In this document: positions 1 through 64,000 of the stretch, piece by piece
Layout: each line of letters starts with the position of its first letter
How positions within the stretch are numbered: position 1 is the first letter of the stretch
Source: an uncultured Clostridium sp.
GTDB lineage: Bacteria > Bacillota > Clostridia > TANB77 > CAG-508
Length of the DNA stretch: 64,000 nucleotides
Direction of reading: 5' to 3'
Assembly: GCA_947571115.1 (NCBI GenBank)
Contig: CANOWW010000003.1
Coordinates: 81,293 to 145,292, forward strand
Translations under genes and position numbers: made by a program
The notes under the pieces: generated by a model
What the model saw: the letters and a program-made list of their open reading frames with translations, nothing else
Databases searched by the model: none
Told to the model about the DNA's origin: nothing

Positions 1-8
1 TAGTTGTC

Positions 9-983
9 ATGGGCTTAAACTCCGTTACAGAATACATTATCGCTAACTTTATTTGTGCCATCGCATTCACAACCAAATCACTCGCTGAACCAAACTTGTT
101 ATATGATTCTATCGAAAACACAGAAAATAAACGCACCATATTTTCCAAAATTGACGGTCACGGCTCTTCTTTATACTACTACTTAAATGCCATAACAGCA
201 GCTATTTCAGGCTTTTTATTCGTGGTTAACCCCTATATTCCACTTGTGCTTAGCCTGCTTTTTACATTTATTGCTGTTATTTTATCTTACCAATTCACAG
301 AAATACAAAATTCAGAAGAACTCCATACAGCCACAAAAAAATCGTCTTTTATGCTGGAGCTAAGAAATTATATTGGTGATTTAAAACAGGCTTTCCGCTT
401 TATTTTAAAATCCAAAAGATTGCGTTCTTTAATTTTATTCAATGCCATATTCGTGAGTTTCATTGTGATGGTGGACACCCTTCGTCGTAGCGTATTAACC
501 GAATTAAACGTTCCCAATGAATATTTTGGAATTATTTTTGCATTATATGGAATACTTTCTGGATTTTTCTCAAATTCTGCAACTAAAATTCACAAAACTC
601 ATGGCAATCACACACTAAGTTTTCTTAGTATGACTTACTGTATATCTGTCATACTTACAGGACTTACTGCTATTTTAAGTGGCTTACCGCCTTTTTTACT
701 ATACTTTCTCGTACTTACTTTATTCGCAGTAAACTATGTTATTCCGGCACCTTACTATACACTCATCAAACAATACTTAGGCAGTTTTGCAACCAGTACT
801 CTGCGAACTCAAATCACATCAGCCAATCTTTTTTTAGAAAGTCTCACTCGTACTCTCGTTGCATTTTTAGTATCTTTCTTAACAGACAACATCTCTAGCG
901 CTTTATCTACGTTTATTTTAGGCATTTTATTCATCATCATCTTGCTAATCATTTTGTCTTATATGAAAAGCGTGTTGGATTAA
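9..983 (+). CDS. Polytopic membrane transporter (MFS-like), probably the C-terminal part of a gene that starts outside the window
   Basis: Open frame from the window edge. It has many hydrophobic helices (e.g. LYYYLNAITAAISGFLFVVNPYIPLVLSLLFTFIAVIL) and no convincing RBS at position 9. Confidence 0.45.
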   Translation: MGLNSVTEYIIANFICAIAFTTKSLAEPNLLYDSIENTENKRTIFSKIDGHGSSLYYYLNAITAAISGFLFVVNPYIPLVLSLLFTFIAVILSYQFTEIQNSEELHTATKKSSFMLELRNYIGDLKQAFRFILKSKRLRSLILFNAIFVSFIVMVDTLRRSVLTELNVPNEYFGIIFALYGILSGFFSNSATKIHKTHGNHTLSFLSMTYCISVILTGLTAILSGLPPFLLYFLVLTLFAVNYVIPAPYYTLIKQYLGSFATSTLRTQITSANLFLESLTRTLVAFLVSFLTDNISSALSTFILGILFIIILLIILSYMKSVLD

Positions 984-1162
984 AACCTGAAGAATACTCA
1001 AATTCTGACATCAAATTCAACGAATTATATTAAACAAAAACGCCCAAATACGAAGTCCTTCCTTCGCACTTAGGCGTTTTAATCTATATATAAAGGTATA
1101 TATAACTATATTATTCATAGAACTACAACTCCGTTCCTCTTCTTTGTCAACAATTACTTACG

Positions 1163-1843
1163 TTAAACAACTTCTTCCGTTGTTCCATTTATTTCATTTG
1201 CCTCTGTTTCCTCTTTGTTCACAATCTCTAAACTTGCAATCGAAACCTCATAAGCCACTCTTTCTTCCACAGTTCCATCTTCATGTTTTTTCTCATAAAT
1301 TCTGCTTTGCACTCTACCCGTCAAGCTCACTTCTGTTCCTACTTCCATATTTTCACAAAATCTTGCATTACGTCCCCACGCAATGCATGGAATGTAATCC
1401 GATTTGTTGTAAGCTCTATTTACTGCCAATAAAATATCAGCAATTTCTCTTCCAAACGGAGTTTGTCTGTAAATCGGTTTTTTACAAATATAACCAATTA
1501 ATTTTACCTCATTTGAAATTTCTTCCTTACTCTCTTCTGCATTTACTTCTCTAATTTCCTTAGCAAAAACAGTTAGTATTAATTTATTTTTCTCATTCTC
1601 ATAATTATTATAAGATCTAAATTGTCCCTCTACTTTAAGAGAAGTACCTAACCCTAAATTAATACTGGTAAGCAATCTTTCTGATACAGTAATTGGAATA
1701 ATATCTACTGTTGAGCTCAATCTTACTACTTCTAAATTAAATATGTAAAATTTTTCTCCATAGATTTCATGGCTGTATCTTTTTTCGCTTGCAACCTTTC
1801 CAACCAACACTAAGTGGTTGTTTTCTAAATAATTTGTATTCAA
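1163..1843 (-). CDS. OB-fold / SSB-like protein with two tandem repeats (uncertain family)
   Basis: 226-aa ORF with two similar halves (LVLVGKV...FYIFNLEV and KLIGYICKKP...ADILLAV). The acidic C-terminus resembles SSB-type OB folds. Assigned from memory only. Confidence 0.3.
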   Translation of the reverse strand: MNTNYLENNHLVLVGKVASEKRYSHEIYGEKFYIFNLEVVRLSSTVDIIPITVSERLLTSINLGLGTSLKVEGQFRSYNNYENEKNKLILTVFAKEIREVNAEESKEEISNEVKLIGYICKKPIYRQTPFGREIADILLAVNRAYNKSDYIPCIAWGRNARFCENMEVGTEVSLTGRVQSRIYEKKHEDGTVEERVAYEVSIASLEIVNKEETEANEINGTTEEVV

Positions 1844-2052
1844 CTTAAATTCCTCCTTAAATTCATCTAATGTATTTCATATCTGCTATTTTTCGATTTT
1901 AATTTTCATTCTTAACTATATTATAGCACACTTTTTTTGATTTGTCTACATAAAATTTGAATTTTTTCAAAAATTTTACAACTTTTTTAATTTTTTCATG
2001 TTTTATCCTACATTTTATCTTTGTTTAGCTGCATTTTAGTTATGTTAAATTT

Positions 2053-3423
2053 TTATTTTGCCATTTTTATGTTTTCCAAAACAAACTCTTTGAATTGATT
2101 TCCTCTCTCTTTAAAATCTTTAAAATAACCATAACTTGAAGCTGCTGGCGATAATACACAAATGGTATTTTTTTGTGTTACTTGTTTTGCAATTTTGACA
2201 GCTTCCTGTAAATTGTCTACTATAAATAAATGTTTATTTTCTATATTTTTCAAGGCATAATAAATAAACTCACCTGTTTTGGGTAAACAAATAATATTTT
2301 CTACTGCTGATTTTCTTAAAAATTCCTCCAATTCATTTTGACTGACTCCTCTATCTTTTCCTCCTACAATCAACGTATTAACTTTTTTTAACGCCTGTAT
2401 CGTATTTATCGTAGCTTCTGGAATGGTTGCAATAGAATCATTGTAATATTTTACTGCCCCCACTTCCCCAACAAACTCCATTCGATGCTCTAATGCTTCG
2501 AAATTTTGAATTGTCTCCACCGCTTTACTCAAATTCAAATTCATCCTATCGCATATGGCAAAAGCAAACATAATATTGTTGACATTATGCATCCCTTTTA
2601 ATTTTAAAGGTGTTGCCAAATTCATAATGCACTTATCATTACAATGTATGCAATTTTCCTTAATATATACAACATTTTTCTGGTTGGTAATTTCATTTAA
2701 TGTTACTGCATAATCTGTCGTTTTTACAGGATATTTTTGAATTCTCTCATTATCAGCATTATAGATAAAACAATCTCCTTCTTTTTGAAACTTCGTTACA
2801 TTAAATTTTGAATTTGCATATTCCTCAAAAGAAGCGTAAAAATCAAGATGTTCTGGATATAAATTTAGCAAAACAGCAATATTAGGAGAATTTTTTACAT
2901 ATTGCAAAGCATGCGAAGAAAGCTCTAAAACAACAACACTTTCCTTCTCTAATTCTTCGATTTTATCAAAAATTGGCTCTCCAATATTCCCCAATAAAAA
3001 AGTCTTTTTCCCTTGCTTTTTTAAAATTTGATATACCAAACTACTTGTCGTGCTTTTCCCCTTTGTTCCTGTAATACCAATCGTAAAAACATCCACAAAT
3101 TCCAATAGCAACTGTAATTGACTTGTAATCTTCTCTTGAAATGCTGAAATATCTACATTCTTAAAAGAAATTCCGGGTGTTTTGATAATCAAATCATACT
3201 GCTCTATTCCACTTAAATAATTTTCCCCCATACTAAGTTCCAAATTTATATCTTCCAAAAATTCTGCATACTTTTCTAAAAGATTTGTACTTTTATCACT
3301 CATAAATAGCTGCTTTTCCGGAAAATTTCTGCGCAAAAAATCATACGTTGATTTTCCTTCTATTCCAACTCCCAAAATTAATATCTTTTTATCTTTCAAA
3401 AAATTCAGCAATTCATCTAACAT
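2053..3423 (-). CDS. murD: Mur ligase of MurD type (UDP-MurNAc-L-Ala--glutamate ligase)
   Basis: 456 aa. Mur ligase P-loop GITGTKGKSTT and N-terminal Rossmann-like KILILGVGIEGKS. Its start overlaps the stop of the upstream ORF by 7 nt. Confidence 0.75.
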   Translation of the reverse strand: MLDELLNFLKDKKILILGVGIEGKSTYDFLRRNFPEKQLFMSDKSTNLLEKYAEFLEDINLELSMGENYLSGIEQYDLIIKTPGISFKNVDISAFQEKITSQLQLLLEFVDVFTIGITGTKGKSTTSSLVYQILKKQGKKTFLLGNIGEPIFDKIEELEKESVVVLELSSHALQYVKNSPNIAVLLNLYPEHLDFYASFEEYANSKFNVTKFQKEGDCFIYNADNERIQKYPVKTTDYAVTLNEITNQKNVVYIKENCIHCNDKCIMNLATPLKLKGMHNVNNIMFAFAICDRMNLNLSKAVETIQNFEALEHRMEFVGEVGAVKYYNDSIATIPEATINTIQALKKVNTLIVGGKDRGVSQNELEEFLRKSAVENIICLPKTGEFIYYALKNIENKHLFIVDNLQEAVKIAKQVTQKNTICVLSPAASSYGYFKDFKERGNQFKEFVLENIKMAK

Positions 3424-4766
3424 TCAAAAATTTTTCCTTTCAAAATTTTATCAAATTCGTTCGGTAAATTATGATTTTCACTATAATAATGCAATAAATC
3501 ATGATCAACTAGTTCAAAATTATCTTTATAATATTGTAACAAAAATGGCAATTTTTCATTCCTTTTTTGAATTGTTTTTGAAACAGCTACACACACTTCC
3601 TCGTATGTTCCAACACACTCAAAAGGCTTGTTCTCACTATATCCACAAAGTTCAATAAATGTTTTTAACAAATTTTCCTTTTCAAACAAATCTTCCCCAA
3701 AAATATTAATCAATTTTTCTTTCTCTAAAAAAGGACTTAAAATAATATACGGAAATAAGCATTTGGCGCAATTACAACACCATTTCCACGGTTTTTCTTT
3801 ACTGCCTATATTACAACTTTTAAAAGCTTGATGATATTGCTCTTGCTTAGAAAATAATTTTGCAATTTGAAATTCATTAATAGGACGCAAAAAACTAAAA
3901 TATTCTGGTCCATTTTTACAAATATAACTTTTTACATAGTCTCGAAAATCATTCTCAAACTCAAGCGTTTTAGAATATTGATGATTGATATTTTCCCCTT
4001 TAATATTGGATTCATTGGCACTATCTTCATTTGATAGAACAATATATTTCTTGCCAAAAATCGTTGCTACAAAATACGTAAGCCAAGCAACCATAGCCGA
4101 AAATGGCGTATGTCCATTCAAAAAACCTTGCTGATTTAATTCGATTAATTTGTCATCCATTTTTCGTTTGACTTCTATGATTTCATTTTCTTGCAAACCT
4201 GCAATTTCAGCACATTTTTGAGAAACATTTTCTAAATTAATACGAAAACCAAATCGCTTATACAAAGACTTTTTCAACAGTTCCAATGTAACATTTGAAT
4301 CTTTTCCACCACCAATCGGCACAATACAATCACTCAATGAATAGCTTAATTCTTCATTTTGTAACACTTCCCCTTCTGTTATAATTTGTACAAAATCTTC
4401 TTGTTTTTCTTGAATTTGATTTATATAACGAAATTCGCCAAGTCCTAAATAAATCAATTTTTGATACCAAGCAATTTGTCTTTCATTTAATTTGCCACAT
4501 TTTACTACAAAATATTTACTGCAAGTTAATTTATAATAACTAATCGCCTCTACCATTCCTAAATTAAAGGCAATATTTTTCGCAACATTACTATATAAAT
4601 CATATATTTCAAATTTCTTTTTGGCTATTACCAAGACCGGATTAAACTTGGCTAAATTTTCGATTTCAAATTCATATTTCAGATAAATATTTTCAGCATC
4701 TTCTGTAATTTGATAATTTTTATAAATAAAATAACGATATTTCTCTTTTAAAACCTTATATTCCAT
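3417..4766 (-). CDS. PP-loop (GGGKDS) ATP-pyrophosphatase-like protein translationally coupled to murD; candidate MurL-like partner
   Basis: 449 aa with motif PIGGGKDSNVTLELL and Cys-rich segments (CNIGSKEKPWKWCCNCAKC). It overlaps the murD start. Confidence 0.35.
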   Translation of the reverse strand: MEYKVLKEKYRYFIYKNYQITEDAENIYLKYEFEIENLAKFNPVLVIAKKKFEIYDLYSNVAKNIAFNLGMVEAISYYKLTCSKYFVVKCGKLNERQIAWYQKLIYLGLGEFRYINQIQEKQEDFVQIITEGEVLQNEELSYSLSDCIVPIGGGKDSNVTLELLKKSLYKRFGFRINLENVSQKCAEIAGLQENEIIEVKRKMDDKLIELNQQGFLNGHTPFSAMVAWLTYFVATIFGKKYIVLSNEDSANESNIKGENINHQYSKTLEFENDFRDYVKSYICKNGPEYFSFLRPINEFQIAKLFSKQEQYHQAFKSCNIGSKEKPWKWCCNCAKCLFPYIILSPFLEKEKLINIFGEDLFEKENLLKTFIELCGYSENKPFECVGTYEEVCVAVSKTIQKRNEKLPFLLQYYKDNFELVDHDLLHYYSENHNLPNEFDKILKGKIFEC

Positions 4767-4807
4767 CCATCTATTTCCCCCTTGAATAGGATTTATGATG
4801 TTTATTT

Positions 4808-4836
4808 ATAATATCAAACATTCGTTCCTTTGTCAA
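4808..4836 (-). promoter_or_regulatory. Sigma-A type promoter for the PP-loop gene/murD operon
   Basis: Minus strand reads TTGACA, a 17-nt spacer, then TATTAT. It sits about 40 nt upstream of the RBS AAGGGGG and the ATG at 4766. Confidence 0.55.
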
Positions 4837-4854
4837 TATTTATTTTAATTTTTT

Positions 4855-4890
4855 ATAAAAAATTTTAGAGCAGACTTGTTTCAAGTCTAC
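4855..4890 (-). terminator. Candidate terminator after the spoIIID 3' segment
   Basis: 7-bp stem (agacttg / caagtct, 4872-4888) just after the stop at 4902-4904. On the minus strand a T-run follows a few nt later. Confidence 0.4.
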
Positions 4891-4901
4891 CCCCCTTCTG
4901 C

Positions 4902-5054
4902 TTATGAAGCATGATCTTTATGGCTATACTTTAATTTGGTTGCCATACCACCTCTAATATGCCTTTCTGCTTTATTTTCATCCAAAACTTTTCTGACTTC
5001 CATCGCCAATGTATAATTAATATCTAGCAAACGTTGACTTACATCTTTATGTAC
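4902..5054 (-). pseudogene. spoIIID: spoIIID 3' segment (split gene, not a decayed gene)
   Basis: The minus frame encodes VHKDVSQRLLDINYTLAMEVRKVLDENKAERHIRGGMATKLKYSHKDHAS*. This matches the conserved C-terminal two thirds of SpoIIID (STVHKD...NKAERHIRGG). There is no start codon or RBS, and the frame abuts the recombinase gene end. Confidence 0.85.
5039..5054. other. attL-type junction core
   Basis: TTACATCTTTATGTAC here versus TTACATCCATATGTAC at 23143-23158. Both are imperfect inverted half-sites around a central dinucleotide, as expected for serine recombinase sites. Confidence 0.65.
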
Positions 5055-6597
5055 CGACGTTACTATTCAGAACGGTCGGTGGATTGATTCCAATTTCGTT
5101 TAATAATTTCAGTCTTACTTCAATATTGGCTTCGCTGTCGACTTCAATCACATCAATAATTGTTTTTAGCATGGCATTTGTGATTGTTTCATTATTCAAG
5201 ATATCGTCTACTGTGCTAATCGTTCTCGACAACTCTTTTTCCAAAACATCTTTTTCTTTGATTTCAGAGGTGATTAACTTCAATTCTCTTTCCAACCTTG
5301 AGATATCTTCATTCAATGGATTGGTATATTTCTTTAATTCCTGAATATTAATCACTTCATTTTGAAACATCTCCATATACTTTTGTTTCTTTACCGTTAT
5401 TTTTTCGATTTCTTGAAGTAGACTTTTCTCACTTCTCTCATTATTTTCCCTTAATTTGGTGATTTTATCAAACTCTTTTTGCACAGATTTCATAAATTCC
5501 TTCTTATTCGAAATAATGCTTTTCAAATATTCTTTGATAGCATTTAGCAATTCTTCTTCATCAATCACGGTCGTATTTGGACACGAACTAACACCCATCG
5601 AATTTCTGCCGCTGCAAACCCAGCGAATATATTCTTTGCCATTTTCTGTGTATTTTCTTTTGGTTCGTCGATACGAATATCCGCAATGTTTGCAATAAAT
5701 GAGTGTGCTAAAAACATAACTTGTCTTTTCTCGTTTGCAATTTAACTTGAATTCTGTTGACCTTTGTGCCAAAATTTCTTGGGCTTTGTTGAATAATTCG
5801 TCAGAAATAATTCGCATTTCTGGCTTTTCTACAACAATCCATTCTTCTTCTGGCAAATCTTTTCTGGTTCCTGTAATGAAATCCGTTACTTCCGATTTTT
5901 TGTTGGTTACTCTGCCAGTATAAATTGGATTTTTCAACATTCTTACAATCGAAGTTTGTACCCATCTTGATTTTGTTTTTTTAGTTCGTATGCCTCGTTC
6001 GTTTAATTCCCAAGCAATTTTTGTGGTTCCCATTCCTTTATAAACATAGTTTTCAAAGATTTCTTTGACAATTTTGGCTTCTTCTTCATTGATTTTTAGT
6101 GTATATCTCTCATCTGGCATTTTGTCATAACCAAAAACAATGTTGGGAACTCGTCCTTTTTGAGCCGTAATGTCTTTTCCAAATTTCACCCTTTTGGACA
6201 TATTGGCACTTTCTTGTTGAGCCATCGCCCCTAAAATCGTCAAAATAAATTCAGAGCCACCTTCCATAATTTCGCCATTATTTAGAAAATCCACTTCGAT
6301 ACCATAAGACTTCAATTCTCGAATGCTTTGCAATAAATCAACTGTATTTCTGGCAAAACGACTGACATCTTTGACAACTACTTTTTCAAAATTTTTTGCT
6401 TTGGCATCTTGCATCATTTGCTGGAATTGTTTTCTGTGTTTGATTTGTTTGCCAGATATTCCTTCGTCTGCATATAATTTGTATAAGTCATATCCATTTT
6501 TCTTTGTAAATTCATTGAAGAATTCGATTTGTTTTTCAAGTGAGTCGATTTGTGCTTCTTTTTCGGTTGATACTCTACAATAGGCTGCAATTTTCAT
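5047..6597 (-). CDS. Large serine recombinase
   Basis: 516 aa. N-terminal resolvase catalytic motif (MKIAAYCRVSTEKEAQ, VVVKDVSRFARN), a recombinase domain, a Zn-ribbon (CKHCGYSY...CSGRNSMGVSSC) and a coiled-coil tail. Its stop codon lies inside the att core. Confidence 0.9.
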   Translation of the reverse strand: MKIAAYCRVSTEKEAQIDSLEKQIEFFNEFTKKNGYDLYKLYADEGISGKQIKHRKQFQQMMQDAKAKNFEKVVVKDVSRFARNTVDLLQSIRELKSYGIEVDFLNNGEIMEGGSEFILTILGAMAQQESANMSKRVKFGKDITAQKGRVPNIVFGYDKMPDERYTLKINEEEAKIVKEIFENYVYKGMGTTKIAWELNERGIRTKKTKSRWVQTSIVRMLKNPIYTGRVTNKKSEVTDFITGTRKDLPEEEWIVVEKPEMRIISDELFNKAQEILAQRSTEFKLNCKREKTSYVFSTLIYCKHCGYSYRRTKRKYTENGKEYIRWVCSGRNSMGVSSCPNTTVIDEEELLNAIKEYLKSIISNKKEFMKSVQKEFDKITKLRENNERSEKSLLQEIEKITVKKQKYMEMFQNEVINIQELKKYTNPLNEDISRLERELKLITSEIKEKDVLEKELSRTISTVDDILNNETITNAMLKTIIDVIEVDSEANIEVRLKLLNEIGINPPTVLNSNVGT

Positions 6598-6641
6598 AGT
6601 TTATTTTCTCCTTTTCTGTTATTTCTATTTCGTTCCGTTAC

Positions 6642-6670
6642 ATTGTAGCATATCTATTTCAGAAATGCAA
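6642..6670 (-). promoter_or_regulatory. Candidate promoter of the recombinase gene
   Basis: Minus strand reads TTGCAT, a 17-nt spacer, then TACAAT (with TGC just upstream). It sits about 45 nt before the RBS AAGGAG and the ATG at 6597. Confidence 0.45.
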
Positions 6671-6791
6671 GAAAAAAGATATTAAAATTATCTTAATAAT
6701 TCATTATTGTGGAAAATCCAATAGCAAAAGCACTCCAATACTTATGGAATGCTCTCATATTTTAGATATAAAATATCACTCAACTTATTTA

Positions 6792-7256
6792 TTATTTTTT
6801 CAAAAAAACATTAAGTATGCTTTTTATCTTATTCAAAATTCTATTAAATATATTTTCTTCTTTGTACTCAATAATTTGAACATTTTCAGTTTGTTGCTCT
6901 TTTTGAACTTGTTCTTCAACCTTATTACTTTTAAACAAATTCTCATAGCTATATTTCTCTTGATATTTCTGTTCGTTTTGATTTAATATCTCATCATATT
7001 CCTTCTTTTCATCTAACGTACAAAAATAATTTCTATAAACAATCGCCATTAAATTTATTGTATCTTCTCTTATATTCTGGTTTTCTAATGGAATATTCAT
7101 ATCAATCGTTACTTGATATTCTTCATCTTTATTTTCTTCTATGTAATTCCAAAAGCTTTGTGGAATTTTCTTTTGTAAATTTTCATCGGTATTTTTTAAT
7201 ATAAAATCAATTTCACTTAAAGCCCTGGCAAATTCCTTTTCTGTTATCTTTTGCAT
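6792..7256 (-). CDS. Hypothetical acidic protein
   Basis: 154-aa ORF immediately downstream of the HD-domain gene on the same strand. No motif recognised. Confidence 0.45.
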   Translation of the reverse strand: MQKITEKEFARALSEIDFILKNTDENLQKKIPQSFWNYIEENKDEEYQVTIDMNIPLENQNIREDTINLMAIVYRNYFCTLDEKKEYDEILNQNEQKYQEKYSYENLFKSNKVEEQVQKEQQTENVQIIEYKEENIFNRILNKIKSILNVFLKK

Positions 7257-7279
7257 ATATTATTAACCCTTTTCTATTA

Positions 7280-9334
7280 TTAATCTCTTTCAAAAACTTC
7301 TACTGTATCAATTCCATTAACTCGTGCCATTTGTCTATCCTTACTATTTTTTATTTTGGTTGCCATATCTTGCAAACTAGCAATTGTTCTGTCTCCAATA
7401 ATTTTCTTCCAACTATCTAATCCAAAGACTGCAACTCTTTGTGATTCTTCCATCTGTTTGACATTTGGCCTAGTATAATCTGGAATACTTTTGGTTGCTG
7501 TTCTCATTTGAATTTTGTCATCTGCTGTTTGTTCTTCTATTAATTGTTTCTTCTGCTGTTCTTGTTGGTCTGTATTTAAACTATTAAATGTTTGCTCAAA
7601 TTCAGAACTTCGATCTAAAACCTCAAACGATTCACTATACGCAATTGCTTCTTCTGGATAATTTCCAACTTCCTTTGCTTTTGCTCTTGCCTTCATCACC
7701 TTAGAAAAGTCTCTGTTTTTTATAGCTTCTAAAAAATCTCTTGTTTCTCTTTGCTGGTCTACATCATCATTTACTAACTTTTGTAAGCGATAGGCTGCAT
7801 AAGCCTTTGCTTTTAGCCCTTCTTTTTGTTGTTCTGTATATTCAACACCTTCTTGTTCTAGTGGCATACATTCTTTAAATATTTGATATGTCTTTTCAAA
7901 TTTTTCCTTTTCCTTGTTATCCGATGATAAATATTCTTTTTCATATTTATCAAAAATAGCTTCTAAGACTTTCTTGTTTTCAATTTCATCATTTCCAAGA
8001 ACTCTTGTAGATTTATAAAGAAGTTGATTATAGATAAGTTCATCTTGTATTTCATATAAAACCGCAAGTGTAGGACAACTTTTCCTTAGACTATTTGTTT
8101 CTTGATTTAGGCTATCTTGATAATGAGCAAAGCTTTTTCCAATAACACTATTTTCTAAATAATCTTTAAAAGCCTCATCAAATTTTTCTTGCTCTCCTAG
8201 ATAGATTGTAGAAAACTTATTTTTTTCATATTCCATCAATGCCCAAGGAATTTCTTCTATTGTTTCAAACTCTTTATTCTTCTTTCCTCTTAATCTACAT
8301 TCTGCTTCTCTTAAAAGTTTTAAATTATCAGGTATAGAAACAAGTGGTGATTCAATTTCCCCATTTTCTTTTACATTATTTACAGCAACTTCTTTTAATA
8401 CTTGTGCTTGTATTCTTGATAGTTTGTTTGGATCTCCTGAGACTAAATCATCAATTACCTTTTCATAATTAAAACTAGGATTATTTTTTGCATAATAGGA
8501 AGCTAATGTTTGACTAGAAGATACAATCTTTTCTGTTGGCAAATCTTCTGATTTCTCGATTCCATTTGTATTTTCTACACCGATTGTTGTTGTTACTCCA
8601 TCTTTCAATAATTTTAGCATAATGTCTTTTGATAAGATTTTTCCTTCAATTCCGTCTGCTCTATCAACTTGGGCTAAACCTTGTATGTCAGATGGCATAA
8701 AAGAAAGAGTATCTGCTAATCTACCACAAATTAATGGTAAATCTTCTCTGGCGCGTTCTGATGATTGGTAAGATAAGTATTTCCCGTGATTTTGTACTCC
8801 TTCAATTATATAATCTTTAAGTCCAGAGTTTATAAATTTGTCTTTAACTTCTTGTGGTCGTCTTTGTAATGCTTTACTATTACAGAATTTTTCAAATAAT
8901 TCTGCAAATACAACTCCACCATATTGATCATGTCCAAATCTGTAACCATTACCAATTTTTTCTCCACACACAACTTCACTTGCGTGTGCCATTGGAAGAT
9001 GTCCTAAATCATGAGATAATCCAACTATTTCAGAAATTAAGATTTCTTTTTGTTCTTCTTTGCCTAATAATTTTACATTTTTTTCTGTCAGTTCCTTACC
9101 ATTTTTTCTTTCTAATAGATAAGTAGCAAGTTTTCTTGCATTTGTAGCAACTTGTATCGTATGTAACCCTCTATTTGTTGTATTATCATTATCATCTCTT
9201 AAAACTTCATCTCTCATTTGGGTACATCTAAATAATTTTTGATATTCTCTTGAATCTAAAATAAAGTTTTTTAAATCCCTTAGCTGTCTACTACCTATCG
9301 ATTTTAATATTTCTTCTAGTTTTTCTTTTGACAT
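7280..9334 (-). CDS. HD-domain dNTP triphosphohydrolase-like protein (dGTPase family) with a long C-terminal extension
   Basis: 684 aa. Motifs NRGLHTIQVATNARKLA and SHDLGHLPMAHASE correspond to the dGTPase R..H..V and HD.GH.PFGH signatures. Confidence 0.55.
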   Translation of the reverse strand: MSKEKLEEILKSIGSRQLRDLKNFILDSREYQKLFRCTQMRDEVLRDDNDNTTNRGLHTIQVATNARKLATYLLERKNGKELTEKNVKLLGKEEQKEILISEIVGLSHDLGHLPMAHASEVVCGEKIGNGYRFGHDQYGGVVFAELFEKFCNSKALQRRPQEVKDKFINSGLKDYIIEGVQNHGKYLSYQSSERAREDLPLICGRLADTLSFMPSDIQGLAQVDRADGIEGKILSKDIMLKLLKDGVTTTIGVENTNGIEKSEDLPTEKIVSSSQTLASYYAKNNPSFNYEKVIDDLVSGDPNKLSRIQAQVLKEVAVNNVKENGEIESPLVSIPDNLKLLREAECRLRGKKNKEFETIEEIPWALMEYEKNKFSTIYLGEQEKFDEAFKDYLENSVIGKSFAHYQDSLNQETNSLRKSCPTLAVLYEIQDELIYNQLLYKSTRVLGNDEIENKKVLEAIFDKYEKEYLSSDNKEKEKFEKTYQIFKECMPLEQEGVEYTEQQKEGLKAKAYAAYRLQKLVNDDVDQQRETRDFLEAIKNRDFSKVMKARAKAKEVGNYPEEAIAYSESFEVLDRSSEFEQTFNSLNTDQQEQQKKQLIEEQTADDKIQMRTATKSIPDYTRPNVKQMEESQRVAVFGLDSWKKIIGDRTIASLQDMATKIKNSKDRQMARVNGIDTVEVFERD

Positions 9335-9364
9335 TTCAAATTAATCCTTCATCTTTTGAATTTT

Positions 9365-10201
9365 CTATTTTTCAATATCTTGTGTCTGTTCTACATATAA
9401 CTCATGAATTCTTGATTCTCTCATAGATGCTACATAATATGCCACTATTGTCTGTTTCTCATATCCCTCTAATGCTTTTCTAAAATCTTCAGGTATTTCG
9501 TCAGATTTTTTCATATAATATCTATAAGCATTTTCTAATTCACTCTTTCTTATTGGATTTCTTCCTACTCTGTCCTTATCAGATTTCTTTTCTCTTAGAA
9601 TATCTAAAATCTCTGGATCATCAGTTGAAATAGTTCCTGTTTCTTCTGTTCCACCATAAATACCAGATAAAGCAGCCGTATGCATATCTCTAAATTCATC
9701 TCTATCTTTATATTTATTTGCACCATCATATATTTCAGTAGCCAATTTTGCTGCTCTTGTTTCTTCTCCAATATCTTCTTTACCTTCTAAGGCGTCTTCA
9801 ATTCCTTGATAGATTCTTTCTATTCTTTTTCCTTTTAGTCCGCTTAATAGAACTCTTGTTAAAGCAATGCCTAGTCCACTTTTTTTATAATTAGGAATTT
9901 TAGATTTTAAAAATTCTTCTCCCATTCCTTCAAAAATTGGCTTTCCAAGTTCCATTCCAATAGCAATTCCTTTTGTAACTTCTTCATCTCCACCAATACA
10001 TTCTATTATACTGGCTGCTGACTGTGCTTTTAACATTGCTTCTATTTGTCTATTTTCTCCGTATATGTTTATTTTTCCAGCCAAATCTTGAATTACTTTT
10101 GAATTAGTAAATCTACCATTTAATATGGTATCTTGATATAATTTTTTCGTTAAATCATCTTCAGCTCTTTCTTCACTCATTTTTATCTCCTTTAATTCCA
10201 A
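9365..10201 (-). CDS. Hypothetical protein, operon partner of the HD-domain gene
   Basis: 278-aa ORF ending 30 nt upstream of the HD gene on the same strand. The C-terminal IVAYYVASMRESRIHELY vaguely recalls the dGTPase C-terminal DYIAGMTD helix. Confidence 0.45.
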   Translation of the reverse strand: MELKEIKMSEERAEDDLTKKLYQDTILNGRFTNSKVIQDLAGKINIYGENRQIEAMLKAQSAASIIECIGGDEEVTKGIAIGMELGKPIFEGMGEEFLKSKIPNYKKSGLGIALTRVLLSGLKGKRIERIYQGIEDALEGKEDIGEETRAAKLATEIYDGANKYKDRDEFRDMHTAALSGIYGGTEETGTISTDDPEILDILREKKSDKDRVGRNPIRKSELENAYRYYMKKSDEIPEDFRKALEGYEKQTIVAYYVASMRESRIHELYVEQTQDIEK

Positions 10202-10277
10202 TTATATTATACTATTTCATTTTGATAAAAATCAACACTCTATCGTTCGACCTTTTTCGACAAACATTTCTCAGCAA

Positions 10278-11684
10278 TTATCCATCAACACTAATATATT
10301 TCTGATTTTTACTCTTCGGCTTATCTTGTATTGTCATTTTCATTTTTCCACTATCTACTAATGGTTTCAAATAATTTCTTTTAAATCGATCCACACTTTT
10401 ATACCCACAATATTCCGCAATTTCTTTTGCAGTTCTTTCTTCTGTGCAAAATTGTAGTATTTTTTCTTCAACACTATCATACGTCTTTTCATACGTCTTT
10501 TCATACGTCTTTTTTTCTTCATTTTTATTATTTTGCGTTAAATCATATAACTCTTCATCCGTCTTTCTATAAAAAACAACGCTAAATCCATTTTTCTTTA
10601 TTTCAAATTTTACTTTTACATTTTCTTTTTGACACTCATCATAAATTCTTTTAAAGCCAGATCCCCATTTTTCAATATCTTTTGATAAATATAAAGTATT
10701 TGCAATCAACGGATTTCGTGGCATCGAGCCTTCCTTTCCTTCAATAAAATCTTCTGGAGTATATCCTTCTGGAAATTCTCCTGGATTAAAGATTTCAATT
10801 CTATCTTTATAAATTGCAATTTCATTGCTTTTCGGATTCTTAAAATCTCTGTGTATAATCGAATTGATTAAAGCCTCTCTAATCGCTTCGATTGGTATTT
10901 CTGGAATTTCTACTCGCTCCATACTTCCACTTTTAAAATTAACAGGCCATTTTATATTTTTTCTAATATAGCCTTCTCCAGCTTCAATTAATTCAAAAAT
11001 ATTTCCAAAAACTTGGTCAATATCTAGAAAAGTCAATTTTGTTTCTGTTGCAAAAATTGCCATTTGCATTTCTAGTTTTGCTTCCTCAGCAAACAAAATA
11101 TGTCCTGCATTTAATAACTCACTATTTTTATTAACTAGAGCTAATTTTTTTAAGATTTCTTCTTTGTTTGTATATGGAAAATTGATTCTTTTTGCTTCTC
11201 TACCTTTTTCAATAAAACCTTTTAGCAATTCTTCATCAATATTTTGCATTGTATAATCAGAAACTTTATTTTCCCATTTACCGACTTCGTTTTCATCTTT
11301 TAAAATCATGTTCCTGATTTCCTTCATAGAAAGTTGTCTATCTTCATCTCCAACTCTCATATAAGCTCGTCCAAATGCCAAATAAGGGATATCATCTCCT
11401 TCAAATTCAACTAATATACAGTCTTTATCGTTTACCTTAATTTTATTCACAACTGGATATATTTTCGGCTCTATATTCTCCGATATTGCCTTTGAAACAT
11501 CTCGAATTGTCTTTGTTGATACTTCTTGTCCAATAATTTCACCATTGTCTTTTATTCCAAAATACAATTTTCCGTTCTGATGCTTATTCAATATCGAAAC
11601 AATTGAAATAATTCCCTCTTTTAGTTCGCCAGTCGTTTTCTTGAATTCAATTACTTCGTTTTCTAAAAAATTGATATTTGCCAT
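10278..11684 (-). CDS. AlbA_2 (Schlafen-like) domain protein with HATPase_c_4-like region and C-terminal wHTH
   Basis: 468 aa. The N-terminus NFLENEVIEFKKTTGELKEGIISIVSILNKHQNGKLYFGIKDNGEIIG is typical of AlbA_2 / divergent AAA DNA-binding domains. The C-terminus has an HTH-like TAKEIAEYCGYKSVDRFKRNYLKPL. Confidence 0.55.
   Translation of the reverse strand: MANINFLENEVIEFKKTTGELKEGIISIVSILNKHQNGKLYFGIKDNGEIIGQEVSTKTIRDVSKAISENIEPKIYPVVNKIKVNDKDCILVEFEGDDIPYLAFGRAYMRVGDEDRQLSMKEIRNMILKDENEVGKWENKVSDYTMQNIDEELLKGFIEKGREAKRINFPYTNKEEILKKLALVNKNSELLNAGHILFAEEAKLEMQMAIFATETKLTFLDIDQVFGNIFELIEAGEGYIRKNIKWPVNFKSGSMERVEIPEIPIEAIREALINSIIHRDFKNPKSNEIAIYKDRIEIFNPGEFPEGYTPEDFIEGKEGSMPRNPLIANTLYLSKDIEKWGSGFKRIYDECQKENVKVKFEIKKNGFSVVFYRKTDEELYDLTQNNKNEEKKTYEKTYEKTYDSVEEKILQFCTEERTAKEIAEYCGYKSVDRFKRNYLKPLVDSGKMKMTIQDKPKSKNQKYISVDG
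10478..10513. repeat. 3 x 12-nt perfect tandem repeat inside the AlbA_2 gene
   Basis: catacgtctttt occurs three times and encodes the in-frame peptide (K)TYEKTYEKTYE. Confidence 0.9.
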
Positions 11685-11760
11685 AAATTCGTCTCCTATT
11701 AAACCTATATTTTATATTGTAACATATTTTATAAAATATTTGTAGTGTCTTTCTAAAATT

Positions 11761-11934
11761 TTATAATTCCCATTCCTCTTCATCTTCTGTTTCAATTTCT
11801 TTTCTATTTTTATAATCGAAAATAACTTTTTCATCATACTCAGCTAGATTATAAGCCAATACACTTGCCATAGCTTGTACAATTTGCTCTTCTGTATTTG
11901 GATTGATAAACTTTATATTCAGTTTCTTTTTCAT
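11761..11934 (-). CDS. Small acidic hypothetical protein (57 aa), below the ORF-track cut-off
   Basis: My translation is MKKKLNIKFINPNTEEQIVQAMASVLAYNLAEYDEKVIFDYKNRKEIETEDEEEWEL*. It fits neatly between flanking genes on the same strand. Confidence 0.3.
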   Translation of the reverse strand: MKKKLNIKFINPNTEEQIVQAMASVLAYNLAEYDEKVIFDYKNRKEIETEDEEEWEL

Positions 11935-11993
11935 ATTCTCTTCGCCTTTCCTTTAATTTTATTTTTTAATTTTGAAAATATTACTTAAAAAAA

Positions 11994-12491
11994 CTAATTA
12001 TCGTATAAGGCTTCCCATTCCTCAGTTGTATGATAATCTTCCATAAATGCAAATTTAGTTTGATGAAATGTATCTCTTCTTTCATTCTTTTTATTTTTTA
12101 TTTCTTTAGTAGTGGTTACTGGTTGGTTATTGGATGGTTGATTTCTGGTTACTAACTGGTTAGCTTCATTCCCATCACCTTGCATCTCGTCATAATTTAC
12201 AATTGTTACAATCGTATATTTGTTGGTTGCTTCTACAACAATATCGTTAGTCGATTCTAACTTTTTCAAAGCTGTCCTTACTTTTTGAACTCCCATTTTT
12301 AATTCTTCTGCCAAATGCTCTCTACTAGTTACAATCTGACCTCTTTTAATTGTCATTTCTTCCCATTCTTTGTCCTTAAAATTAGCTTTCACTAATAAAT
12401 GTAAATAAACATCCTTTACATTTTGATCTTGATACCATTGCCAATCAAAAATTCCTCTCGGCAATTTTACCCATCCTTTACTTATATCCAT
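11994..12491 (-). CDS. Phage/plasmid replication-organiser-like wHTH protein
   Basis: 165 aa. GWVKLPRGIFDWQWYQDQNVKDVYLHLLVKANF...RGQIVTSREHLAEELKMGVQKVRTALKKLE resembles the N-terminal wHTH of phage replisome organiser / DnaD-like proteins. Confidence 0.4.
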   Translation of the reverse strand: MDISKGWVKLPRGIFDWQWYQDQNVKDVYLHLLVKANFKDKEWEEMTIKRGQIVTSREHLAEELKMGVQKVRTALKKLESTNDIVVEATNKYTIVTIVNYDEMQGDGNEANQLVTRNQPSNNQPVTTTKEIKNKKNERRDTFHQTKFAFMEDYHTTEEWEALYDN

Positions 12492-12648
12492 AAAACTTTC
12501 TCCCTTCTTAAATAAAAATTTTTAAGCAATAGAAAAAAGCCTAATATAAATTAGACTTTTCCTCGGGAAAATTTTATGTGTTTAAATTTTTAAAATCAAG
12601 GTAAGAAAAATCCAACACTTTTCCATCCCTTCTTTATCAAAAGTAAAT

Positions 12649-12685
12649 AACCTCACATTATAAATATAAAATGTGAGGTTTTTAC
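12649..12685 (-). terminator. Hairpin terminator downstream of the PadR-like gene
   Basis: 10-bp perfect stem aacctcacat / atgtgaggtt with T-rich flanks on both strands. Confidence 0.5.
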
Positions 12686-12712
12686 TAACATTCTATTGAT
12701 TTTTACTATCCA

Positions 12713-13231
12713 TTAATTTTGATCTAATAAAATTTCATTTTTCTCTTCCATAATCCATTCTTTTAAAGCATTTATTACTCTTATTTGTTGTCTAAAAATC
12801 ATTTTATCTGTGTAAGATAAAAAATTTTCATTCTCGAAAAATTTTTGTCTCTTTTTCTCAAGCCCATCTTTTATATAATCAAAATACCTTAGTTGGTCTT
12901 TTTTATTTATAAATTCAAAATTTACAATTAGCTCATTTATATCAATAAAGATATTGGTTTCATAAAGTTTCATTCTATCTTCAAGTATTTTTTGAAAAAA
13001 ATCTATTCCCTTTGATGTAACACTATATACAATAATCTCTCTTCCTTTCTGTTTTCTTTTCTCTCCAATAACATATTCTTTTTCCTGTAATTTTTTAATT
13101 TGCTTATATAAAGTTCCTAAGTTAAAGTGAATTACTTTATGAATATTTTTATTTTTCAAATTTCTTCTCATTTCTCCAATATGTTGTGATTTTCTCTTTA
13201 GTTCCCCTAATATTATTAAATCCAAACTCAT
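12713..13231 (-). CDS. PadR-family transcriptional regulator
   Basis: 172 aa. N-terminal wHTH pattern ILGELKRKSQHIGEMRRNL...LYKQIKKLQEKEYV and a C-terminal coiled extension. Confidence 0.55.
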   Translation of the reverse strand: MSLDLIILGELKRKSQHIGEMRRNLKNKNIHKVIHFNLGTLYKQIKKLQEKEYVIGEKRKQKGREIIVYSVTSKGIDFFQKILEDRMKLYETNIFIDINELIVNFEFINKKDQLRYFDYIKDGLEKKRQKFFENENFLSYTDKMIFRQQIRVINALKEWIMEEKNEILLDQN

Positions 13232-13274
13232 ACAAAATCCTTTCTAAGTACTAATATTTATTAACTATGAGAGT

Positions 13275-13586
13275 TTATACTTTCATTATTTTTTTTAATA
13301 ATTCTGCATTTTCATCTTTTAATAGGAATTGTCTAATGCCATAAAAAGAAGGTTTTATTGAACTCGGAGTGCAACCATATTCTTTTGCTAAAGTAGTATA
13401 TGTATATATTTGTTCTTGATTTATATCTAAATTGTAATATTTAATGAATCTATCTTTTTGCTTTTCCGTTTTATCAGAATTATTAATCATTTCAAATAAT
13501 ATATTTTTTTGTTTATTTGACAATTGATTTGCTCTTGCTATATCTAATGTTTTATCTACTATTTCAACTTTTTCTCTTGGTTTCAT
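13275..13586 (-). CDS. Small HTH protein (sigma-70 region-4-like)
   Basis: 103 aa. The segment LSNKQKNILFEM...TTLAKEYGCTPSSIKPSFYGIRQFL resembles a region-4 HTH. It is divergent from the XRE genes. Confidence 0.35.
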   Translation of the reverse strand: MKPREKVEIVDKTLDIARANQLSNKQKNILFEMINNSDKTEKQKDRFIKYYNLDINQEQIYTYTTLAKEYGCTPSSIKPSFYGIRQFLLKDENAELLKKIMKV

Positions 13587-13793
13587 TAAGCTACCTCCTT
13601 ACTACATTAATTGCTGTCTTACCATTTAGCAGTATTTTTACTCAACAAAATCTCACCTCCTCTTTTTATATTTTTAAATCGTTATTTCCATAGATTTATC
13701 AAGATTTTACAAAGAAGAAATAATTTTCCTTACTCAATTGTTTATGGAAATGAGCATGAATATTTTGTAATATATCTATGGAGAATAGTATAG

Positions 13794-14075
13794 ATGGAGG
13801 TGTATAATATTAATAAAAAATATAAAAATGAAACTCGTGAAAATTTAGCAAATAATATTCTATCTATGCGATATGAACGAGATTGGAGTCAAGAGAAATT
13901 AGCTGAATTAGCACATTCTAGCGCTGTGTATATCAGTAACATTGAGCAGGGCAAAAGGAATGTTTCAATTGATTTTATAGATAATATTGCTAAAATATTC
14001 GGAGTACCAACTTATAAAATGTTAATAGAAAACCCTAAGATTCAGAACAGAGGCAGAGTAGATAGCAAAAAATAG
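13794..14075 (+). CDS. XRE-family HTH regulator
   Basis: 93 aa. WSQEKLAELAHSSAVYISNIEQGKRNVSIDFIDNIAKIFGV is a canonical Cro/CI HTH. Confidence 0.75.
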   Translation: MEVYNINKKYKNETRENLANNILSMRYERDWSQEKLAELAHSSAVYISNIEQGKRNVSIDFIDNIAKIFGVPTYKMLIENPKIQNRGRVDSKK

Positions 14076-14244
14076 TTGCAGTATTTTTTGCTGTTTTTTA
14101 TAGGCATTATTCTATTAAAATACAAAATTCTCCATCCATATGAAAGTATATTATATTCTGTATGCAAAGTCAAGATTGGTAATAGATTATTAACTTCCTT
14201 TCTGTACAAAGATAAAATAATATATAGTAAAGGAGAAGTTTTTT

Positions 14245-14607
14245 ATGGTAAAATATGAAATAGATTATAAATCAGTCGGAGAAAGAATAAAGAATTCTCG
14301 AATTAGCAAAAATATAACACAAGATAAGTTAGCTGAACTCATTGATATAAATCCAAGTCATTTAAGTAATATTGAAAGAGGAAAGACAAAAATGAGTACA
14401 GATACTCTTGCAAACATTGCAAGAAGCTTGAATATTTCAATAGATTATTTGCTTTTTGGTGATGTAACTTTAGAATATAATCAATTCACAAATATAGCTT
14501 TTTTAGAGATTCAAGAGATGTTGGGAAATAAAAATAAAGATGAAGTTAATGCTTTTATAACTTTTTGCAAAAATTTTATTGACCTTTTACCTCAAATACG
14601 CAAATAA
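14245..14607 (+). CDS. XRE-family HTH regulator
   Basis: 120 aa. ITQDKLAELIDINPSHLSNIERGKTKMSTDTLANIARSLNISIDYLL. Confidence 0.75.
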   Translation: MVKYEIDYKSVGERIKNSRISKNITQDKLAELIDINPSHLSNIERGKTKMSTDTLANIARSLNISIDYLLFGDVTLEYNQFTNIAFLEIQEMLGNKNKDEVNAFITFCKNFIDLLPQIRK

Positions 14608-14625
14608 TAGATAAATTGAAATCAA

Positions 14626-14658
14626 GGAAGTAAAGAATTTTTTTACTTCCTTAATTTT
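14626..14658 (+). terminator. Rho-independent terminator after the second XRE gene
   Basis: 9-bp stem ggaagtaaa / tttacttcc followed by ttaatttt. Confidence 0.7.
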
Positions 14659-14678
14659 GCCTTTTAATTCTATAAAAG

Positions 14679-14732
14679 GCAGGATAAGCACGAGTCGTCC
14701 TCGTGCTGAAACTCACAAACAGCAAGCTGTTT
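14679..14732 (+). repeat. Inverted-repeat unit A flanking the ParB-like gene
   Basis: GCAGGATAAGCAC, then a hairpin (gcacgag..ctcgtgc), then the 16-bp near-palindrome AAACAGCAAGCTGTTT. Mirrored at 16014-16067. Confidence 0.8.
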
Positions 14733-14794
14733 GGAATTAGTTATCTTATAAGATTCTAACTCATTTTTAACCCAAAGTACACTTCGGTGTACTT

Positions 14795-15844
14795 TCAACT
14801 ATTTTTATTTTCTAACGCATTTAATATTGTTCTTTTTATCATTTTTTTATTTTTAAAATCATCAAAGAAAGGTTCTAATTCAAATTCATCAAATAAAATA
14901 CTAATTTTCTTTGATAAGTTGCTGTTAGTAAAGATTTCTTCTATTTTCTCTTTTGTTAAATATTCATTATAAGATTTTTCTTTCATCCTTTTGGCTTGAG
15001 ACTCGTTAATTTTTGCATTCTTAAATTTGATGTAATTAGCAATTATATTTTGTTCTTCTTTTCTCAAAAATGATAAATGTTCTGCAATTTTCAAATTAAT
15101 TATTCCATTATCTATTGCCTCTTGCAAGTCCTGATTCAAATAATTAATTCTCAAATACCTTTGAATATTTCCATTAGACACGCTATTTTCTTTCATAATC
15201 GCTTTTCTGATATTCAAATCTCTTTGATTATCATTCATAATATCCTTATCAACTTTTTCTTTTAATTTCTCATCTTTCAAAGCCTGCTTTCTCATTAAGT
15301 AAGCTTTTGCCCTCTCTGTTGGTTTTATTATTGCTCTAGATGTAAGATTCGTATCTACTAAATATAGTTTTGCTTCATCATCTGTTTTTTCTCTCACATA
15401 ACAAGGAAATTCGGTTAATCCAATATTTCTTCCACATTTTCTTCTCCTGTGCCCTGACAAAATCTGATATTTCCCTTGATATGGTCTTACAATAATTGGC
15501 TCAATAATTCCATTTACTCTGATTGAATCTTCTAACTCCTTATTATCCTCTTCATTATCCGTACGAAATGGCTGATTTTCATAATCAATTAGTTCCTCAT
15601 CTTTCAAAAAAAGTAAATTGTGTTGATTTGCATTTTCTGTGGCTATCTCATTATCTGCATAAATCTTGTCTATATCACTTTCTATTAAAATCTGATTGTC
15701 CATCATTTCCAATGCTTCTTCTTTTGTTTTTCCTTCTCTTTTCCATTGTTTTACAATTTCCAATACCTCATCCAACTTTGCCTCTCTAATAATCCTACTT
15801 ATGTGTGGATTTTCCTTGTAAATTTTTTCATCTTCATTTCCCAT
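14795..15844 (-). CDS. ParB/Srx-like nuclease-domain protein
   Basis: 349 aa. ParB N-terminal domain motif GIIEPIIVRPYQGKYQILSGHRRRKCG. Confidence 0.7.
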   Translation of the reverse strand: MGNEDEKIYKENPHISRIIREAKLDEVLEIVKQWKREGKTKEEALEMMDNQILIESDIDKIYADNEIATENANQHNLLFLKDEELIDYENQPFRTDNEEDNKELEDSIRVNGIIEPIIVRPYQGKYQILSGHRRRKCGRNIGLTEFPCYVREKTDDEAKLYLVDTNLTSRAIIKPTERAKAYLMRKQALKDEKLKEKVDKDIMNDNQRDLNIRKAIMKENSVSNGNIQRYLRINYLNQDLQEAIDNGIINLKIAEHLSFLRKEEQNIIANYIKFKNAKINESQAKRMKEKSYNEYLTKEKIEEIFTNSNLSKKISILFDEFELEPFFDDFKNKKMIKRTILNALENKNS

Positions 15845-16013
15845 AAAAATAACTCCTTTTCAATAAATTTACAATTTTCATTGTTGGAGCTATTGTATTC
15901 TTTTTCATTTTTTAAGTAAAAGTAAGAAGAATCCTAAACCCTATATTTTTACTTTATCAAAAAAATTGGAGTAACTTGTAAATAAGTTGTTCATTCTTCA
16001 TTTGAGTTATTCT

Positions 16014-16067
16014 AAACAGCTCGCTGTTTATGTGTCTTATCACAAATGTAAGTTGTGCTTATCCTGC
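16014..16067 (-). repeat. Inverted-repeat unit B flanking the ParB-like gene
   Basis: The minus strand reads GCAGGATAAGCAC, then a different hairpin (cacaa..ttgtg), then AAACAGCGAGCTGTTT. The 13-nt end matches unit A perfectly. Confidence 0.8.
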
Positions 16068-16113
16068 GTTTAATCAATTTCAAACTTCGCAAGAATTTTC
16101 TTATACAAAAATA

Positions 16114-17565
16114 TTAATAAAATAAGTTTTCTTTCATTTCAATAACTTTTTTAGTTATTTTTTCGAATTTGTATACAGAAGCAAAGATTACTTGATGCTC
16201 ACCAAAATCTCTTTCCAAAATTTTTAACATTGCTGTAGAATTATCATCAGTTAACTCACTTGTTCTTGGAGAGTCAATTATCAATGGTAATATTAATCCA
16301 TATTTTCTCTTTATTTCAAGCACATAAGCTATTTTAAAAGTAAAAGCCATTTGTGTTAAAATTCTACCAGTCTTTCCCTTTAGCTGATTAGTTAGTACAA
16401 AATTTTGATTATCTTTAATATACTTGTCAAACTCTAATTCTTTAGCATATTTTTCAATAGTCTCATATATAGATACTAAATACTTATTGTTATTTGAAAG
16501 AACAGCATGTAACTCTTCTACTAATTTTTGTTTTCTTCTAGTCAACTGCCCTATTATTTTATCAATTTGCTTTTCATTTATGTTGACAGTTTGCAACATT
16601 TCATCAACTTCATCTGCAACAGTTTTTACATTAAATAAAAGATTTCGATTATTTATCTCATTTTCAATTTTACTTATTTCATTATTTATTTTAGCTAAAG
16701 TTATTTCTAATTCTCTTTTTCTTGTTTCATAAAAAATTTGATTTTCATTATAATTCAAAATATTACTTTTAGATAATTTTATCGAATTCTCTTCAGAAAT
16801 TTTTACATAAATATCTAATCTTTCAAGATATTCAACTATTTTTTTATTATCCAATAAAATTATATTTACATCCTTAATATCCTTTTTGACTTCAACTGCT
16901 CTCATTTTTAACAAGTTAATTTTGCTATATAATTCATTATCCTGATTTTTTGTGTAAGATGTTGTTTCTTCAATCATATTTTCACTTTTGTATTCGGCTA
17001 TAGTTTTTAATGTTCTATATTTTCTTATCTCATCTTCAATCTTTTTGATTTCATCGTTAATTGATGTAACATCCTTTTCTGATAATGCTGAAATAAAATC
17101 TTCTATATTAAATCTATTTTTTCCTATTATAATTCCTCTATTTAAAAGAGTCCAGCCTTTTTCTTGATCAATATAGAAAATTGCTAATAAATTATTTAAT
17201 ATCATAATATCATTTATATCAAATATTTCAGCATGTAATTCATTTATCTGTTCTGGCATTACATATGTTATTTTTTCATCTTTAATACAAAAATATATTA
17301 TATCTCCATGCCTTTCAATTTTATATACTTGTGAGTTTTTAGTATATTCTATTAATATATAAAAATCATCAAATGTTTTAATTCCGTCCGTTGCTGGTAT
17401 ATTATAACCAAATCCATATAATATGGCTCTTAATAATGTTGTCTTTCCTTTTGAATTATCTTTACTGTATATCAAATTAATTTTATCATCAAATATAAAT
17501 TCTCTTTTTGCATCTTTCCATTGAATAATAACTTTTTTAATTTTCATATTGACTAGCCCTTTCAA
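16114..17565 (-). CDS. SMC/ABC-like coiled-coil ATPase, LmuB-like
   Basis: 483 aa. N-terminal P-loop INLIYSKDNSKGKTTLLRAIL, a long coiled-coil middle and a C-terminal Walker-B-like LPLIIDSPRTSEL. Its start overlaps the upstream gene by 29 nt. Confidence 0.5.
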   Translation of the reverse strand: MKGLVNMKIKKVIIQWKDAKREFIFDDKINLIYSKDNSKGKTTLLRAILYGFGYNIPATDGIKTFDDFYILIEYTKNSQVYKIERHGDIIYFCIKDEKITYVMPEQINELHAEIFDINDIMILNNLLAIFYIDQEKGWTLLNRGIIIGKNRFNIEDFISALSEKDVTSINDEIKKIEDEIRKYRTLKTIAEYKSENMIEETTSYTKNQDNELYSKINLLKMRAVEVKKDIKDVNIILLDNKKIVEYLERLDIYVKISEENSIKLSKSNILNYNENQIFYETRKRELEITLAKINNEISKIENEINNRNLLFNVKTVADEVDEMLQTVNINEKQIDKIIGQLTRRKQKLVEELHAVLSNNNKYLVSIYETIEKYAKELEFDKYIKDNQNFVLTNQLKGKTGRILTQMAFTFKIAYVLEIKRKYGLILPLIIDSPRTSELTDDNSTAMLKILERDFGEHQVIFASVYKFEKITKKVIEMKENLFY

Positions 17566-18562
17566 ACATTTGCATTATATTTCTTTTTCTTATGAATATC
17601 CTTTTTGCTATAATTTTTGAACAAGCTTTTTCTATAGTTTCCATATTATCATTTTTATTATTTTCAAAAACTATATCATATATCTCATTTTCATATTGAA
17701 TAATAAAAGTATTACTTTTTATATTTTGTATATTGTTTTTAACTTTTTCTATTAAATTGCTTATCCTATTATATGTTTTAAAATCAGCTTCTTTATAATT
17801 AATTATTTTGTCATATTTATCTAATGCCTCAAAAAAATCTTCTTCCTCTATTTCCATGTTATCATCATACTTTATTGAGTTGCTATCACCTAACTTTAGT
17901 ATTAAAAGTCTCCATAAAACATCTTCTCTTTTTATTTTTAGTTTCAGATTATTTTGAGTTGAATTATGATAAGCCTCCGATTCTAGCATTTCTAAAAATC
18001 TATTCTTATACTGTAATAAATCTGAACTAATAAAGGTTAAAAAGTCATCAAGTTTTGCAATTATATATTTTTGTCTAGTATCTTTGTCTTCACTAAAAAA
18101 AGGTACTTTGGCAATTACTAATTTATCTTTGTCGATATTATTTTTTAACTTTTTAAGTTGATCATCTATTTTTTCTTTTGATGCTTCTGATAGCTCATTA
18201 TATCTAAGAAAAGATAGTAATTCAAATTCATTCGTTCCAGAATTCAATGGATTAGGTTCTAAATTGCTTATATATATTAGACTTTCAGAATCATTATCAT
18301 TTACATCTGATAATGATTCTAAAGCCTCTTTTAACTTTGTTGAATATGAACTTGTATCTCCATTATTAACATTCTGCTTTGATTTTGCTTGAGCATAAAT
18401 CTTCCTATTGTTATTTAATAATATTTCAATATCCTCTTTTTCTCCTTCTATTTTCATCTCTTCGAATTTTCCAAAATATTTAATCATTAAATATATAGCC
18501 ATATTAATTTGAAATTGCCAACCAAAGGCACTTGCACTAGCATTTCTATTCTTATTATTCAT
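17537..18562 (-). CDS. Cap4/DUF4297-type nuclease-domain protein, LmuA-like
   Basis: 341 aa. The N-terminus GWQFQINMAIYLMIKYF...MKIEGEKEDIEILLNNNRKIYAQAKSK fits the PD-(D/E)xK pattern of Cap4-type dsDNA endonuclease domains. Confidence 0.45.
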   Translation of the reverse strand: MNNKNRNASASAFGWQFQINMAIYLMIKYFGKFEEMKIEGEKEDIEILLNNNRKIYAQAKSKQNVNNGDTSSYSTKLKEALESLSDVNDNDSESLIYISNLEPNPLNSGTNEFELLSFLRYNELSEASKEKIDDQLKKLKNNIDKDKLVIAKVPFFSEDKDTRQKYIIAKLDDFLTFISSDLLQYKNRFLEMLESEAYHNSTQNNLKLKIKREDVLWRLLILKLGDSNSIKYDDNMEIEEEDFFEALDKYDKIINYKEADFKTYNRISNLIEKVKNNIQNIKSNTFIIQYENEIYDIVFENNKNDNMETIEKACSKIIAKRIFIRKRNIMQMFERASQYEN

Positions 18563-18728
18563 TATCTTTCCTCTTTTACTATCAAAAATTTAATTTTAAC
18601 AATTAATGTATATTTTCCAAAATTTCTACAATCAAACTATTCTAATTTACTAGCACTATATCATATTTTCATCAAAAAATAAAGTATTTCAAGCATATTT
18701 TTGCTCAAAATACTCTTTATTCTACCTT

Positions 18729-18796
18729 ATCACCAACCCCAACCTCACAACCGGATTCCTCTCTGCCAAGAAAATCTTCCTAATCTCAATACTTTC
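18729..18796. repeat. Copy 1 of a 68-bp direct repeat of the element's right-end sequence
   Basis: 62 of 68 nt are identical to 23037-23104. The minus strand encodes ...ESIEIRKIFLAERNPVVRLGLVIR*. Confidence 0.85.
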
Positions 18797-18841
18797 CAAC
18801 AATATTCTATTTTCTTTGCAATCTTTACATTCTTTCATTTA

Positions 18842-19243
18842 CTAGCATTCCTTCTTAAAATTTACCCATTCGCCCCAATATTCTCTTGTCATAAATCGAT
18901 TAATTTGTTCCCAATGCGGTAAATCTATCATTAGAATAACTTTATTAAAGATTTCTTCATTATATTTCGAATTACAAATAAAATCATCTTTCATCCCCTG
19001 TGGCACAGTAAAATTTCCAACATACAACAAGTCTAAAATAGCTCTTATATGGTTAGCAACATTATATTTTTCAGTATGCTCAGGAATGGCCTTATTTTTC
19101 TCAATTCCATAATCGCCCCATAATGAATTATCCGATTCTAATATATGTGGCTTTTCCCATTGAATTCCACTTGCATGCCAATCTCCACAAGTTTCTAAAC
19201 TACATGGAATATTTAAAGCATGAATTAATGATATATATTTCAT
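18842..19243 (-). CDS. Hypothetical protein
   Basis: Likely start at MKYISL, with RBS AGGAG 6 nt upstream. 133 aa, Trp/His-rich, no family recognised. Confidence 0.45.
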   Translation of the reverse strand: MKYISLIHALNIPCSLETCGDWHASGIQWEKPHILESDNSLWGDYGIEKNKAIPEHTEKYNVANHIRAILDLLYVGNFTVPQGMKDDFICNSKYNEEIFNKVILMIDLPHWEQINRFMTREYWGEWVNFKKEC

Positions 19244-19388
19244 TTTTTCTCCTATCTTATATTTAAAATAACATAAATACACTAATTTTACAAATATTGA
19301 TTTTCTAATAATGGTTTATTTGAAAATTTTATTTCAATGCATATAATCACGTGGACAAAATCAGATAGATTTCGTCTACGATTCACTT

Positions 19389-20688
19389 TCAAATCAAAAA
19401 TGTCGCATATAACGGTACAGACTTTATATTATTCTCAAACCCAAAATTCTTGGTTGAAATTCTAATCCCATATTTCGGTTTATTCTCTCTCATATATATA
19501 TTTAAACTAGTTGATTTTACATTACTTCCACTTTTTACCTCCACTGGTATAATTCCATCCTCATTATATAGGATAAAATCCACTTCAGCATTTCTTCCAT
19601 ATGTCCAATAATATAAGGATGTATCTTTCGATATAAATTCCTGTGCAATATAATTTTCCGTAATTGCCCCTTTAAATGCAAACGGTCTTTCTAACATAAT
19701 ATCTGGATATTTGATTTCTGAAATTGATGTTAATAATCCTACATCACTTAAATACAATTTAAACATATTCTCATCTACATAAACTTTTAGCGGTATTTCA
19801 GGCCTTTTTATTTTGTAACTTGCTAAAACCATTCCACTTGATACTAGCCATTCAATCGGTGTTTCATATTTCCTTTTTCTACCTTCTTCATCAATTAAAT
19901 GATATCGAAATGTTTTTTTATCTTTCGCCAATTGACTTGGTATATTTTTATATACCTTTTCAATCTTTACAGACTCAATATTACTTTTTACATATTTCTT
20001 CATATCTGCAATATACATCTCAATAATATTGGATGTTATCTGCGAATCATATTTTAAGATATCCATATCATTTTCTATAAAATTATTGACTGACTCTGGC
20101 ATCCCTCCCACGCATAAATATTGCTTATACAAGGTAAGTGCTTGCTCATGCGCAAAAGAAGGCATTGCCTCCATATTAGAATAACACTCTTTTATTTTCT
20201 CTAATAACATTTCTTTTCCAGTAGCCATTAAAAACTCTTCAAAATTCATTGGATACATATATTCCATTCTTATTTTTCCAACCGGAAATGAACTATTAAA
20301 TCGATTTATTTTTACTCCCAACAAACTACCAGCACATACAATTTTATATGGTCTTACCGATTCATTAAAATACTTAAGCGAAACAATAAAATTTTCACTT
20401 ACCTGAACTTCATCAAAAAATAATAACGTTTTGTCTAAATCTATCTTTTTACCAATATACAATTCAAGTTCTTCCAATATTTTTTCTTCATCAATCGTTT
20501 TTTCAAAAATATCTCTTATTTCTTTATCTTTTTCCAAATTAAAATATAGATAATCTTCAAAATTTTCTCTTCCAAACTTATCAATTGTATAAGTTTTACC
20601 AATTTGTCTTACTCCGAATTACCATTAATGGCTTTTGCATTCCAGATTCTTTCCAATCTAATAATTTCTTTTCAAATAATCGAATCAT
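19389..20688 (-). CDS. AAA ATPase with DUF4143-type C-terminus (COG1373-like); intact only with a +1 shift at the in-frame CGG 20614-20616, otherwise a pseudogene
   Basis: The upstream frame reads MIRLFEKKLLDWKESGMQKPLMVI-CGG. The +1 frame continues GVRQIGKTYTIDKFGRENFEDYLYFNLEKDKE... The paralogue at 54372-55694 has KPLILKGVRQSGKTWLL at the same place. Confidence 0.65.
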
Positions 20689-20883
20689 TCCAATTTCCCC
20701 CTATTTATTCTATTATTATCATAAAACAAAAAAATAGTCAACATTTTTGCCACTTTTTGTATTGTTTTTTGGAGTGATTTTGCCACTTTTTGCATATATC
20801 TTTCAGAAGTATTTGCCATAATTAGCTTCAGTATAACCGAATTTCTTTTTAAATTAAAATAGCATTAAATTCATTTATAGAAC

Positions 20884-21840
20884 CTAATGCTTTATTTTTA
20901 TATTATCTAATGTTCTTCTTAATCCTCGATATTTACCATTTACTGATATATCTGCAAAATTAGTTAAACCTATTATACTATTTTTGCTATGTAAATCTAT
21001 TTCCTTTTTTCTCACAAATTTAGTTTGACTTTTTATTTTGGATTTTATCTTATTAGGTATTACTAATTTATTGTTTGGAGAAATTACAAAACCTGTTACT
21101 TTCTTATATTCATTCACCCCATATCGTATAGTCTTTCCTTTACTTAAATTCTGTTTATGTTTTCTTATAATATTTTTTATTTCACTTTCTTCTTTTTGCG
21201 TAATATATCTATTTTCCGATGATACTGTTATATCATCTACATATATTGTACATTGTAGCTTATGTTTGTTAGTATATTCTATAATCTCATCAAACATATC
21301 TATATTCGCCAGATATGATAAAATTTGACTGGTTGGTGTTCCTGATGGCAAATGGTTAGTATTTTTTATTTTTTTCAATTTTAAAAATTCATATACTCCG
21401 TCTTCTATTTCTACATTTTTTTGTTCATAATTAACTGTAACTATATCTGTACAAATTGATGCAACATCCGAGCTCATTTTTAGTTTATTTTTAAAAAATT
21501 CATATAGTCTATTTCTGTGTGTGTTTGGAAAAAATTTACTCATATCTAACTTTAACATATATTTACAGTCAATATGATATATGGCATTACCAAATGCAGA
21601 CCTACCTTTAATTCCTGAAAATACATACTCTGGAAATTTTAATTGATATAATTTATTCAATATAATTCTTTGTATTTTTTTCAATTCTTCACTAGGCTTT
21701 TCTAATAATCTCTTTCCATCCTTTACACAAACCTTATATTTGTATAATACATCATTTATTTTTGCTTCATCTACATATAACAATGCATATAAATCTCTTT
21801 TTCTTTTGATTTTATATAATTCGCACTCTTTATAATTCAT
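20884..21840 (-). CDS. Retron-type reverse transcriptase
   Basis: 318 aa. RT motifs LPSGTPTSQILSYLANIDM and YVDDITVS, plus the retron-typical VTG motif (YKKVTGFVIS) near the C-terminus. Confidence 0.8.
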   Translation of the reverse strand: MNYKECELYKIKRKRDLYALLYVDEAKINDVLYKYKVCVKDGKRLLEKPSEELKKIQRIILNKLYQLKFPEYVFSGIKGRSAFGNAIYHIDCKYMLKLDMSKFFPNTHRNRLYEFFKNKLKMSSDVASICTDIVTVNYEQKNVEIEDGVYEFLKLKKIKNTNHLPSGTPTSQILSYLANIDMFDEIIEYTNKHKLQCTIYVDDITVSSENRYITQKEESEIKNIIRKHKQNLSKGKTIRYGVNEYKKVTGFVISPNNKLVIPNKIKSKIKSQTKFVRKKEIDLHSKNSIIGLTNFADISVNGKYRGLRRTLDNIKIKH

Positions 21841-21900
21841 TTTCTCTTTTCCTTTTATAAATAGACTTTTTCAAATCTATTTATAAAAAGAAAAGTTTAA

Positions 21901-22095
21901 TTAGTTTTTAGTGAAAAATTTAATAGTAAATTCTATACTGTCTTTCGTCTTTTTGATAATAAGTTTAGCTTTTACTATAATTCCAAAACCTATAATAAAC
22001 TTAGCTAAATTCATTACAAATTCTTCACTATAACCACAAGCTTTCCCAACTAACATTACTAAAACTACAAAAACAAATTGTTTTGGAATCTTCAT
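21901..22095 (-). CDS. Small two-helix membrane protein between the candidate retron RNA and the RT
   Basis: 64 aa. Hydrophobic segments FVFVVLVMLVG and FIIGFGIIV. Strong RBS AAGGAGG 10 nt upstream of the ATG. Confidence 0.5.
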   Translation of the reverse strand: MKIPKQFVFVVLVMLVGKACGYSEEFVMNLAKFIIGFGIIVKAKLIIKKTKDSIEFTIKFFTKN

Positions 22096-22145
22096 AATCG
22101 TTACACCTCCTTTTTTATAGATTAGAACTTATTTAATATAAAATA

Positions 22146-22450
22146 AGCGCCCCTCTATTTTCTAACCTTAGAAAGTGTACAGCTTGTTTGTGGTTCCTAA
22201 TTAAATTTCTGGGAGAGCCCCTCACAGGACAAGATATAAATAATCATCACCTTATATAGATTATTATTTATATGTCTTTTATTGCTTATATACTTTATAG
22301 TCCTGATAATGCTCTCTTTTGTGTTTAAGTCTATCTATAATATATTAATCTATAGCTAGTCCAAACAAAAATATGCGGAAAATACTTTTACAAGTATTTT
22401 CTTCACTATTTCTAGCCAAAATGGGGCTAAATTTCGAGCCTCGTTGAGAA
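22146..22450 (-). ncRNA. Candidate retron msr/msd non-coding RNA
   Basis: It lies downstream of a consensus promoter and upstream of the RT. A 10-bp hairpin sits at 22378-22401. A long composite stem spans 22211-22316 (gggagagc/gctctc, caggac/gtcctg, AT-rich inner stem). A possible a1/a2 pairing is GCCCCAUUUU (22418-22427) with AAAAUAGAGGGGC (22149-22161), with GG directly 3' of a1. Confidence 0.4.
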
Positions 22451-22457
22451 TAATTAC

Positions 22458-22486
22458 ATTATATATTGCATAATTTAAAATGTCAA
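22458..22486 (-). promoter_or_regulatory. Consensus sigma-A promoter driving the retron region
   Basis: Minus strand reads TTGACA, a 17-nt spacer, then TATAAT, both hexamers perfect. Confidence 0.65.
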
Positions 22487-23036
22487 TATTCAATAAATTA
22501 AATTTTTATTATTTTTTAATCATTACTATTCTTATAGTAATAGATTTTAATTTTGATTCAAAAAATCAAAAATTATATTCGTAGGCAACCGTTTCTCAAA
22601 ATGAACAATAAATTTCATTTTGAGATTTACAAAAAGCACAATACTTTTTTTCAATCACTTTAGCCCCAATAGACACCGTCGGTCATTCGCCTCGTTTCAT
22701 AGATAGTCTAATAAGTATCTCATTGATACTATAATTGCTAATTACTTATATCGTAATCTTTGTTCATCCTTGTCCAAACTTTTTACAATTATAAATCCAC
22801 ATCCAAGTTTTGCCTCCGAATACTCTTTTATTATTGTGAGCCTATGTTCAAAAATCTCACTTACGCACTTTACATTAATAGACTGTTAACGTTTATACGG
22901 ATTGATTTTATAGCATCGGCTCATCACACCTATCACTTTTATAGAGTTTGTGGCATTTCTCTTTTCAATAAAAAAAGAAGCTTGTATTTTATTCTTACAA
23001 ACTTCTTTCTCATTATCCTATTCAATTATTTATCTA

Positions 23037-23104
23037 ATCACCAACCCAAACCTCACAACCGGATTCTTCTCCGCCAAGAAAACTTTCTTAATCTCAATAC
23101 TTTC
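23037..23104. repeat. Copy 2 of the 68-bp direct repeat (at the true right end of the element)
   Basis: See 18729-18796. Here it is fused in frame to the spoIIID 5' segment (…ESIEIKKVFLAEKNPVVRFGLVIR*). Confidence 0.85.
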
Positions 23105-23142
23105 TGGAAATATTTGACTTTCTCTCCAACCGTTCTTTTGTG

Positions 23143-23158
23143 TTACATCCATATGTAC
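23143..23158. other. attR-type junction core
   Basis: TTACATCCATATGTAC. To its left, CCAACCGTTCT (23126-23136) is the inverted partner of AGAACGGTCGG (5069-5079). Together they would form a symmetric attP after excision. Confidence 0.65.
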
Positions 23159-23354
23159 TGTACTTTTACTGATTCCAAATCTCTTTGCTGCTCCTCGTAC
23201 AGTATCCTTTGTATCTATTATATATTGAGCAAGTTTAATTGCTCTTTCTTCAATTGACATTCCCTTCATTCTGATAACCCCCAAACAAATACATTTGCTT
23301 AATTGTATTCGTTTAAAAGTTGTCTTAGAACTATCTCTTTTTCACTTCAACACT

Positions 23355-23927
23355 TTATTCGTAATCCTCTAAAATGGCACTTAATTTTCCTTCTCCAAAA
23401 ACTGGAATTCCCTCCTCCAATTTGCCAATATCCTCTTCTGGCAAATAGTCCTTTGAAATGTCTGTCGCCTGATATTGATTCAGCTCCCCTAAAGTTCCCA
23501 CTCGATAAATATTGACCAAATCATTATCCAACTTAATCAAAAAATGCTGATTACAATAGCCATCAATTTCCTTTGTCAAAACCAATTGGTCCTTTGCAAA
23601 CTTCTCTACTTCCCAGCCTGCATAATATTCCTCCACTTCTTCCTGCGTTAGATTGACAAGTTCGTGTGGAAGTTCCGCTTCCTCATAATCAAAATGACTG
23701 CATTCATCATAATATTTTTTTAGCGCAAATGTTGCATTGGGAGAAACTTTTTCCTCTGAACTCGCCGTTGTAACAACTGTATTCTCTTTTTCTGGAACAT
23801 TTTGCACTTCGTTTGCCGCCTTCGCCTCACTTATATTCGGCGTTCTCTTTAACACTCCCACAATGCCCCCTATCACTGCTGCAATCAAAACTACTAAAAT
23901 TACAATATAAAGATATTCTTTTCTCAT
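23355..23927 (-). CDS. BofC-like sporulation protein (membrane-anchored)
   Basis: Likely start at MRKEYLY with an N-terminal TM. YYAGWEVEKFAKDQLVLTKEIDG and LDNDLVNIYRVG...LPEEDIGKLEEGIPV...LEDYE resemble the two BofC domains. Confidence 0.45.
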   Translation of the reverse strand: MRKEYLYIVILVVLIAAVIGGIVGVLKRTPNISEAKAANEVQNVPEKENTVVTTASSEEKVSPNATFALKKYYDECSHFDYEEAELPHELVNLTQEEVEEYYAGWEVEKFAKDQLVLTKEIDGYCNQHFLIKLDNDLVNIYRVGTLGELNQYQATDISKDYLPEEDIGKLEEGIPVFGEGKLSAILEDYE

Positions 23928-23968
23928 AATACTCACCTTCGCTAGTATTATGGGCAAATTTTGGCAAA

Positions 23969-24466
23969 TTATACAAAATAATTACTAATTTCTTCTAATC
24001 CCTTAAATTCACATTGTCTAAAAATATCATACGCCACAATCGCAACTGAATTTGACAAATTCAGCGAACGCAACCCCTCTTTCATAGGAATTCGCATTGT
24101 TTTATCTATGTATTTTTGCAAAATATCTTCTGGTAAACCTTTGGTTTCCTTTCCAAAAAGAATAAAAACTTCATCTAATGTGGAATAATCAAAATCAGAA
24201 TAAACCTGTTTTCCCTTTGTCGTCACAAAAAACATATTTTTCTCTTCTGGCTGATATTTCTTTAAAAAAGCCTCAAAATTCAAATGCTCCTCGATTTCCA
24301 ATTTGTCCCAATAGTCCAAACCTGCCCTTTTTACTTGCTTTTCCGAAATCGAAAATCCCAGCGGATACACCAAATGTAACTTTGCCCCTAACGCTGCACA
24401 AGTTCTTGCAATATTTCCTGTATTTTGTGGAATTTCAGGCTCCACCAGCACAATATGTAATTTCAT
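23969..24466 (-). CDS. trmL: SpoU/TrmL-type tRNA 2'-O-methyltransferase
   Basis: Likely start MKLHIVLVEPEIPQNTGNIARTCAALGAKLHLV. C-terminal SLNLSNSVAIVAYD is the SPOUT knot motif. Confidence 0.8.
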   Translation of the reverse strand: MKLHIVLVEPEIPQNTGNIARTCAALGAKLHLVYPLGFSISEKQVKRAGLDYWDKLEIEEHLNFEAFLKKYQPEEKNMFFVTTKGKQVYSDFDYSTLDEVFILFGKETKGLPEDILQKYIDKTMRIPMKEGLRSLNLSNSVAIVAYDIFRQCEFKGLEEISNYFV

Positions 24467-24507
24467 TTCTTCTCCTTTTCTATGTAACAAGGACGTTTTT
24501 CACGCCC

Positions 24508-25282
24508 CTACAAGTCCCCCAAACGATAATAATAAGATTTTACCCCGTTTAGCAAACTTTCCACATATATCTGATTTTTATTTTCCTCTTCAATAATCAT
24601 ATTCGGATAATTAATCAGTATTTTTTCATTGTCATAATAATCGTTAATCAAACCAGCCAAATCGTCGCTTTTTTCTATTTGAGCATATTTTTCTTGAACT
24701 TGTGCTTTATTCGTAATATTCAAATTTTTCTCAGTCGCAATTCTGTAATAAAACACTTTCAAAGTATACGCTGTCAACACGGCATCTAAGCAAAAAAAGG
24801 CAACCAATAAGCCAACGCCAACTTTAAAACCATTTTTCTTTGGTTGCATTTTTTCAATCCATTTGTCCACAAAAGGGTTCACATACTTGATTAAAAAAAT
24901 CGCCAAAACGCCCCATGAAACTGCAAAAAACAAACATGTTCTTCCCTGAATATTGACTAAATAGTCAGAATAATCCCACCATTTGATACCAAACATTTTC
25001 TCACAAACAAAACTCATCAAATATTCCACAATTGCTCCGCAAAATCGCACCACCAAAAAATAATTTGACATTACTTTTTTCGCCTCGCAAAGCCAAAATC
25101 ATCACAATGGCACCAATTCCATAAATCGCACAAAATGGCCCATACAGAAAACTTTTTCTGCTCTCTAAAACCCCTTTTGTAAATAATCCAAACACAGTTT
25201 CTATGAAAAAACCTGCGATGCTATACAAAATCAAATACATAAAAATGGTCCAAATATCAATCTTTTTTACCGTTTTTTCCAT
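24508..25282 (-). CDS. COG4905-like polytopic membrane protein; intact only with a +1 shift at CGG 25037-25039
   Basis: The upstream frame ends ...FFGGAIL-CGG. The +1 frame continues GAIVEYLMSFVCEKMFGIKWWDYS, which matches the paralogue at 52723-53433 (…LIEYIAG…LWDYS). Confidence 0.6.
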
Positions 25283-25342
25283 ACACGAACACTCCTTTTG
25301 CCTTATTGTTCCAATTTGGCAAAAAAATATTCATGTTTGTTT

Positions 25343-25918
25343 CTAAATACAATGATTTTCTTTCAAAATTTCATAAACGCGATGAATTGGAAGCCCCAAA
25401 ACAGCCGGATAATCCCCATCTATTCTCTCAATAAACACCGCAAAAACGCCTTGTATCGCGTACGCTCCCGCACAAAAATAAGGTTTCTCTGTATCCACAT
25501 AATCCTCAATTTCCAAATCTGTCATTCGTTTCACGTAAACTGTATTTTGTGAAAGTTCCTTATAAACTTTAGTTTGTCCATTTTTCTGGATTAAAACTGC
25601 GATGCTTGTAAAAATTTTATGTGACTTTCCTTGAATTGTTTTTAGCATCTTAATAGCTTCTTCCCTCGATTTTGCTTTCCCAAATTTCTTCCCATCAACA
25701 ATCACTAGCGTATCTGAGCCAATCACACATCGGTCTCCAGCAGTTTTATCAAAAACCTCTTTCGCCTTTCCATAAGCAATTTCTTTGGACTGTTCTTCTA
25801 AGCTCAATGTACTATCCACTTTTTCGTCAAAATCGCTTACTATTACCTCATATGGAATTTTCGCCTGTTTCATCAAATCTTGTCTTCTTGGCGAACCCGA
25901 CGCTAAAATTATTTTCAT
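25343..25918 (-). CDS. maf: Maf nucleoside-triphosphate pyrophosphatase
   Basis: 191 aa. MKIILASGSPRRQDLM...GSDTLV...GAYAIQG. Confidence 0.9.
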   Translation of the reverse strand: MKIILASGSPRRQDLMKQAKIPYEVIVSDFDEKVDSTLSLEEQSKEIAYGKAKEVFDKTAGDRCVIGSDTLVIVDGKKFGKAKSREEAIKMLKTIQGKSHKIFTSIAVLIQKNGQTKVYKELSQNTVYVKRMTDLEIEDYVDTEKPYFCAGAYAIQGVFAVFIERIDGDYPAVLGLPIHRVYEILKENHCI

Positions 25919-25928
25919 CCTTCCTCCT

Positions 25929-28259
25929 CTATTTATAAATCACTTTTATACTTTCCACACGATACATAATCGAATAACCTGGCGCCACCTTACTAATTGT
26001 AACAATTGGTTTCAAAATTCTTTGATTATCTGGAACAACAACTTCAATTGTCTGTTCCTTTTTTTGCCCCATTGCGTTCAAAATAACATTTTTGGAAACA
26101 GAAAAATTCGAGCTTCCATCTTCAACACCAATTTCAAAAGTACCAACTGTTTCATTCATCCCAGCATGATGGCCATGTTGCGTATCTGATATCGTAATCA
26201 ACAATTTTGAAACTTGCGCCCCTGATGCCATAGAATTCAGCTTTGATGTAGTCATCGTATCTGTTACCACAGACCCATTTTGCGGAAATACTTTATACCC
26301 TTGTGATACTGGCAAAGCATTGGTTTTGTAAGTGTCAATTCTCTCTTTTGCAATTCCAATATACGCCGCTGTCTGTTTAGCGACGTCGTCGCTTCCACCT
26401 TTTTTTAAACTTTTAACTTTTTCATAATAGTCGGTTTCGTCCTTTTTGTCAAACAAACTTCTTTCATAATAATTGCCTGTATTAATACAAGTATAACAAG
26501 CTAAATTTCTATGGTCATAGCTATATTCTGTGGAAGCAGGCTTCAAAACTTTATCAAACTTTACTTCTTTTGATTTAAAACTCATAAATTTATCACTTGT
26601 GGCATTCCAAACAGGGCAATCAATCCTATGGTAATCTGACTTTGTATCATTAAATTTATCACTTTCTACATAATAAATTTCGCTTGGCGTAACTGTTAAT
26701 TCGTTGTTCGTACTACAAACCATCTGATAATCATTATAAATATTCAATCCACAATTCCAACCTTGCATAAAGGAAACAATGGAAACATTGCTCAAAATTT
26801 TGTCCCACTCTTCCTCCTCTAACACTGGCAAACTAAAATTATAAGAAGTATTCATAGTATTGGTATAAGCCGAAATCGCCAAATTCAAATTATACTTAAT
26901 CGAATTTTTAATAACTTCCAATTTATGAATATAAAAGTTTGATTTTTCATCTTCTGGATCTTGACCAGCATCAAAAATCTTTCTATCATCTGTGTCTTTA
27001 AATTCATAATAAATACTTGTTTCTACACCAGAAGAAAATTCATAACTATCAATTGAGTCAATTTGCTGGATATTTCCATAGGTCAAATCGCCCAAATATT
27101 CGTAAACCCAATTTGAAAAAATTTGTGAACTAATATAATAAGCCACCGCCTTGCAATTTTGAATTTCATATTCGATTTCATTAATGGCACTTAGTAAACC
27201 AGCTGTTGCTGGATTTTTGCCTTCATCATATTCCTCATACATCTTTTCCAAATATACTTCTGCATCTTTGATTGTCTTAATTTCTACATTATATTTTGCA
27301 TGTAAAGCATCTGCTACCCTTCCAAAATCAGAATTTATCGTTCGACCATTAACCTTAACACTTGCGTTTTGGGCTGCAATAATGGTCTCTTCATCTGCCA
27401 CCTTTTTCAACCCTAAAATTTTATTTTTGGCATCATCTTCATTTAAAGCCCAAATGTCGCTATCGTTAACACCATCAATATGAGGTTGCTCTACCAAATC
27501 TTTTTTTATTAAATAACCAGTTTTCGTGTAATAAATATCATTAATTGTCCCTACAATGTTCAAATAATTATCTAATGTATAATTAATCGTCACATCTTTG
27601 TTCCCCTGTACATACCTGCCTGAATATTGCACATACGATTTCAAAATATACGAATCCTTTTCTTCTTTTGGCTTGGCATTCTCACGATGAATCGTATATT
27701 TTCTGCCACCACTTTTGGTCTCATCTGCTTCAAATAAAATATCTCCATAAACAGCTGTGTCTGCTCCTTCTATTTCAGTATCTGGTATGATTTGAGCGCC
27801 TGTTGTTTTATCTATTTCACCATAAAATTGATACCCCTCTGTTTTGATTAAACCACTACTTTCCTCTGTCGTTTTTTGAGCCACAACTGGCACTTGCGTA
27901 GGTGCATAAATATAGTAGCCGTCATACAACGTATACAAAACTGCTGGGATATAAGGTTGCAACAATTGCCTACTGGCATTTGACATTCCTAAACTGGTTG
28001 CCAATGTATCCAAAAACACGTTATTAGACGCTTCGATAATGCTTCTCATAGAATCTGCCACGCTTGACAAATCCTCATTGGCTGTATTCATCTCGAAAGC
28101 AGACATAGCACTATAAGTAGCTGTCAATAATTTCGTATTATATTGATTTTCAGTCGCAATCGTATCCACCTGCAAATGAATATAAAAAGTAACCACTAAT
28201 ATAATTGGCAATAAAATAATTGCTAGTACAACTGCTAAACCATCTACTTTCATAATCAT
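25929..28259 (-). CDS. Large N-terminally anchored extracellular protein, last gene of the Tad-like locus (possible tip or accessory pilin)
   Basis: 776 aa with a single N-terminal hydrophobic helix LAVVLAIILLPIILVVTFYI. The rest is hydrophilic and Tyr/Asn-rich. Confidence 0.5.
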   Translation of the reverse strand: MIMKVDGLAVVLAIILLPIILVVTFYIHLQVDTIATENQYNTKLLTATYSAMSAFEMNTANEDLSSVADSMRSIIEASNNVFLDTLATSLGMSNASRQLLQPYIPAVLYTLYDGYYIYAPTQVPVVAQKTTEESSGLIKTEGYQFYGEIDKTTGAQIIPDTEIEGADTAVYGDILFEADETKSGGRKYTIHRENAKPKEEKDSYILKSYVQYSGRYVQGNKDVTINYTLDNYLNIVGTINDIYYTKTGYLIKKDLVEQPHIDGVNDSDIWALNEDDAKNKILGLKKVADEETIIAAQNASVKVNGRTINSDFGRVADALHAKYNVEIKTIKDAEVYLEKMYEEYDEGKNPATAGLLSAINEIEYEIQNCKAVAYYISSQIFSNWVYEYLGDLTYGNIQQIDSIDSYEFSSGVETSIYYEFKDTDDRKIFDAGQDPEDEKSNFYIHKLEVIKNSIKYNLNLAISAYTNTMNTSYNFSLPVLEEEEWDKILSNVSIVSFMQGWNCGLNIYNDYQMVCSTNNELTVTPSEIYYVESDKFNDTKSDYHRIDCPVWNATSDKFMSFKSKEVKFDKVLKPASTEYSYDHRNLACYTCINTGNYYERSLFDKKDETDYYEKVKSLKKGGSDDVAKQTAAYIGIAKERIDTYKTNALPVSQGYKVFPQNGSVVTDTMTTSKLNSMASGAQVSKLLITISDTQHGHHAGMNETVGTFEIGVEDGSSNFSVSKNVILNAMGQKKEQTIEVVVPDNQRILKPIVTISKVAPGYSIMYRVESIKVIYK

Positions 28260-28333
28260 TCTCCTTTGTTTTTGAAAAAAAGAGATGTAAAAAACTCTAT
28301 CTTTTTTACATCTCCTTCTTCATTCTATTTTAT

Positions 28334-28858
28334 TTAATCATTCCTACCAGAAGTTACAATTCCTGAATGTGTCGCATTAACTTGATATGCCCCATTTGAA
28401 GAAGTTGAATAAAATACACTTCTTAAAGTTTGAGATATGGTCGTATTATTATTTTTGGCTGTACAAGTAATTTTATCTCCTTCTTTCATTTGCCAATAGC
28501 CTGCCCCTTGCAATTCGCTTAATATTTGAGAAGTATAAACAGAATAATAAACATTTTCTCCTACCACTTGCTTATTGGTCCATGCAGACTTCTTCCCAAT
28601 ATTTTCATCTAAAACTTGTACTTCCATTTCAATATCATATGAATTTCCTGTTGCATTTAGCGCTCCTACTAATTTATCATAATTTGCCATTGTTATTTTT
28701 CCAATGGAACGCGAAGTATCCACAAAATCTGTTACCGCTGTTTCAACTGCTAATTGTGAAATATCGTCTGTTCTTTCAGATACGGACAACATTGGAAATA
28801 TGAACATTAGTACCACTGCTAAAAAGATAGCAACAACTGTCATTAAAGTATCTCCCAT
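28334..28858 (-). CDS. N-terminally anchored minor-pilin-like protein
   Basis: 174 aa. MGDTLMTVVAIFLAVVLMFIFPML, then a soluble domain. Confidence 0.45.
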   Translation of the reverse strand: MGDTLMTVVAIFLAVVLMFIFPMLSVSERTDDISQLAVETAVTDFVDTSRSIGKITMANYDKLVGALNATGNSYDIEMEVQVLDENIGKKSAWTNKQVVGENVYYSVYTSQILSELQGAGYWQMKEGDKITCTAKNNNTTISQTLRSVFYSTSSNGAYQVNATHSGIVTSGRND

Positions 28859-28879
28859 AAACCTAACTTCCCTTCTATT

Positions 28880-29575
28880 CTATTTTTCTGTATATGTTAT
28901 GATAATTTTTGAACTTTCTTGTGTATTTCCTGTAATCGTTTCCAGCCCATTTGCTGTAGAAATTGTATCACCTGTATAGGCATATTCAACAACACTTTCG
29001 ATAAAAATTGTCTCATTTTGAAATTTCCCTAAAAATCCACCTTCATTTGAAAAAGCAGGACTTCCATTGCTATAATCAACCAATGTATTATTGATATATC
29101 CCTTTGTGCCATGTAAGAAAAAATCAATGCGAGCCCTTGTATTTTCGTCTGTACTACCTGTCCAAGGTGCCTCAAATAAGTAAGCTGGCTTATCAGATTT
29201 ATTATAAATTGACTTTTTTAAGGATACCAATTCCTTGTCAACTCCCTTGGTATCTGCTGCAGCTCTTGCAATTTTTCCTTCTAGATTGACATCAAAAATT
29301 TGAAGCAATGTGCCGTCTTTTTGATAAATCTTAACAGTATAATTCTCTTTGTAATAACGATATAAAACTGAAACAATCGTATCTACTGTCACTTCTCTTG
29401 TATTTTCTCCACTTTCTACTTCGATGTTATCATAATATTTAGAAGCAGATACTGTATCTAATAGCACTTCTGAAGTTGACATCAAATGGTTAATTAAATA
29501 CATCGAATACGAAAATCCAATCACAAACATCATCATACTAAAGGCCATCATCAAAGCTTTTGTAATATTCTCCAT
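28880..29575 (-). CDS. Pilin-like protein with class III-type signal (MENITKA|LMMAF)
   Basis: 231 aa. The N-terminus is paralogous to the four other pilin-like genes. Confidence 0.5.
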   Translation of the reverse strand: MENITKALMMAFSMMMFVIGFSYSMYLINHLMSTSEVLLDTVSASKYYDNIEVESGENTREVTVDTIVSVLYRYYKENYTVKIYQKDGTLLQIFDVNLEGKIARAAADTKGVDKELVSLKKSIYNKSDKPAYLFEAPWTGSTDENTRARIDFFLHGTKGYINNTLVDYSNGSPAFSNEGGFLGKFQNETIFIESVVEYAYTGDTISTANGLETITGNTQESSKIIITYTEK

Positions 29576-29597
29576 ATCTCTTAACCTTTTCTAATTT

Positions 29598-30053
29598 CTA
29601 AATTTGCTCAATTATAATTTTTACAATCAAACCACTTGTCCCATAATCAGCAGTTATTCTATAATTGTTTTTAGAAATAATATCATTTTTCATATTACTA
29701 ATAGAATTTATGTAATTTTGAAGATTTGATTCAGCCGTTTGTCCTCCTGTTATCTCTGTTCCACCTTCTAATTTAATGGCTGGCAACTTACTTGGTTCGT
29801 CTTGATTGGTATTCGCATTGGATATAGCAGATGAAAGCATGGTTTTCACTTGAGAACCTAAAATGCCTTTTCCAGAATTGCCTGTCAAATATTTATCAAA
29901 TTTTTTATTGAACATGTCAATCTCAGCTGCATCTAAACTTTCTGTACTGGCTGCCCCTCGTGCTTTATTAAAGATTGTTACACCCATTGCAATAATCAAA
30001 ACTGCCAACAGAATAGAACCAGCTATAATCAACGCTTTTGATGCATTTTCCAT
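29598..30053 (-). CDS. Pilin-like protein (MENASKA|LIIAGSILLAVLIIAMG)
   Basis: 151 aa. The N-terminal 25 codons are nearly identical at nucleotide level to 30075-30521 and 31102-31629. Confidence 0.55.
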   Translation of the reverse strand: MENASKALIIAGSILLAVLIIAMGVTIFNKARGAASTESLDAAEIDMFNKKFDKYLTGNSGKGILGSQVKTMLSSAISNANTNQDEPSKLPAIKLEGGTEITGGQTAESNLQNYINSISNMKNDIISKNNYRITADYGTSGLIVKIIIEQI

Positions 30054-30074
30054 ATTCTCACGTCCTTTCTGTTA

Positions 30075-30521
30075 CTATGGTCCTGTAGAACCTCCACCTG
30101 AACCGCTACCGCTGCCCGTATAAACCACTATATCACATGTATCAATTATTCCATCTGCTCCACCATTAGTAAAAGTTACATTATAAGTTGTATTTGTTTT
30201 TACACTACTTAATACTCCTCTTATATCTGCTGAAGCATCAGAAGATAATGATGGTTTGTCGATTGATACAGTAATGATTCTATCTTCATATTCTTCATTG
30301 TTTTTTGCAATCATGTTTAGCAATGTTCTAACTTGTGTTCCTTTAATTCTTCCTTCATAAGCTGTAAATGTTTGATTGTGAGAGTCAATTTCTTGAGCAC
30401 TCATATCTGCATTTCCTGTTGCAGAACTTGCGCTATTATATATATTCATACCTAGCGCGATAATTAAAATTGATAAAAGTATAGCACCTGCTATAATTAA
30501 CGCTTTTGACGCATTTTCCAT
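30075..30521 (-). CDS. Pilin-like protein (MENASKA|LIIAGAILLSILIIALG), Gly/Ser-rich C-terminus; candidate major subunit
   Basis: 148 aa ending in TGSGSGSGGGSTGP. Confidence 0.55.
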   Translation of the reverse strand: MENASKALIIAGAILLSILIIALGMNIYNSASSATGNADMSAQEIDSHNQTFTAYEGRIKGTQVRTLLNMIAKNNEEYEDRIITVSIDKPSLSSDASADIRGVLSSVKTNTTYNVTFTNGGADGIIDTCDIVVYTGSGSGSGGGSTGP

Positions 30522-30591
30522 AATTTTTTCCTCCTTTGTTTTAACAAAAAAATAAAATTTATTTTAATATACTTTCACGTATATATTAAAA

Positions 30592-31026
30592 TCAATATTC
30601 AGGTAATATAAAAGTCATTTCAGCAATTTTTCCCGTTTTTTCATGATACTTCACATCTGCGCATTGGAAAGTTAGCTCTCCAAAAAGCGCTGTAAAATCT
30701 GTCAAACCAATTTCGACGATTTCCTCCATGGGCGAAGGCTTGTCTTCTGCCTTCAAGCATAAATAAATTTTTATGCTATCTGTCTCATTGGGAATATACT
30801 GATTTTTTTCATCTTTTGGAACAGCATATGTTTCATTATTGTCCATTGCCTTATTGATAACTGTTGTAATATCTGTCCCCAAAATCGCTTTTTGATTGTA
30901 AAATTCATATGTTTTATTGAACTTTTGAGCCTCTGCTTGCGCCATCGCCATTTGTTTGTAATTCATATAAATACAAATGAGGATTGTCAAAAATATCAAT
31001 AATATTACAAAAATCGCCTTTTTCAT
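30592..31026 (-). CDS. Small N-terminally anchored protein in the pilus locus
   Basis: Likely start MKKAIFVILLIFLTILICIYM, giving 144 aa. Confidence 0.4.
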   Translation of the reverse strand: MKKAIFVILLIFLTILICIYMNYKQMAMAQAEAQKFNKTYEFYNQKAILGTDITTVINKAMDNNETYAVPKDEKNQYIPNETDSIKIYLCLKAEDKPSPMEEIVEIGLTDFTALFGELTFQCADVKYHEKTGKIAEMTFILPEY

Positions 31027-31101
31027 ACCTATTCCTTTTTCTATTTTAACATATAATTTTTTTAATTTCAATATATTTTTAGAAAAAATATTATTTTTCT
31101 A

Positions 31102-31629
31102 CTACCTTTCTTCTGCCCTAAAAATCACTTGATCAACTTTTCCTGAAGCCGTGTTATATCCAATCTCTTCGCATACAAATTTATATTGGTAGCCTTGTGC
31201 GGGATCATCATTTTTCAATTGCGTATATTTTCCAACAATTTCGCTATAAATATCTTTTTCAGTACCTGAAGTTCCCTCCTGCATGGTATGTTTTTTTATT
31301 TCGTTACTATCTGAAATACTATATTTACAATTTCCTCTTTCCCAAATTTGCACTGTCACACCACTTCTTGGTTGCCACTGTGCAGACGTGTTTATATCAT
31401 ACGCAAGATTTACCACTGTAATCACGTCAAAAAACGTATTTTCGATGTCACTTCTTTGATATAATTCAAATTGGCTATTAAATTTGACAAGCTCATTGCT
31501 CGATAATTGACTATCAAATTCGCTACTCATTTGCCCACCTTTGCGCAAAAGCAGCATCATAAAACTGATAACTAAAATGCCAATAAGTACTCCAGCCGCC
31601 ATGAGCAAAGCTTTTGATGCATTTTCCAT
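31102..31629 (-). CDS. Pilin-like protein (MENASKA|LLMAAGVLIGILVISF)
   Basis: 175 aa. Same N-terminal family. Confidence 0.55.
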   Translation of the reverse strand: MENASKALLMAAGVLIGILVISFMMLLLRKGGQMSSEFDSQLSSNELVKFNSQFELYQRSDIENTFFDVITVVNLAYDINTSAQWQPRSGVTVQIWERGNCKYSISDSNEIKKHTMQEGTSGTEKDIYSEIVGKYTQLKNDDPAQGYQYKFVCEEIGYNTASGKVDQVIFRAEER

Positions 31630-31645
31630 AATTTTGCCTTTCTAT

Positions 31646-32401
31646 TTAAAATTCTTCAAATTCAATTAAATCGACACGACTTGTTTGCGCATTATAGTGC
31701 ACACTTGTGCACCTAAATTTTCTTGTTTTCATGCTAAAAGCTGGCGTTTCCCACTCTGCTCGTATCCAATTATCTTTTACCAAATCATATTTGGAATTTT
31801 GTTTCATCTGCTTCAAGTTACCAGAAATAGCAAGTAATGCTTTAATCAAATCATCTGTCTGTGTTTCTTTATGTAATTGATATTTCTCATCAATATTCAT
31901 GGATAACTCACTGTTCATTGGTGCCAAAGGTTTTGAAAAATCAATTCCATTCACATGATCCTTATACTCTTTAGAAACTTCAAATACATCTTCTAACTTC
32001 AAGTTTTTGTTATTGGTAAAATCAGCACTATTATGAGCCTCTTTTTCTTTTTTAGAATCCTTTGACACATAATAGACACGTATCGTTTCTGAAAGTTTTT
32101 TCTTAAAAGTTACATTAACTTTTACCAAATAAGAATCTGAATAGCCTTCTTCCTCTACTTTATCATTGTTGCTCTTGGCCTTATTTAAGCAAGAAATTAC
32201 ATCCACACCATACATCAAATCTTTATCAAATGCTTCATATTCTTTATTAAACTTTTCTATTTGCTCTGTCGTTTGTTCCTCATTTTGTGTGGTCGACCAA
32301 GAACTCATTCGTCTAAACGAATACATCATAAATGCTACCACGACCATGGCCAACAACACACCTGCTGCAATAATCAGAGCCTTACTCAAAGAATTATCCA
32401 T
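31646..32401 (-). CDS. Pilin-like protein (MDNSLSKA|LIIAAGVLLAMVVVAF)
   Basis: 251 aa. Same K-A-L-I-I-A motif after an 8-residue leader. Confidence 0.5.
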   Translation of the reverse strand: MDNSLSKALIIAAGVLLAMVVVAFMMYSFRRMSSWSTTQNEEQTTEQIEKFNKEYEAFDKDLMYGVDVISCLNKAKSNNDKVEEEGYSDSYLVKVNVTFKKKLSETIRVYYVSKDSKKEKEAHNSADFTNNKNLKLEDVFEVSKEYKDHVNGIDFSKPLAPMNSELSMNIDEKYQLHKETQTDDLIKALLAISGNLKQMKQNSKYDLVKDNWIRAEWETPAFSMKTRKFRCTSVHYNAQTSRVDLIEFEEF

Positions 32402-32413
32402 ACTTACTCCTTT

Positions 32414-34456
32414 TTACATCGAAGACATTGTATTGAAGGCTGATGTCATGCTTGACAAACCAATTACGCATAATGGTAAAATCAAATATCCCACAAACAG
32501 AATAACCATTGGTGCAAACCCTAATACCTTGCCTATCATCGATTTTCTCGTAATTAATCTTTCGTTTGACTCTTTTCTTTTTTCCTGATAATATGCCCTT
32601 TCTGTGTCTAATTCGTCAAATGCCTCACGAATTGGAATCGATTCCACCGCTGATTGTAAACCTTCTACAAGAGTAATCAATTGCTGGAAAGAAAGCTCAT
32701 TTTTCAAATCTTCCAATGCTTCCCAAGCACCACTTTCAAAGTTATTCACACATCTTGAAATTGGCTCCTTGAAAATGTTAGCATACCTTTCTAGCCATTC
32801 CAAAATCATCTCAACATTCACTCTTTCGATTTTCATTAACATCAAAATAATCGTTTGGAACTGCATAACTTCATTTTCCATTTCCATTTGTCGCATTTTC
32901 TTTTGGAATTTCAATAACCAAATTGGTCCATAATAGCCAAGCGTTCCTATCACACAAGCAATCAATAATTCAAACCACTTCAAATATTGGGACTGCACAA
33001 CCTGTAATTTGCCCCATATTCTTTCTACAATCACATCCATATCTTTTTCGGAAGAGTCCCCATATTCCTTTGATTTTTCCAACGTTTTTCTTAATTTATC
33101 TTGGGTAATGGTTCTATCTGTCTTAAACTGGTCCAAAAATACATTGTCTGCTTCTGTTTTCTGCATCGCCGTTTTATGCTCTTTTTCTGACAAATTTCCT
33201 AGCACATTATAATCTGTCGTCGGCTCTGTATATACATAGTTAATCGCATATTGATGCGCCTCCAGCAAAATAAACATTGACACAATGAAAAATATAATCG
33301 TACACCCCACACGGTTTATGTATAGCCATTCCATCTTCAATTTTGACGCATTATCTTTTAGCAAAGTCGTCACTTTTTTGTATTCTTTCGTGCCGTCTTT
33401 CGGCATCAAATAATCAATAAATTGCTTTACAATTTTGTGATTATACAATCTCTTTTGAATTGGATTTTCCGTGTTCGTCGCAGTATTGACACTTCCATTG
33501 TCTTTCAAAGAACGTACAAAAATATAACACAAAATCGTCACAATTACAATTCCCATTTGCGCCAAAAATCCAAGCGTTCCATTGTAAAATTCTGAAGTAA
33601 ACGAGAATTGCCCAATCGCCCAATTTTTCATGACATCTAAAAATAGAATCGGAACCGCCGCAATCATTGACAAACTCTGGAACACATAGTCCAATTTATC
33701 TCTTTTTAAAATTTCCAACTGCATTTCTTGCACAATATTATTCAAGTTTTTCAAATATAAAGAGGAGCCATCTTTATCTTTTCTGTCACCAAATTCTTTT
33801 GTCAAATAGGAAACGCCAGCAAACTCTTTCAAATAACTATTGGGTGCAATGTCGTAGTATTTTTCAAGTTCATTTTCTGGGTCATCTGATAGTAGCACTT
33901 CATGAATTTTTTCTACCTGTCTTGAAACTTCTACTTCATCGTTTTGAGCAACATCATACAAAGCCTCTTCAATCATGTTATACTCGTGATAAGCATGACG
34001 CATATCACTAAACATTTCAATTTGCTCTTTCAAAAGTTTGTTATCAATCTTATCAACCATACCTTCCATAAACGTTTCTATAAAGAATATTTCAAATAAG
34101 AACAACGTAAGCATTAAAATAATATTTTGTCTTGTTAAGTAAATAATCATTCCTGTCAAAGGAAATATGATAAAAACTGCTCTTAACAAAATTTTGGCTG
34201 TTTGTTTTCTAGTTAAATACTCGTCATCTAGGTTGATAATTTCAATTCTTCTTCTAATTTTTAATACATATCTTTTTAAGAAAGGTATCTTGGTACAATA
34301 TATATAGATTTTCTGATATATAATATCTGAGCTAAAGCTACTTGTTTTAGTACCTTCTGTCAACTGGGCAATATATTTGGTCTCTTTGGATTTCATCTTT
34401 TTATTTAGCATATACCACGCAATAATAAGTATGAAAAACAATCCGCCCAGCACCAA
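32414..34456 (-). CDS. Polytopic platform protein, fused TadB/TadC (T2SS-F)-like
   Basis: 680 aa with multiple TM helices. The C-terminal cytoplasmic helical domain followed by two TM helices (…ITRKSMIGKVLGFAPMVILFVGYLILPLCVIG) is typical of GspF/TadC. Confidence 0.5.
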   Translation of the reverse strand: MVLGGLFFILIIAWYMLNKKMKSKETKYIAQLTEGTKTSSFSSDIIYQKIYIYCTKIPFLKRYVLKIRRRIEIINLDDEYLTRKQTAKILLRAVFIIFPLTGMIIYLTRQNIILMLTLFLFEIFFIETFMEGMVDKIDNKLLKEQIEMFSDMRHAYHEYNMIEEALYDVAQNDEVEVSRQVEKIHEVLLSDDPENELEKYYDIAPNSYLKEFAGVSYLTKEFGDRKDKDGSSLYLKNLNNIVQEMQLEILKRDKLDYVFQSLSMIAAVPILFLDVMKNWAIGQFSFTSEFYNGTLGFLAQMGIVIVTILCYIFVRSLKDNGSVNTATNTENPIQKRLYNHKIVKQFIDYLMPKDGTKEYKKVTTLLKDNASKLKMEWLYINRVGCTIIFFIVSMFILLEAHQYAINYVYTEPTTDYNVLGNLSEKEHKTAMQKTEADNVFLDQFKTDRTITQDKLRKTLEKSKEYGDSSEKDMDVIVERIWGKLQVVQSQYLKWFELLIACVIGTLGYYGPIWLLKFQKKMRQMEMENEVMQFQTIILMLMKIERVNVEMILEWLERYANIFKEPISRCVNNFESGAWEALEDLKNELSFQQLITLVEGLQSAVESIPIREAFDELDTERAYYQEKRKESNERLITRKSMIGKVLGFAPMVILFVGYLILPLCVIGLSSMTSAFNTMSSM

Positions 34457-34519
34457 ACATAAGGTACATCATCATTTGATTATTATCCATCCATCATACT
34501 CTCCTTTCCTTCGTTTATT

Positions 34520-36651
34520 TTAGCCTTCCGCATCTGGTTTTGTTTTTCTTGGCATTGGTCTTGCCTGTGGCTTTGTTTGCGTTGTTCTTGTTTGTGAATT
34601 AGTTGCGGTGCTTACAGACCTTCTGGCTGGTTGTCCTTCTTTTGTCATCGCTGGTCTTCTGGTGCGCATTTTAGGTGCAGCTTCAGTTTCAACATTACTA
34701 CTTGAAACCGGCACAACTTCTACCACTTTTTCTTCTGGTTTATTTGCTTCGCCTGGCATTTCAGGTGGCTTGATTCCCCAATTTCTTTCCAAGAATTTAT
34801 CAAAATTTACCATATCGGTGTCTTCCATATTAATACGCATTTCTTTGATATTCGTTTCACTAATTGGGTTTGTCAAAACATAAGCATCATTCACATATTC
34901 CATAACATTTCTGTATTTGTACATTTCACGGTTTGTTGTTTTACCAAAAAAGATGGCGGCATTGTCCATAAATTTATCTAGTTTTCCCTCAATCGTACTT
35001 TCATTTCTATGATCAAATGTATATTCATTTTTTTCTTCCACTGGAATACATTCTGTAATTCTTTCTATGTATCTGACGCCTCGGAAGTCTTTCACTAAAT
35101 GAATGTCAAAATTCATAACTTGCACAACTTGCTCCTCAGCCGTCTTTTCATCTTTAAATACACCAGCACGAAGCATTGAGTTACGAAGTGCTGTTACTAA
35201 ATCAGGAAATGTTTTGGCGTGGTGCGTAAATAACGTAAACTTAGAAGCAACCTGTGCAGACTGAATCATCCAAGATGCTACGGGGTCTGTTGCAACCTCT
35301 CCGGATAATGTTTACGGAACCGTCAGTCTTTTTCTGAACATCCAAACAATCTTGACCAGAAATGGTCTCTGTCTCACGCATTGACAAAATATTTCGGGTT
35401 GGGTAAATTTTTCTCAAGTGCAACTCGAACGCTGTTTCTGTGATACGAAGGTTCATCGTTTCGTAAATATTATCAATCATCGCCATAAGCAATGTTGTTT
35501 TTCCGGCAACCTTGCTCACCAGTAAGAGAAATAATTCTGGCGCCTTTTACTAAATATTTTAATAATTCAATTAATTCTTGTCCACCATTTGCTTTACGAT
35601 ACATTTGCTCCAAAGATGCTCTTTTTACGTCGAACTTTCTGACGAAAAATGCCCAAGTTTCAGACATGCTAGGTCTTACAACAACGACACGCGAACCGTC
35701 TTTCATTTCATTGATTTTGAAACCATTGGTATCAGATAACTGTCCCGGATTATTGTATTTATAAATATTCTGGCAAACTCTTTTTAGTTCTGCTTCTGTT
35801 CCAAATGTCAAAAATGCTAAACGAATGGATTTACCATGAAACATAATCCAGATACTGTCACACGCTCTTGGCACTTTCGCCTCCATCGCTTGTTTTAAAA
35901 AATCGCCATCACTTTGTGCAACCTGACTCAAGAAACTTTCTGGCAAACCTGATACACCACCAGAAATACCATCAATATTCATATCACGTACTTCGTCAAT
36001 ACTACTAAATCCTTTGTACGATTGATAAATTCTTTGAACAACTACTTCTAGTTTATCGTTAAAATCTAATTGAAAATTTTCTTTCTCATAAATATCATTA
36101 ATTTCGTCTTCTGTGATAACATAGCTTGGTCTTGACTCTCCTTCAACAAATTTAAACACATCTAGATTATATTTTTTTATCATTTCTGATAATGCCTCAT
36201 ATCCAAATGTTTTTTTGTATTCATGAATTAAAATGTCGAATTTATCTTGCGCTGTCAAAAGGGATGGGGTATCAAAAGGCAATACTCTTATAATGTTTGT
36301 TTCGTTAATTCCATATTCTTTTGAAAGCAAATCATAAATCAATTCTTTCACATATTTTTTATCATTAACATCGCCATAGGTACAACCTTTCAAGGCCTTT
36401 TTCAATTCGTATTTTTTGTTTTTTCTTCTTTTTAATTCTTCCTCTGACAAACCAATATCATACAAGTTAATTTTCGTGATTTCGTCTAGTCTCTTTTTTA
36501 CGAATTTAATCATTAACTCAAAAGTATATGTTTTATCATCAGCAACAACTTCTTCATCAACAACCTCTTCTTTATTCTTTTTAATAAAATGTGTAACAGT
36601 AAAAAATACAATTACTACTACAACAAACATTAATATCATATTTGCAATCAT
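34520..36651 (-). CDS. TadA/CpaF (VirB11-like) secretion ATPase with N-terminal TM; intact only with +1 shifts at CGG 35503-35505 and 35301-35303
   Basis: Three ORF-track pieces. The joins give Walker A LTGEQGC-GKTTLLMAM and the Asp/His-box region VNII-GEVATDPVASWMIQSAQVASKFTLFTHHA. The C-terminal tail is Pro/Thr/Arg-rich. Confidence 0.65.
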
Positions 36652-36670
36652 TTAAGAGTGCCCCCTTTTC

Positions 36671-37519
36671 TTATGAATCTAGTACTCTACCATATTTGAT
36701 TTCTTCAAATTTACGGATTACTTTTTGTGATGTCTCAGCAACTGACTTCAAAAATTGTGCATTTTTATCTCTTGCATTTTTGCTTCTTATCGCATCCAAG
36801 AAAAACTTGGCAACTTCGCCTTCACTAGCAGACTCCAAAAATTTATTATTATAAGAAATATACGCAAGTTGTTTTTCTCTCACAAACGTCGAAACGTTCT
36901 TTGGGTTGTATTTGCAAAAATCATTTGCACTTCCTAATAACGGAATAACTCTTTTTAACTCCTGCATTTCATCTCGATTTTCTATAAATTCATTAATTTG
37001 TTTTAAATTTTGTGACATCGTATACATCACAACATCAGATGTTCTTAAAATATCCATTGTTGTTTGTCTTTGGGTTGTTTTAGGCAAATCAACAATTACC
37101 AAATCGTAAAACTTATTTGCTGCTTTTAACATATCTGGGTACAATTTCAAATAGCTATCATACTCTTCATAGTTTGTTGTTTTCAAGCCAAGCAATACGT
37201 CAAACCTTTTGTTAAACACTACTTTTGTATAATTAGATATGATTTCTGGGGACGTTTTGTTGCTGGCAATTGCACTCATTAAACCTTCTGTTCCAGTTGC
37301 AATATCCAATTTTCCCTTGTTCAGCTTTTTCTTCAATTCTTTATTTTCGTCTGGTTTCCAGAAACATCTTTCTAATGTATCATCTTTAAATGTAGCATCC
37401 ACTACTAAAGTTTTTCGATTATGCTCAATTGATATCTGTGTAGCTATTGCTGCAATTGATAAAGTTTGTCCTGCTTCCTTTGGATTTCCACTCCAAAAAC
37501 TTAATATTGCCATTCTCAT
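36671..37519 (-). CDS. ParA/MinD-fold protein with degenerate P-loop (TadZ/CpaE-like)
   Basis: 282 aa. ILSFWSGNPKEAGQTLSIAAIA...LVVDAT replaces the deviant Walker A. YDLVIVDLP is Walker-B-like. Confidence 0.45.
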   Translation of the reverse strand: MRMAILSFWSGNPKEAGQTLSIAAIATQISIEHNRKTLVVDATFKDDTLERCFWKPDENKELKKKLNKGKLDIATGTEGLMSAIASNKTSPEIISNYTKVVFNKRFDVLLGLKTTNYEEYDSYLKLYPDMLKAANKFYDLVIVDLPKTTQRQTTMDILRTSDVVMYTMSQNLKQINEFIENRDEMQELKRVIPLLGSANDFCKYNPKNVSTFVREKQLAYISYNNKFLESASEGEVAKFFLDAIRSKNARDKNAQFLKSVAETSQKVIRKFEEIKYGRVLDS

Positions 37520-37531
37520 CCTCCACCTTTT

Positions 37532-38233
37532 CTAAGCATCTAATAATTTATACGCATTTTTAATTTTTCCGGAACTCTCTCCTGTAATCGCTTCCGTCAA
37601 ATATAAAACAGAATCTACATAAGTATTACTCAAACCTTTCATTTGAATTCGACCTGCCCTTTGATTAATATAAATCGCATTTAAGTCTACTGTTTCAAAA
37701 GGAAAGAAAACAATGTCTGATTCATCCCATTTTATTTGATAATCTGCTGCCAAATAATTGAGATATTCATCCTCTTCAGCAAGCATACTCTTTGTATAAT
37801 ATACTTTTGTAACAACTGCATCTTTTTGAATATATGCCAAAACCTGCAGTCCCCTTTTTAAATTGTAAACATCAAAAGAAGTTACGAAAAAATGACGATC
37901 CTCAGCAGTAATCTCAAACTTTTGATAAGCAATCGCTCGGTCAATATCCATTAACGCAAAGTCATATTCAGTAGCGCCTCCAAAATTTTGTTGATATTTT
38001 TGAATGGCTTCAAAATTCTCAAAACCAATTGCCACATCAATATCTTCATAAGTCGTAACGTACTGTTTTTCCTGTATCATGGTAGGAACAATATAGCGAC
38101 TTTTTTTCAAAATCGTTGTATCTATTAATAATACCTTTTTCCCCATAAGGGTTAAAATTTTAGCCACATACAATAGCATGTCTGTCTTATCATAAGTCCC
38201 TATAAATACAATTTTTTTCATTCGTCCCTTCAC
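37532..38233 (-). CDS. Second ParA/MinD-fold protein with degenerate P-loop
   Basis: 233 aa. KKIVFIGTYDKTDMLLYVAKILTLMGKKVLLIDTT and FALMDID. Confidence 0.4.
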   Translation of the reverse strand: MKGRMKKIVFIGTYDKTDMLLYVAKILTLMGKKVLLIDTTILKKSRYIVPTMIQEKQYVTTYEDIDVAIGFENFEAIQKYQQNFGGATEYDFALMDIDRAIAYQKFEITAEDRHFFVTSFDVYNLKRGLQVLAYIQKDAVVTKVYYTKSMLAEEDEYLNYLAADYQIKWDESDIVFFPFETVDLNAIYINQRAGRIQMKGLSNTYVDSVLYLTEAITGESSGKIKNAYKLLDA

Positions 38234-38241
38234 CTCTACTT

Positions 38242-39156
38242 TTATTGTAACATCTCTACAAACTCTCGTCTTCCTTCTTCACGTGTCACAAGTTCTTCTT
38301 GCAAGCCTGTTTCAACAGCTGAATTTTGTGAACCGACATATGGTGATAATGTTTTATCAATTCTTTCTCTTACTTGAACTTGCTCTTGGTCATGATATCT
38401 TGCATACAATCCATCTCTTGCTTCTGACCTAATGTTTGGATTGGTACCAATAATACTCATAACATCTTTGCTAACGACATAAGTAGGCACAGCAGCATCT
38501 TGCAAGCCTGCTTGTGTATATGTTGTTGCATATAATTTAGAACCTTCGATGGTATAGGCTTCCACAATTGCATTTCCTAACATTAATATTTCATCTTCAT
38601 TCATTTTTAGCCAAATTGTTTTCTCATCTGCTTCCACAACCTTCTTCTTTGAAACAACAACATAATCTTCCCCTGTTGGAAATTGAATTCTAACATCTAT
38701 GTAATCATCCGCTGCCAGTTTCGTTGGAAGAACAATCATGTTATACTCCTGAAGTCTCTGGTCATTTGTTGTTTGATCTTCCACCTCTTCCAACAAGTCT
38801 TTGGTAATAATGGTTCCTTTCGGAATATCTGTTCTTACTTGAATGATTTTGTCTGTCACACTACCGTCCTCATTTTCTTGTTGAAAATCAATCGCCCTTA
38901 CCATTTCATTATCAGAAATTGATGTTTGAACTTTTTCCCTTTTAAAAGAATCCATTGTAACTTCTGTTCCTGATTGAATATAATCACTTGCTACAAATAC
39001 TTCTTTTTGTTGTGATTCTAATTTTTCATAACTTTGTTTCAAATCTTGCATTTTATATAAAAGTAACATAACAATTAATGCCATTATAATCAATGCACAC
39101 AAAAAACCGATTAAAAACGAATTTCTTGCTCTTCTTTTCATTGGATTCATTGCCAT
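38242..39156 (-). CDS. CpaB/RcpC-like (SAF-domain) pilus assembly protein
   Basis: 304 aa. N-terminal TM, then VFVASDYIQSGTEVTMDSF (SAF-like) and beta-rich repeats. It is the first gene of the locus. Confidence 0.5.
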   Translation of the reverse strand: MAMNPMKRRARNSFLIGFLCALIIMALIVMLLLYKMQDLKQSYEKLESQQKEVFVASDYIQSGTEVTMDSFKREKVQTSISDNEMVRAIDFQQENEDGSVTDKIIQVRTDIPKGTIITKDLLEEVEDQTTNDQRLQEYNMIVLPTKLAADDYIDVRIQFPTGEDYVVVSKKKVVEADEKTIWLKMNEDEILMLGNAIVEAYTIEGSKLYATTYTQAGLQDAAVPTYVVSKDVMSIIGTNPNIRSEARDGLYARYHDQEQVQVRERIDKTLSPYVGSQNSAVETGLQEELVTREEGRREFVEMLQ

Positions 39157-39300
39157 AATACTGCCCTCCTAAATTTCACAAAAACTAATCTATTGATATC
39201 ATTCTATTTTATTTTACTACATAAATAAATTTTTTTCAACATTTTTCAACAATGTTACAGAAACGTTATATTTTCGTAACACAATTGTAATATTGGCAAA

Positions 39301-39915
39301 TTATGGTTCTTGCATATCCTCTTGTGTTACTGTATTAACTCTAAATTCATAAATATACTCTTTGTTAGGATTCGCTAACTTTTCCGAACTCTTCAAATTT
39401 CTATAGGCATATATTGGCAAATACGTATTTTTATCAACCAATAAAGTTTCCATTTTTGTCATTATCTTATAACACTTCTTCCCCTCATATTCCGTTGAAG
39501 TAATACGATAAATCTGAAACAATTGGTCAAAATTAAATTTATTATTTTGATAAATTAAAGAAATAAAATTCGGTATATTGGTTAAAAAATCACTACTCTC
39601 AATGCGAGAGTCTAGCTTACCTAATTCTTCCTCATTTTCATCAAAATTTCTCAATTCAAAATACCATTTTTTCAAATCACTATTTAATACTAAATATTTC
39701 ATTTGATTATCTCTGTAAAAAATCTCTTCATTAAAAAGCATTTTTCCATTTTGAATGGTTCTAACAGAATAATATCGATTTTTCTCACTTATAAAATTTT
39801 CAATCGCTTGATAAACATTATGTATGACCACATAATGATAGGCTTTAAAACATAGCCAGATAAATAAAACTACAAAAATTCCTATTACAATTCCTTTTAT
39901 CAAAAATTTCTTCAT
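39301..39915 (-). CDS. N-terminally anchored hypothetical protein downstream of blaR1-like
   Basis: 204 aa. MKKFLIKGIVIGIFVVLFIWLCF. Confidence 0.45.
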   Translation of the reverse strand: MKKFLIKGIVIGIFVVLFIWLCFKAYHYVVIHNVYQAIENFISEKNRYYSVRTIQNGKMLFNEEIFYRDNQMKYLVLNSDLKKWYFELRNFDENEEELGKLDSRIESSDFLTNIPNFISLIYQNNKFNFDQLFQIYRITSTEYEGKKCYKIMTKMETLLVDKNTYLPIYAYRNLKSSEKLANPNKEYIYEFRVNTVTQEDMQEP

Positions 39916-39939
39916 TCGTTCGCCTCTTAATTTCTAAAC

Positions 39940-41277
39940 TTATTCCACTAAAATCTTTATTGTATAACTAATACTATCTCTATTATTACAATCCAATATA
40001 AATTTATAAACATATTCTCCTTTTGGTAGATAGGTTTCACTTCCCAAATTTATTAATCGATAATCCGTTTCATCATTTAATAAGTTATGCCTTTCATATA
40101 AAATAATTTTCTTATAATCCCCACCTTCTGCCAAAACCTTCAAACTGTCTCCACTCGAAAGCTGTACTATTTCTTCTTCTGAAATATCTATTTTTCTACC
40201 ATCTTCTAGTTGTAAATATAGTTTTGGAATTTCTAAAGCATCATATGAAGTTGGATATAAAATCAATAACATAAATAACATCATAAAAACCGTAGCAACA
40301 AACATTAATACTCTATATTTTTTAAATTCTTCTTTCTTAAAAACAGCATCAATTCTATCATTCAACTTTGTCTTTGTGCTAACTAACCCCAAAATATGAT
40401 CCATCTTTATACTACTTAGTTTTGCTACTTCTATAATAACATCACAATATTCTGTATCTTTTACACCTTCCATTTTGCTAATCGCTAACGCATCTGTCGC
40501 AAGTTCCATATCAATTTTCATATAGACCAGAAACACACTTATCATTGGATTAAACCAATATAAAGCTTTCAGTAAAGTAATCAACCAATTCACAAAAATG
40601 TCTTTTCTCTTATAATGTGATAATTCATGCATCATAATACTTCTTAGCTCATTATCTTTCAACAAAAGTGTTGTATCAGTAAATAAAATTTTTAATTTAA
40701 AAATCCCAATAATAGATGGTACTTTGATTTTTTCTTGTTTGACAATTGCAACGTTTCTCTTGATTTTCAAAGCTTTCTTGCAATCTTGTAATATTCTTTC
40801 TATTCTCTCTTCTTCTACGACTTTATCACGTATCCTACCATTTAAAACCATATAAGCCACAACTGACCTAAAAAATTTCAAAACAAAAATAACAAAAACC
40901 ATATCCAACATGAGCTTTGAAAAATAGTGTTCATTTCCATGATTATTATTAGAAATTTCATTTTTCATATTATCATAAATTGCAAGCTCATTTACACTCC
41001 CCGCCAAACTTAAAGTATCGTTTGAATAATGCTTATTTTCCTTCTTTAAAACACTTAAATCAATAACATTATAAATGCTCATTTTACTTGGAATCGTAAC
41101 TGGAAAAATCAAAGCAATGATAAAAATTGCCCAAATGATATAATGGCATCTGGGCTCTAATTTTTTATCAGTTATCTTTCTAAATAGCAAAATAAAACAA
41201 CCAATAATTGTTGCAATAACTGACATATAAAACAATTGATTATAAAGATTTACAATAAAATCCTGAATCATTTTCAT
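39940..41277 (-). CDS. BlaR1/MecR1-family M56 peptidase sensor
   Basis: 445 aa. Multi-TM with zinc-protease motif MHELSHYKRKD. Confidence 0.75.
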   Translation of the reverse strand: MKMIQDFIVNLYNQLFYMSVIATIIGCFILLFRKITDKKLEPRCHYIIWAIFIIALIFPVTIPSKMSIYNVIDLSVLKKENKHYSNDTLSLAGSVNELAIYDNMKNEISNNNHGNEHYFSKLMLDMVFVIFVLKFFRSVVAYMVLNGRIRDKVVEEERIERILQDCKKALKIKRNVAIVKQEKIKVPSIIGIFKLKILFTDTTLLLKDNELRSIMMHELSHYKRKDIFVNWLITLLKALYWFNPMISVFLVYMKIDMELATDALAISKMEGVKDTEYCDVIIEVAKLSSIKMDHILGLVSTKTKLNDRIDAVFKKEEFKKYRVLMFVATVFMMLFMLLILYPTSYDALEIPKLYLQLEDGRKIDISEEEIVQLSSGDSLKVLAEGGDYKKIILYERHNLLNDETDYRLINLGSETYLPKGEYVYKFILDCNNRDSISYTIKILVE

Positions 41278-41285
41278 CGTTTCCT

Positions 41286-41651
41286 TTATTTCTTCTTTTC
41301 ATTTACTTTATTTACTAAATCCTGTAAATCTTCTTTTGACAACTCGTCATTGTCAATAAAATTAAGTATCATGTCATGAATCGAACCATCAAAAAACTGT
41401 TTCACAAAATTTCTACTTCTCTTTAATTTATATTCATCTTGCTTAATTAAAGGCACATAGGTGTAAGTCTTTCCTTCTTTTTTAGAAATACCAACCGCTT
41501 TTTTAGCAATTAATCTATTAATTAAAGTTCGAATCGTATTGTCATTCCAGTTGCAATGTTCCAATTCTTTAATAATTTCTAGTGAAGTTGTCTCTTTTCT
41601 TCCCCAAATTACTTTCATAACTTCCAATTCTGCATCTGATATTTTAATCAT
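41286..41651 (-). CDS. BlaI/MecI/CopY-family repressor
   Basis: 121 aa. ISDAELEVMKVIW...NTIRTLINRLIAKKAV. Confidence 0.8.
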   Translation of the reverse strand: MIKISDAELEVMKVIWGRKETTSLEIIKELEHCNWNDNTIRTLINRLIAKKAVGISKKEGKTYTYVPLIKQDEYKLKRSRNFVKQFFDGSIHDMILNFIDNDELSKEDLQDLVNKVNEKKK

Positions 41652-41954
41652 ACTCTATACCTCCTTATTTGCACTGCATCTTCCAGCAATTTCTTTCTTA
41701 TTTTACTATAATTTTAAAATAAAGTCAACACATCTCATTCGTTTTTTAAAAAATATGTCGTTTTTTGTCTTTTTTTGTCAAAAAATGTCGAAAGACTATT
41801 GACATTTGTAATTTGTCGTAGTATATTTATGATTGTAGTTTTTGTGATTTCTTTACTTTTACTTATTCATGCTGATAAAAGATGCTTTTTAGTTATCTTT
41901 TTATCATAAATGATGGAATAATGGGAATTTTTTATTTTTAAGGAGGAAAAATTT

Positions 41955-42380
41955 ATGAAACAAAAATTATTAAAAAGTACAAAAATTTTATTTATAATAT
42001 TTACATTTGTAGTTTTAACTATTAATTCTGTCCCAGCATTCGCTGCGACAAATATAACAGGAGACAATGTCCTTAATATTGCATTCTATGAAGATAAATG
42101 GTTTACCGAAATTAGTGAAGCTGAACCAATTACTTTGCATATGGACGCTGATTCAATTTCTTTCTGTGCGGTGTGTCAAGATCGAAATGCCACAGACACT
42201 ATTCTTTGTCATATAACTGACTTAAATGGTGGAACTTTTAATTACACCATACCTTTCGAAGCTGATGGCTCTGTCACAACCGATTTTATTTCTATTCCAG
42301 CAGGTACTTATCGTGTATTTTTTACTGGTAACACGGAATACATTGAACATGCTATTGTAGCATTTACTGTTGTATTATAA
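41955..42380 (+). CDS. Secreted hypothetical protein
   Basis: 141 aa. Signal peptide KILFIIFTFVVLTINSVPAFA|AT and RBS AGGAGG. Confidence 0.55.
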   Translation: MKQKLLKSTKILFIIFTFVVLTINSVPAFAATNITGDNVLNIAFYEDKWFTEISEAEPITLHMDADSISFCAVCQDRNATDTILCHITDLNGGTFNYTIPFEADGSVTTDFISIPAGTYRVFFTGNTEYIEHAIVAFTVVL

Positions 42381-42426
42381 TTTATTGCTACTTATTTAGC
42401 AATCCCATTAACCATCTTAGATTTAT

Positions 42427-42460
42427 AGAAACAAATTTTTATTTGTTTCTTTTTTTATTT
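42427..42460 (+). terminator. Rho-independent terminator
   Basis: 10-bp stem agaaacaaat / atttgtttct followed by tttttt. Confidence 0.8.
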
Positions 42461-42563
42461 TTTTGTAAATAATACTTGACAAATTAAGATTTTTATTTTA
42501 AAGTATAATTTGTTGTATGTTACAAATGTAGCCAAAATATGATTAAGAAAGGAAGAAAAACAA

Positions 42564-43772
42564 ATGAGTTTACTATTGATTACATTATCTTTTATATTTT
42601 TTCAAAAGCTTTTTAAAATTACCTTTTCCAGTAAAACTTTAGCCATTTATGTAATTTCTAATATAGCTATCTTTCTTTTAGGTAATATTTTTATGAATGA
42701 TATCTATCGTTATGTTCTTATGCTTATTGACTCATGTTTTATTTTTATTTATTTAGAAAAAATATCTATCCTAAAAACAATTTCTTACTTTAGTTTCAAT
42801 TCTATCATTATCTTAAATCTACAACTGTGTCCTTTCTTCATAAAATTTCCCATTGGACAAATAGTATTAATTCTTCTTTACTTAAGTATAGCTTTCTCAA
42901 TCTATTATTTTATGCACCATCATCATTTTGACTCTTTGTCTATTACAGCACTCAATGAAAATTCATCTATGATTATCCGCTTGAATACTCTAAATGCACT
43001 TTTAACATTTATTGCTTATTACTTTTTACAAACTTTATTACTTCATATTTCTTATCTTATTACTTTGGACATATACTTTGTGGCTTCTATTATTACTACA
43101 TTACAACTATGTAAAATTCGATATGCCAAACGAAAAATAGATAATTTAACCTTATGTAATAAAACCATTTTAAACATTCATGATGATTTACGTGCATTCA
43201 AACATGATTTTCATAATATCATTCAAGCCATTGGTGGTTACATTACCAATCGTGATTTAGATGGACTACAGCAATATTATAGTGATATTTTAATGGAATG
43301 CAAAGTTTTAAATAATCACTTTAAATTAAACTCAGACTTAATTAATAATCCAGCCATTTATAATATTTTGGCTAACAAATATTACATTGCTCATAGCAAC
43401 AATATCGAAATAAATCTAGAGGTCTTGTTAGATTTAAACGAACTAAATATAAAAATCTATGAATTCACTAGAATTTTAGGAATTTTACTAGATAATGCAA
43501 TTGAAGCATCCAAAGAATGTCAAAAACGTTCTATAAACATAGTATTTACTAAAGATAAATACAAGCAAATGCTCGTCATAGAAAATACATATGATAATAA
43601 AGAAATTTCAATTGATAAAATTTTTGAAAAGAACTATACAACAAAGCCAAATAATACCGGTTTAGGCTTATGGGAGGTTAGAAAAATACTAAGCAAACAT
43701 TCTCACTTAAATTTACATACTACCAAAAATAATGATTACTTTTCTCAACAATTGGAAATTTTTACAAATTGA
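42564..43772 (+). CDS. AgrC/ComD-type (HPK10) membrane histidine kinase, orphan
   Basis: 402 aa. About 6 N-terminal TM helices, H-box LRAFKHDFHNIIQAI, N-box ILLDNAIEA and G-box NTGLGLWEV. No LytTR regulator and no agrB/agrD are adjacent. Confidence 0.7.
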   Translation: MSLLLITLSFIFFQKLFKITFSSKTLAIYVISNIAIFLLGNIFMNDIYRYVLMLIDSCFIFIYLEKISILKTISYFSFNSIIILNLQLCPFFIKFPIGQIVLILLYLSIAFSIYYFMHHHHFDSLSITALNENSSMIIRLNTLNALLTFIAYYFLQTLLLHISYLITLDIYFVASIITTLQLCKIRYAKRKIDNLTLCNKTILNIHDDLRAFKHDFHNIIQAIGGYITNRDLDGLQQYYSDILMECKVLNNHFKLNSDLINNPAIYNILANKYYIAHSNNIEINLEVLLDLNELNIKIYEFTRILGILLDNAIEASKECQKRSINIVFTKDKYKQMLVIENTYDNKEISIDKIFEKNYTTKPNNTGLGLWEVRKILSKHSHLNLHTTKNNDYFSQQLEIFTN

Positions 43773-44053
43773 TTAGAAAAGTAATTTTTATTATATTTCT
43801 TCTTCCCCCCTTCTTCCAAATACAAATTTTACTTATACTCAAAAACAGCAATTTCGCCTGTTTTTGTTTTTTTGCAAAAACGAACAGAATTCCTGTTCAT
43901 TGCAACACTAATTCTGTTGTAAAATAAATATGGGTAAACATTTTCTCTACCTATTAGAAAAACGCTTTAAACACAGAATAACTGAAACTAAGACCTTGAA
44001 ATTCACGCAAAAACTCATACAATATAGGAATAGAAAAAAGAAAGGGGAATACT

Positions 44054-44293
44054 ATGAAAAAATTTAACAATCATCCCAATTTAGTTGGTGAATTAATTAA
44101 AAATGCACAAAAGAAAAAGAATTTTACAAAAGTGGACTTATGTAGAGAATTAGAATTGCTTGGTATTGCTATGTCACGTAATGAAATTTATCGCATTGAG
44201 AACAATCAAATGATTGTAAAGGATTTTGAATTGGTTGCTTTCTGTATTGTATTAGATATCAATTTTAATGACCTAAAATCCTACTTTGATTAA
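44054..44293 (+). CDS. XRE-family HTH protein
   Basis: 79 aa. FTKVDLCRELELLGIAMSRNEIYRIENNQ. Confidence 0.6.
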   Translation: MKKFNNHPNLVGELIKNAQKKKNFTKVDLCRELELLGIAMSRNEIYRIENNQMIVKDFELVAFCIVLDINFNDLKSYFD

Positions 44294-44443
44294 TATAACT
44301 ATTTCTACATCAAAAATCCAAAATAAGTTTTTAACTCATTTTGGATTTTCTTTTCATCCCCTCTATAGAAAAAACTTTTATGAATACTTTACAGATTTTT
44401 GTCAAAGTGATATAATTTTCTTGTTAAGAAAAGAGGAATAACT

Positions 44444-45752
44444 ATGGCAAAAAAATATTTAGAAAAAAACGTATTAGATGCCGCCATCGAACGACTTGAA
44501 ATTATGTTTCAAAATTTTGACAACATTTACTTTAGTTTCAGTGGTGGAAAAGATAGTTCTGTTATGATACAACTTGCCAACATGGTGGCAACTCGATTAA
44601 ATAAAACATTTGATGTACTATTCATCGACTTAGAAGCTCAATACTATTACACCATTAAACATGTCGAAGAGTTGAAGCATTTATCTCAAATTAGAGATTT
44701 TTATCATATCGCCCTTCCTATGGCCCTCCGAAATGCAGTTTCTGTTTTGCAACCAAAATGGATTTGCTGGGAAGAAGAAAGCAAACATTTGTGGGTACGT
44801 GATATGCCCGAAAATTGTATTAATATCCATAATTGTCCTTTTCCTTGGTTTAAAAAAGGAGAAGAATTTGAAGACTTTATTATCCAATTTGCTGATTGGT
44901 ATCAAAAAAAATATGACGGTCCTGTGGCTTGTGGAATTGGAATCCGAACTGATGAAAGTCTAAATCGTTTCCGAACCATTGCCTTTCATAACCATAAAAT
45001 TATGTTTCAAAATCATCATTGGTCAACCAAGTTAAAAGTCCATGAAAAACACATTGATGTTTACAACTTCTACCCCATTTACGATTGGACTGCAGAAGAT
45101 ATTTGGGGCGCGGTTAGCCAACTGGATCTCAAATTTAATTATATTTACGAATTAATGTATAAAAATGGAATTAGCATTTATGAGCAGCGCCTTTGTCAAC
45201 CTTTTGGCGATGATCAAAAAAAAGGCTTAAATCAATTCAAATCCTTAGAATACGAAACTTGGAGTAAAGTTTTAAATCGTGTTAATCGGTGTTAATTTTG
45301 GAAACATTTATTGTAAAACAACTGCACTCGGCAATATCAAATCCAGCAAACCAGATTTCATGACTTGGCAAGAATACTGCATATTTTTGCTAGAAAGTAT
45401 TGGTCTTTATAATCGTGATTTAATGCTACATTATTATCGAAAAATCAAAAAATTTATGATTTGGCACAGAAACAAATATGGCATCGAATTTGACAAAATC
45501 CCCGAAACAGTGAAATGTAAACTCGAAAGTCAAAAAAAGGCAATTTCTTGGCGTAGAATTGCAAGAGCCATTGAAAAAAATGATTTTTATTTGCGACGAC
45601 TTTCCTATGCTCAAACCAAAACGGATGACAAACAATTAATGGAATTGATTCACAAATGGGACAATCTCTTAGACCACACAACCATAACAGATGATAAAAC
45701 ACTACAAAAAATAATTTTAGAAAAATCTACTAAAAAAGGAGTAAATTTATGA
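44444..45752 (+). CDS. PAPS-reductase-family PP-loop protein with DUF3440-like C-terminus (IbrA-like); intact only with a +1 shift at CGG 45287-45289
   Basis: FSFSGGKDSSVMIQL is the PP-loop. The frame breaks at ...LNRVN-CGG and continues +1 as GVNFGNIYCKTTALGNI... Confidence 0.6.
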
Positions 45753-46126
45753 TTTTAAAACTAACCAATAAAGATGAAAATTTCTATCAATATATGGGAA
45801 AATTTTTTGGTTCCAGAACCGTTCAAAGGCAGACCAATGATAGAATCTTTGACGATAACAACAAAACCTGGTATTTATCTTTAGAAAACGATGTTGTTAC
45901 AGCTTTTACATCTGTTACTGGCAACGTCATAAAAAACATTTATTCCACAAATGACGAACACCTTGTGGAAATTTTCAAAGAAATCAAAAAAGAAAACAAC
46001 AATGAAATTGCCAAAAGTATTGTCACAACTGCTTATTTAGAAATTTATGAAAAATGTAATTTTCAAATAGAACCAAGACAATTTTCGAAAAACTTCGTAA
46101 CAATTTATATGAAAAAAGGAGACTAA
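45749..46126 (+). CDS. Small hypothetical protein (possibly GNAT-like) between the ibrA-like and ibrB-like genes
   Basis: 125 aa. The ATGA start/stop overlap with the upstream gene indicates an operon. Confidence 0.35.
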   Translation: MILKLTNKDENFYQYMGKFFGSRTVQRQTNDRIFDDNNKTWYLSLENDVVTAFTSVTGNVIKNIYSTNDEHLVEIFKEIKKENNNEIAKSIVTTAYLEIYEKCNFQIEPRQFSKNFVTIYMKKGD

Positions 46127-46128
46127 AA

Positions 46129-46659
46129 ATGAGTGAAAATGAAATAGAATTTCCAGTACTAAACGTAAAAATGGTTGATATCGACAAAGTTGTCGCCAAT
46201 GATTATAACCCCAATAAAGTTGCCCCACCAGAAATGGAATTACTAAAACATTCCATTGAAGAAGATGGCTACACTCAGCCAATTGTAACTTACTATGATG
46301 CTAGTAGAGATATTTATATCGTCGTTGACGGTTTTCACCGTTATCGTTGTGCCAAAGAATATTTTCATTTAAAGCAAATCCCCATTGTTACTATTGATAA
46401 AACGCTTGAAAACCGCATGGCAAGTACAATCAGACATAATCGAGCCAGAGGAACCCATCAAATTATTGACATGTCACACATTGTTTTAACCCTCACTCAA
46501 AACGGCTGGACAGAAGCACAGATTTCAAAACATTTAGGTATGGAATTAGACGAAATCATTCGTTTAAAACAAATTACAGGATTAAAAGATATGTTTGCCA
46601 ATCATGAATTTAGCAAATCTTGGGAAGAATACGAAGATAATATCCTGAAAAAACATTAG
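46129..46659 (+). CDS. ParB-like nuclease-domain protein (IbrB-like)
   Basis: 176 aa. VANDYNPNKVAPPEMELLKHSIEEDGYTQPIVT...IVVDGFHRYRCAKE. Confidence 0.65.
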   Translation: MSENEIEFPVLNVKMVDIDKVVANDYNPNKVAPPEMELLKHSIEEDGYTQPIVTYYDASRDIYIVVDGFHRYRCAKEYFHLKQIPIVTIDKTLENRMASTIRHNRARGTHQIIDMSHIVLTLTQNGWTEAQISKHLGMELDEIIRLKQITGLKDMFANHEFSKSWEEYEDNILKKH

Positions 46660-46664
46660 TTAAA

Positions 46665-46700
46665 AAAATCGGAAAACCAATCATTTCCGATTTTTATTTT
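46665..46700. terminator. Bidirectional terminator between convergent genes
   Basis: 11-bp stem aaaatcggaaa / tttccgatttt, with an A-run before and a T-run after. Confidence 0.8.
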
Positions 46701-46701
46701 C

Positions 46702-47586
46702 TCACAAAATCATATTCAAACTTCCTAAAATAAATCCTATCAAAGCACCCAAATTTACAATTGCCCCCAACTCTTTTTTCATTACTTGCAAAATTAATTT
46801 TTCCAAATCAAGCACATCCATTTGCCTAATTTTTTCCTCCACGATTTTGGCAATATCAAACTTTTCTAACAGTTGTCCCATATGATTTAAAATCAAACTT
46901 CGATAAACCTCTCTTATTTTACTTTCCAAAATCCTACTACCAACTCCCAAATCTTCAGCCAAATCTTTCAGCGATTTCTCCTCCAACTCAGAAATTTGAT
47001 TTTCTACAACTGGCTCAATTTTTTCATTTCCATGCTCTTGCAAATAATTTTCAACTTGACTTCCCAATGGTTCCACAATAGAATTAATCAAGCCATCTGT
47101 CACAAACATCTTGAGCATACTTCCACTTACTTTCTCACGAATAATATTCCCACCTTCCACTGCTATTATCTCGCCAATTTCAGCTTCAATCAACCCATTT
47201 TTAACCTTCTCACTGATCCATTCTATTAACTCTTCTCTTTTTTCCCCATAACGCTCCTCATTTATGCACTTCAAACAAACGTCTTTTACCGTATCTTCCT
47301 TGTTCAATAGCCCAAAAACATTTCGCAAAATCTCATTTTCAACCTCTTCACAAAGCAACATCTGTTGCATATCCTCTTTTGTAAACAAATGTTTGCCAAC
47401 CATTTCCCCCATCGCCACAGCCAATTTCGCCTGACGCCTTGGGATAATTCCCGGCGTAAACGGCACTGTAAATCTTCCAATTTTAATTGGTTTCAATGGT
47501 CGAAACAACATCTTAATCGCCAACCAATTCGTTCCATAACCAATCACCGCACCAATCATTGGTCCTGTTAACATTGATAAATCCAT
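46702..47586 (-). CDS. DUF445-family membrane protein
   Basis: 294 aa. GAVIGYGTNWLAIKMLFRPLKPI...PFTPGIIPRRQ. Confidence 0.7.
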   Translation of the reverse strand: MDLSMLTGPMIGAVIGYGTNWLAIKMLFRPLKPIKIGRFTVPFTPGIIPRRQAKLAVAMGEMVGKHLFTKEDMQQMLLCEEVENEILRNVFGLLNKEDTVKDVCLKCINEERYGEKREELIEWISEKVKNGLIEAEIGEIIAVEGGNIIREKVSGSMLKMFVTDGLINSIVEPLGSQVENYLQEHGNEKIEPVVENQISELEEKSLKDLAEDLGVGSRILESKIREVYRSLILNHMGQLLEKFDIAKIVEEKIRQMDVLDLEKLILQVMKKELGAIVNLGALIGFILGSLNMIL

Positions 47587-47597
47587 ATATTTCTCTC

Positions 47598-64000: not shown

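Follow-up and report, generated by a model that had tools for sequence, protein, structure and literature searches.

A split spoIIID gene that can be rejoined in silico

The stretch analyzed here (the window, 64 kb from an uncultured Clostridium sp. of the gut) carries spoIIID, a gene expressed in the mother cell (PMC517825, PMC3789822), in two separated pieces, which raises the question of whether the gene can be restored and what would time its restoration. The 5′ fragment (codons 1 to 37, encoding the HTH; 23159..23269, minus strand) and the 3′ fragment (codons 38 to 87 plus the stop codon; 4902..5054, minus strand) are held apart by an 18,104-bp element (5055..23158, minus strand, counting one copy of the core sequence described below). 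Minus-strand translation gave MKGMSIEERAIKLAQYIIDTKDTVRGAAKRFGISKSTVH, the N-terminal part of SpoIIID, for 23269..23153 and VHKDVSQRLLDINYTLAMEVRKVLDENKAERHIRGGMATKLKYSHKDHAS followed by a stop, the remainder, for 5054..4902. Joining 23269..23159 to 5054..4902 produced a 264-nt, in-frame sequence encoding 87 amino acids that matches the Pfam SpoIIID profile (PF12116, 2e-37) at positions 4 to 81 of 82 and passes the NCBIfam equivalog TIGR02844 (121.5 bits; cutoff, 111.5). On re-examination, all coordinates and translations of the preliminary description were correct, and its 87-aa ORF holds in length, frame, and end-to-end alignment with SpoIIID.

The agreement goes well beyond chance. A protein identical to the join is present in public data (P0001, intact alleles L081 to L086), and the split gene differs from these six alleles by 4 to 13 synonymous changes and by no amino acid change. 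As in skin-like elements, the insertion interrupts the coding part of a sporulation gene that acts in the mother cell, and its precise removal in silico regenerates the natural intact ORF. In the integrated state, the ORF of the 5′ fragment runs on to 23030 as a 79-aa fusion, and this fusion protein is present in three public contigs.

Both ends of the transcription unit are in place. An intrinsic terminator with a 12-bp stem and a T run follows the 3′ fragment (4867..4893, minus strand), and the 5′ fragment is preceded by AGTTCTAAG-N13-GAATACAAT (23302..23332, minus strand), a motif conserved across L001 to L037. When the whole window was scored with a matrix from 33 orthologous spoIIID promoters, this was the top site. 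By analogy with Bacillus subtilis and Clostridioides difficile, the promoter is likely of the mother-cell, σE-dependent type (PMC3789822, PMC5025042). The window contains no second copy of spoIIID. Ten large ORFs from other parts of the window were searched against NCBIfam and yielded no other sporulation gene. For the sporulation capacity of the uncultured host, the window thus offers no indication beyond the conserved spoIIID, from which the host is presumed able to sporulate.

Crossover core and a natural empty site

The insertion point falls at codons 38 to 40, in DNA for the HTH recognition helix (STVH|KD). The two junctions share cores (TTACATCTTTATGTAC at 5039-5054 and TTACATCCATATGTAC at 23143-23158) spaced 18,104 bp apart. 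In contig L081, spoIIID is uninterrupted, is surrounded by the same neighbors as in the window (trmL/orf190 and murL/murD), and is flanked by sequence with 99.1 to 99.85% identity to both window flanks; these align with window positions 24481..23143 and 5068..1 and overlap by 33 nt. Because this 99%-identical strain lacks the element at the same locus, an empty attB is documented. Its sequence equals attL (gene orientation; 23126..23158, minus strand, with core GTACATA at 23152-23158 and the element arm extending to 23126) up to GTACATA and equals attR (5048..5079, minus strand, with the core at 5048-5054 and the arm extending to 5079) from GTACATA on. This comparison places the crossover within the 7-bp core GTACATA, which agrees with the shared TATGTAC block proposed earlier, and it supplies the empty site that was to be sought in relatives. 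GTDB species representatives offered relatives with 80 to 85% SpoIIID identity and no shared flanks, and the empty allele therefore had to be located by exact-protein look-up.

The outer arms CCAACCGTTCT (23126-23136) and AGAACGGTCGG (5069-5079) are inverted, and the attP that they would form is complementary at 15 of 24 positions, centered on the CA of GTA-CA-TA, so the predicted symmetry of attP is borne out. Conservation of the element arm GTAACA...AGAACGGT extends over 26 distinct junctions of the family. Two independent assemblies, L087 and L088, have the identical junction and an element that is 100% identical to this one. We considered L087 as an independent integration, given 100% identity in the element and 94% in the flank, and rejected this because identity in the flank stays at 100% over 3.2 kb and drops only farther out; L087 belongs to the same lineage as the window copy.

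A family of elements at one codon of spoIIID

The locus is no one-off. In all 78 informative metagenomic loci (those where 130 bp or more of sequence remained beyond a recombinase gene of 80 to 99% identity), the DNA immediately after the recombinase gene is a spoIIID 3′ fragment, broken at the identical codon each time, and about 35 of the 78 also show the SpoIIID N-terminal fragment. The C-terminal fragments comprise 55 distinct sequences in 23 clusters at 90% identity, corresponding to at least 23 host SpoIIID lineages, and the same cut was found beside a recombinase with just 47% identity. Thirty-one complete elements, ranging from 3.8 to 18.1 kb, have only two genes in common, the recombinase gene and a small ORF. 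In silico joining gave an intact SpoIIID in 28 of the 31; the joins of L158 and L099 look degenerate, with frameshifts, and L001 is a relic. A MobV relaxase occurs in 25/31 relatives (Mob_Pre, 4.7e-45) and TnpV in 10/31, and presence or absence of the element varies between strains merely 1% diverged. Based on these comparisons, the single locus first noticed belongs to a widespread and very common family of Tn4451-like integrative, mostly mobilizable elements that all use one spoIIID site.

Searches for excised forms returned no attP pattern in IMG/VR, no C terminus predicted for the attP form among 120 recombinase homologues, and no sample with both occupied and empty alleles among the contigs retrieved. 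Two recombinases with odd tails, P0074 and P0075, were candidates for circles and were rejected, as they adjoin non-spoIIID DNA that resembles attB; sequence context identifies them as insertions at secondary sites.

Recombinase and candidate directionality factor

As first described, a 516-aa large serine recombinase sits at the junction (5047..6597, minus strand); the stop codon of its gene falls in the crossover core. The protein matches Resolvase (PF00239, 2.1e-34), Recombinase (PF07508, 6.2e-26), and Zn_ribbon_recom (PF13408, 2.6e-13), all above cutoff, as expected of a large serine recombinase; it carries the N-terminal motif YCRVST (residues 6 to 11) and matches a PHROG integrase (7e-120). 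The gene lies directly at the downstream junction and points the same way as the spoIIID 3′ fragment, which is the layout of skin. Its promoter (6631..6670, minus strand) consists of TTGCAT (6670..6665), a 17-nt spacer with TG, and TACAAT (6647..6642), and the conserved GTAACGGAACG (6641..6631) directly follows the −10 box. Across 51 distinct upstream regions, a terminator, the promoter TTGC(T/A)T-N17-TGcTA(A/C)AAT, and TGTAACAGAACG are all conserved, and by its motif the promoter is of the σA type. The conserved TGTAACAGAACG resembles a SpoIIID box, and restored SpoIIID may shut the recombinase off.

The second universal gene, found in 31/31 complete elements, is here a 57-aa acidic ORF (11761..11934, minus strand). 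It is 54 to 61 aa long across the family, is intact in 66 loci, and in most relatives lies about 150 to 2,000 bp upstream of the recombinase gene. Its relatives form 814 protein clusters, none of them named; sequence searches of Pfam, PHROG, and PDB found no relative, and AlphaFold2 with 30 homologues gave a poor model, a single helix (pLDDT, 60). The co-occurrence with the recombinase in 31/31 elements suggests that this protein is a recombination directionality factor (RDF).

Phylogenetic footprinting of 39 distinct upstream regions revealed a conserved promoter for the small ORF (11956..11984, minus strand), composed here of GTAATAT (ATA at 11981..11979), N15, and AATAAAAT (11963..11956). 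The family consensus is AGTAATATTTTT...AATAGTATT, with the block ATA-N16-AATAGTAT, which is not σA-like. Conservation begins exactly at the −35 element, where upstream synteny ends. Host spoIIID promoters have the same layout, ATA-N16-AATA(C/G)(A/T)AT, and three of them use AATAGTAT. Mother-cell promoters of C. difficile likewise have an ATA −35 element for σE and −10 boxes of the CATAnnAT type (PMC3789822). Given these similarities, the small-ORF promoter may be σE dependent. The spoIIID-promoter matrix was rejected as proof of this control because it is too weak: it places the small-ORF promoter only in the top 0.1% of sites, and about 120 window positions score equally well.

Cargo of the window copy

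The cargo includes a type VI retron-like module (20884..22486, minus strand) with a perfect TTGACA-17-TATAAT promoter (22486..22458, minus strand), a structured noncoding region (22130-22455; fold z-score, −2.2), a 64-aa ORF (21901..22095, minus strand), and a reverse transcriptase (20884..21840, minus strand; PADLOC RT_VI, 1.4e-61; Pfam RVT_1); Rfam had no match over the whole window. A block of candidate defense genes spans 16114..20537 on the minus strand and comprises PDC-S01 (19389..20537, minus strand; PADLOC, 2.8e-128), an AbiEi-like gene (18842..19282, minus strand; 6.9e-57), PDC-M46A (17537..18562, minus strand; 4.2e-61), and PDC-M46B (16114..17565, minus strand; 8.8e-135), all PADLOC matches. 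Regulatory and replication remnants occupy 11994..15844: a ParB_N protein (14795..15844, minus strand), two HTH_3 proteins (13794..14075 and 14245..14607, plus strand), a PadR-like protein (12713..13231, minus strand), a 103-aa ORF, and a truncated DnaD-like protein (11994..12491, minus strand). Further inserted cargo separates the small ORF from the recombinase gene (6792..11684, minus strand), including a Schlafen/AlbA_2 plus HATPase_c_4 protein (10278..11684, minus strand), a 684-aa dGTPase-like ORF (7280..9334, minus strand), and ORFs of 278 and 154 aa.

The window element encodes no relaxase, the mark of Tn4451-like integrative mobilizable elements. Compared with the family, the window copy is a relaxase-less, defense-loaded member: the relaxase was lost, and antiphage defense genes amounting to about 12 kb were acquired. 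A prophage was considered and rejected: among the ORFs tested, PHROGs matched only the integrase and the DnaD-like fragment, with no phage structural, packaging, or lysis genes, and the remaining ORFs are defense or regulatory genes by Pfam and PADLOC. IMG/VR contained no relative of the element.

Relation to known elements

The closest parallel in design is skinCd of C. difficile, in which the recombinase CD1231 is driven by σA and the 72-aa acidic directionality factor CD1234 by σE (PMC5025042). Both systems place a large serine recombinase gene at the element edge beside the 3′ gene fragment, pair a σA-type recombinase promoter with a small acidic orphan protein whose promoter is of the mother-cell type or, here, resembles it, and target a mother-cell regulatory gene from which excision would be precise and in frame. 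They differ in that skinCd targets sigK, one tier below spoIIID, and that CD1234 needs both σE and SpoIIID, which is impossible for an element in spoIIID; CD1234 also has no detectable similarity to the small ORF. Relatives of the spoIIID element are mobilizable (MobV), and its cargo consists of defense genes.

The preliminary description was right that an 18.1-kb large serine recombinase element splits spoIIID; the idea that spoIIID is a new target gene did not hold. A 64.7-kb skin-like element that splits spoIIID in Ruminiclostridium cellulolyticum H10 had already been recorded (Galperin et al. 2022, bioRxiv 10.1101/2022.02.25.481979, Table S3). The two elements share the gene, a similar break (N-terminal fragment of 126 nt, about 42 codons), and a recombinase of similar length (about 511 aa in H10), whereas in H10 the recombinase gene (Ccel_3111) is on the opposite strand, adjacent to the 5′ fragment, and the element is larger by a factor of 3.6. 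That record consists of one sentence and one table row, without family, directionality factor, or promoter analysis.

The gin element in gerE of Bacillus cereus ATCC 10987 is likewise a nonprophage in the gene for a small HTH mother-cell regulator and uses serine recombinases; it differs in its target and its three recombinase genes, and relaxase or defense cargo is not described for it (PMC5595907). SPβ in spsM of B. subtilis also combines a large serine recombinase (SprA) with a small directionality factor (SprB) under a sporulation promoter and reconstitutes a mother-cell gene, and among solved structures SprA (YokA) is the nearest full-length match to the recombinase described here (E = 4e-13). 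However, SPβ is an active 134-kb prophage, whereas the spoIIID element has no phage genes and no IMG/VR relative. Tn4451/Tn4453 (TnpX, TnpZ, and TnpV) share with the spoIIID family the large serine recombinase and, in relatives, the Mob_Pre relaxase (25/31) and TnpV (10/31); the window copy has neither of the latter. For Tn4451, TnpX alone suffices and many GA-containing sites serve for insertion, whereas the spoIIID family is fixed on one codon and has a universal additional small ORF.

Proposed excision in the mother cell

We favor, with some reservation, a model in which the element is integrated and is excised in the mother cell by the recombinase and the σE-driven small protein, restoring spoIIID. 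The recombinase would be made in all cells from its σA-type promoter and, alone, would catalyze only integration (attP × attB at GTACATA). The small protein, acting as directionality factor, would be transcribed from its σE-type promoter once the cell has divided asymmetrically, and in the mother cell alone. Together, the two proteins would recombine both junctions, freeing the element as a circle and leaving spoIIID precisely restored downstream of its own σE promoter; the forespore chromosome would retain the element. Excision is thus predicted to be confined to the mother cell, and a universal small ORF with a mother-cell-type promoter would answer the earlier question of how an element inside spoIIID could time its excision. 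Family elements probably excise during sporulation, restoring the gene. Several points speak against the model. Relaxase-bearing relatives must also excise in vegetative cells for transfer, so σE cannot be the sole trigger family-wide. Recombinases of the Tn4451 type (TnpX) excise without a helper, and a directionality factor is therefore not strictly required. The searches above revealed no excision product, the match of the small-ORF promoter is statistically weak, the small protein has no recognizable relative with a known function, and the joins of L158 and L099 look degenerate.

We think it unlikely that the element is instead a plain insertional knockout, an ordinary mobilizable element for which the STVHKD-coding stretch is a convenient attB, which would block or alter sporulation and excise for transfer only. 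The relaxase in 25/31 relatives and the TnpV in some, as in Tn4451, would fit such an element, as would the common empty alleles in the species and the failure to detect excision products in IMG/VR or among the 120 recombinase homologues. However, the same codon in a mother-cell gene is hit in at least 23 host lineages, the split gene is still intact in 28 of 31 cases, the recombinase gene adjoins the 3′ fragment as in skin elements, and the conserved small-ORF promoter is not σA-like and resembles that of host spoIIID. Moreover, all experimentally tested elements with such a layout excise in sporulation (PMC5025042, PMC4191935, PMC5595907).

Quite unlikely, in our view, is excision by the recombinase, alone or with the small protein, that is stochastic or linked to growth phase and yields a mixed population; the small ORF would then be a regulator and not the directionality factor. 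A precedent is yin, located in yabG of Clostridium botulinum, an element for which a mixed population has been reported (PMC10747680), and the weak statistical support for a σE promoter and the polymorphism between strains 1% diverged point the same way. So does the ability of TnpX-type enzymes to work unaided. Yet vegetative excision should lead to loss from the germ line, whereas recombinases 95 to 99% identical (about 50 protein clusters) are found in many contigs, and the promoters of the recombinase and the small ORF differ in type. A dead relic or assembly artifact is very improbable: some related loci are degenerate (L001, L158, and L099), but this reading is contradicted by the intact recombinase, small ORF, and junctions of the window copy and by the same junctions in independent assemblies, with elements 100% identical in L087 and L088.

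Implications for spore-forming gut Clostridia

The target was already known, with a single genome as the only published record of a split spoIIID in the literature searched; the family-level picture appears to be new and undescribed. Mother-cell excision could extend, we suggest tentatively, to a whole widespread mobilizable clade in human-gut Clostridia that makes SpoIIID, the mother-cell master regulator, conditional on its own excision, triggered by a σE-driven orphan directionality factor as soon as asymmetric division is complete. If true, a DNA rearrangement would serve as a checkpoint upstream of skin and sigK, at the head of the mother-cell cascade, and because the host has to sporulate, the element and its variable defense cargo would be maintained in the germ line.

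Beyond sporulation itself, the family is a practical resource: it provides a serine integrase of high site specificity, for which numerous natural attB, attL, and attR pairs are available, as well as a candidate new directionality factor. Sporulation determines the transmission of many gut Clostridia between hosts. Should SpoIIID be gated by a common mobile element, carrying that element could change when or how often commensals form spores, and strain-level presence or absence would then be a hidden variable in transmission. The family also shows defense islands carried by an element that a developmental requirement may force the host to retain.

An exactly reversible insertion in spoIIID

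The spoIIID gene is split by an element of 18,104 bp, and translation of its two minus-strand segments agrees in full with the preliminary description. Joining 23269..23159 to 5054..4902 yields 264 nt encoding an 87-aa ORF. Its hit to Pfam SpoIIID (PF12116), at 2e-37, spans profile positions 4 to 81 of 82, and its score of 121.5 bits against the NCBIfam equivalog TIGR02844 exceeds the cutoff of 111.5 bits. The split of the gene is thus confirmed. The 16-nt cores (5039-5054 and 23143-23158) and 11-nt inverted outer arms (5069-5079 and 23126-23136) are present, as is the 516-aa large serine recombinase at the junction (5047..6597, minus strand), which has Resolvase, Recombinase, and Zn_ribbon_recom domains. 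No second SpoIIID-like sequence was found elsewhere within the 64-kb window. This structure stood, but the claim that spoIIID is a new target did not. Galperin et al. described skin-like elements in two split genes, Laceyella sacchari cotJC and Ruminiclostridium cellulolyticum spoIIID (bioRxiv 10.1101/2022.02.25.481979), so the target gene is not new. The R. cellulolyticum locus is that of strain H10 (CP001348, 3,645,999-3,711,011). In their Table S3, the element is 64.7 kb long and its recombinase, Ccel_3111 (511 aa), adjoins the 5' fragment on the opposite strand (bioRxiv 10.1101/2022.02.25.481979). A full-text literature search did not find spoIIID named as a target in the skin, SPbeta, gin, or yin papers.

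The exact 87-aa joined protein occurs in public assemblies, and a search of relatives for the empty site recovered an uninterrupted spoIIID on a 21-kb contig, L081 (Logan SRR12338470). This contig is 99.1 to 99.85% identical to both window flanks and has the same spoIIID neighbours (upstream, Maf, CmpB, SpoU/TrmL, and a 190-aa ORF; downstream, MurL and MurD). The flank alignments overlap by 33 nt, and the attB of L081 (...AGTAAAAGTACAGTACATAAAGATGTAAGTCAACG...) matches the upstream junction exactly as far as GTACATA and the downstream junction exactly from that block on, which places the crossover within this 7-bp core (window 5048-5054 and 23152-23158). The predicted attB reads ...AGTACAGTACATAAAGATGTAAGTC... 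and the predicted attP ...AACGTCGGTACATATGGATGTAACAC...; the centre of symmetry of this attP is the CA of GTA-CA-TA, with complementarity at 15 of the 24 positions that flank it. Five more contigs, from strains diverged by 10 to 12% in nucleotide sequence, carry the empty site and encode SpoIIID with 100% protein identity; compared with all six intact alleles, the split gene has 4 to 13 nucleotide differences and none at the amino-acid level. Carrier samples include SRR33321732 and ERZ14864012. Excision products were not found in the public data searched (IMG/VR and recombinase homologues), nor were both alleles found in one sample among the contigs retrieved.

Two further differences were seen near the locus. 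A NUDIX gene (203 aa) lies between the CmpB-like genes and trmL in L081 (8201-8789) and is absent from the window (∼24461-24481), a second indel polymorphism. We rejected contig L087 as an independent integration, given that 100% identity holds through the element and the adjoining 3.2 kb of flank and divergence sets in only past that point; it is of the same lineage as the window copy. Between window 1-1900 and L087 8600-10781, identity falls abruptly from 100% to ∼80% past murD, in the SSB/MFS transporter region, a sign that a variable region or recombination boundary lies ∼3.2 kb from the element.

A family specific for one codon of spoIIID

Protein clusters with ≥88% identity to the recombinase number more than 120. 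We fetched 80 metagenomic loci, mostly from human gut, with recombinases 80 to 99% identical. Wherever at least 130 bp of sequence was available past the recombinase, a SpoIIID C-terminal fragment began at the same codon (78/78 loci), and an N-terminal fragment was also present 3.8 to 11.5 kb upstream in ∼35 loci. The C-fragments of 79 loci, including the window, represent 55 different sequences that group into 23 clusters at 90% identity, which implies many host lineages. Element-side arms are conserved across the family (ACCGTTACGAAAAGTAAC...GTACAYA and GTACAYA...GTAACAYTCNAGAACGGTA). In silico joining restored an intact SpoIIID in 28 of 31 cases; two of the others (L158 and L099) look degenerate, and in L125 the N fragment runs past the locus end.

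The spoIIID-targeting clade is deep, as a recombinase only 47% identical to that of the window also adjoins a SpoIIID C-terminal fragment, located directly after it at 3626-3760 of MT838016.1 (6.4 kb; human faeces). Although deposited as “Bacteriophage sp.,” this record represents a piece of bacterial chromosome in which an element is integrated, not a phage genome. The exceptions are P0075 and P0074, ∼90% identical recombinases with no spoIIID fragment after them. They are followed by GTACATATGGGAGTAA (L170, 11637-11680) and GTACATACGGATGTGG (L171, ∼1850-1880), non-spoIIID DNA resembling attB, and these insertions apparently occupy secondary sites; the L170 neighbourhood is valS ... ffh-rpsP-rimM-trmD.

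In every case, the end of the recombinase ORF lies 8 nt or more beyond the start of the crossover core (window 5047-5054; loci L087 to L168), so its last residues are encoded by host spoIIID DNA. Its length ranges from 516 to 582 aa across the family, and in the excised attP form it would instead acquire a conserved tail, ...HRSNIPER in relatives and an additional 19 aa (YGCNTKERLERKSNISRKY) in the window copy. At 7930-10264 of a Hadza gut contig (L001; GTDB MAG CAKOVK010000001), a spoIIID N-fragment (aa 1 to 43) with promoter and homologous element arm (8022-8150) is followed by ∼1.85 kb lacking a recombinase, then by a second, slightly diverged promoter copy and a complete spoIIID (10001-10264). 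This looks like a decayed element beside a restored gene.

A two-gene core and its promoters

Clustering of all ORFs from 31 complete elements identified only two universal genes, the recombinase and an acidic ORF of 54 to 61 aa, whose window copy (11761..11934, minus strand) begins MKKKLNIKFINPNTEEQIVQAMASVLAYNLAE.... This small ORF is intact in 66 loci and belongs to 814 protein-database clusters, every one unnamed, with no relatives in Pfam, PHROGs, or PDB. A MobV relaxase (Mob_Pre, 4.7e-45) occurs in 25 of the 31 elements, a sigma-70-region-4-like HTH protein in 22, and TnpV in 10. The relaxase and TnpV identify the relatives as Tn4451-like integrative mobilizable elements; by comparison, the window copy has lost its relaxase, and inserted cargo separates its small ORF from the recombinase.

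The two core genes have distinct, conserved promoters. Upstream regions of the recombinase (51 distinct) share a terminator, TTGC(T/A)T-N17-TGcTA(A/C)AAT, and TGTAACAGAACG, the features of an extended −10 sigma-A-type promoter, which in the window falls within 6598-6700. Directly after the −10 (window 6631-6641, minus strand), TGTAAC(A/G)GAACG is kept in all 51; it matches the C. difficile SpoIIID box KRTAACARK at 8 of 9 positions and is similar, too, to the att-arm motifs GTAAC...AGAACGG. This block (TGTAACGGAACG) could serve for repression by SpoIIID or for recombinase autoregulation.

Upstream of the small ORF, 39 distinct regions from at least three unrelated contexts become alignable exactly from AGTAATATTTTT-N-AATAGTATT. 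The promoter, within window 11935-12000, is not sigma-A-like, having an ATA −35 and an AATAnnAT −10 spaced by 16 nt. The clade's host spoIIID promoters are organized in the same way (TCATAA or GTTCTAA, then GAATACAAT), with GAATAGTAT occurring in three of them. C. difficile sigma-E promoters combine an ATA −35 with a CATAnnAT-type −10 (PMC3789822). With a matrix built from the spoIIID promoters, the small-ORF promoter ranks only within the top 0.1% of window positions. We infer that it is sigma-E dependent.

Cargo of the window copy

We rejected a prophage origin: among the ORFs searched, PHROGs hits are limited to the integrase and a truncated DnaD-like protein, no relatives occur in IMG/VR, and the recombinase has its best phage-database match at 47% identity. 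Most of the cargo consists of antiphage defence or candidate defence genes. PADLOC matched a candidate type VI retron reverse transcriptase (20884..21840; RT_VI, 1.4e-61), PDC-S01 (19389..20537; 2.8e-128), an AbiEi-like gene (18842..19282; 6.9e-57), PDC-M46A (17537..18562; 4.2e-61), PDC-M46B (16114..17565; 8.8e-135), and, weakly, a dGTPase-like protein (7280..9334; 4.3e-06); Pfam added a Schlafen/AlbA_2-HATPase protein (10278..11684). ParB_N, HTH_3, and PadR-like regulators are also aboard.

A perfect TTGACA-17-TATAAT promoter (22486..22458, minus strand) precedes a structured noncoding stretch of 326 nt (z-score, −2.2) upstream of a 64-aa ORF and the reverse transcriptase. This stretch, within 22130-22486 on the minus strand, is probably the retron ncRNA; it matched no Rfam family. 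Directly past the truncated 79-aa SpoIIID-fusion ORF lies a hairpin, AGAAGTTTGTA...TACAAGCTTCT, followed by T7 (22970-23006, minus strand), which our terminator scan omitted owing to its shortage of G-C pairs. Here, ahead of the cargo, transcripts from the spoIIID promoter probably end.

Proposed mechanism and alternatives

Developmental excision of the element is plausible. The sequences establish its anatomy, exact reversibility, site specificity, two-gene core, and conserved promoters; the role of the small protein, the sigma factor, and the cell specificity are proposed from them. We propose that the recombinase is made constitutively and, alone, would only integrate. In the mother cell, the small protein, a candidate directionality factor, would be expressed from its sigma-E-type promoter and turn the recombinase to excision, whereby spoIIID would be reassembled downstream of its native sigma-E promoter; the element would stay in the forespore. 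In the C. difficile skin element, sigma-A drives the recombinase, and sigma-E drives CD1234, the acidic directionality factor of 72 aa (PMC5025042). The promoter architecture here is the same, its sigma-E part being our reading of the motifs. However, B. subtilis spoIVCA and C. difficile CD1234 also require SpoIIID, which cannot help activate its own reconstitution, so the trigger proposed for the spoIIID element must be sigma-E alone.

Plain knock-out of spoIIID by a mobilizable element accords with the relaxase of the relatives, yet it is unlikely given that the family is specific for a single codon of a mother-cell gene, that the split genes stay intact, and that the small ORF has a special promoter. 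Slightly less probable still, in our estimation, is excision that is stochastic or growth-phase dependent instead of programmed in the mother cell, for which yin in yabG is a precedent (PMC10747680). That the locus is a relic or artefact is hardly credible. Two independent assemblies, L087 and L088, show the downstream junction again, and three contigs encode the 79-aa fusion protein with the N-fragment, so the insertion did not arise in assembly.

In the literature searched, we found no description of this family, its gut-metagenome prevalence, its nonphage mobilizable nature, or its universal small ORF, promoter pair, and defence cargo. With this finding at the family level, a sporulation checkpoint in uncultured gut Clostridia becomes open to direct testing.

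Follow-up and report, generated by a model that had tools for sequence, protein, structure and literature searches.

A candidate type VI retron without a helix-turn-helix gene in an uncultured Clostridium, with a small protein as its most likely effector

The locus described here lies in a stretch of 64,000 nucleotides from an uncultured Clostridium sp. (contig CANOWW010000003.1, positions 81,293 to 145,292), hereafter the window, in whose coordinates all features are given; all of them are on the minus strand. The reverse transcriptase (RT) gene, at 20884-21840, encodes 318 amino acids with the catalytic YVDD at residues 200-203, LPSGTPTSQ at 164-172, the retron motif VTG at 248-250 and the NAxxH motif, in the form NAIYH, at 85-89. 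An earlier reading of the bare sequence (the original prediction) had picked out the first three, and all four are without variation among 16 homologues. The protein combines YxDD, NAxxH and VTG, the set of motifs by which retron RTs are recognized. It matched the Pfam domain RVT_1, and its top PADLOC profile was RT_VI (E = 1.4e-61, residues 7-295), the runner-up family following at 4e-34; in score, RT_VI reached 206 bits and no other retron type exceeded 116, a margin of about 90 bits. Every sequence match in the PDB was a retron RT, and no grouping with the RTs of Abi systems, group II introns or diversity-generating retroelements (DGR) was seen. Judged by its sequence, the protein is a retron RT, in agreement with the original prediction, and the PADLOC profile match places it in the type VI lineage, which is clade 3 in Mestre 2020. 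RT homologues at E ≤ 1e-10 numbered 259, while a search of viral contigs for relatives returned one irrelevant RT of 28% identity and nothing else. At the end of the RT gene stands a terminator-like hairpin with a T-rich tail (20861-20891), the sole terminator-like site within 20500-23000. The neighbourhood of the retron is of a defence type, with PDC-S01, PDC-M46A/B, an AbiEi-model match and a Schlafen-like ATPase.

Directly 5′ of the RT gene, with 60 nt between its stop and the RT start, is an ORF for a basic protein of 64 aa (21901-22095; net charge +7), hereafter SP, with the ribosome-binding site AAGGAGGTG. We compared 39 related loci, which fall into two RT clades (A and B) and reach down to about 43% RT identity. 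In every one a small ORF of 49-81 aa is conserved at this place, ending 23-80 nt 5′ of the RT start with no intervening ORF. The strongly initiated 64-aa ORF that had been proposed between the RNA and the RT is the SP gene, read from 22095 to 21901 and intact in all loci, where indels occur only in multiples of three. SP matched no family in PADLOC, Pfam or NCBIfam, and its own family consists of 43 unnamed clusters without a Pfam domain. The AlphaFold2 model (pLDDT 76.6) has helices at residues 5-20 and 24-63, and in a Foldseek comparison of this model with the PDB nothing was better than E = 3.5. As for the two-helix membrane protein of the original prediction, the two hydrophobic segments are present and the membrane label is not borne out, the best 19-residue Kyte-Doolittle (KD) mean being only 1.68. 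The variability at the three codon positions of SP is 0.33/0.24/0.33, that is, without third-position bias, which may be due to an overlapping RNA constraint; a covarying RNA helix, 22081-22091 with 21978-21988, lies inside the coding sequence.

A sigma-70-type promoter, TTGACA-17-TATAAT, was found at 22458-22486, exactly where a perfect promoter had been announced, with a predicted transcription start at about 22451. It agrees with the consensus in 12 of 12 positions and is the sole such match within 20500-23000. Because about 19 weaker matches are expected by chance in this interval, the promoter is better argued from conservation: the boxes are conserved across related loci, and in every related locus examined the -35/-10 pair stands at a fixed 16-17 nt 5′ of the motif ACGAGGCTCGA. 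In two DNA metagenome runs (X1 and X4) sequence identity drops just 5′ of the promoter region, at about 22504 and 22485.

Folding, covariation and metatranscriptome contigs together point to a hybrid RNA (hyRNA-like; predicted at 21846-22451) that is made up of an msr/msd-like non-coding part, the coding sequence of SP and, 3′ of this, a hairpin. The 612-nt stretch folded better than its shuffles (z = -5.0, none of 20 being equal), and the structure is supported by covariation, since in the 81 pairs tested 90.1% of cells were paired, against 42-56% in slid controls, and double changes were seen in 22 of the 81, against 3-10 in the same controls, a level that none of 500 shuffles reached. The roughly 300 nt of structured non-coding sequence that had been proposed upstream are thus present, and they are kept beside homologous RTs. 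The retron reading of the original prediction holds, because the RT groups with retrons and the structured region is conserved with covariation. A covariance model of the 3′ RNA block found exactly one copy in the window and recovered members of both clades, held-out relatives included. The canonical type VI loci on plasmids and the distant loci L058 and L060 escaped it, so that homology of this RNA to that of canonical type VI retrons is argued from shared architecture and motifs only. A scan of 18000-26000 against Rfam gave no family, only a chance Thr-leader match far under the threshold.

Several elements make up the non-coding part. The 5′ block contains a short hairpin, GCUA/UAGU (22405-22416), which is 100% paired and has compensatory changes in two of its four pairs, followed by the hairpin GAAAAUAC/GUAUUUUC (22378-22401); the latter corresponds to a 10-bp hairpin of the original prediction and shows both-side changes in five of eight pairs. 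When sequences were folded singly, a second msr-like stem-loop (22323-22366) formed in the window and in most of its clade A relatives. The nested stem of about 105 nt that had been placed at 22211-22316 was found as a long hairpin at 22213-22316, closed by GAGAGC (22316-22311) pairing with GCUCUC (22218-22213). A long hairpin was obtained in every clade A locus folded, variable both in length and in sequence, and we regard it as the candidate msd, the putative template of the msDNA stem. The variable region that holds it measures 103 to 226 nt among clade A loci and is divergent in sequence, and across loci 266 to 408 nt separate the 5′ motif from the SP start.

Near the 5′ end, the C-run X (AGCCCC, 22423-22428) complements two G-run repeats and covaries with both of them. 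The first, Y1 (GAGGGGCUC, 22215-22223), forms the 3′ base of the long hairpin and holds nearly the same place in all loci of both clades, -126 to -154 relative to the SP start; the second, Y2 (GAGGGGCGC, 22147-22155), is a direct repeat of Y1 located in the arm predicted to sequester the SP ribosome-binding site, at a conserved position of -59 to -85. GAGGGGC, complementary to the 5′ GCCCC, is present twice at fixed positions in all loci, and X, Y1 and Y2 change together from locus to locus (GCCCC/GGGGC, UCCCCUU/AAGGG(G/A), CUCCCUU/AAGGGAG). X and Y2 are the strands that had been taken for a1 and a2 of a retron RNA. The complementarity behind that proposal, GCCCC (22427-22423) with GGGGC (22153-22149), is confirmed and varies in step across loci; the a1/a2 assignment and that of the branching G are not, because a second G-run, 22221-22217, matches the C-run as well or better, which makes the choice of a2 and branching G one of at least two equal options. 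RNAalifold pairs X with Y1, and each of the two X:Y pairings crosses other supported helices or competes with them. An all-against-all enumeration of helices on the alignment yielded, in this AU-/GU-rich sequence, too many spurious stacks to settle a1/a2. We also considered a local hairpin for the C-run, UAGCC...GGCUA, and rejected it, as the L010 group has lost it but retains both the long-range complementarity and the GCUA/UAGU hairpin.

The ribosome-binding site of SP (GGAGGUGUA, 22102-22110) is predicted to be paired with an anti-Shine-Dalgarno strand (UACACUUUC, 22171-22179) in a 9-bp helix. Its GGAGG is invariant in 22 of 22 sequences, 97.9% of the cells of the helix are paired, double changes occur in two pairs, and it is the sole helix that RNAalifold retains across both clades. 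A long-range pairing over the SP gene joins IR1 (UUAAUUAG, 22197-22204), the 5′ arm, which is without variation in 16 clade A sequences, to IR2 (CUAAUUAA, 21897-21904), which overlaps the SP stop codon; the clade B counterpart, AAUUGUUAAUUAU : AUAAUUAACAAUU, has a compensatory change in L047. Between the SP and RT genes, a hairpin with 23-nt arms (21846-21895) holds the RT ribosome-binding site (AAGGAAAAG) in its 3′ arm; its 19 pairs are paired in 93.4% of cells, with double changes in five of them. The clade B equivalent is followed by a U7 tract and is terminator-like. Two traits of type VI retrons are therefore seen at this locus, namely an SP gene that sits between the ncRNA and the RT within the retron transcript, and a predicted sequestration of the SP ribosome-binding site accompanied by direct repeats that lie both in the msd arm and in that of the riboregulator.

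In two metatranscriptomes the RNA and SP part was commoner than the RT mRNA, the depths being those of assembled contigs from related strains (88-95% identity) and not of strand-resolved reads: 27.3 on 21949-22430 against 3.4 on the RT in X28, and 8.4 on the RNA and SP part against 0 on the RT in X31. In both, the RNA contigs cover the ncRNA as well as SP. DNA metagenome contigs had no depth anomaly over the long hairpin, at a coverage (5-9x) too low to argue for absence of msDNA.

Across the 39 loci only the SP ORF and the RT are conserved and the flanking genes differ, and for this reason the 64-aa SP, a probable toxic effector, is in our analysis most likely the effector of the retron, and not the ATPase encoded downstream. 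The opposite reading, in which a downstream gene acts as effector and SP is only an accessory protein or membrane anchor, would draw on the genes for a DUF4143/PDC-S01 ATPase and a 146-aa protein that follow directly 3′ on the same strand and both match defence-gene models. Neither of these is conserved beside homologous RTs, however, so we do not count them as retron components; moreover, a terminator-like hairpin comes after the RT gene, and PDC-S01, which PADLOC lists as a candidate system of one gene, is frame-interrupted in the window. The DUF4143 ATPase was accordingly rejected as effector, and the reading as a whole seems to us scarcely tenable.

Mestre 2020 is said to give the order of type VI retrons as ncRNA, SP, HTH, RT, HTH standing for a helix-turn-helix gene. 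The same order is found in two recent studies (10.1101/2025.10.22.683967; 10.64898/2026.04.27.721009), where the small protein is described as a toxic effector embedded in the retron RNA. The layout that the original prediction had called unusual is then nothing of the kind: ncRNA, small protein, (HTH) and RT is the characteristic type VI operon, a kind of retron already described, and the gene order is normal for it. What is atypical, and had been missed, is that no HTH gene is present. The Cro/C1-type HTH (cluster 2_1) that in type VI abuts or overlaps the RT is lacking from the window retron and about 60 relatives, and a conserved HTH ORF, sought in the fetched flanks of the 39 compared loci, was not found. 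Plasmid relatives of about 30% identity served as positive control and do have an HTH gene abutting the RT. In one survey about 78% of type VI entries encode an HTH, the remaining 22% or so not being described (10.64898/2026.04.27.721009).

If the HTH partner were encoded elsewhere, 5′ of the promoter or on the chromosome, the locus would be a three-protein type VI retron of the canonical kind, one of whose genes has moved. In clade B, four loci (L018, L019, L052 and L055) do carry a same-strand 79-aa XRE-type HTH ORF about 700-940 nt 5′ of the RT, immediately ahead of the promoter of the RNA, but the four represent one shared genomic context, the flanks of the remaining 35 or so loci have no conserved HTH ORF, the canonical relatives have theirs abutting or overlapping the RT, and the only HTH near the retron in the window is the broken 5′ half of spoIIID. 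We therefore consider a relocated partner quite unlikely. Loss of the HTH could also have left a decaying, non-functional type VI remnant, as the existence of damaged relatives might suggest (L005, in which the 5′ RNA is missing, and the L010 group, whose RTs are split by frameshift). Decay is highly improbable in view of the intact SP and RT ORFs, the invariant catalytic motifs of the RT, the compensatory changes that maintain the RNA helices, the expression of the RNA seen in metatranscriptome contigs of related strains, and an architecture that two clades have kept at RT identities as low as 43% and in dozens of contexts.

Among characterized systems, Retron-Vpa2 of Vibrio parahaemolyticus (Zhang et al., 2025) has the same order of RNA, SP and RT, a single abundant hybrid RNA bearing msr-msd and the SP coding sequence, a stem sequestering the SP ribosome-binding site, a 3′ end that pairs back over the SP gene, short direct repeats both in the arm of the msd and in that of the riboregulator, and an SP that is small, helical and partly hydrophobic. 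Its hyRNA is reported to carry the direct repeats in the loops of the msd and of the riboregulator, and msDNA to derepress SP, whose ribosome-binding site is sequestered (10.1101/2025.10.22.683967). The window retron differs in its host, a gut Clostridia organism, in its SP, which has no detectable similarity to anything named, in a predicted hairpin over the RT ribosome-binding site after SP, and in lacking the HTH, which in Vpa2 represses reverse transcription and whose mutation is toxic. With the published SPs of clusters cl2075, cl2760, cl3272 and cl3897 or of the Vpa2 type, SP agrees only in being small and helical with a hydrophobic segment.

The resemblance extends to the Retron-Sen3/cl2075 lineage (Garcia-Rodriguez et al., 2026), for which a variable SL3, an IR1-IR2 pairing around SP and structure inside the SP coding sequence are described (10.64898/2026.04.27.721009). 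Shared with it are an ncRNA that reaches its end no more than about 280-400 nt from the SP start, a long internal stem-loop whose centre is not conserved (the long hairpin of the window corresponding to SL3), an SP ribosome-binding site in the basal stem, IR1 after the long stem and IR2 at the SP stop or beyond it, base pairs in the coding sequence of SP that covary, a two-helix SP model and, in clade B, a stem-loop just 5′ of the 5′ repeat. The RTs are only distantly related, and Sen3 needs the HTH as protein antitoxin of SP, whereas the window retron has none. Also related are canonical type VI loci on plasmids of Staphylococcus, Enterococcus and Aeromonas (e.g., NZ_CP118062.1 and NZ_CP022182.1), with RTs of 30-32% identity across 95% of the length; the locus from S. 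haemolyticus has in its upstream RNA the triad UCCCCU / GGAGGGGAC / UGAGGGGUG, and an unannotated SP of 47 aa. These loci differ by a gene for a 99-103-aa HTH that abuts or overlaps the RT start. With classical retrons (Ec86/Eco1, St85/Sen2 etc.) the locus has in common an RT with NAxxH and VTG and a structured upstream RNA with a long hairpin as possible msDNA template; in those retrons, unlike here, the RNA is apart from the effector gene, the effector is large and placed before or after the RT, and the msDNA is the antitoxin.

Taken as a whole, the locus is probably a self-contained candidate anti-phage retron of type VI without HTH, made of one promoter, one hybrid RNA, SP and the RT. By analogy with Retron-Vpa2 and Retron-Sen3, SP would be a toxic effector that stays untranslated as long as its ribosome-binding site is sequestered. 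The RT would copy the long hairpin region into msDNA, which would build up mainly when phage functions (recombination proteins, RecBCD inhibitors) permit, and the cDNA of Y1 (...GCCCC...) could then, by pairing with Y2 in the sequestering arm, free the SP ribosome-binding site, so that SP would be made and growth of the infected cell would stop. SP might instead be made constitutively, as in Retron-Sen3, and be neutralized post-translationally, either by the RT or by the RNA itself. The abundance of RNA over the SP gene in the metatranscriptomes would suit such post-translational control, which is that of Sen3, but the Sen3 neutralizer is the HTH, absent here, and the conserved covarying helix on the SP ribosome-binding site points to translational control; we regard constitutive synthesis as rather unlikely.

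For the HTH-less type VI retron that we favour, the question of what holds reverse transcription in check arises from both type VI retrons studied so far, in which loss of the HTH is toxic according to the respective reports (10.1101/2025.10.22.683967; 10.64898/2026.04.27.721009); a viable system without it must therefore differ in some way, at which one can only guess. We suggest that reverse transcription may here be braked by the SP-RT hairpin in clade A, or by the terminator in clade B, instead of by an HTH. A more far-reaching proposal, which we put forward tentatively and with somewhat less than even confidence, is that these retrons of Clostridia and Bacilli are natural minimal type VI systems in which toxin control is all RNA: they would do without any antitoxin or repressor protein, RT supply would be throttled by the hairpin or terminator that precedes the gene, and the C-run and the Y1 cDNA would compete for Y2, thereby switching SP on.

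Pipelines with a rule that demands an RT plus an HTH may fail to call such loci type VI. Type VI is the one retron type known in which msDNA turns the toxin on and does not hold it off. The role of the HTH is disputed between the two recent studies, being a repressor of reverse transcription in one (10.1101/2025.10.22.683967) and a protein antitoxin in the other (10.64898/2026.04.27.721009). A widespread, conserved lineage without HTH is a natural experiment on which parts of the mechanism reside in the RNA and the RT alone, and its cassette, of about 1.6 kb, is very compact for study or engineering. If control by RNA alone is true, the HTH of Vpa2 and Sen3 would be a later add-on and not a core part of type VI.

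On the minus strand, a 64-aa small-protein ORF (SP, 22095-21901) is followed after a 60-nt gap by the 318-aa reverse transcriptase ORF (RT, 21840-20884). The ~360 nt upstream of SP contain no credible ORF and carry at their head TTGACA-17-TATAAT (22486-22458, -), the perfect promoter of the original prediction and the region's sole 12/12 match. The RT matched the PADLOC RT_VI model with an E of 1.4e-61 over residues 7-295 (next best retron type, 4e-34) as well as Pfam RVT_1, gave meaningful NCBIfam scores with retron RT models only, and had exclusively retron RTs among its PDB sequence relatives (10/10); YVDD, NAxxH and VTG are invariant across its homologues. These PADLOC, Pfam, NCBIfam and PDB matches bear out the proposed retron class, with no clustering with Abi, group II intron or diversity-generating retroelement (DGR) RTs.

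RT homologues with E ≤ 1e-10 numbered 259, and 62 encoding loci were fetched from metagenome-assembled genomes (MAGs) and metagenomes. Clade A comprises Clostridia MAGs (54-94% RT identity) and clade B Bacilli and Tenericutes-labelled MAGs (41-45%). Wherever a locus extends far enough upstream, it has a small ORF (49-81 aa) whose end lies 23-80 nt from the RT start, with no other ORF between the two. In an all-against-all comparison of flanking ORFs from 39 loci, only RT and SP were conserved and the flanks otherwise differed, so that the unit consists of promoter, RNA, SP and RT. The downstream DUF4143 ATPase and 146-aa gene were rejected as retron components, being defence-island neighbours, and the suggestion that the effector might lie among the downstream genes was not upheld, as these are not conserved beside the homologous RTs of the 39 loci.

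One relative (L005:3300-4950) has kept SP and RT but has neither the promoter nor any of the RNA between the 5′ block and the anti-Shine-Dalgarno strand, both included; a tRNA gene's 3′ end stands in their place, and the covariance model found no match. The locus would be a dead remnant, or else its SP gene has a ribosome-binding site that is not sequestered. At window positions 22485-22504, contigs identical to the retron from two DNA metagenome runs (X1 and X4) lose their match ~20 nt before the -35 box and those from two others (X2 and X3) continue; related strains apparently differ in what lies upstream of the cassette.

The layout had been regarded as unusual. In the Retron-Vpa2 source (10.1101/2025.10.22.683967), type VI retrons are described with a helix-turn-helix regulator gene (HTH) downstream of the small protein, followed by the retron RT, and given this published operon order the window order is the type VI norm, as in the Vpa2 and Sen3 literature. 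Judged from sequence, the window locus is a genuine type VI-lineage retron with the order normal for that type. The Vpa2 source reports that msr-msd is joined to the SP coding sequence in one abundant hybrid RNA, that SP is a toxin with a sequestered ribosome-binding site, that reverse transcription is repressed by HTH, and that SP translation is derepressed by msDNA. In Retron-Sen3, SP is a toxin and HTH its antitoxin, and the RNA combines a long stem, variable in its centre, with IR1-IR2 pairing around SP and covarying pairs within the SP coding sequence (10.64898/2026.04.27.721009).

The upstream RNA is highly structured, as predicted: 22452-21841 folds far better than its shuffled versions (z = -5.0), and the hairpin at 22401-22378, the long stem at 22316-22213 and the GCCCC/GGGGC complementarity are all present. 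Across an alignment of 16 clade A sequences, promoter and 5′ motif ACGAGGCUCGA keep a constant spacing. An 11-helix, 81-pair structure was tested against controls with partners slid by 1-3 columns and against 500 shuffles; paired cells amounted to 90.1% vs 42-56% in the slid controls, and pairs changed on both sides to 22 vs 3-10, values reached by 0/500 shuffles. The test supported two 5′ hairpins (22416-22405 and 22401-22378, -). The long hairpin varies freely in length and sequence between loci, and the 5′ motif lies 266 to 408 nt from the SP start. Further along the minus strand, IR1 (UUAAUUAG, 22204-22197) pairs with IR2 (CUAAUUAA, 21904-21897) over the SP stop, the anti-Shine-Dalgarno strand UACACUUUC (22179-22171) pairs with GGAGGUGUA (22110-22102), an 11-bp helix inside the SP coding sequence has two positions with double changes in seven sequences each, and a 19-pair hairpin (21895-21846) holds the RT ribosome-binding site in its 3′ arm. 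Clade B (~43% RT identity) repeats the RNA plan with other sequences. Its anti-Shine-Dalgarno helix is formed by AUAUCUCC:GGAGGUAU and its IR1:IR2 helix by AAUUGUUAAUUAU:AUAAUUAACAAUU, where one locus (L047) carries a compensatory change; a covarying stem-loop lies a short way upstream of the 5′ C-run (below), and U7 comes after the hairpin preceding RT. RNAalifold kept the anti-Shine-Dalgarno helix when both clades were combined. The 11-nt AUAGUGAAGAA occurs twice in the window, in the 5′ RNA block (22409-22399) and in the SP coding sequence (22031-22021), both copies highly conserved, and UUCACUA near the SP 3′ end (21915-21909) is able to pair with either; these may form a second pair of alternative pairings.

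The proposed a1/a2 pairing stood only in part. The 5′ C-run AGCCCC (22428-22423) is complementary to the predicted a2, Y2 (GAGGGGCGC, 22155-22147, -, within the arm sequestering the ribosome-binding site), but Y2 is not its sole partner: a direct repeat, Y1 (GAGGGGCUC, 22223-22215, -), lies at the 3′ base of the long hairpin, and RNAalifold pairs the C-run with Y1. C-run, Y1 and Y2 change in step (GCCCC/GGGGC/GGGGC; UCCCCUU/AAGGGAC/AAGGGGCC; CUCCCUU/AAGGGAG/AAGGGAG), and both repeats keep a near-constant distance from the SP start at all loci of both clades. C-run:Y1 and C-run:Y2 each cross or compete with another supported helix. The same triad is found at a canonical type VI locus on a Staphylococcus plasmid, and for Retron-Vpa2 it is proposed that cDNA of the msd repeat copy pairs with the riboregulator copy (10.1101/2025.10.22.683967).

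The SP family comprises 43 clusters, all unnamed and none with a Pfam domain. SP indels in the clade A alignment keep to multiples of three, its ribosome-binding site is strong and its net charge is +7. Of the predicted two-helix membrane protein, the helices were recovered (5-20 and 24-63; AlphaFold2, pLDDT 76.6); a membrane location is possible, with two hydrophobic segments, although the best 19-residue Kyte-Doolittle mean is only 1.68. Foldseek found no significant fold relative of the model. Our analysis points to SP as the probable effector. The organism inhabits the mouse gut, and in contigs of related strains without strand information, one metatranscriptome (X28) gave a 493-nt contig of depth 27.3 covering 21949-22430 (RNA and most of SP) and one RT contig of depth 3.4, and a second from the same study (X31) gave 21949-22205 at depth 8.4 and none for RT. 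These depths fit an abundant hybrid RNA.

A spoIIID-like gene is split around the locus, with its 5′ part at 23284-23150 (-, ending ...SKSTVHMDVTQ, within 23030-23284) and its 3′ part (...RLLDINYTLAMEVRKVLDENKAERHIRGGMATKLKY) near 4964-4800 (-). The ~18 kb between the halves starts with a large serine recombinase (5047-6597; Resolvase, Recombinase and Zn_ribbon domains), which fits a skin-like element, a candidate for excision during sporulation. Within it, 10278-19282 (-) is a defence island encoding a Schlafen/AlbA_2-HATPase_c_4 protein (10278-11684), a PadR-like regulator (12713-13231), a ParB_N protein (14795-15844), a PDC-M46B and PDC-M46A pair with Lamassu LmuB-like similarity (16114-18562) and the 146-aa protein (18842-19282), which matches the PADLOC 'AbiEi' model, all on the minus strand. 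Two genes are broken at a CGG codon, where skipping one C restores the frame: the DUF4143/PDC-S01 ATPase (20688-20592, -; start 20688, 'AUU CGG AGU' at ~20619-20611), which then reads ...PLMVI-GVRQIGKTY with an intact Walker A motif, and the retron RT of one group of loci (L010:4196-4300, L011:4196-4300, L041:2696-2800), with 'AAA CGG' at the conserved FSGVK|G(K/R)SA site. The interruption is kept in all the diverged RTs of this group, which are otherwise intact, and in-frame CGG accounts for 2/508 Arg codons in window ORFs of at least 250 aa. Programmed +1 frameshifting at a hungry codon seems likelier here than decay.

HTH is encoded by ~78% of type VI entries (10.64898/2026.04.27.721009). 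Among the flanking ORFs of the 39 loci, no HTH gene was found in the window locus or its relatives, save four clade B loci of one shared context with an XRE-type ORF upstream of the promoter; as a control, relatives of ~30% identity carried by Staphylococcus and Aeromonas plasmids do possess an HTH gene that abuts RT. At one such canonical locus, on a Staphylococcus haemolyticus plasmid (L064:1479-1622; NZ_CP118062.1), a 47-aa SP ORF lies between RNA and HTH gene and is absent from the PLSDB gene table for that accession. The HTH-less form is a new type VI variant, not a new kind of retron. Since HTH loss is toxic in both type VI systems studied (10.64898/2026.04.27.721009 and 10.1101/2025.10.22.683967), a lineage lacking it must restrain SP or RT otherwise, and a conserved hairpin or terminator before RT may do so in its place.
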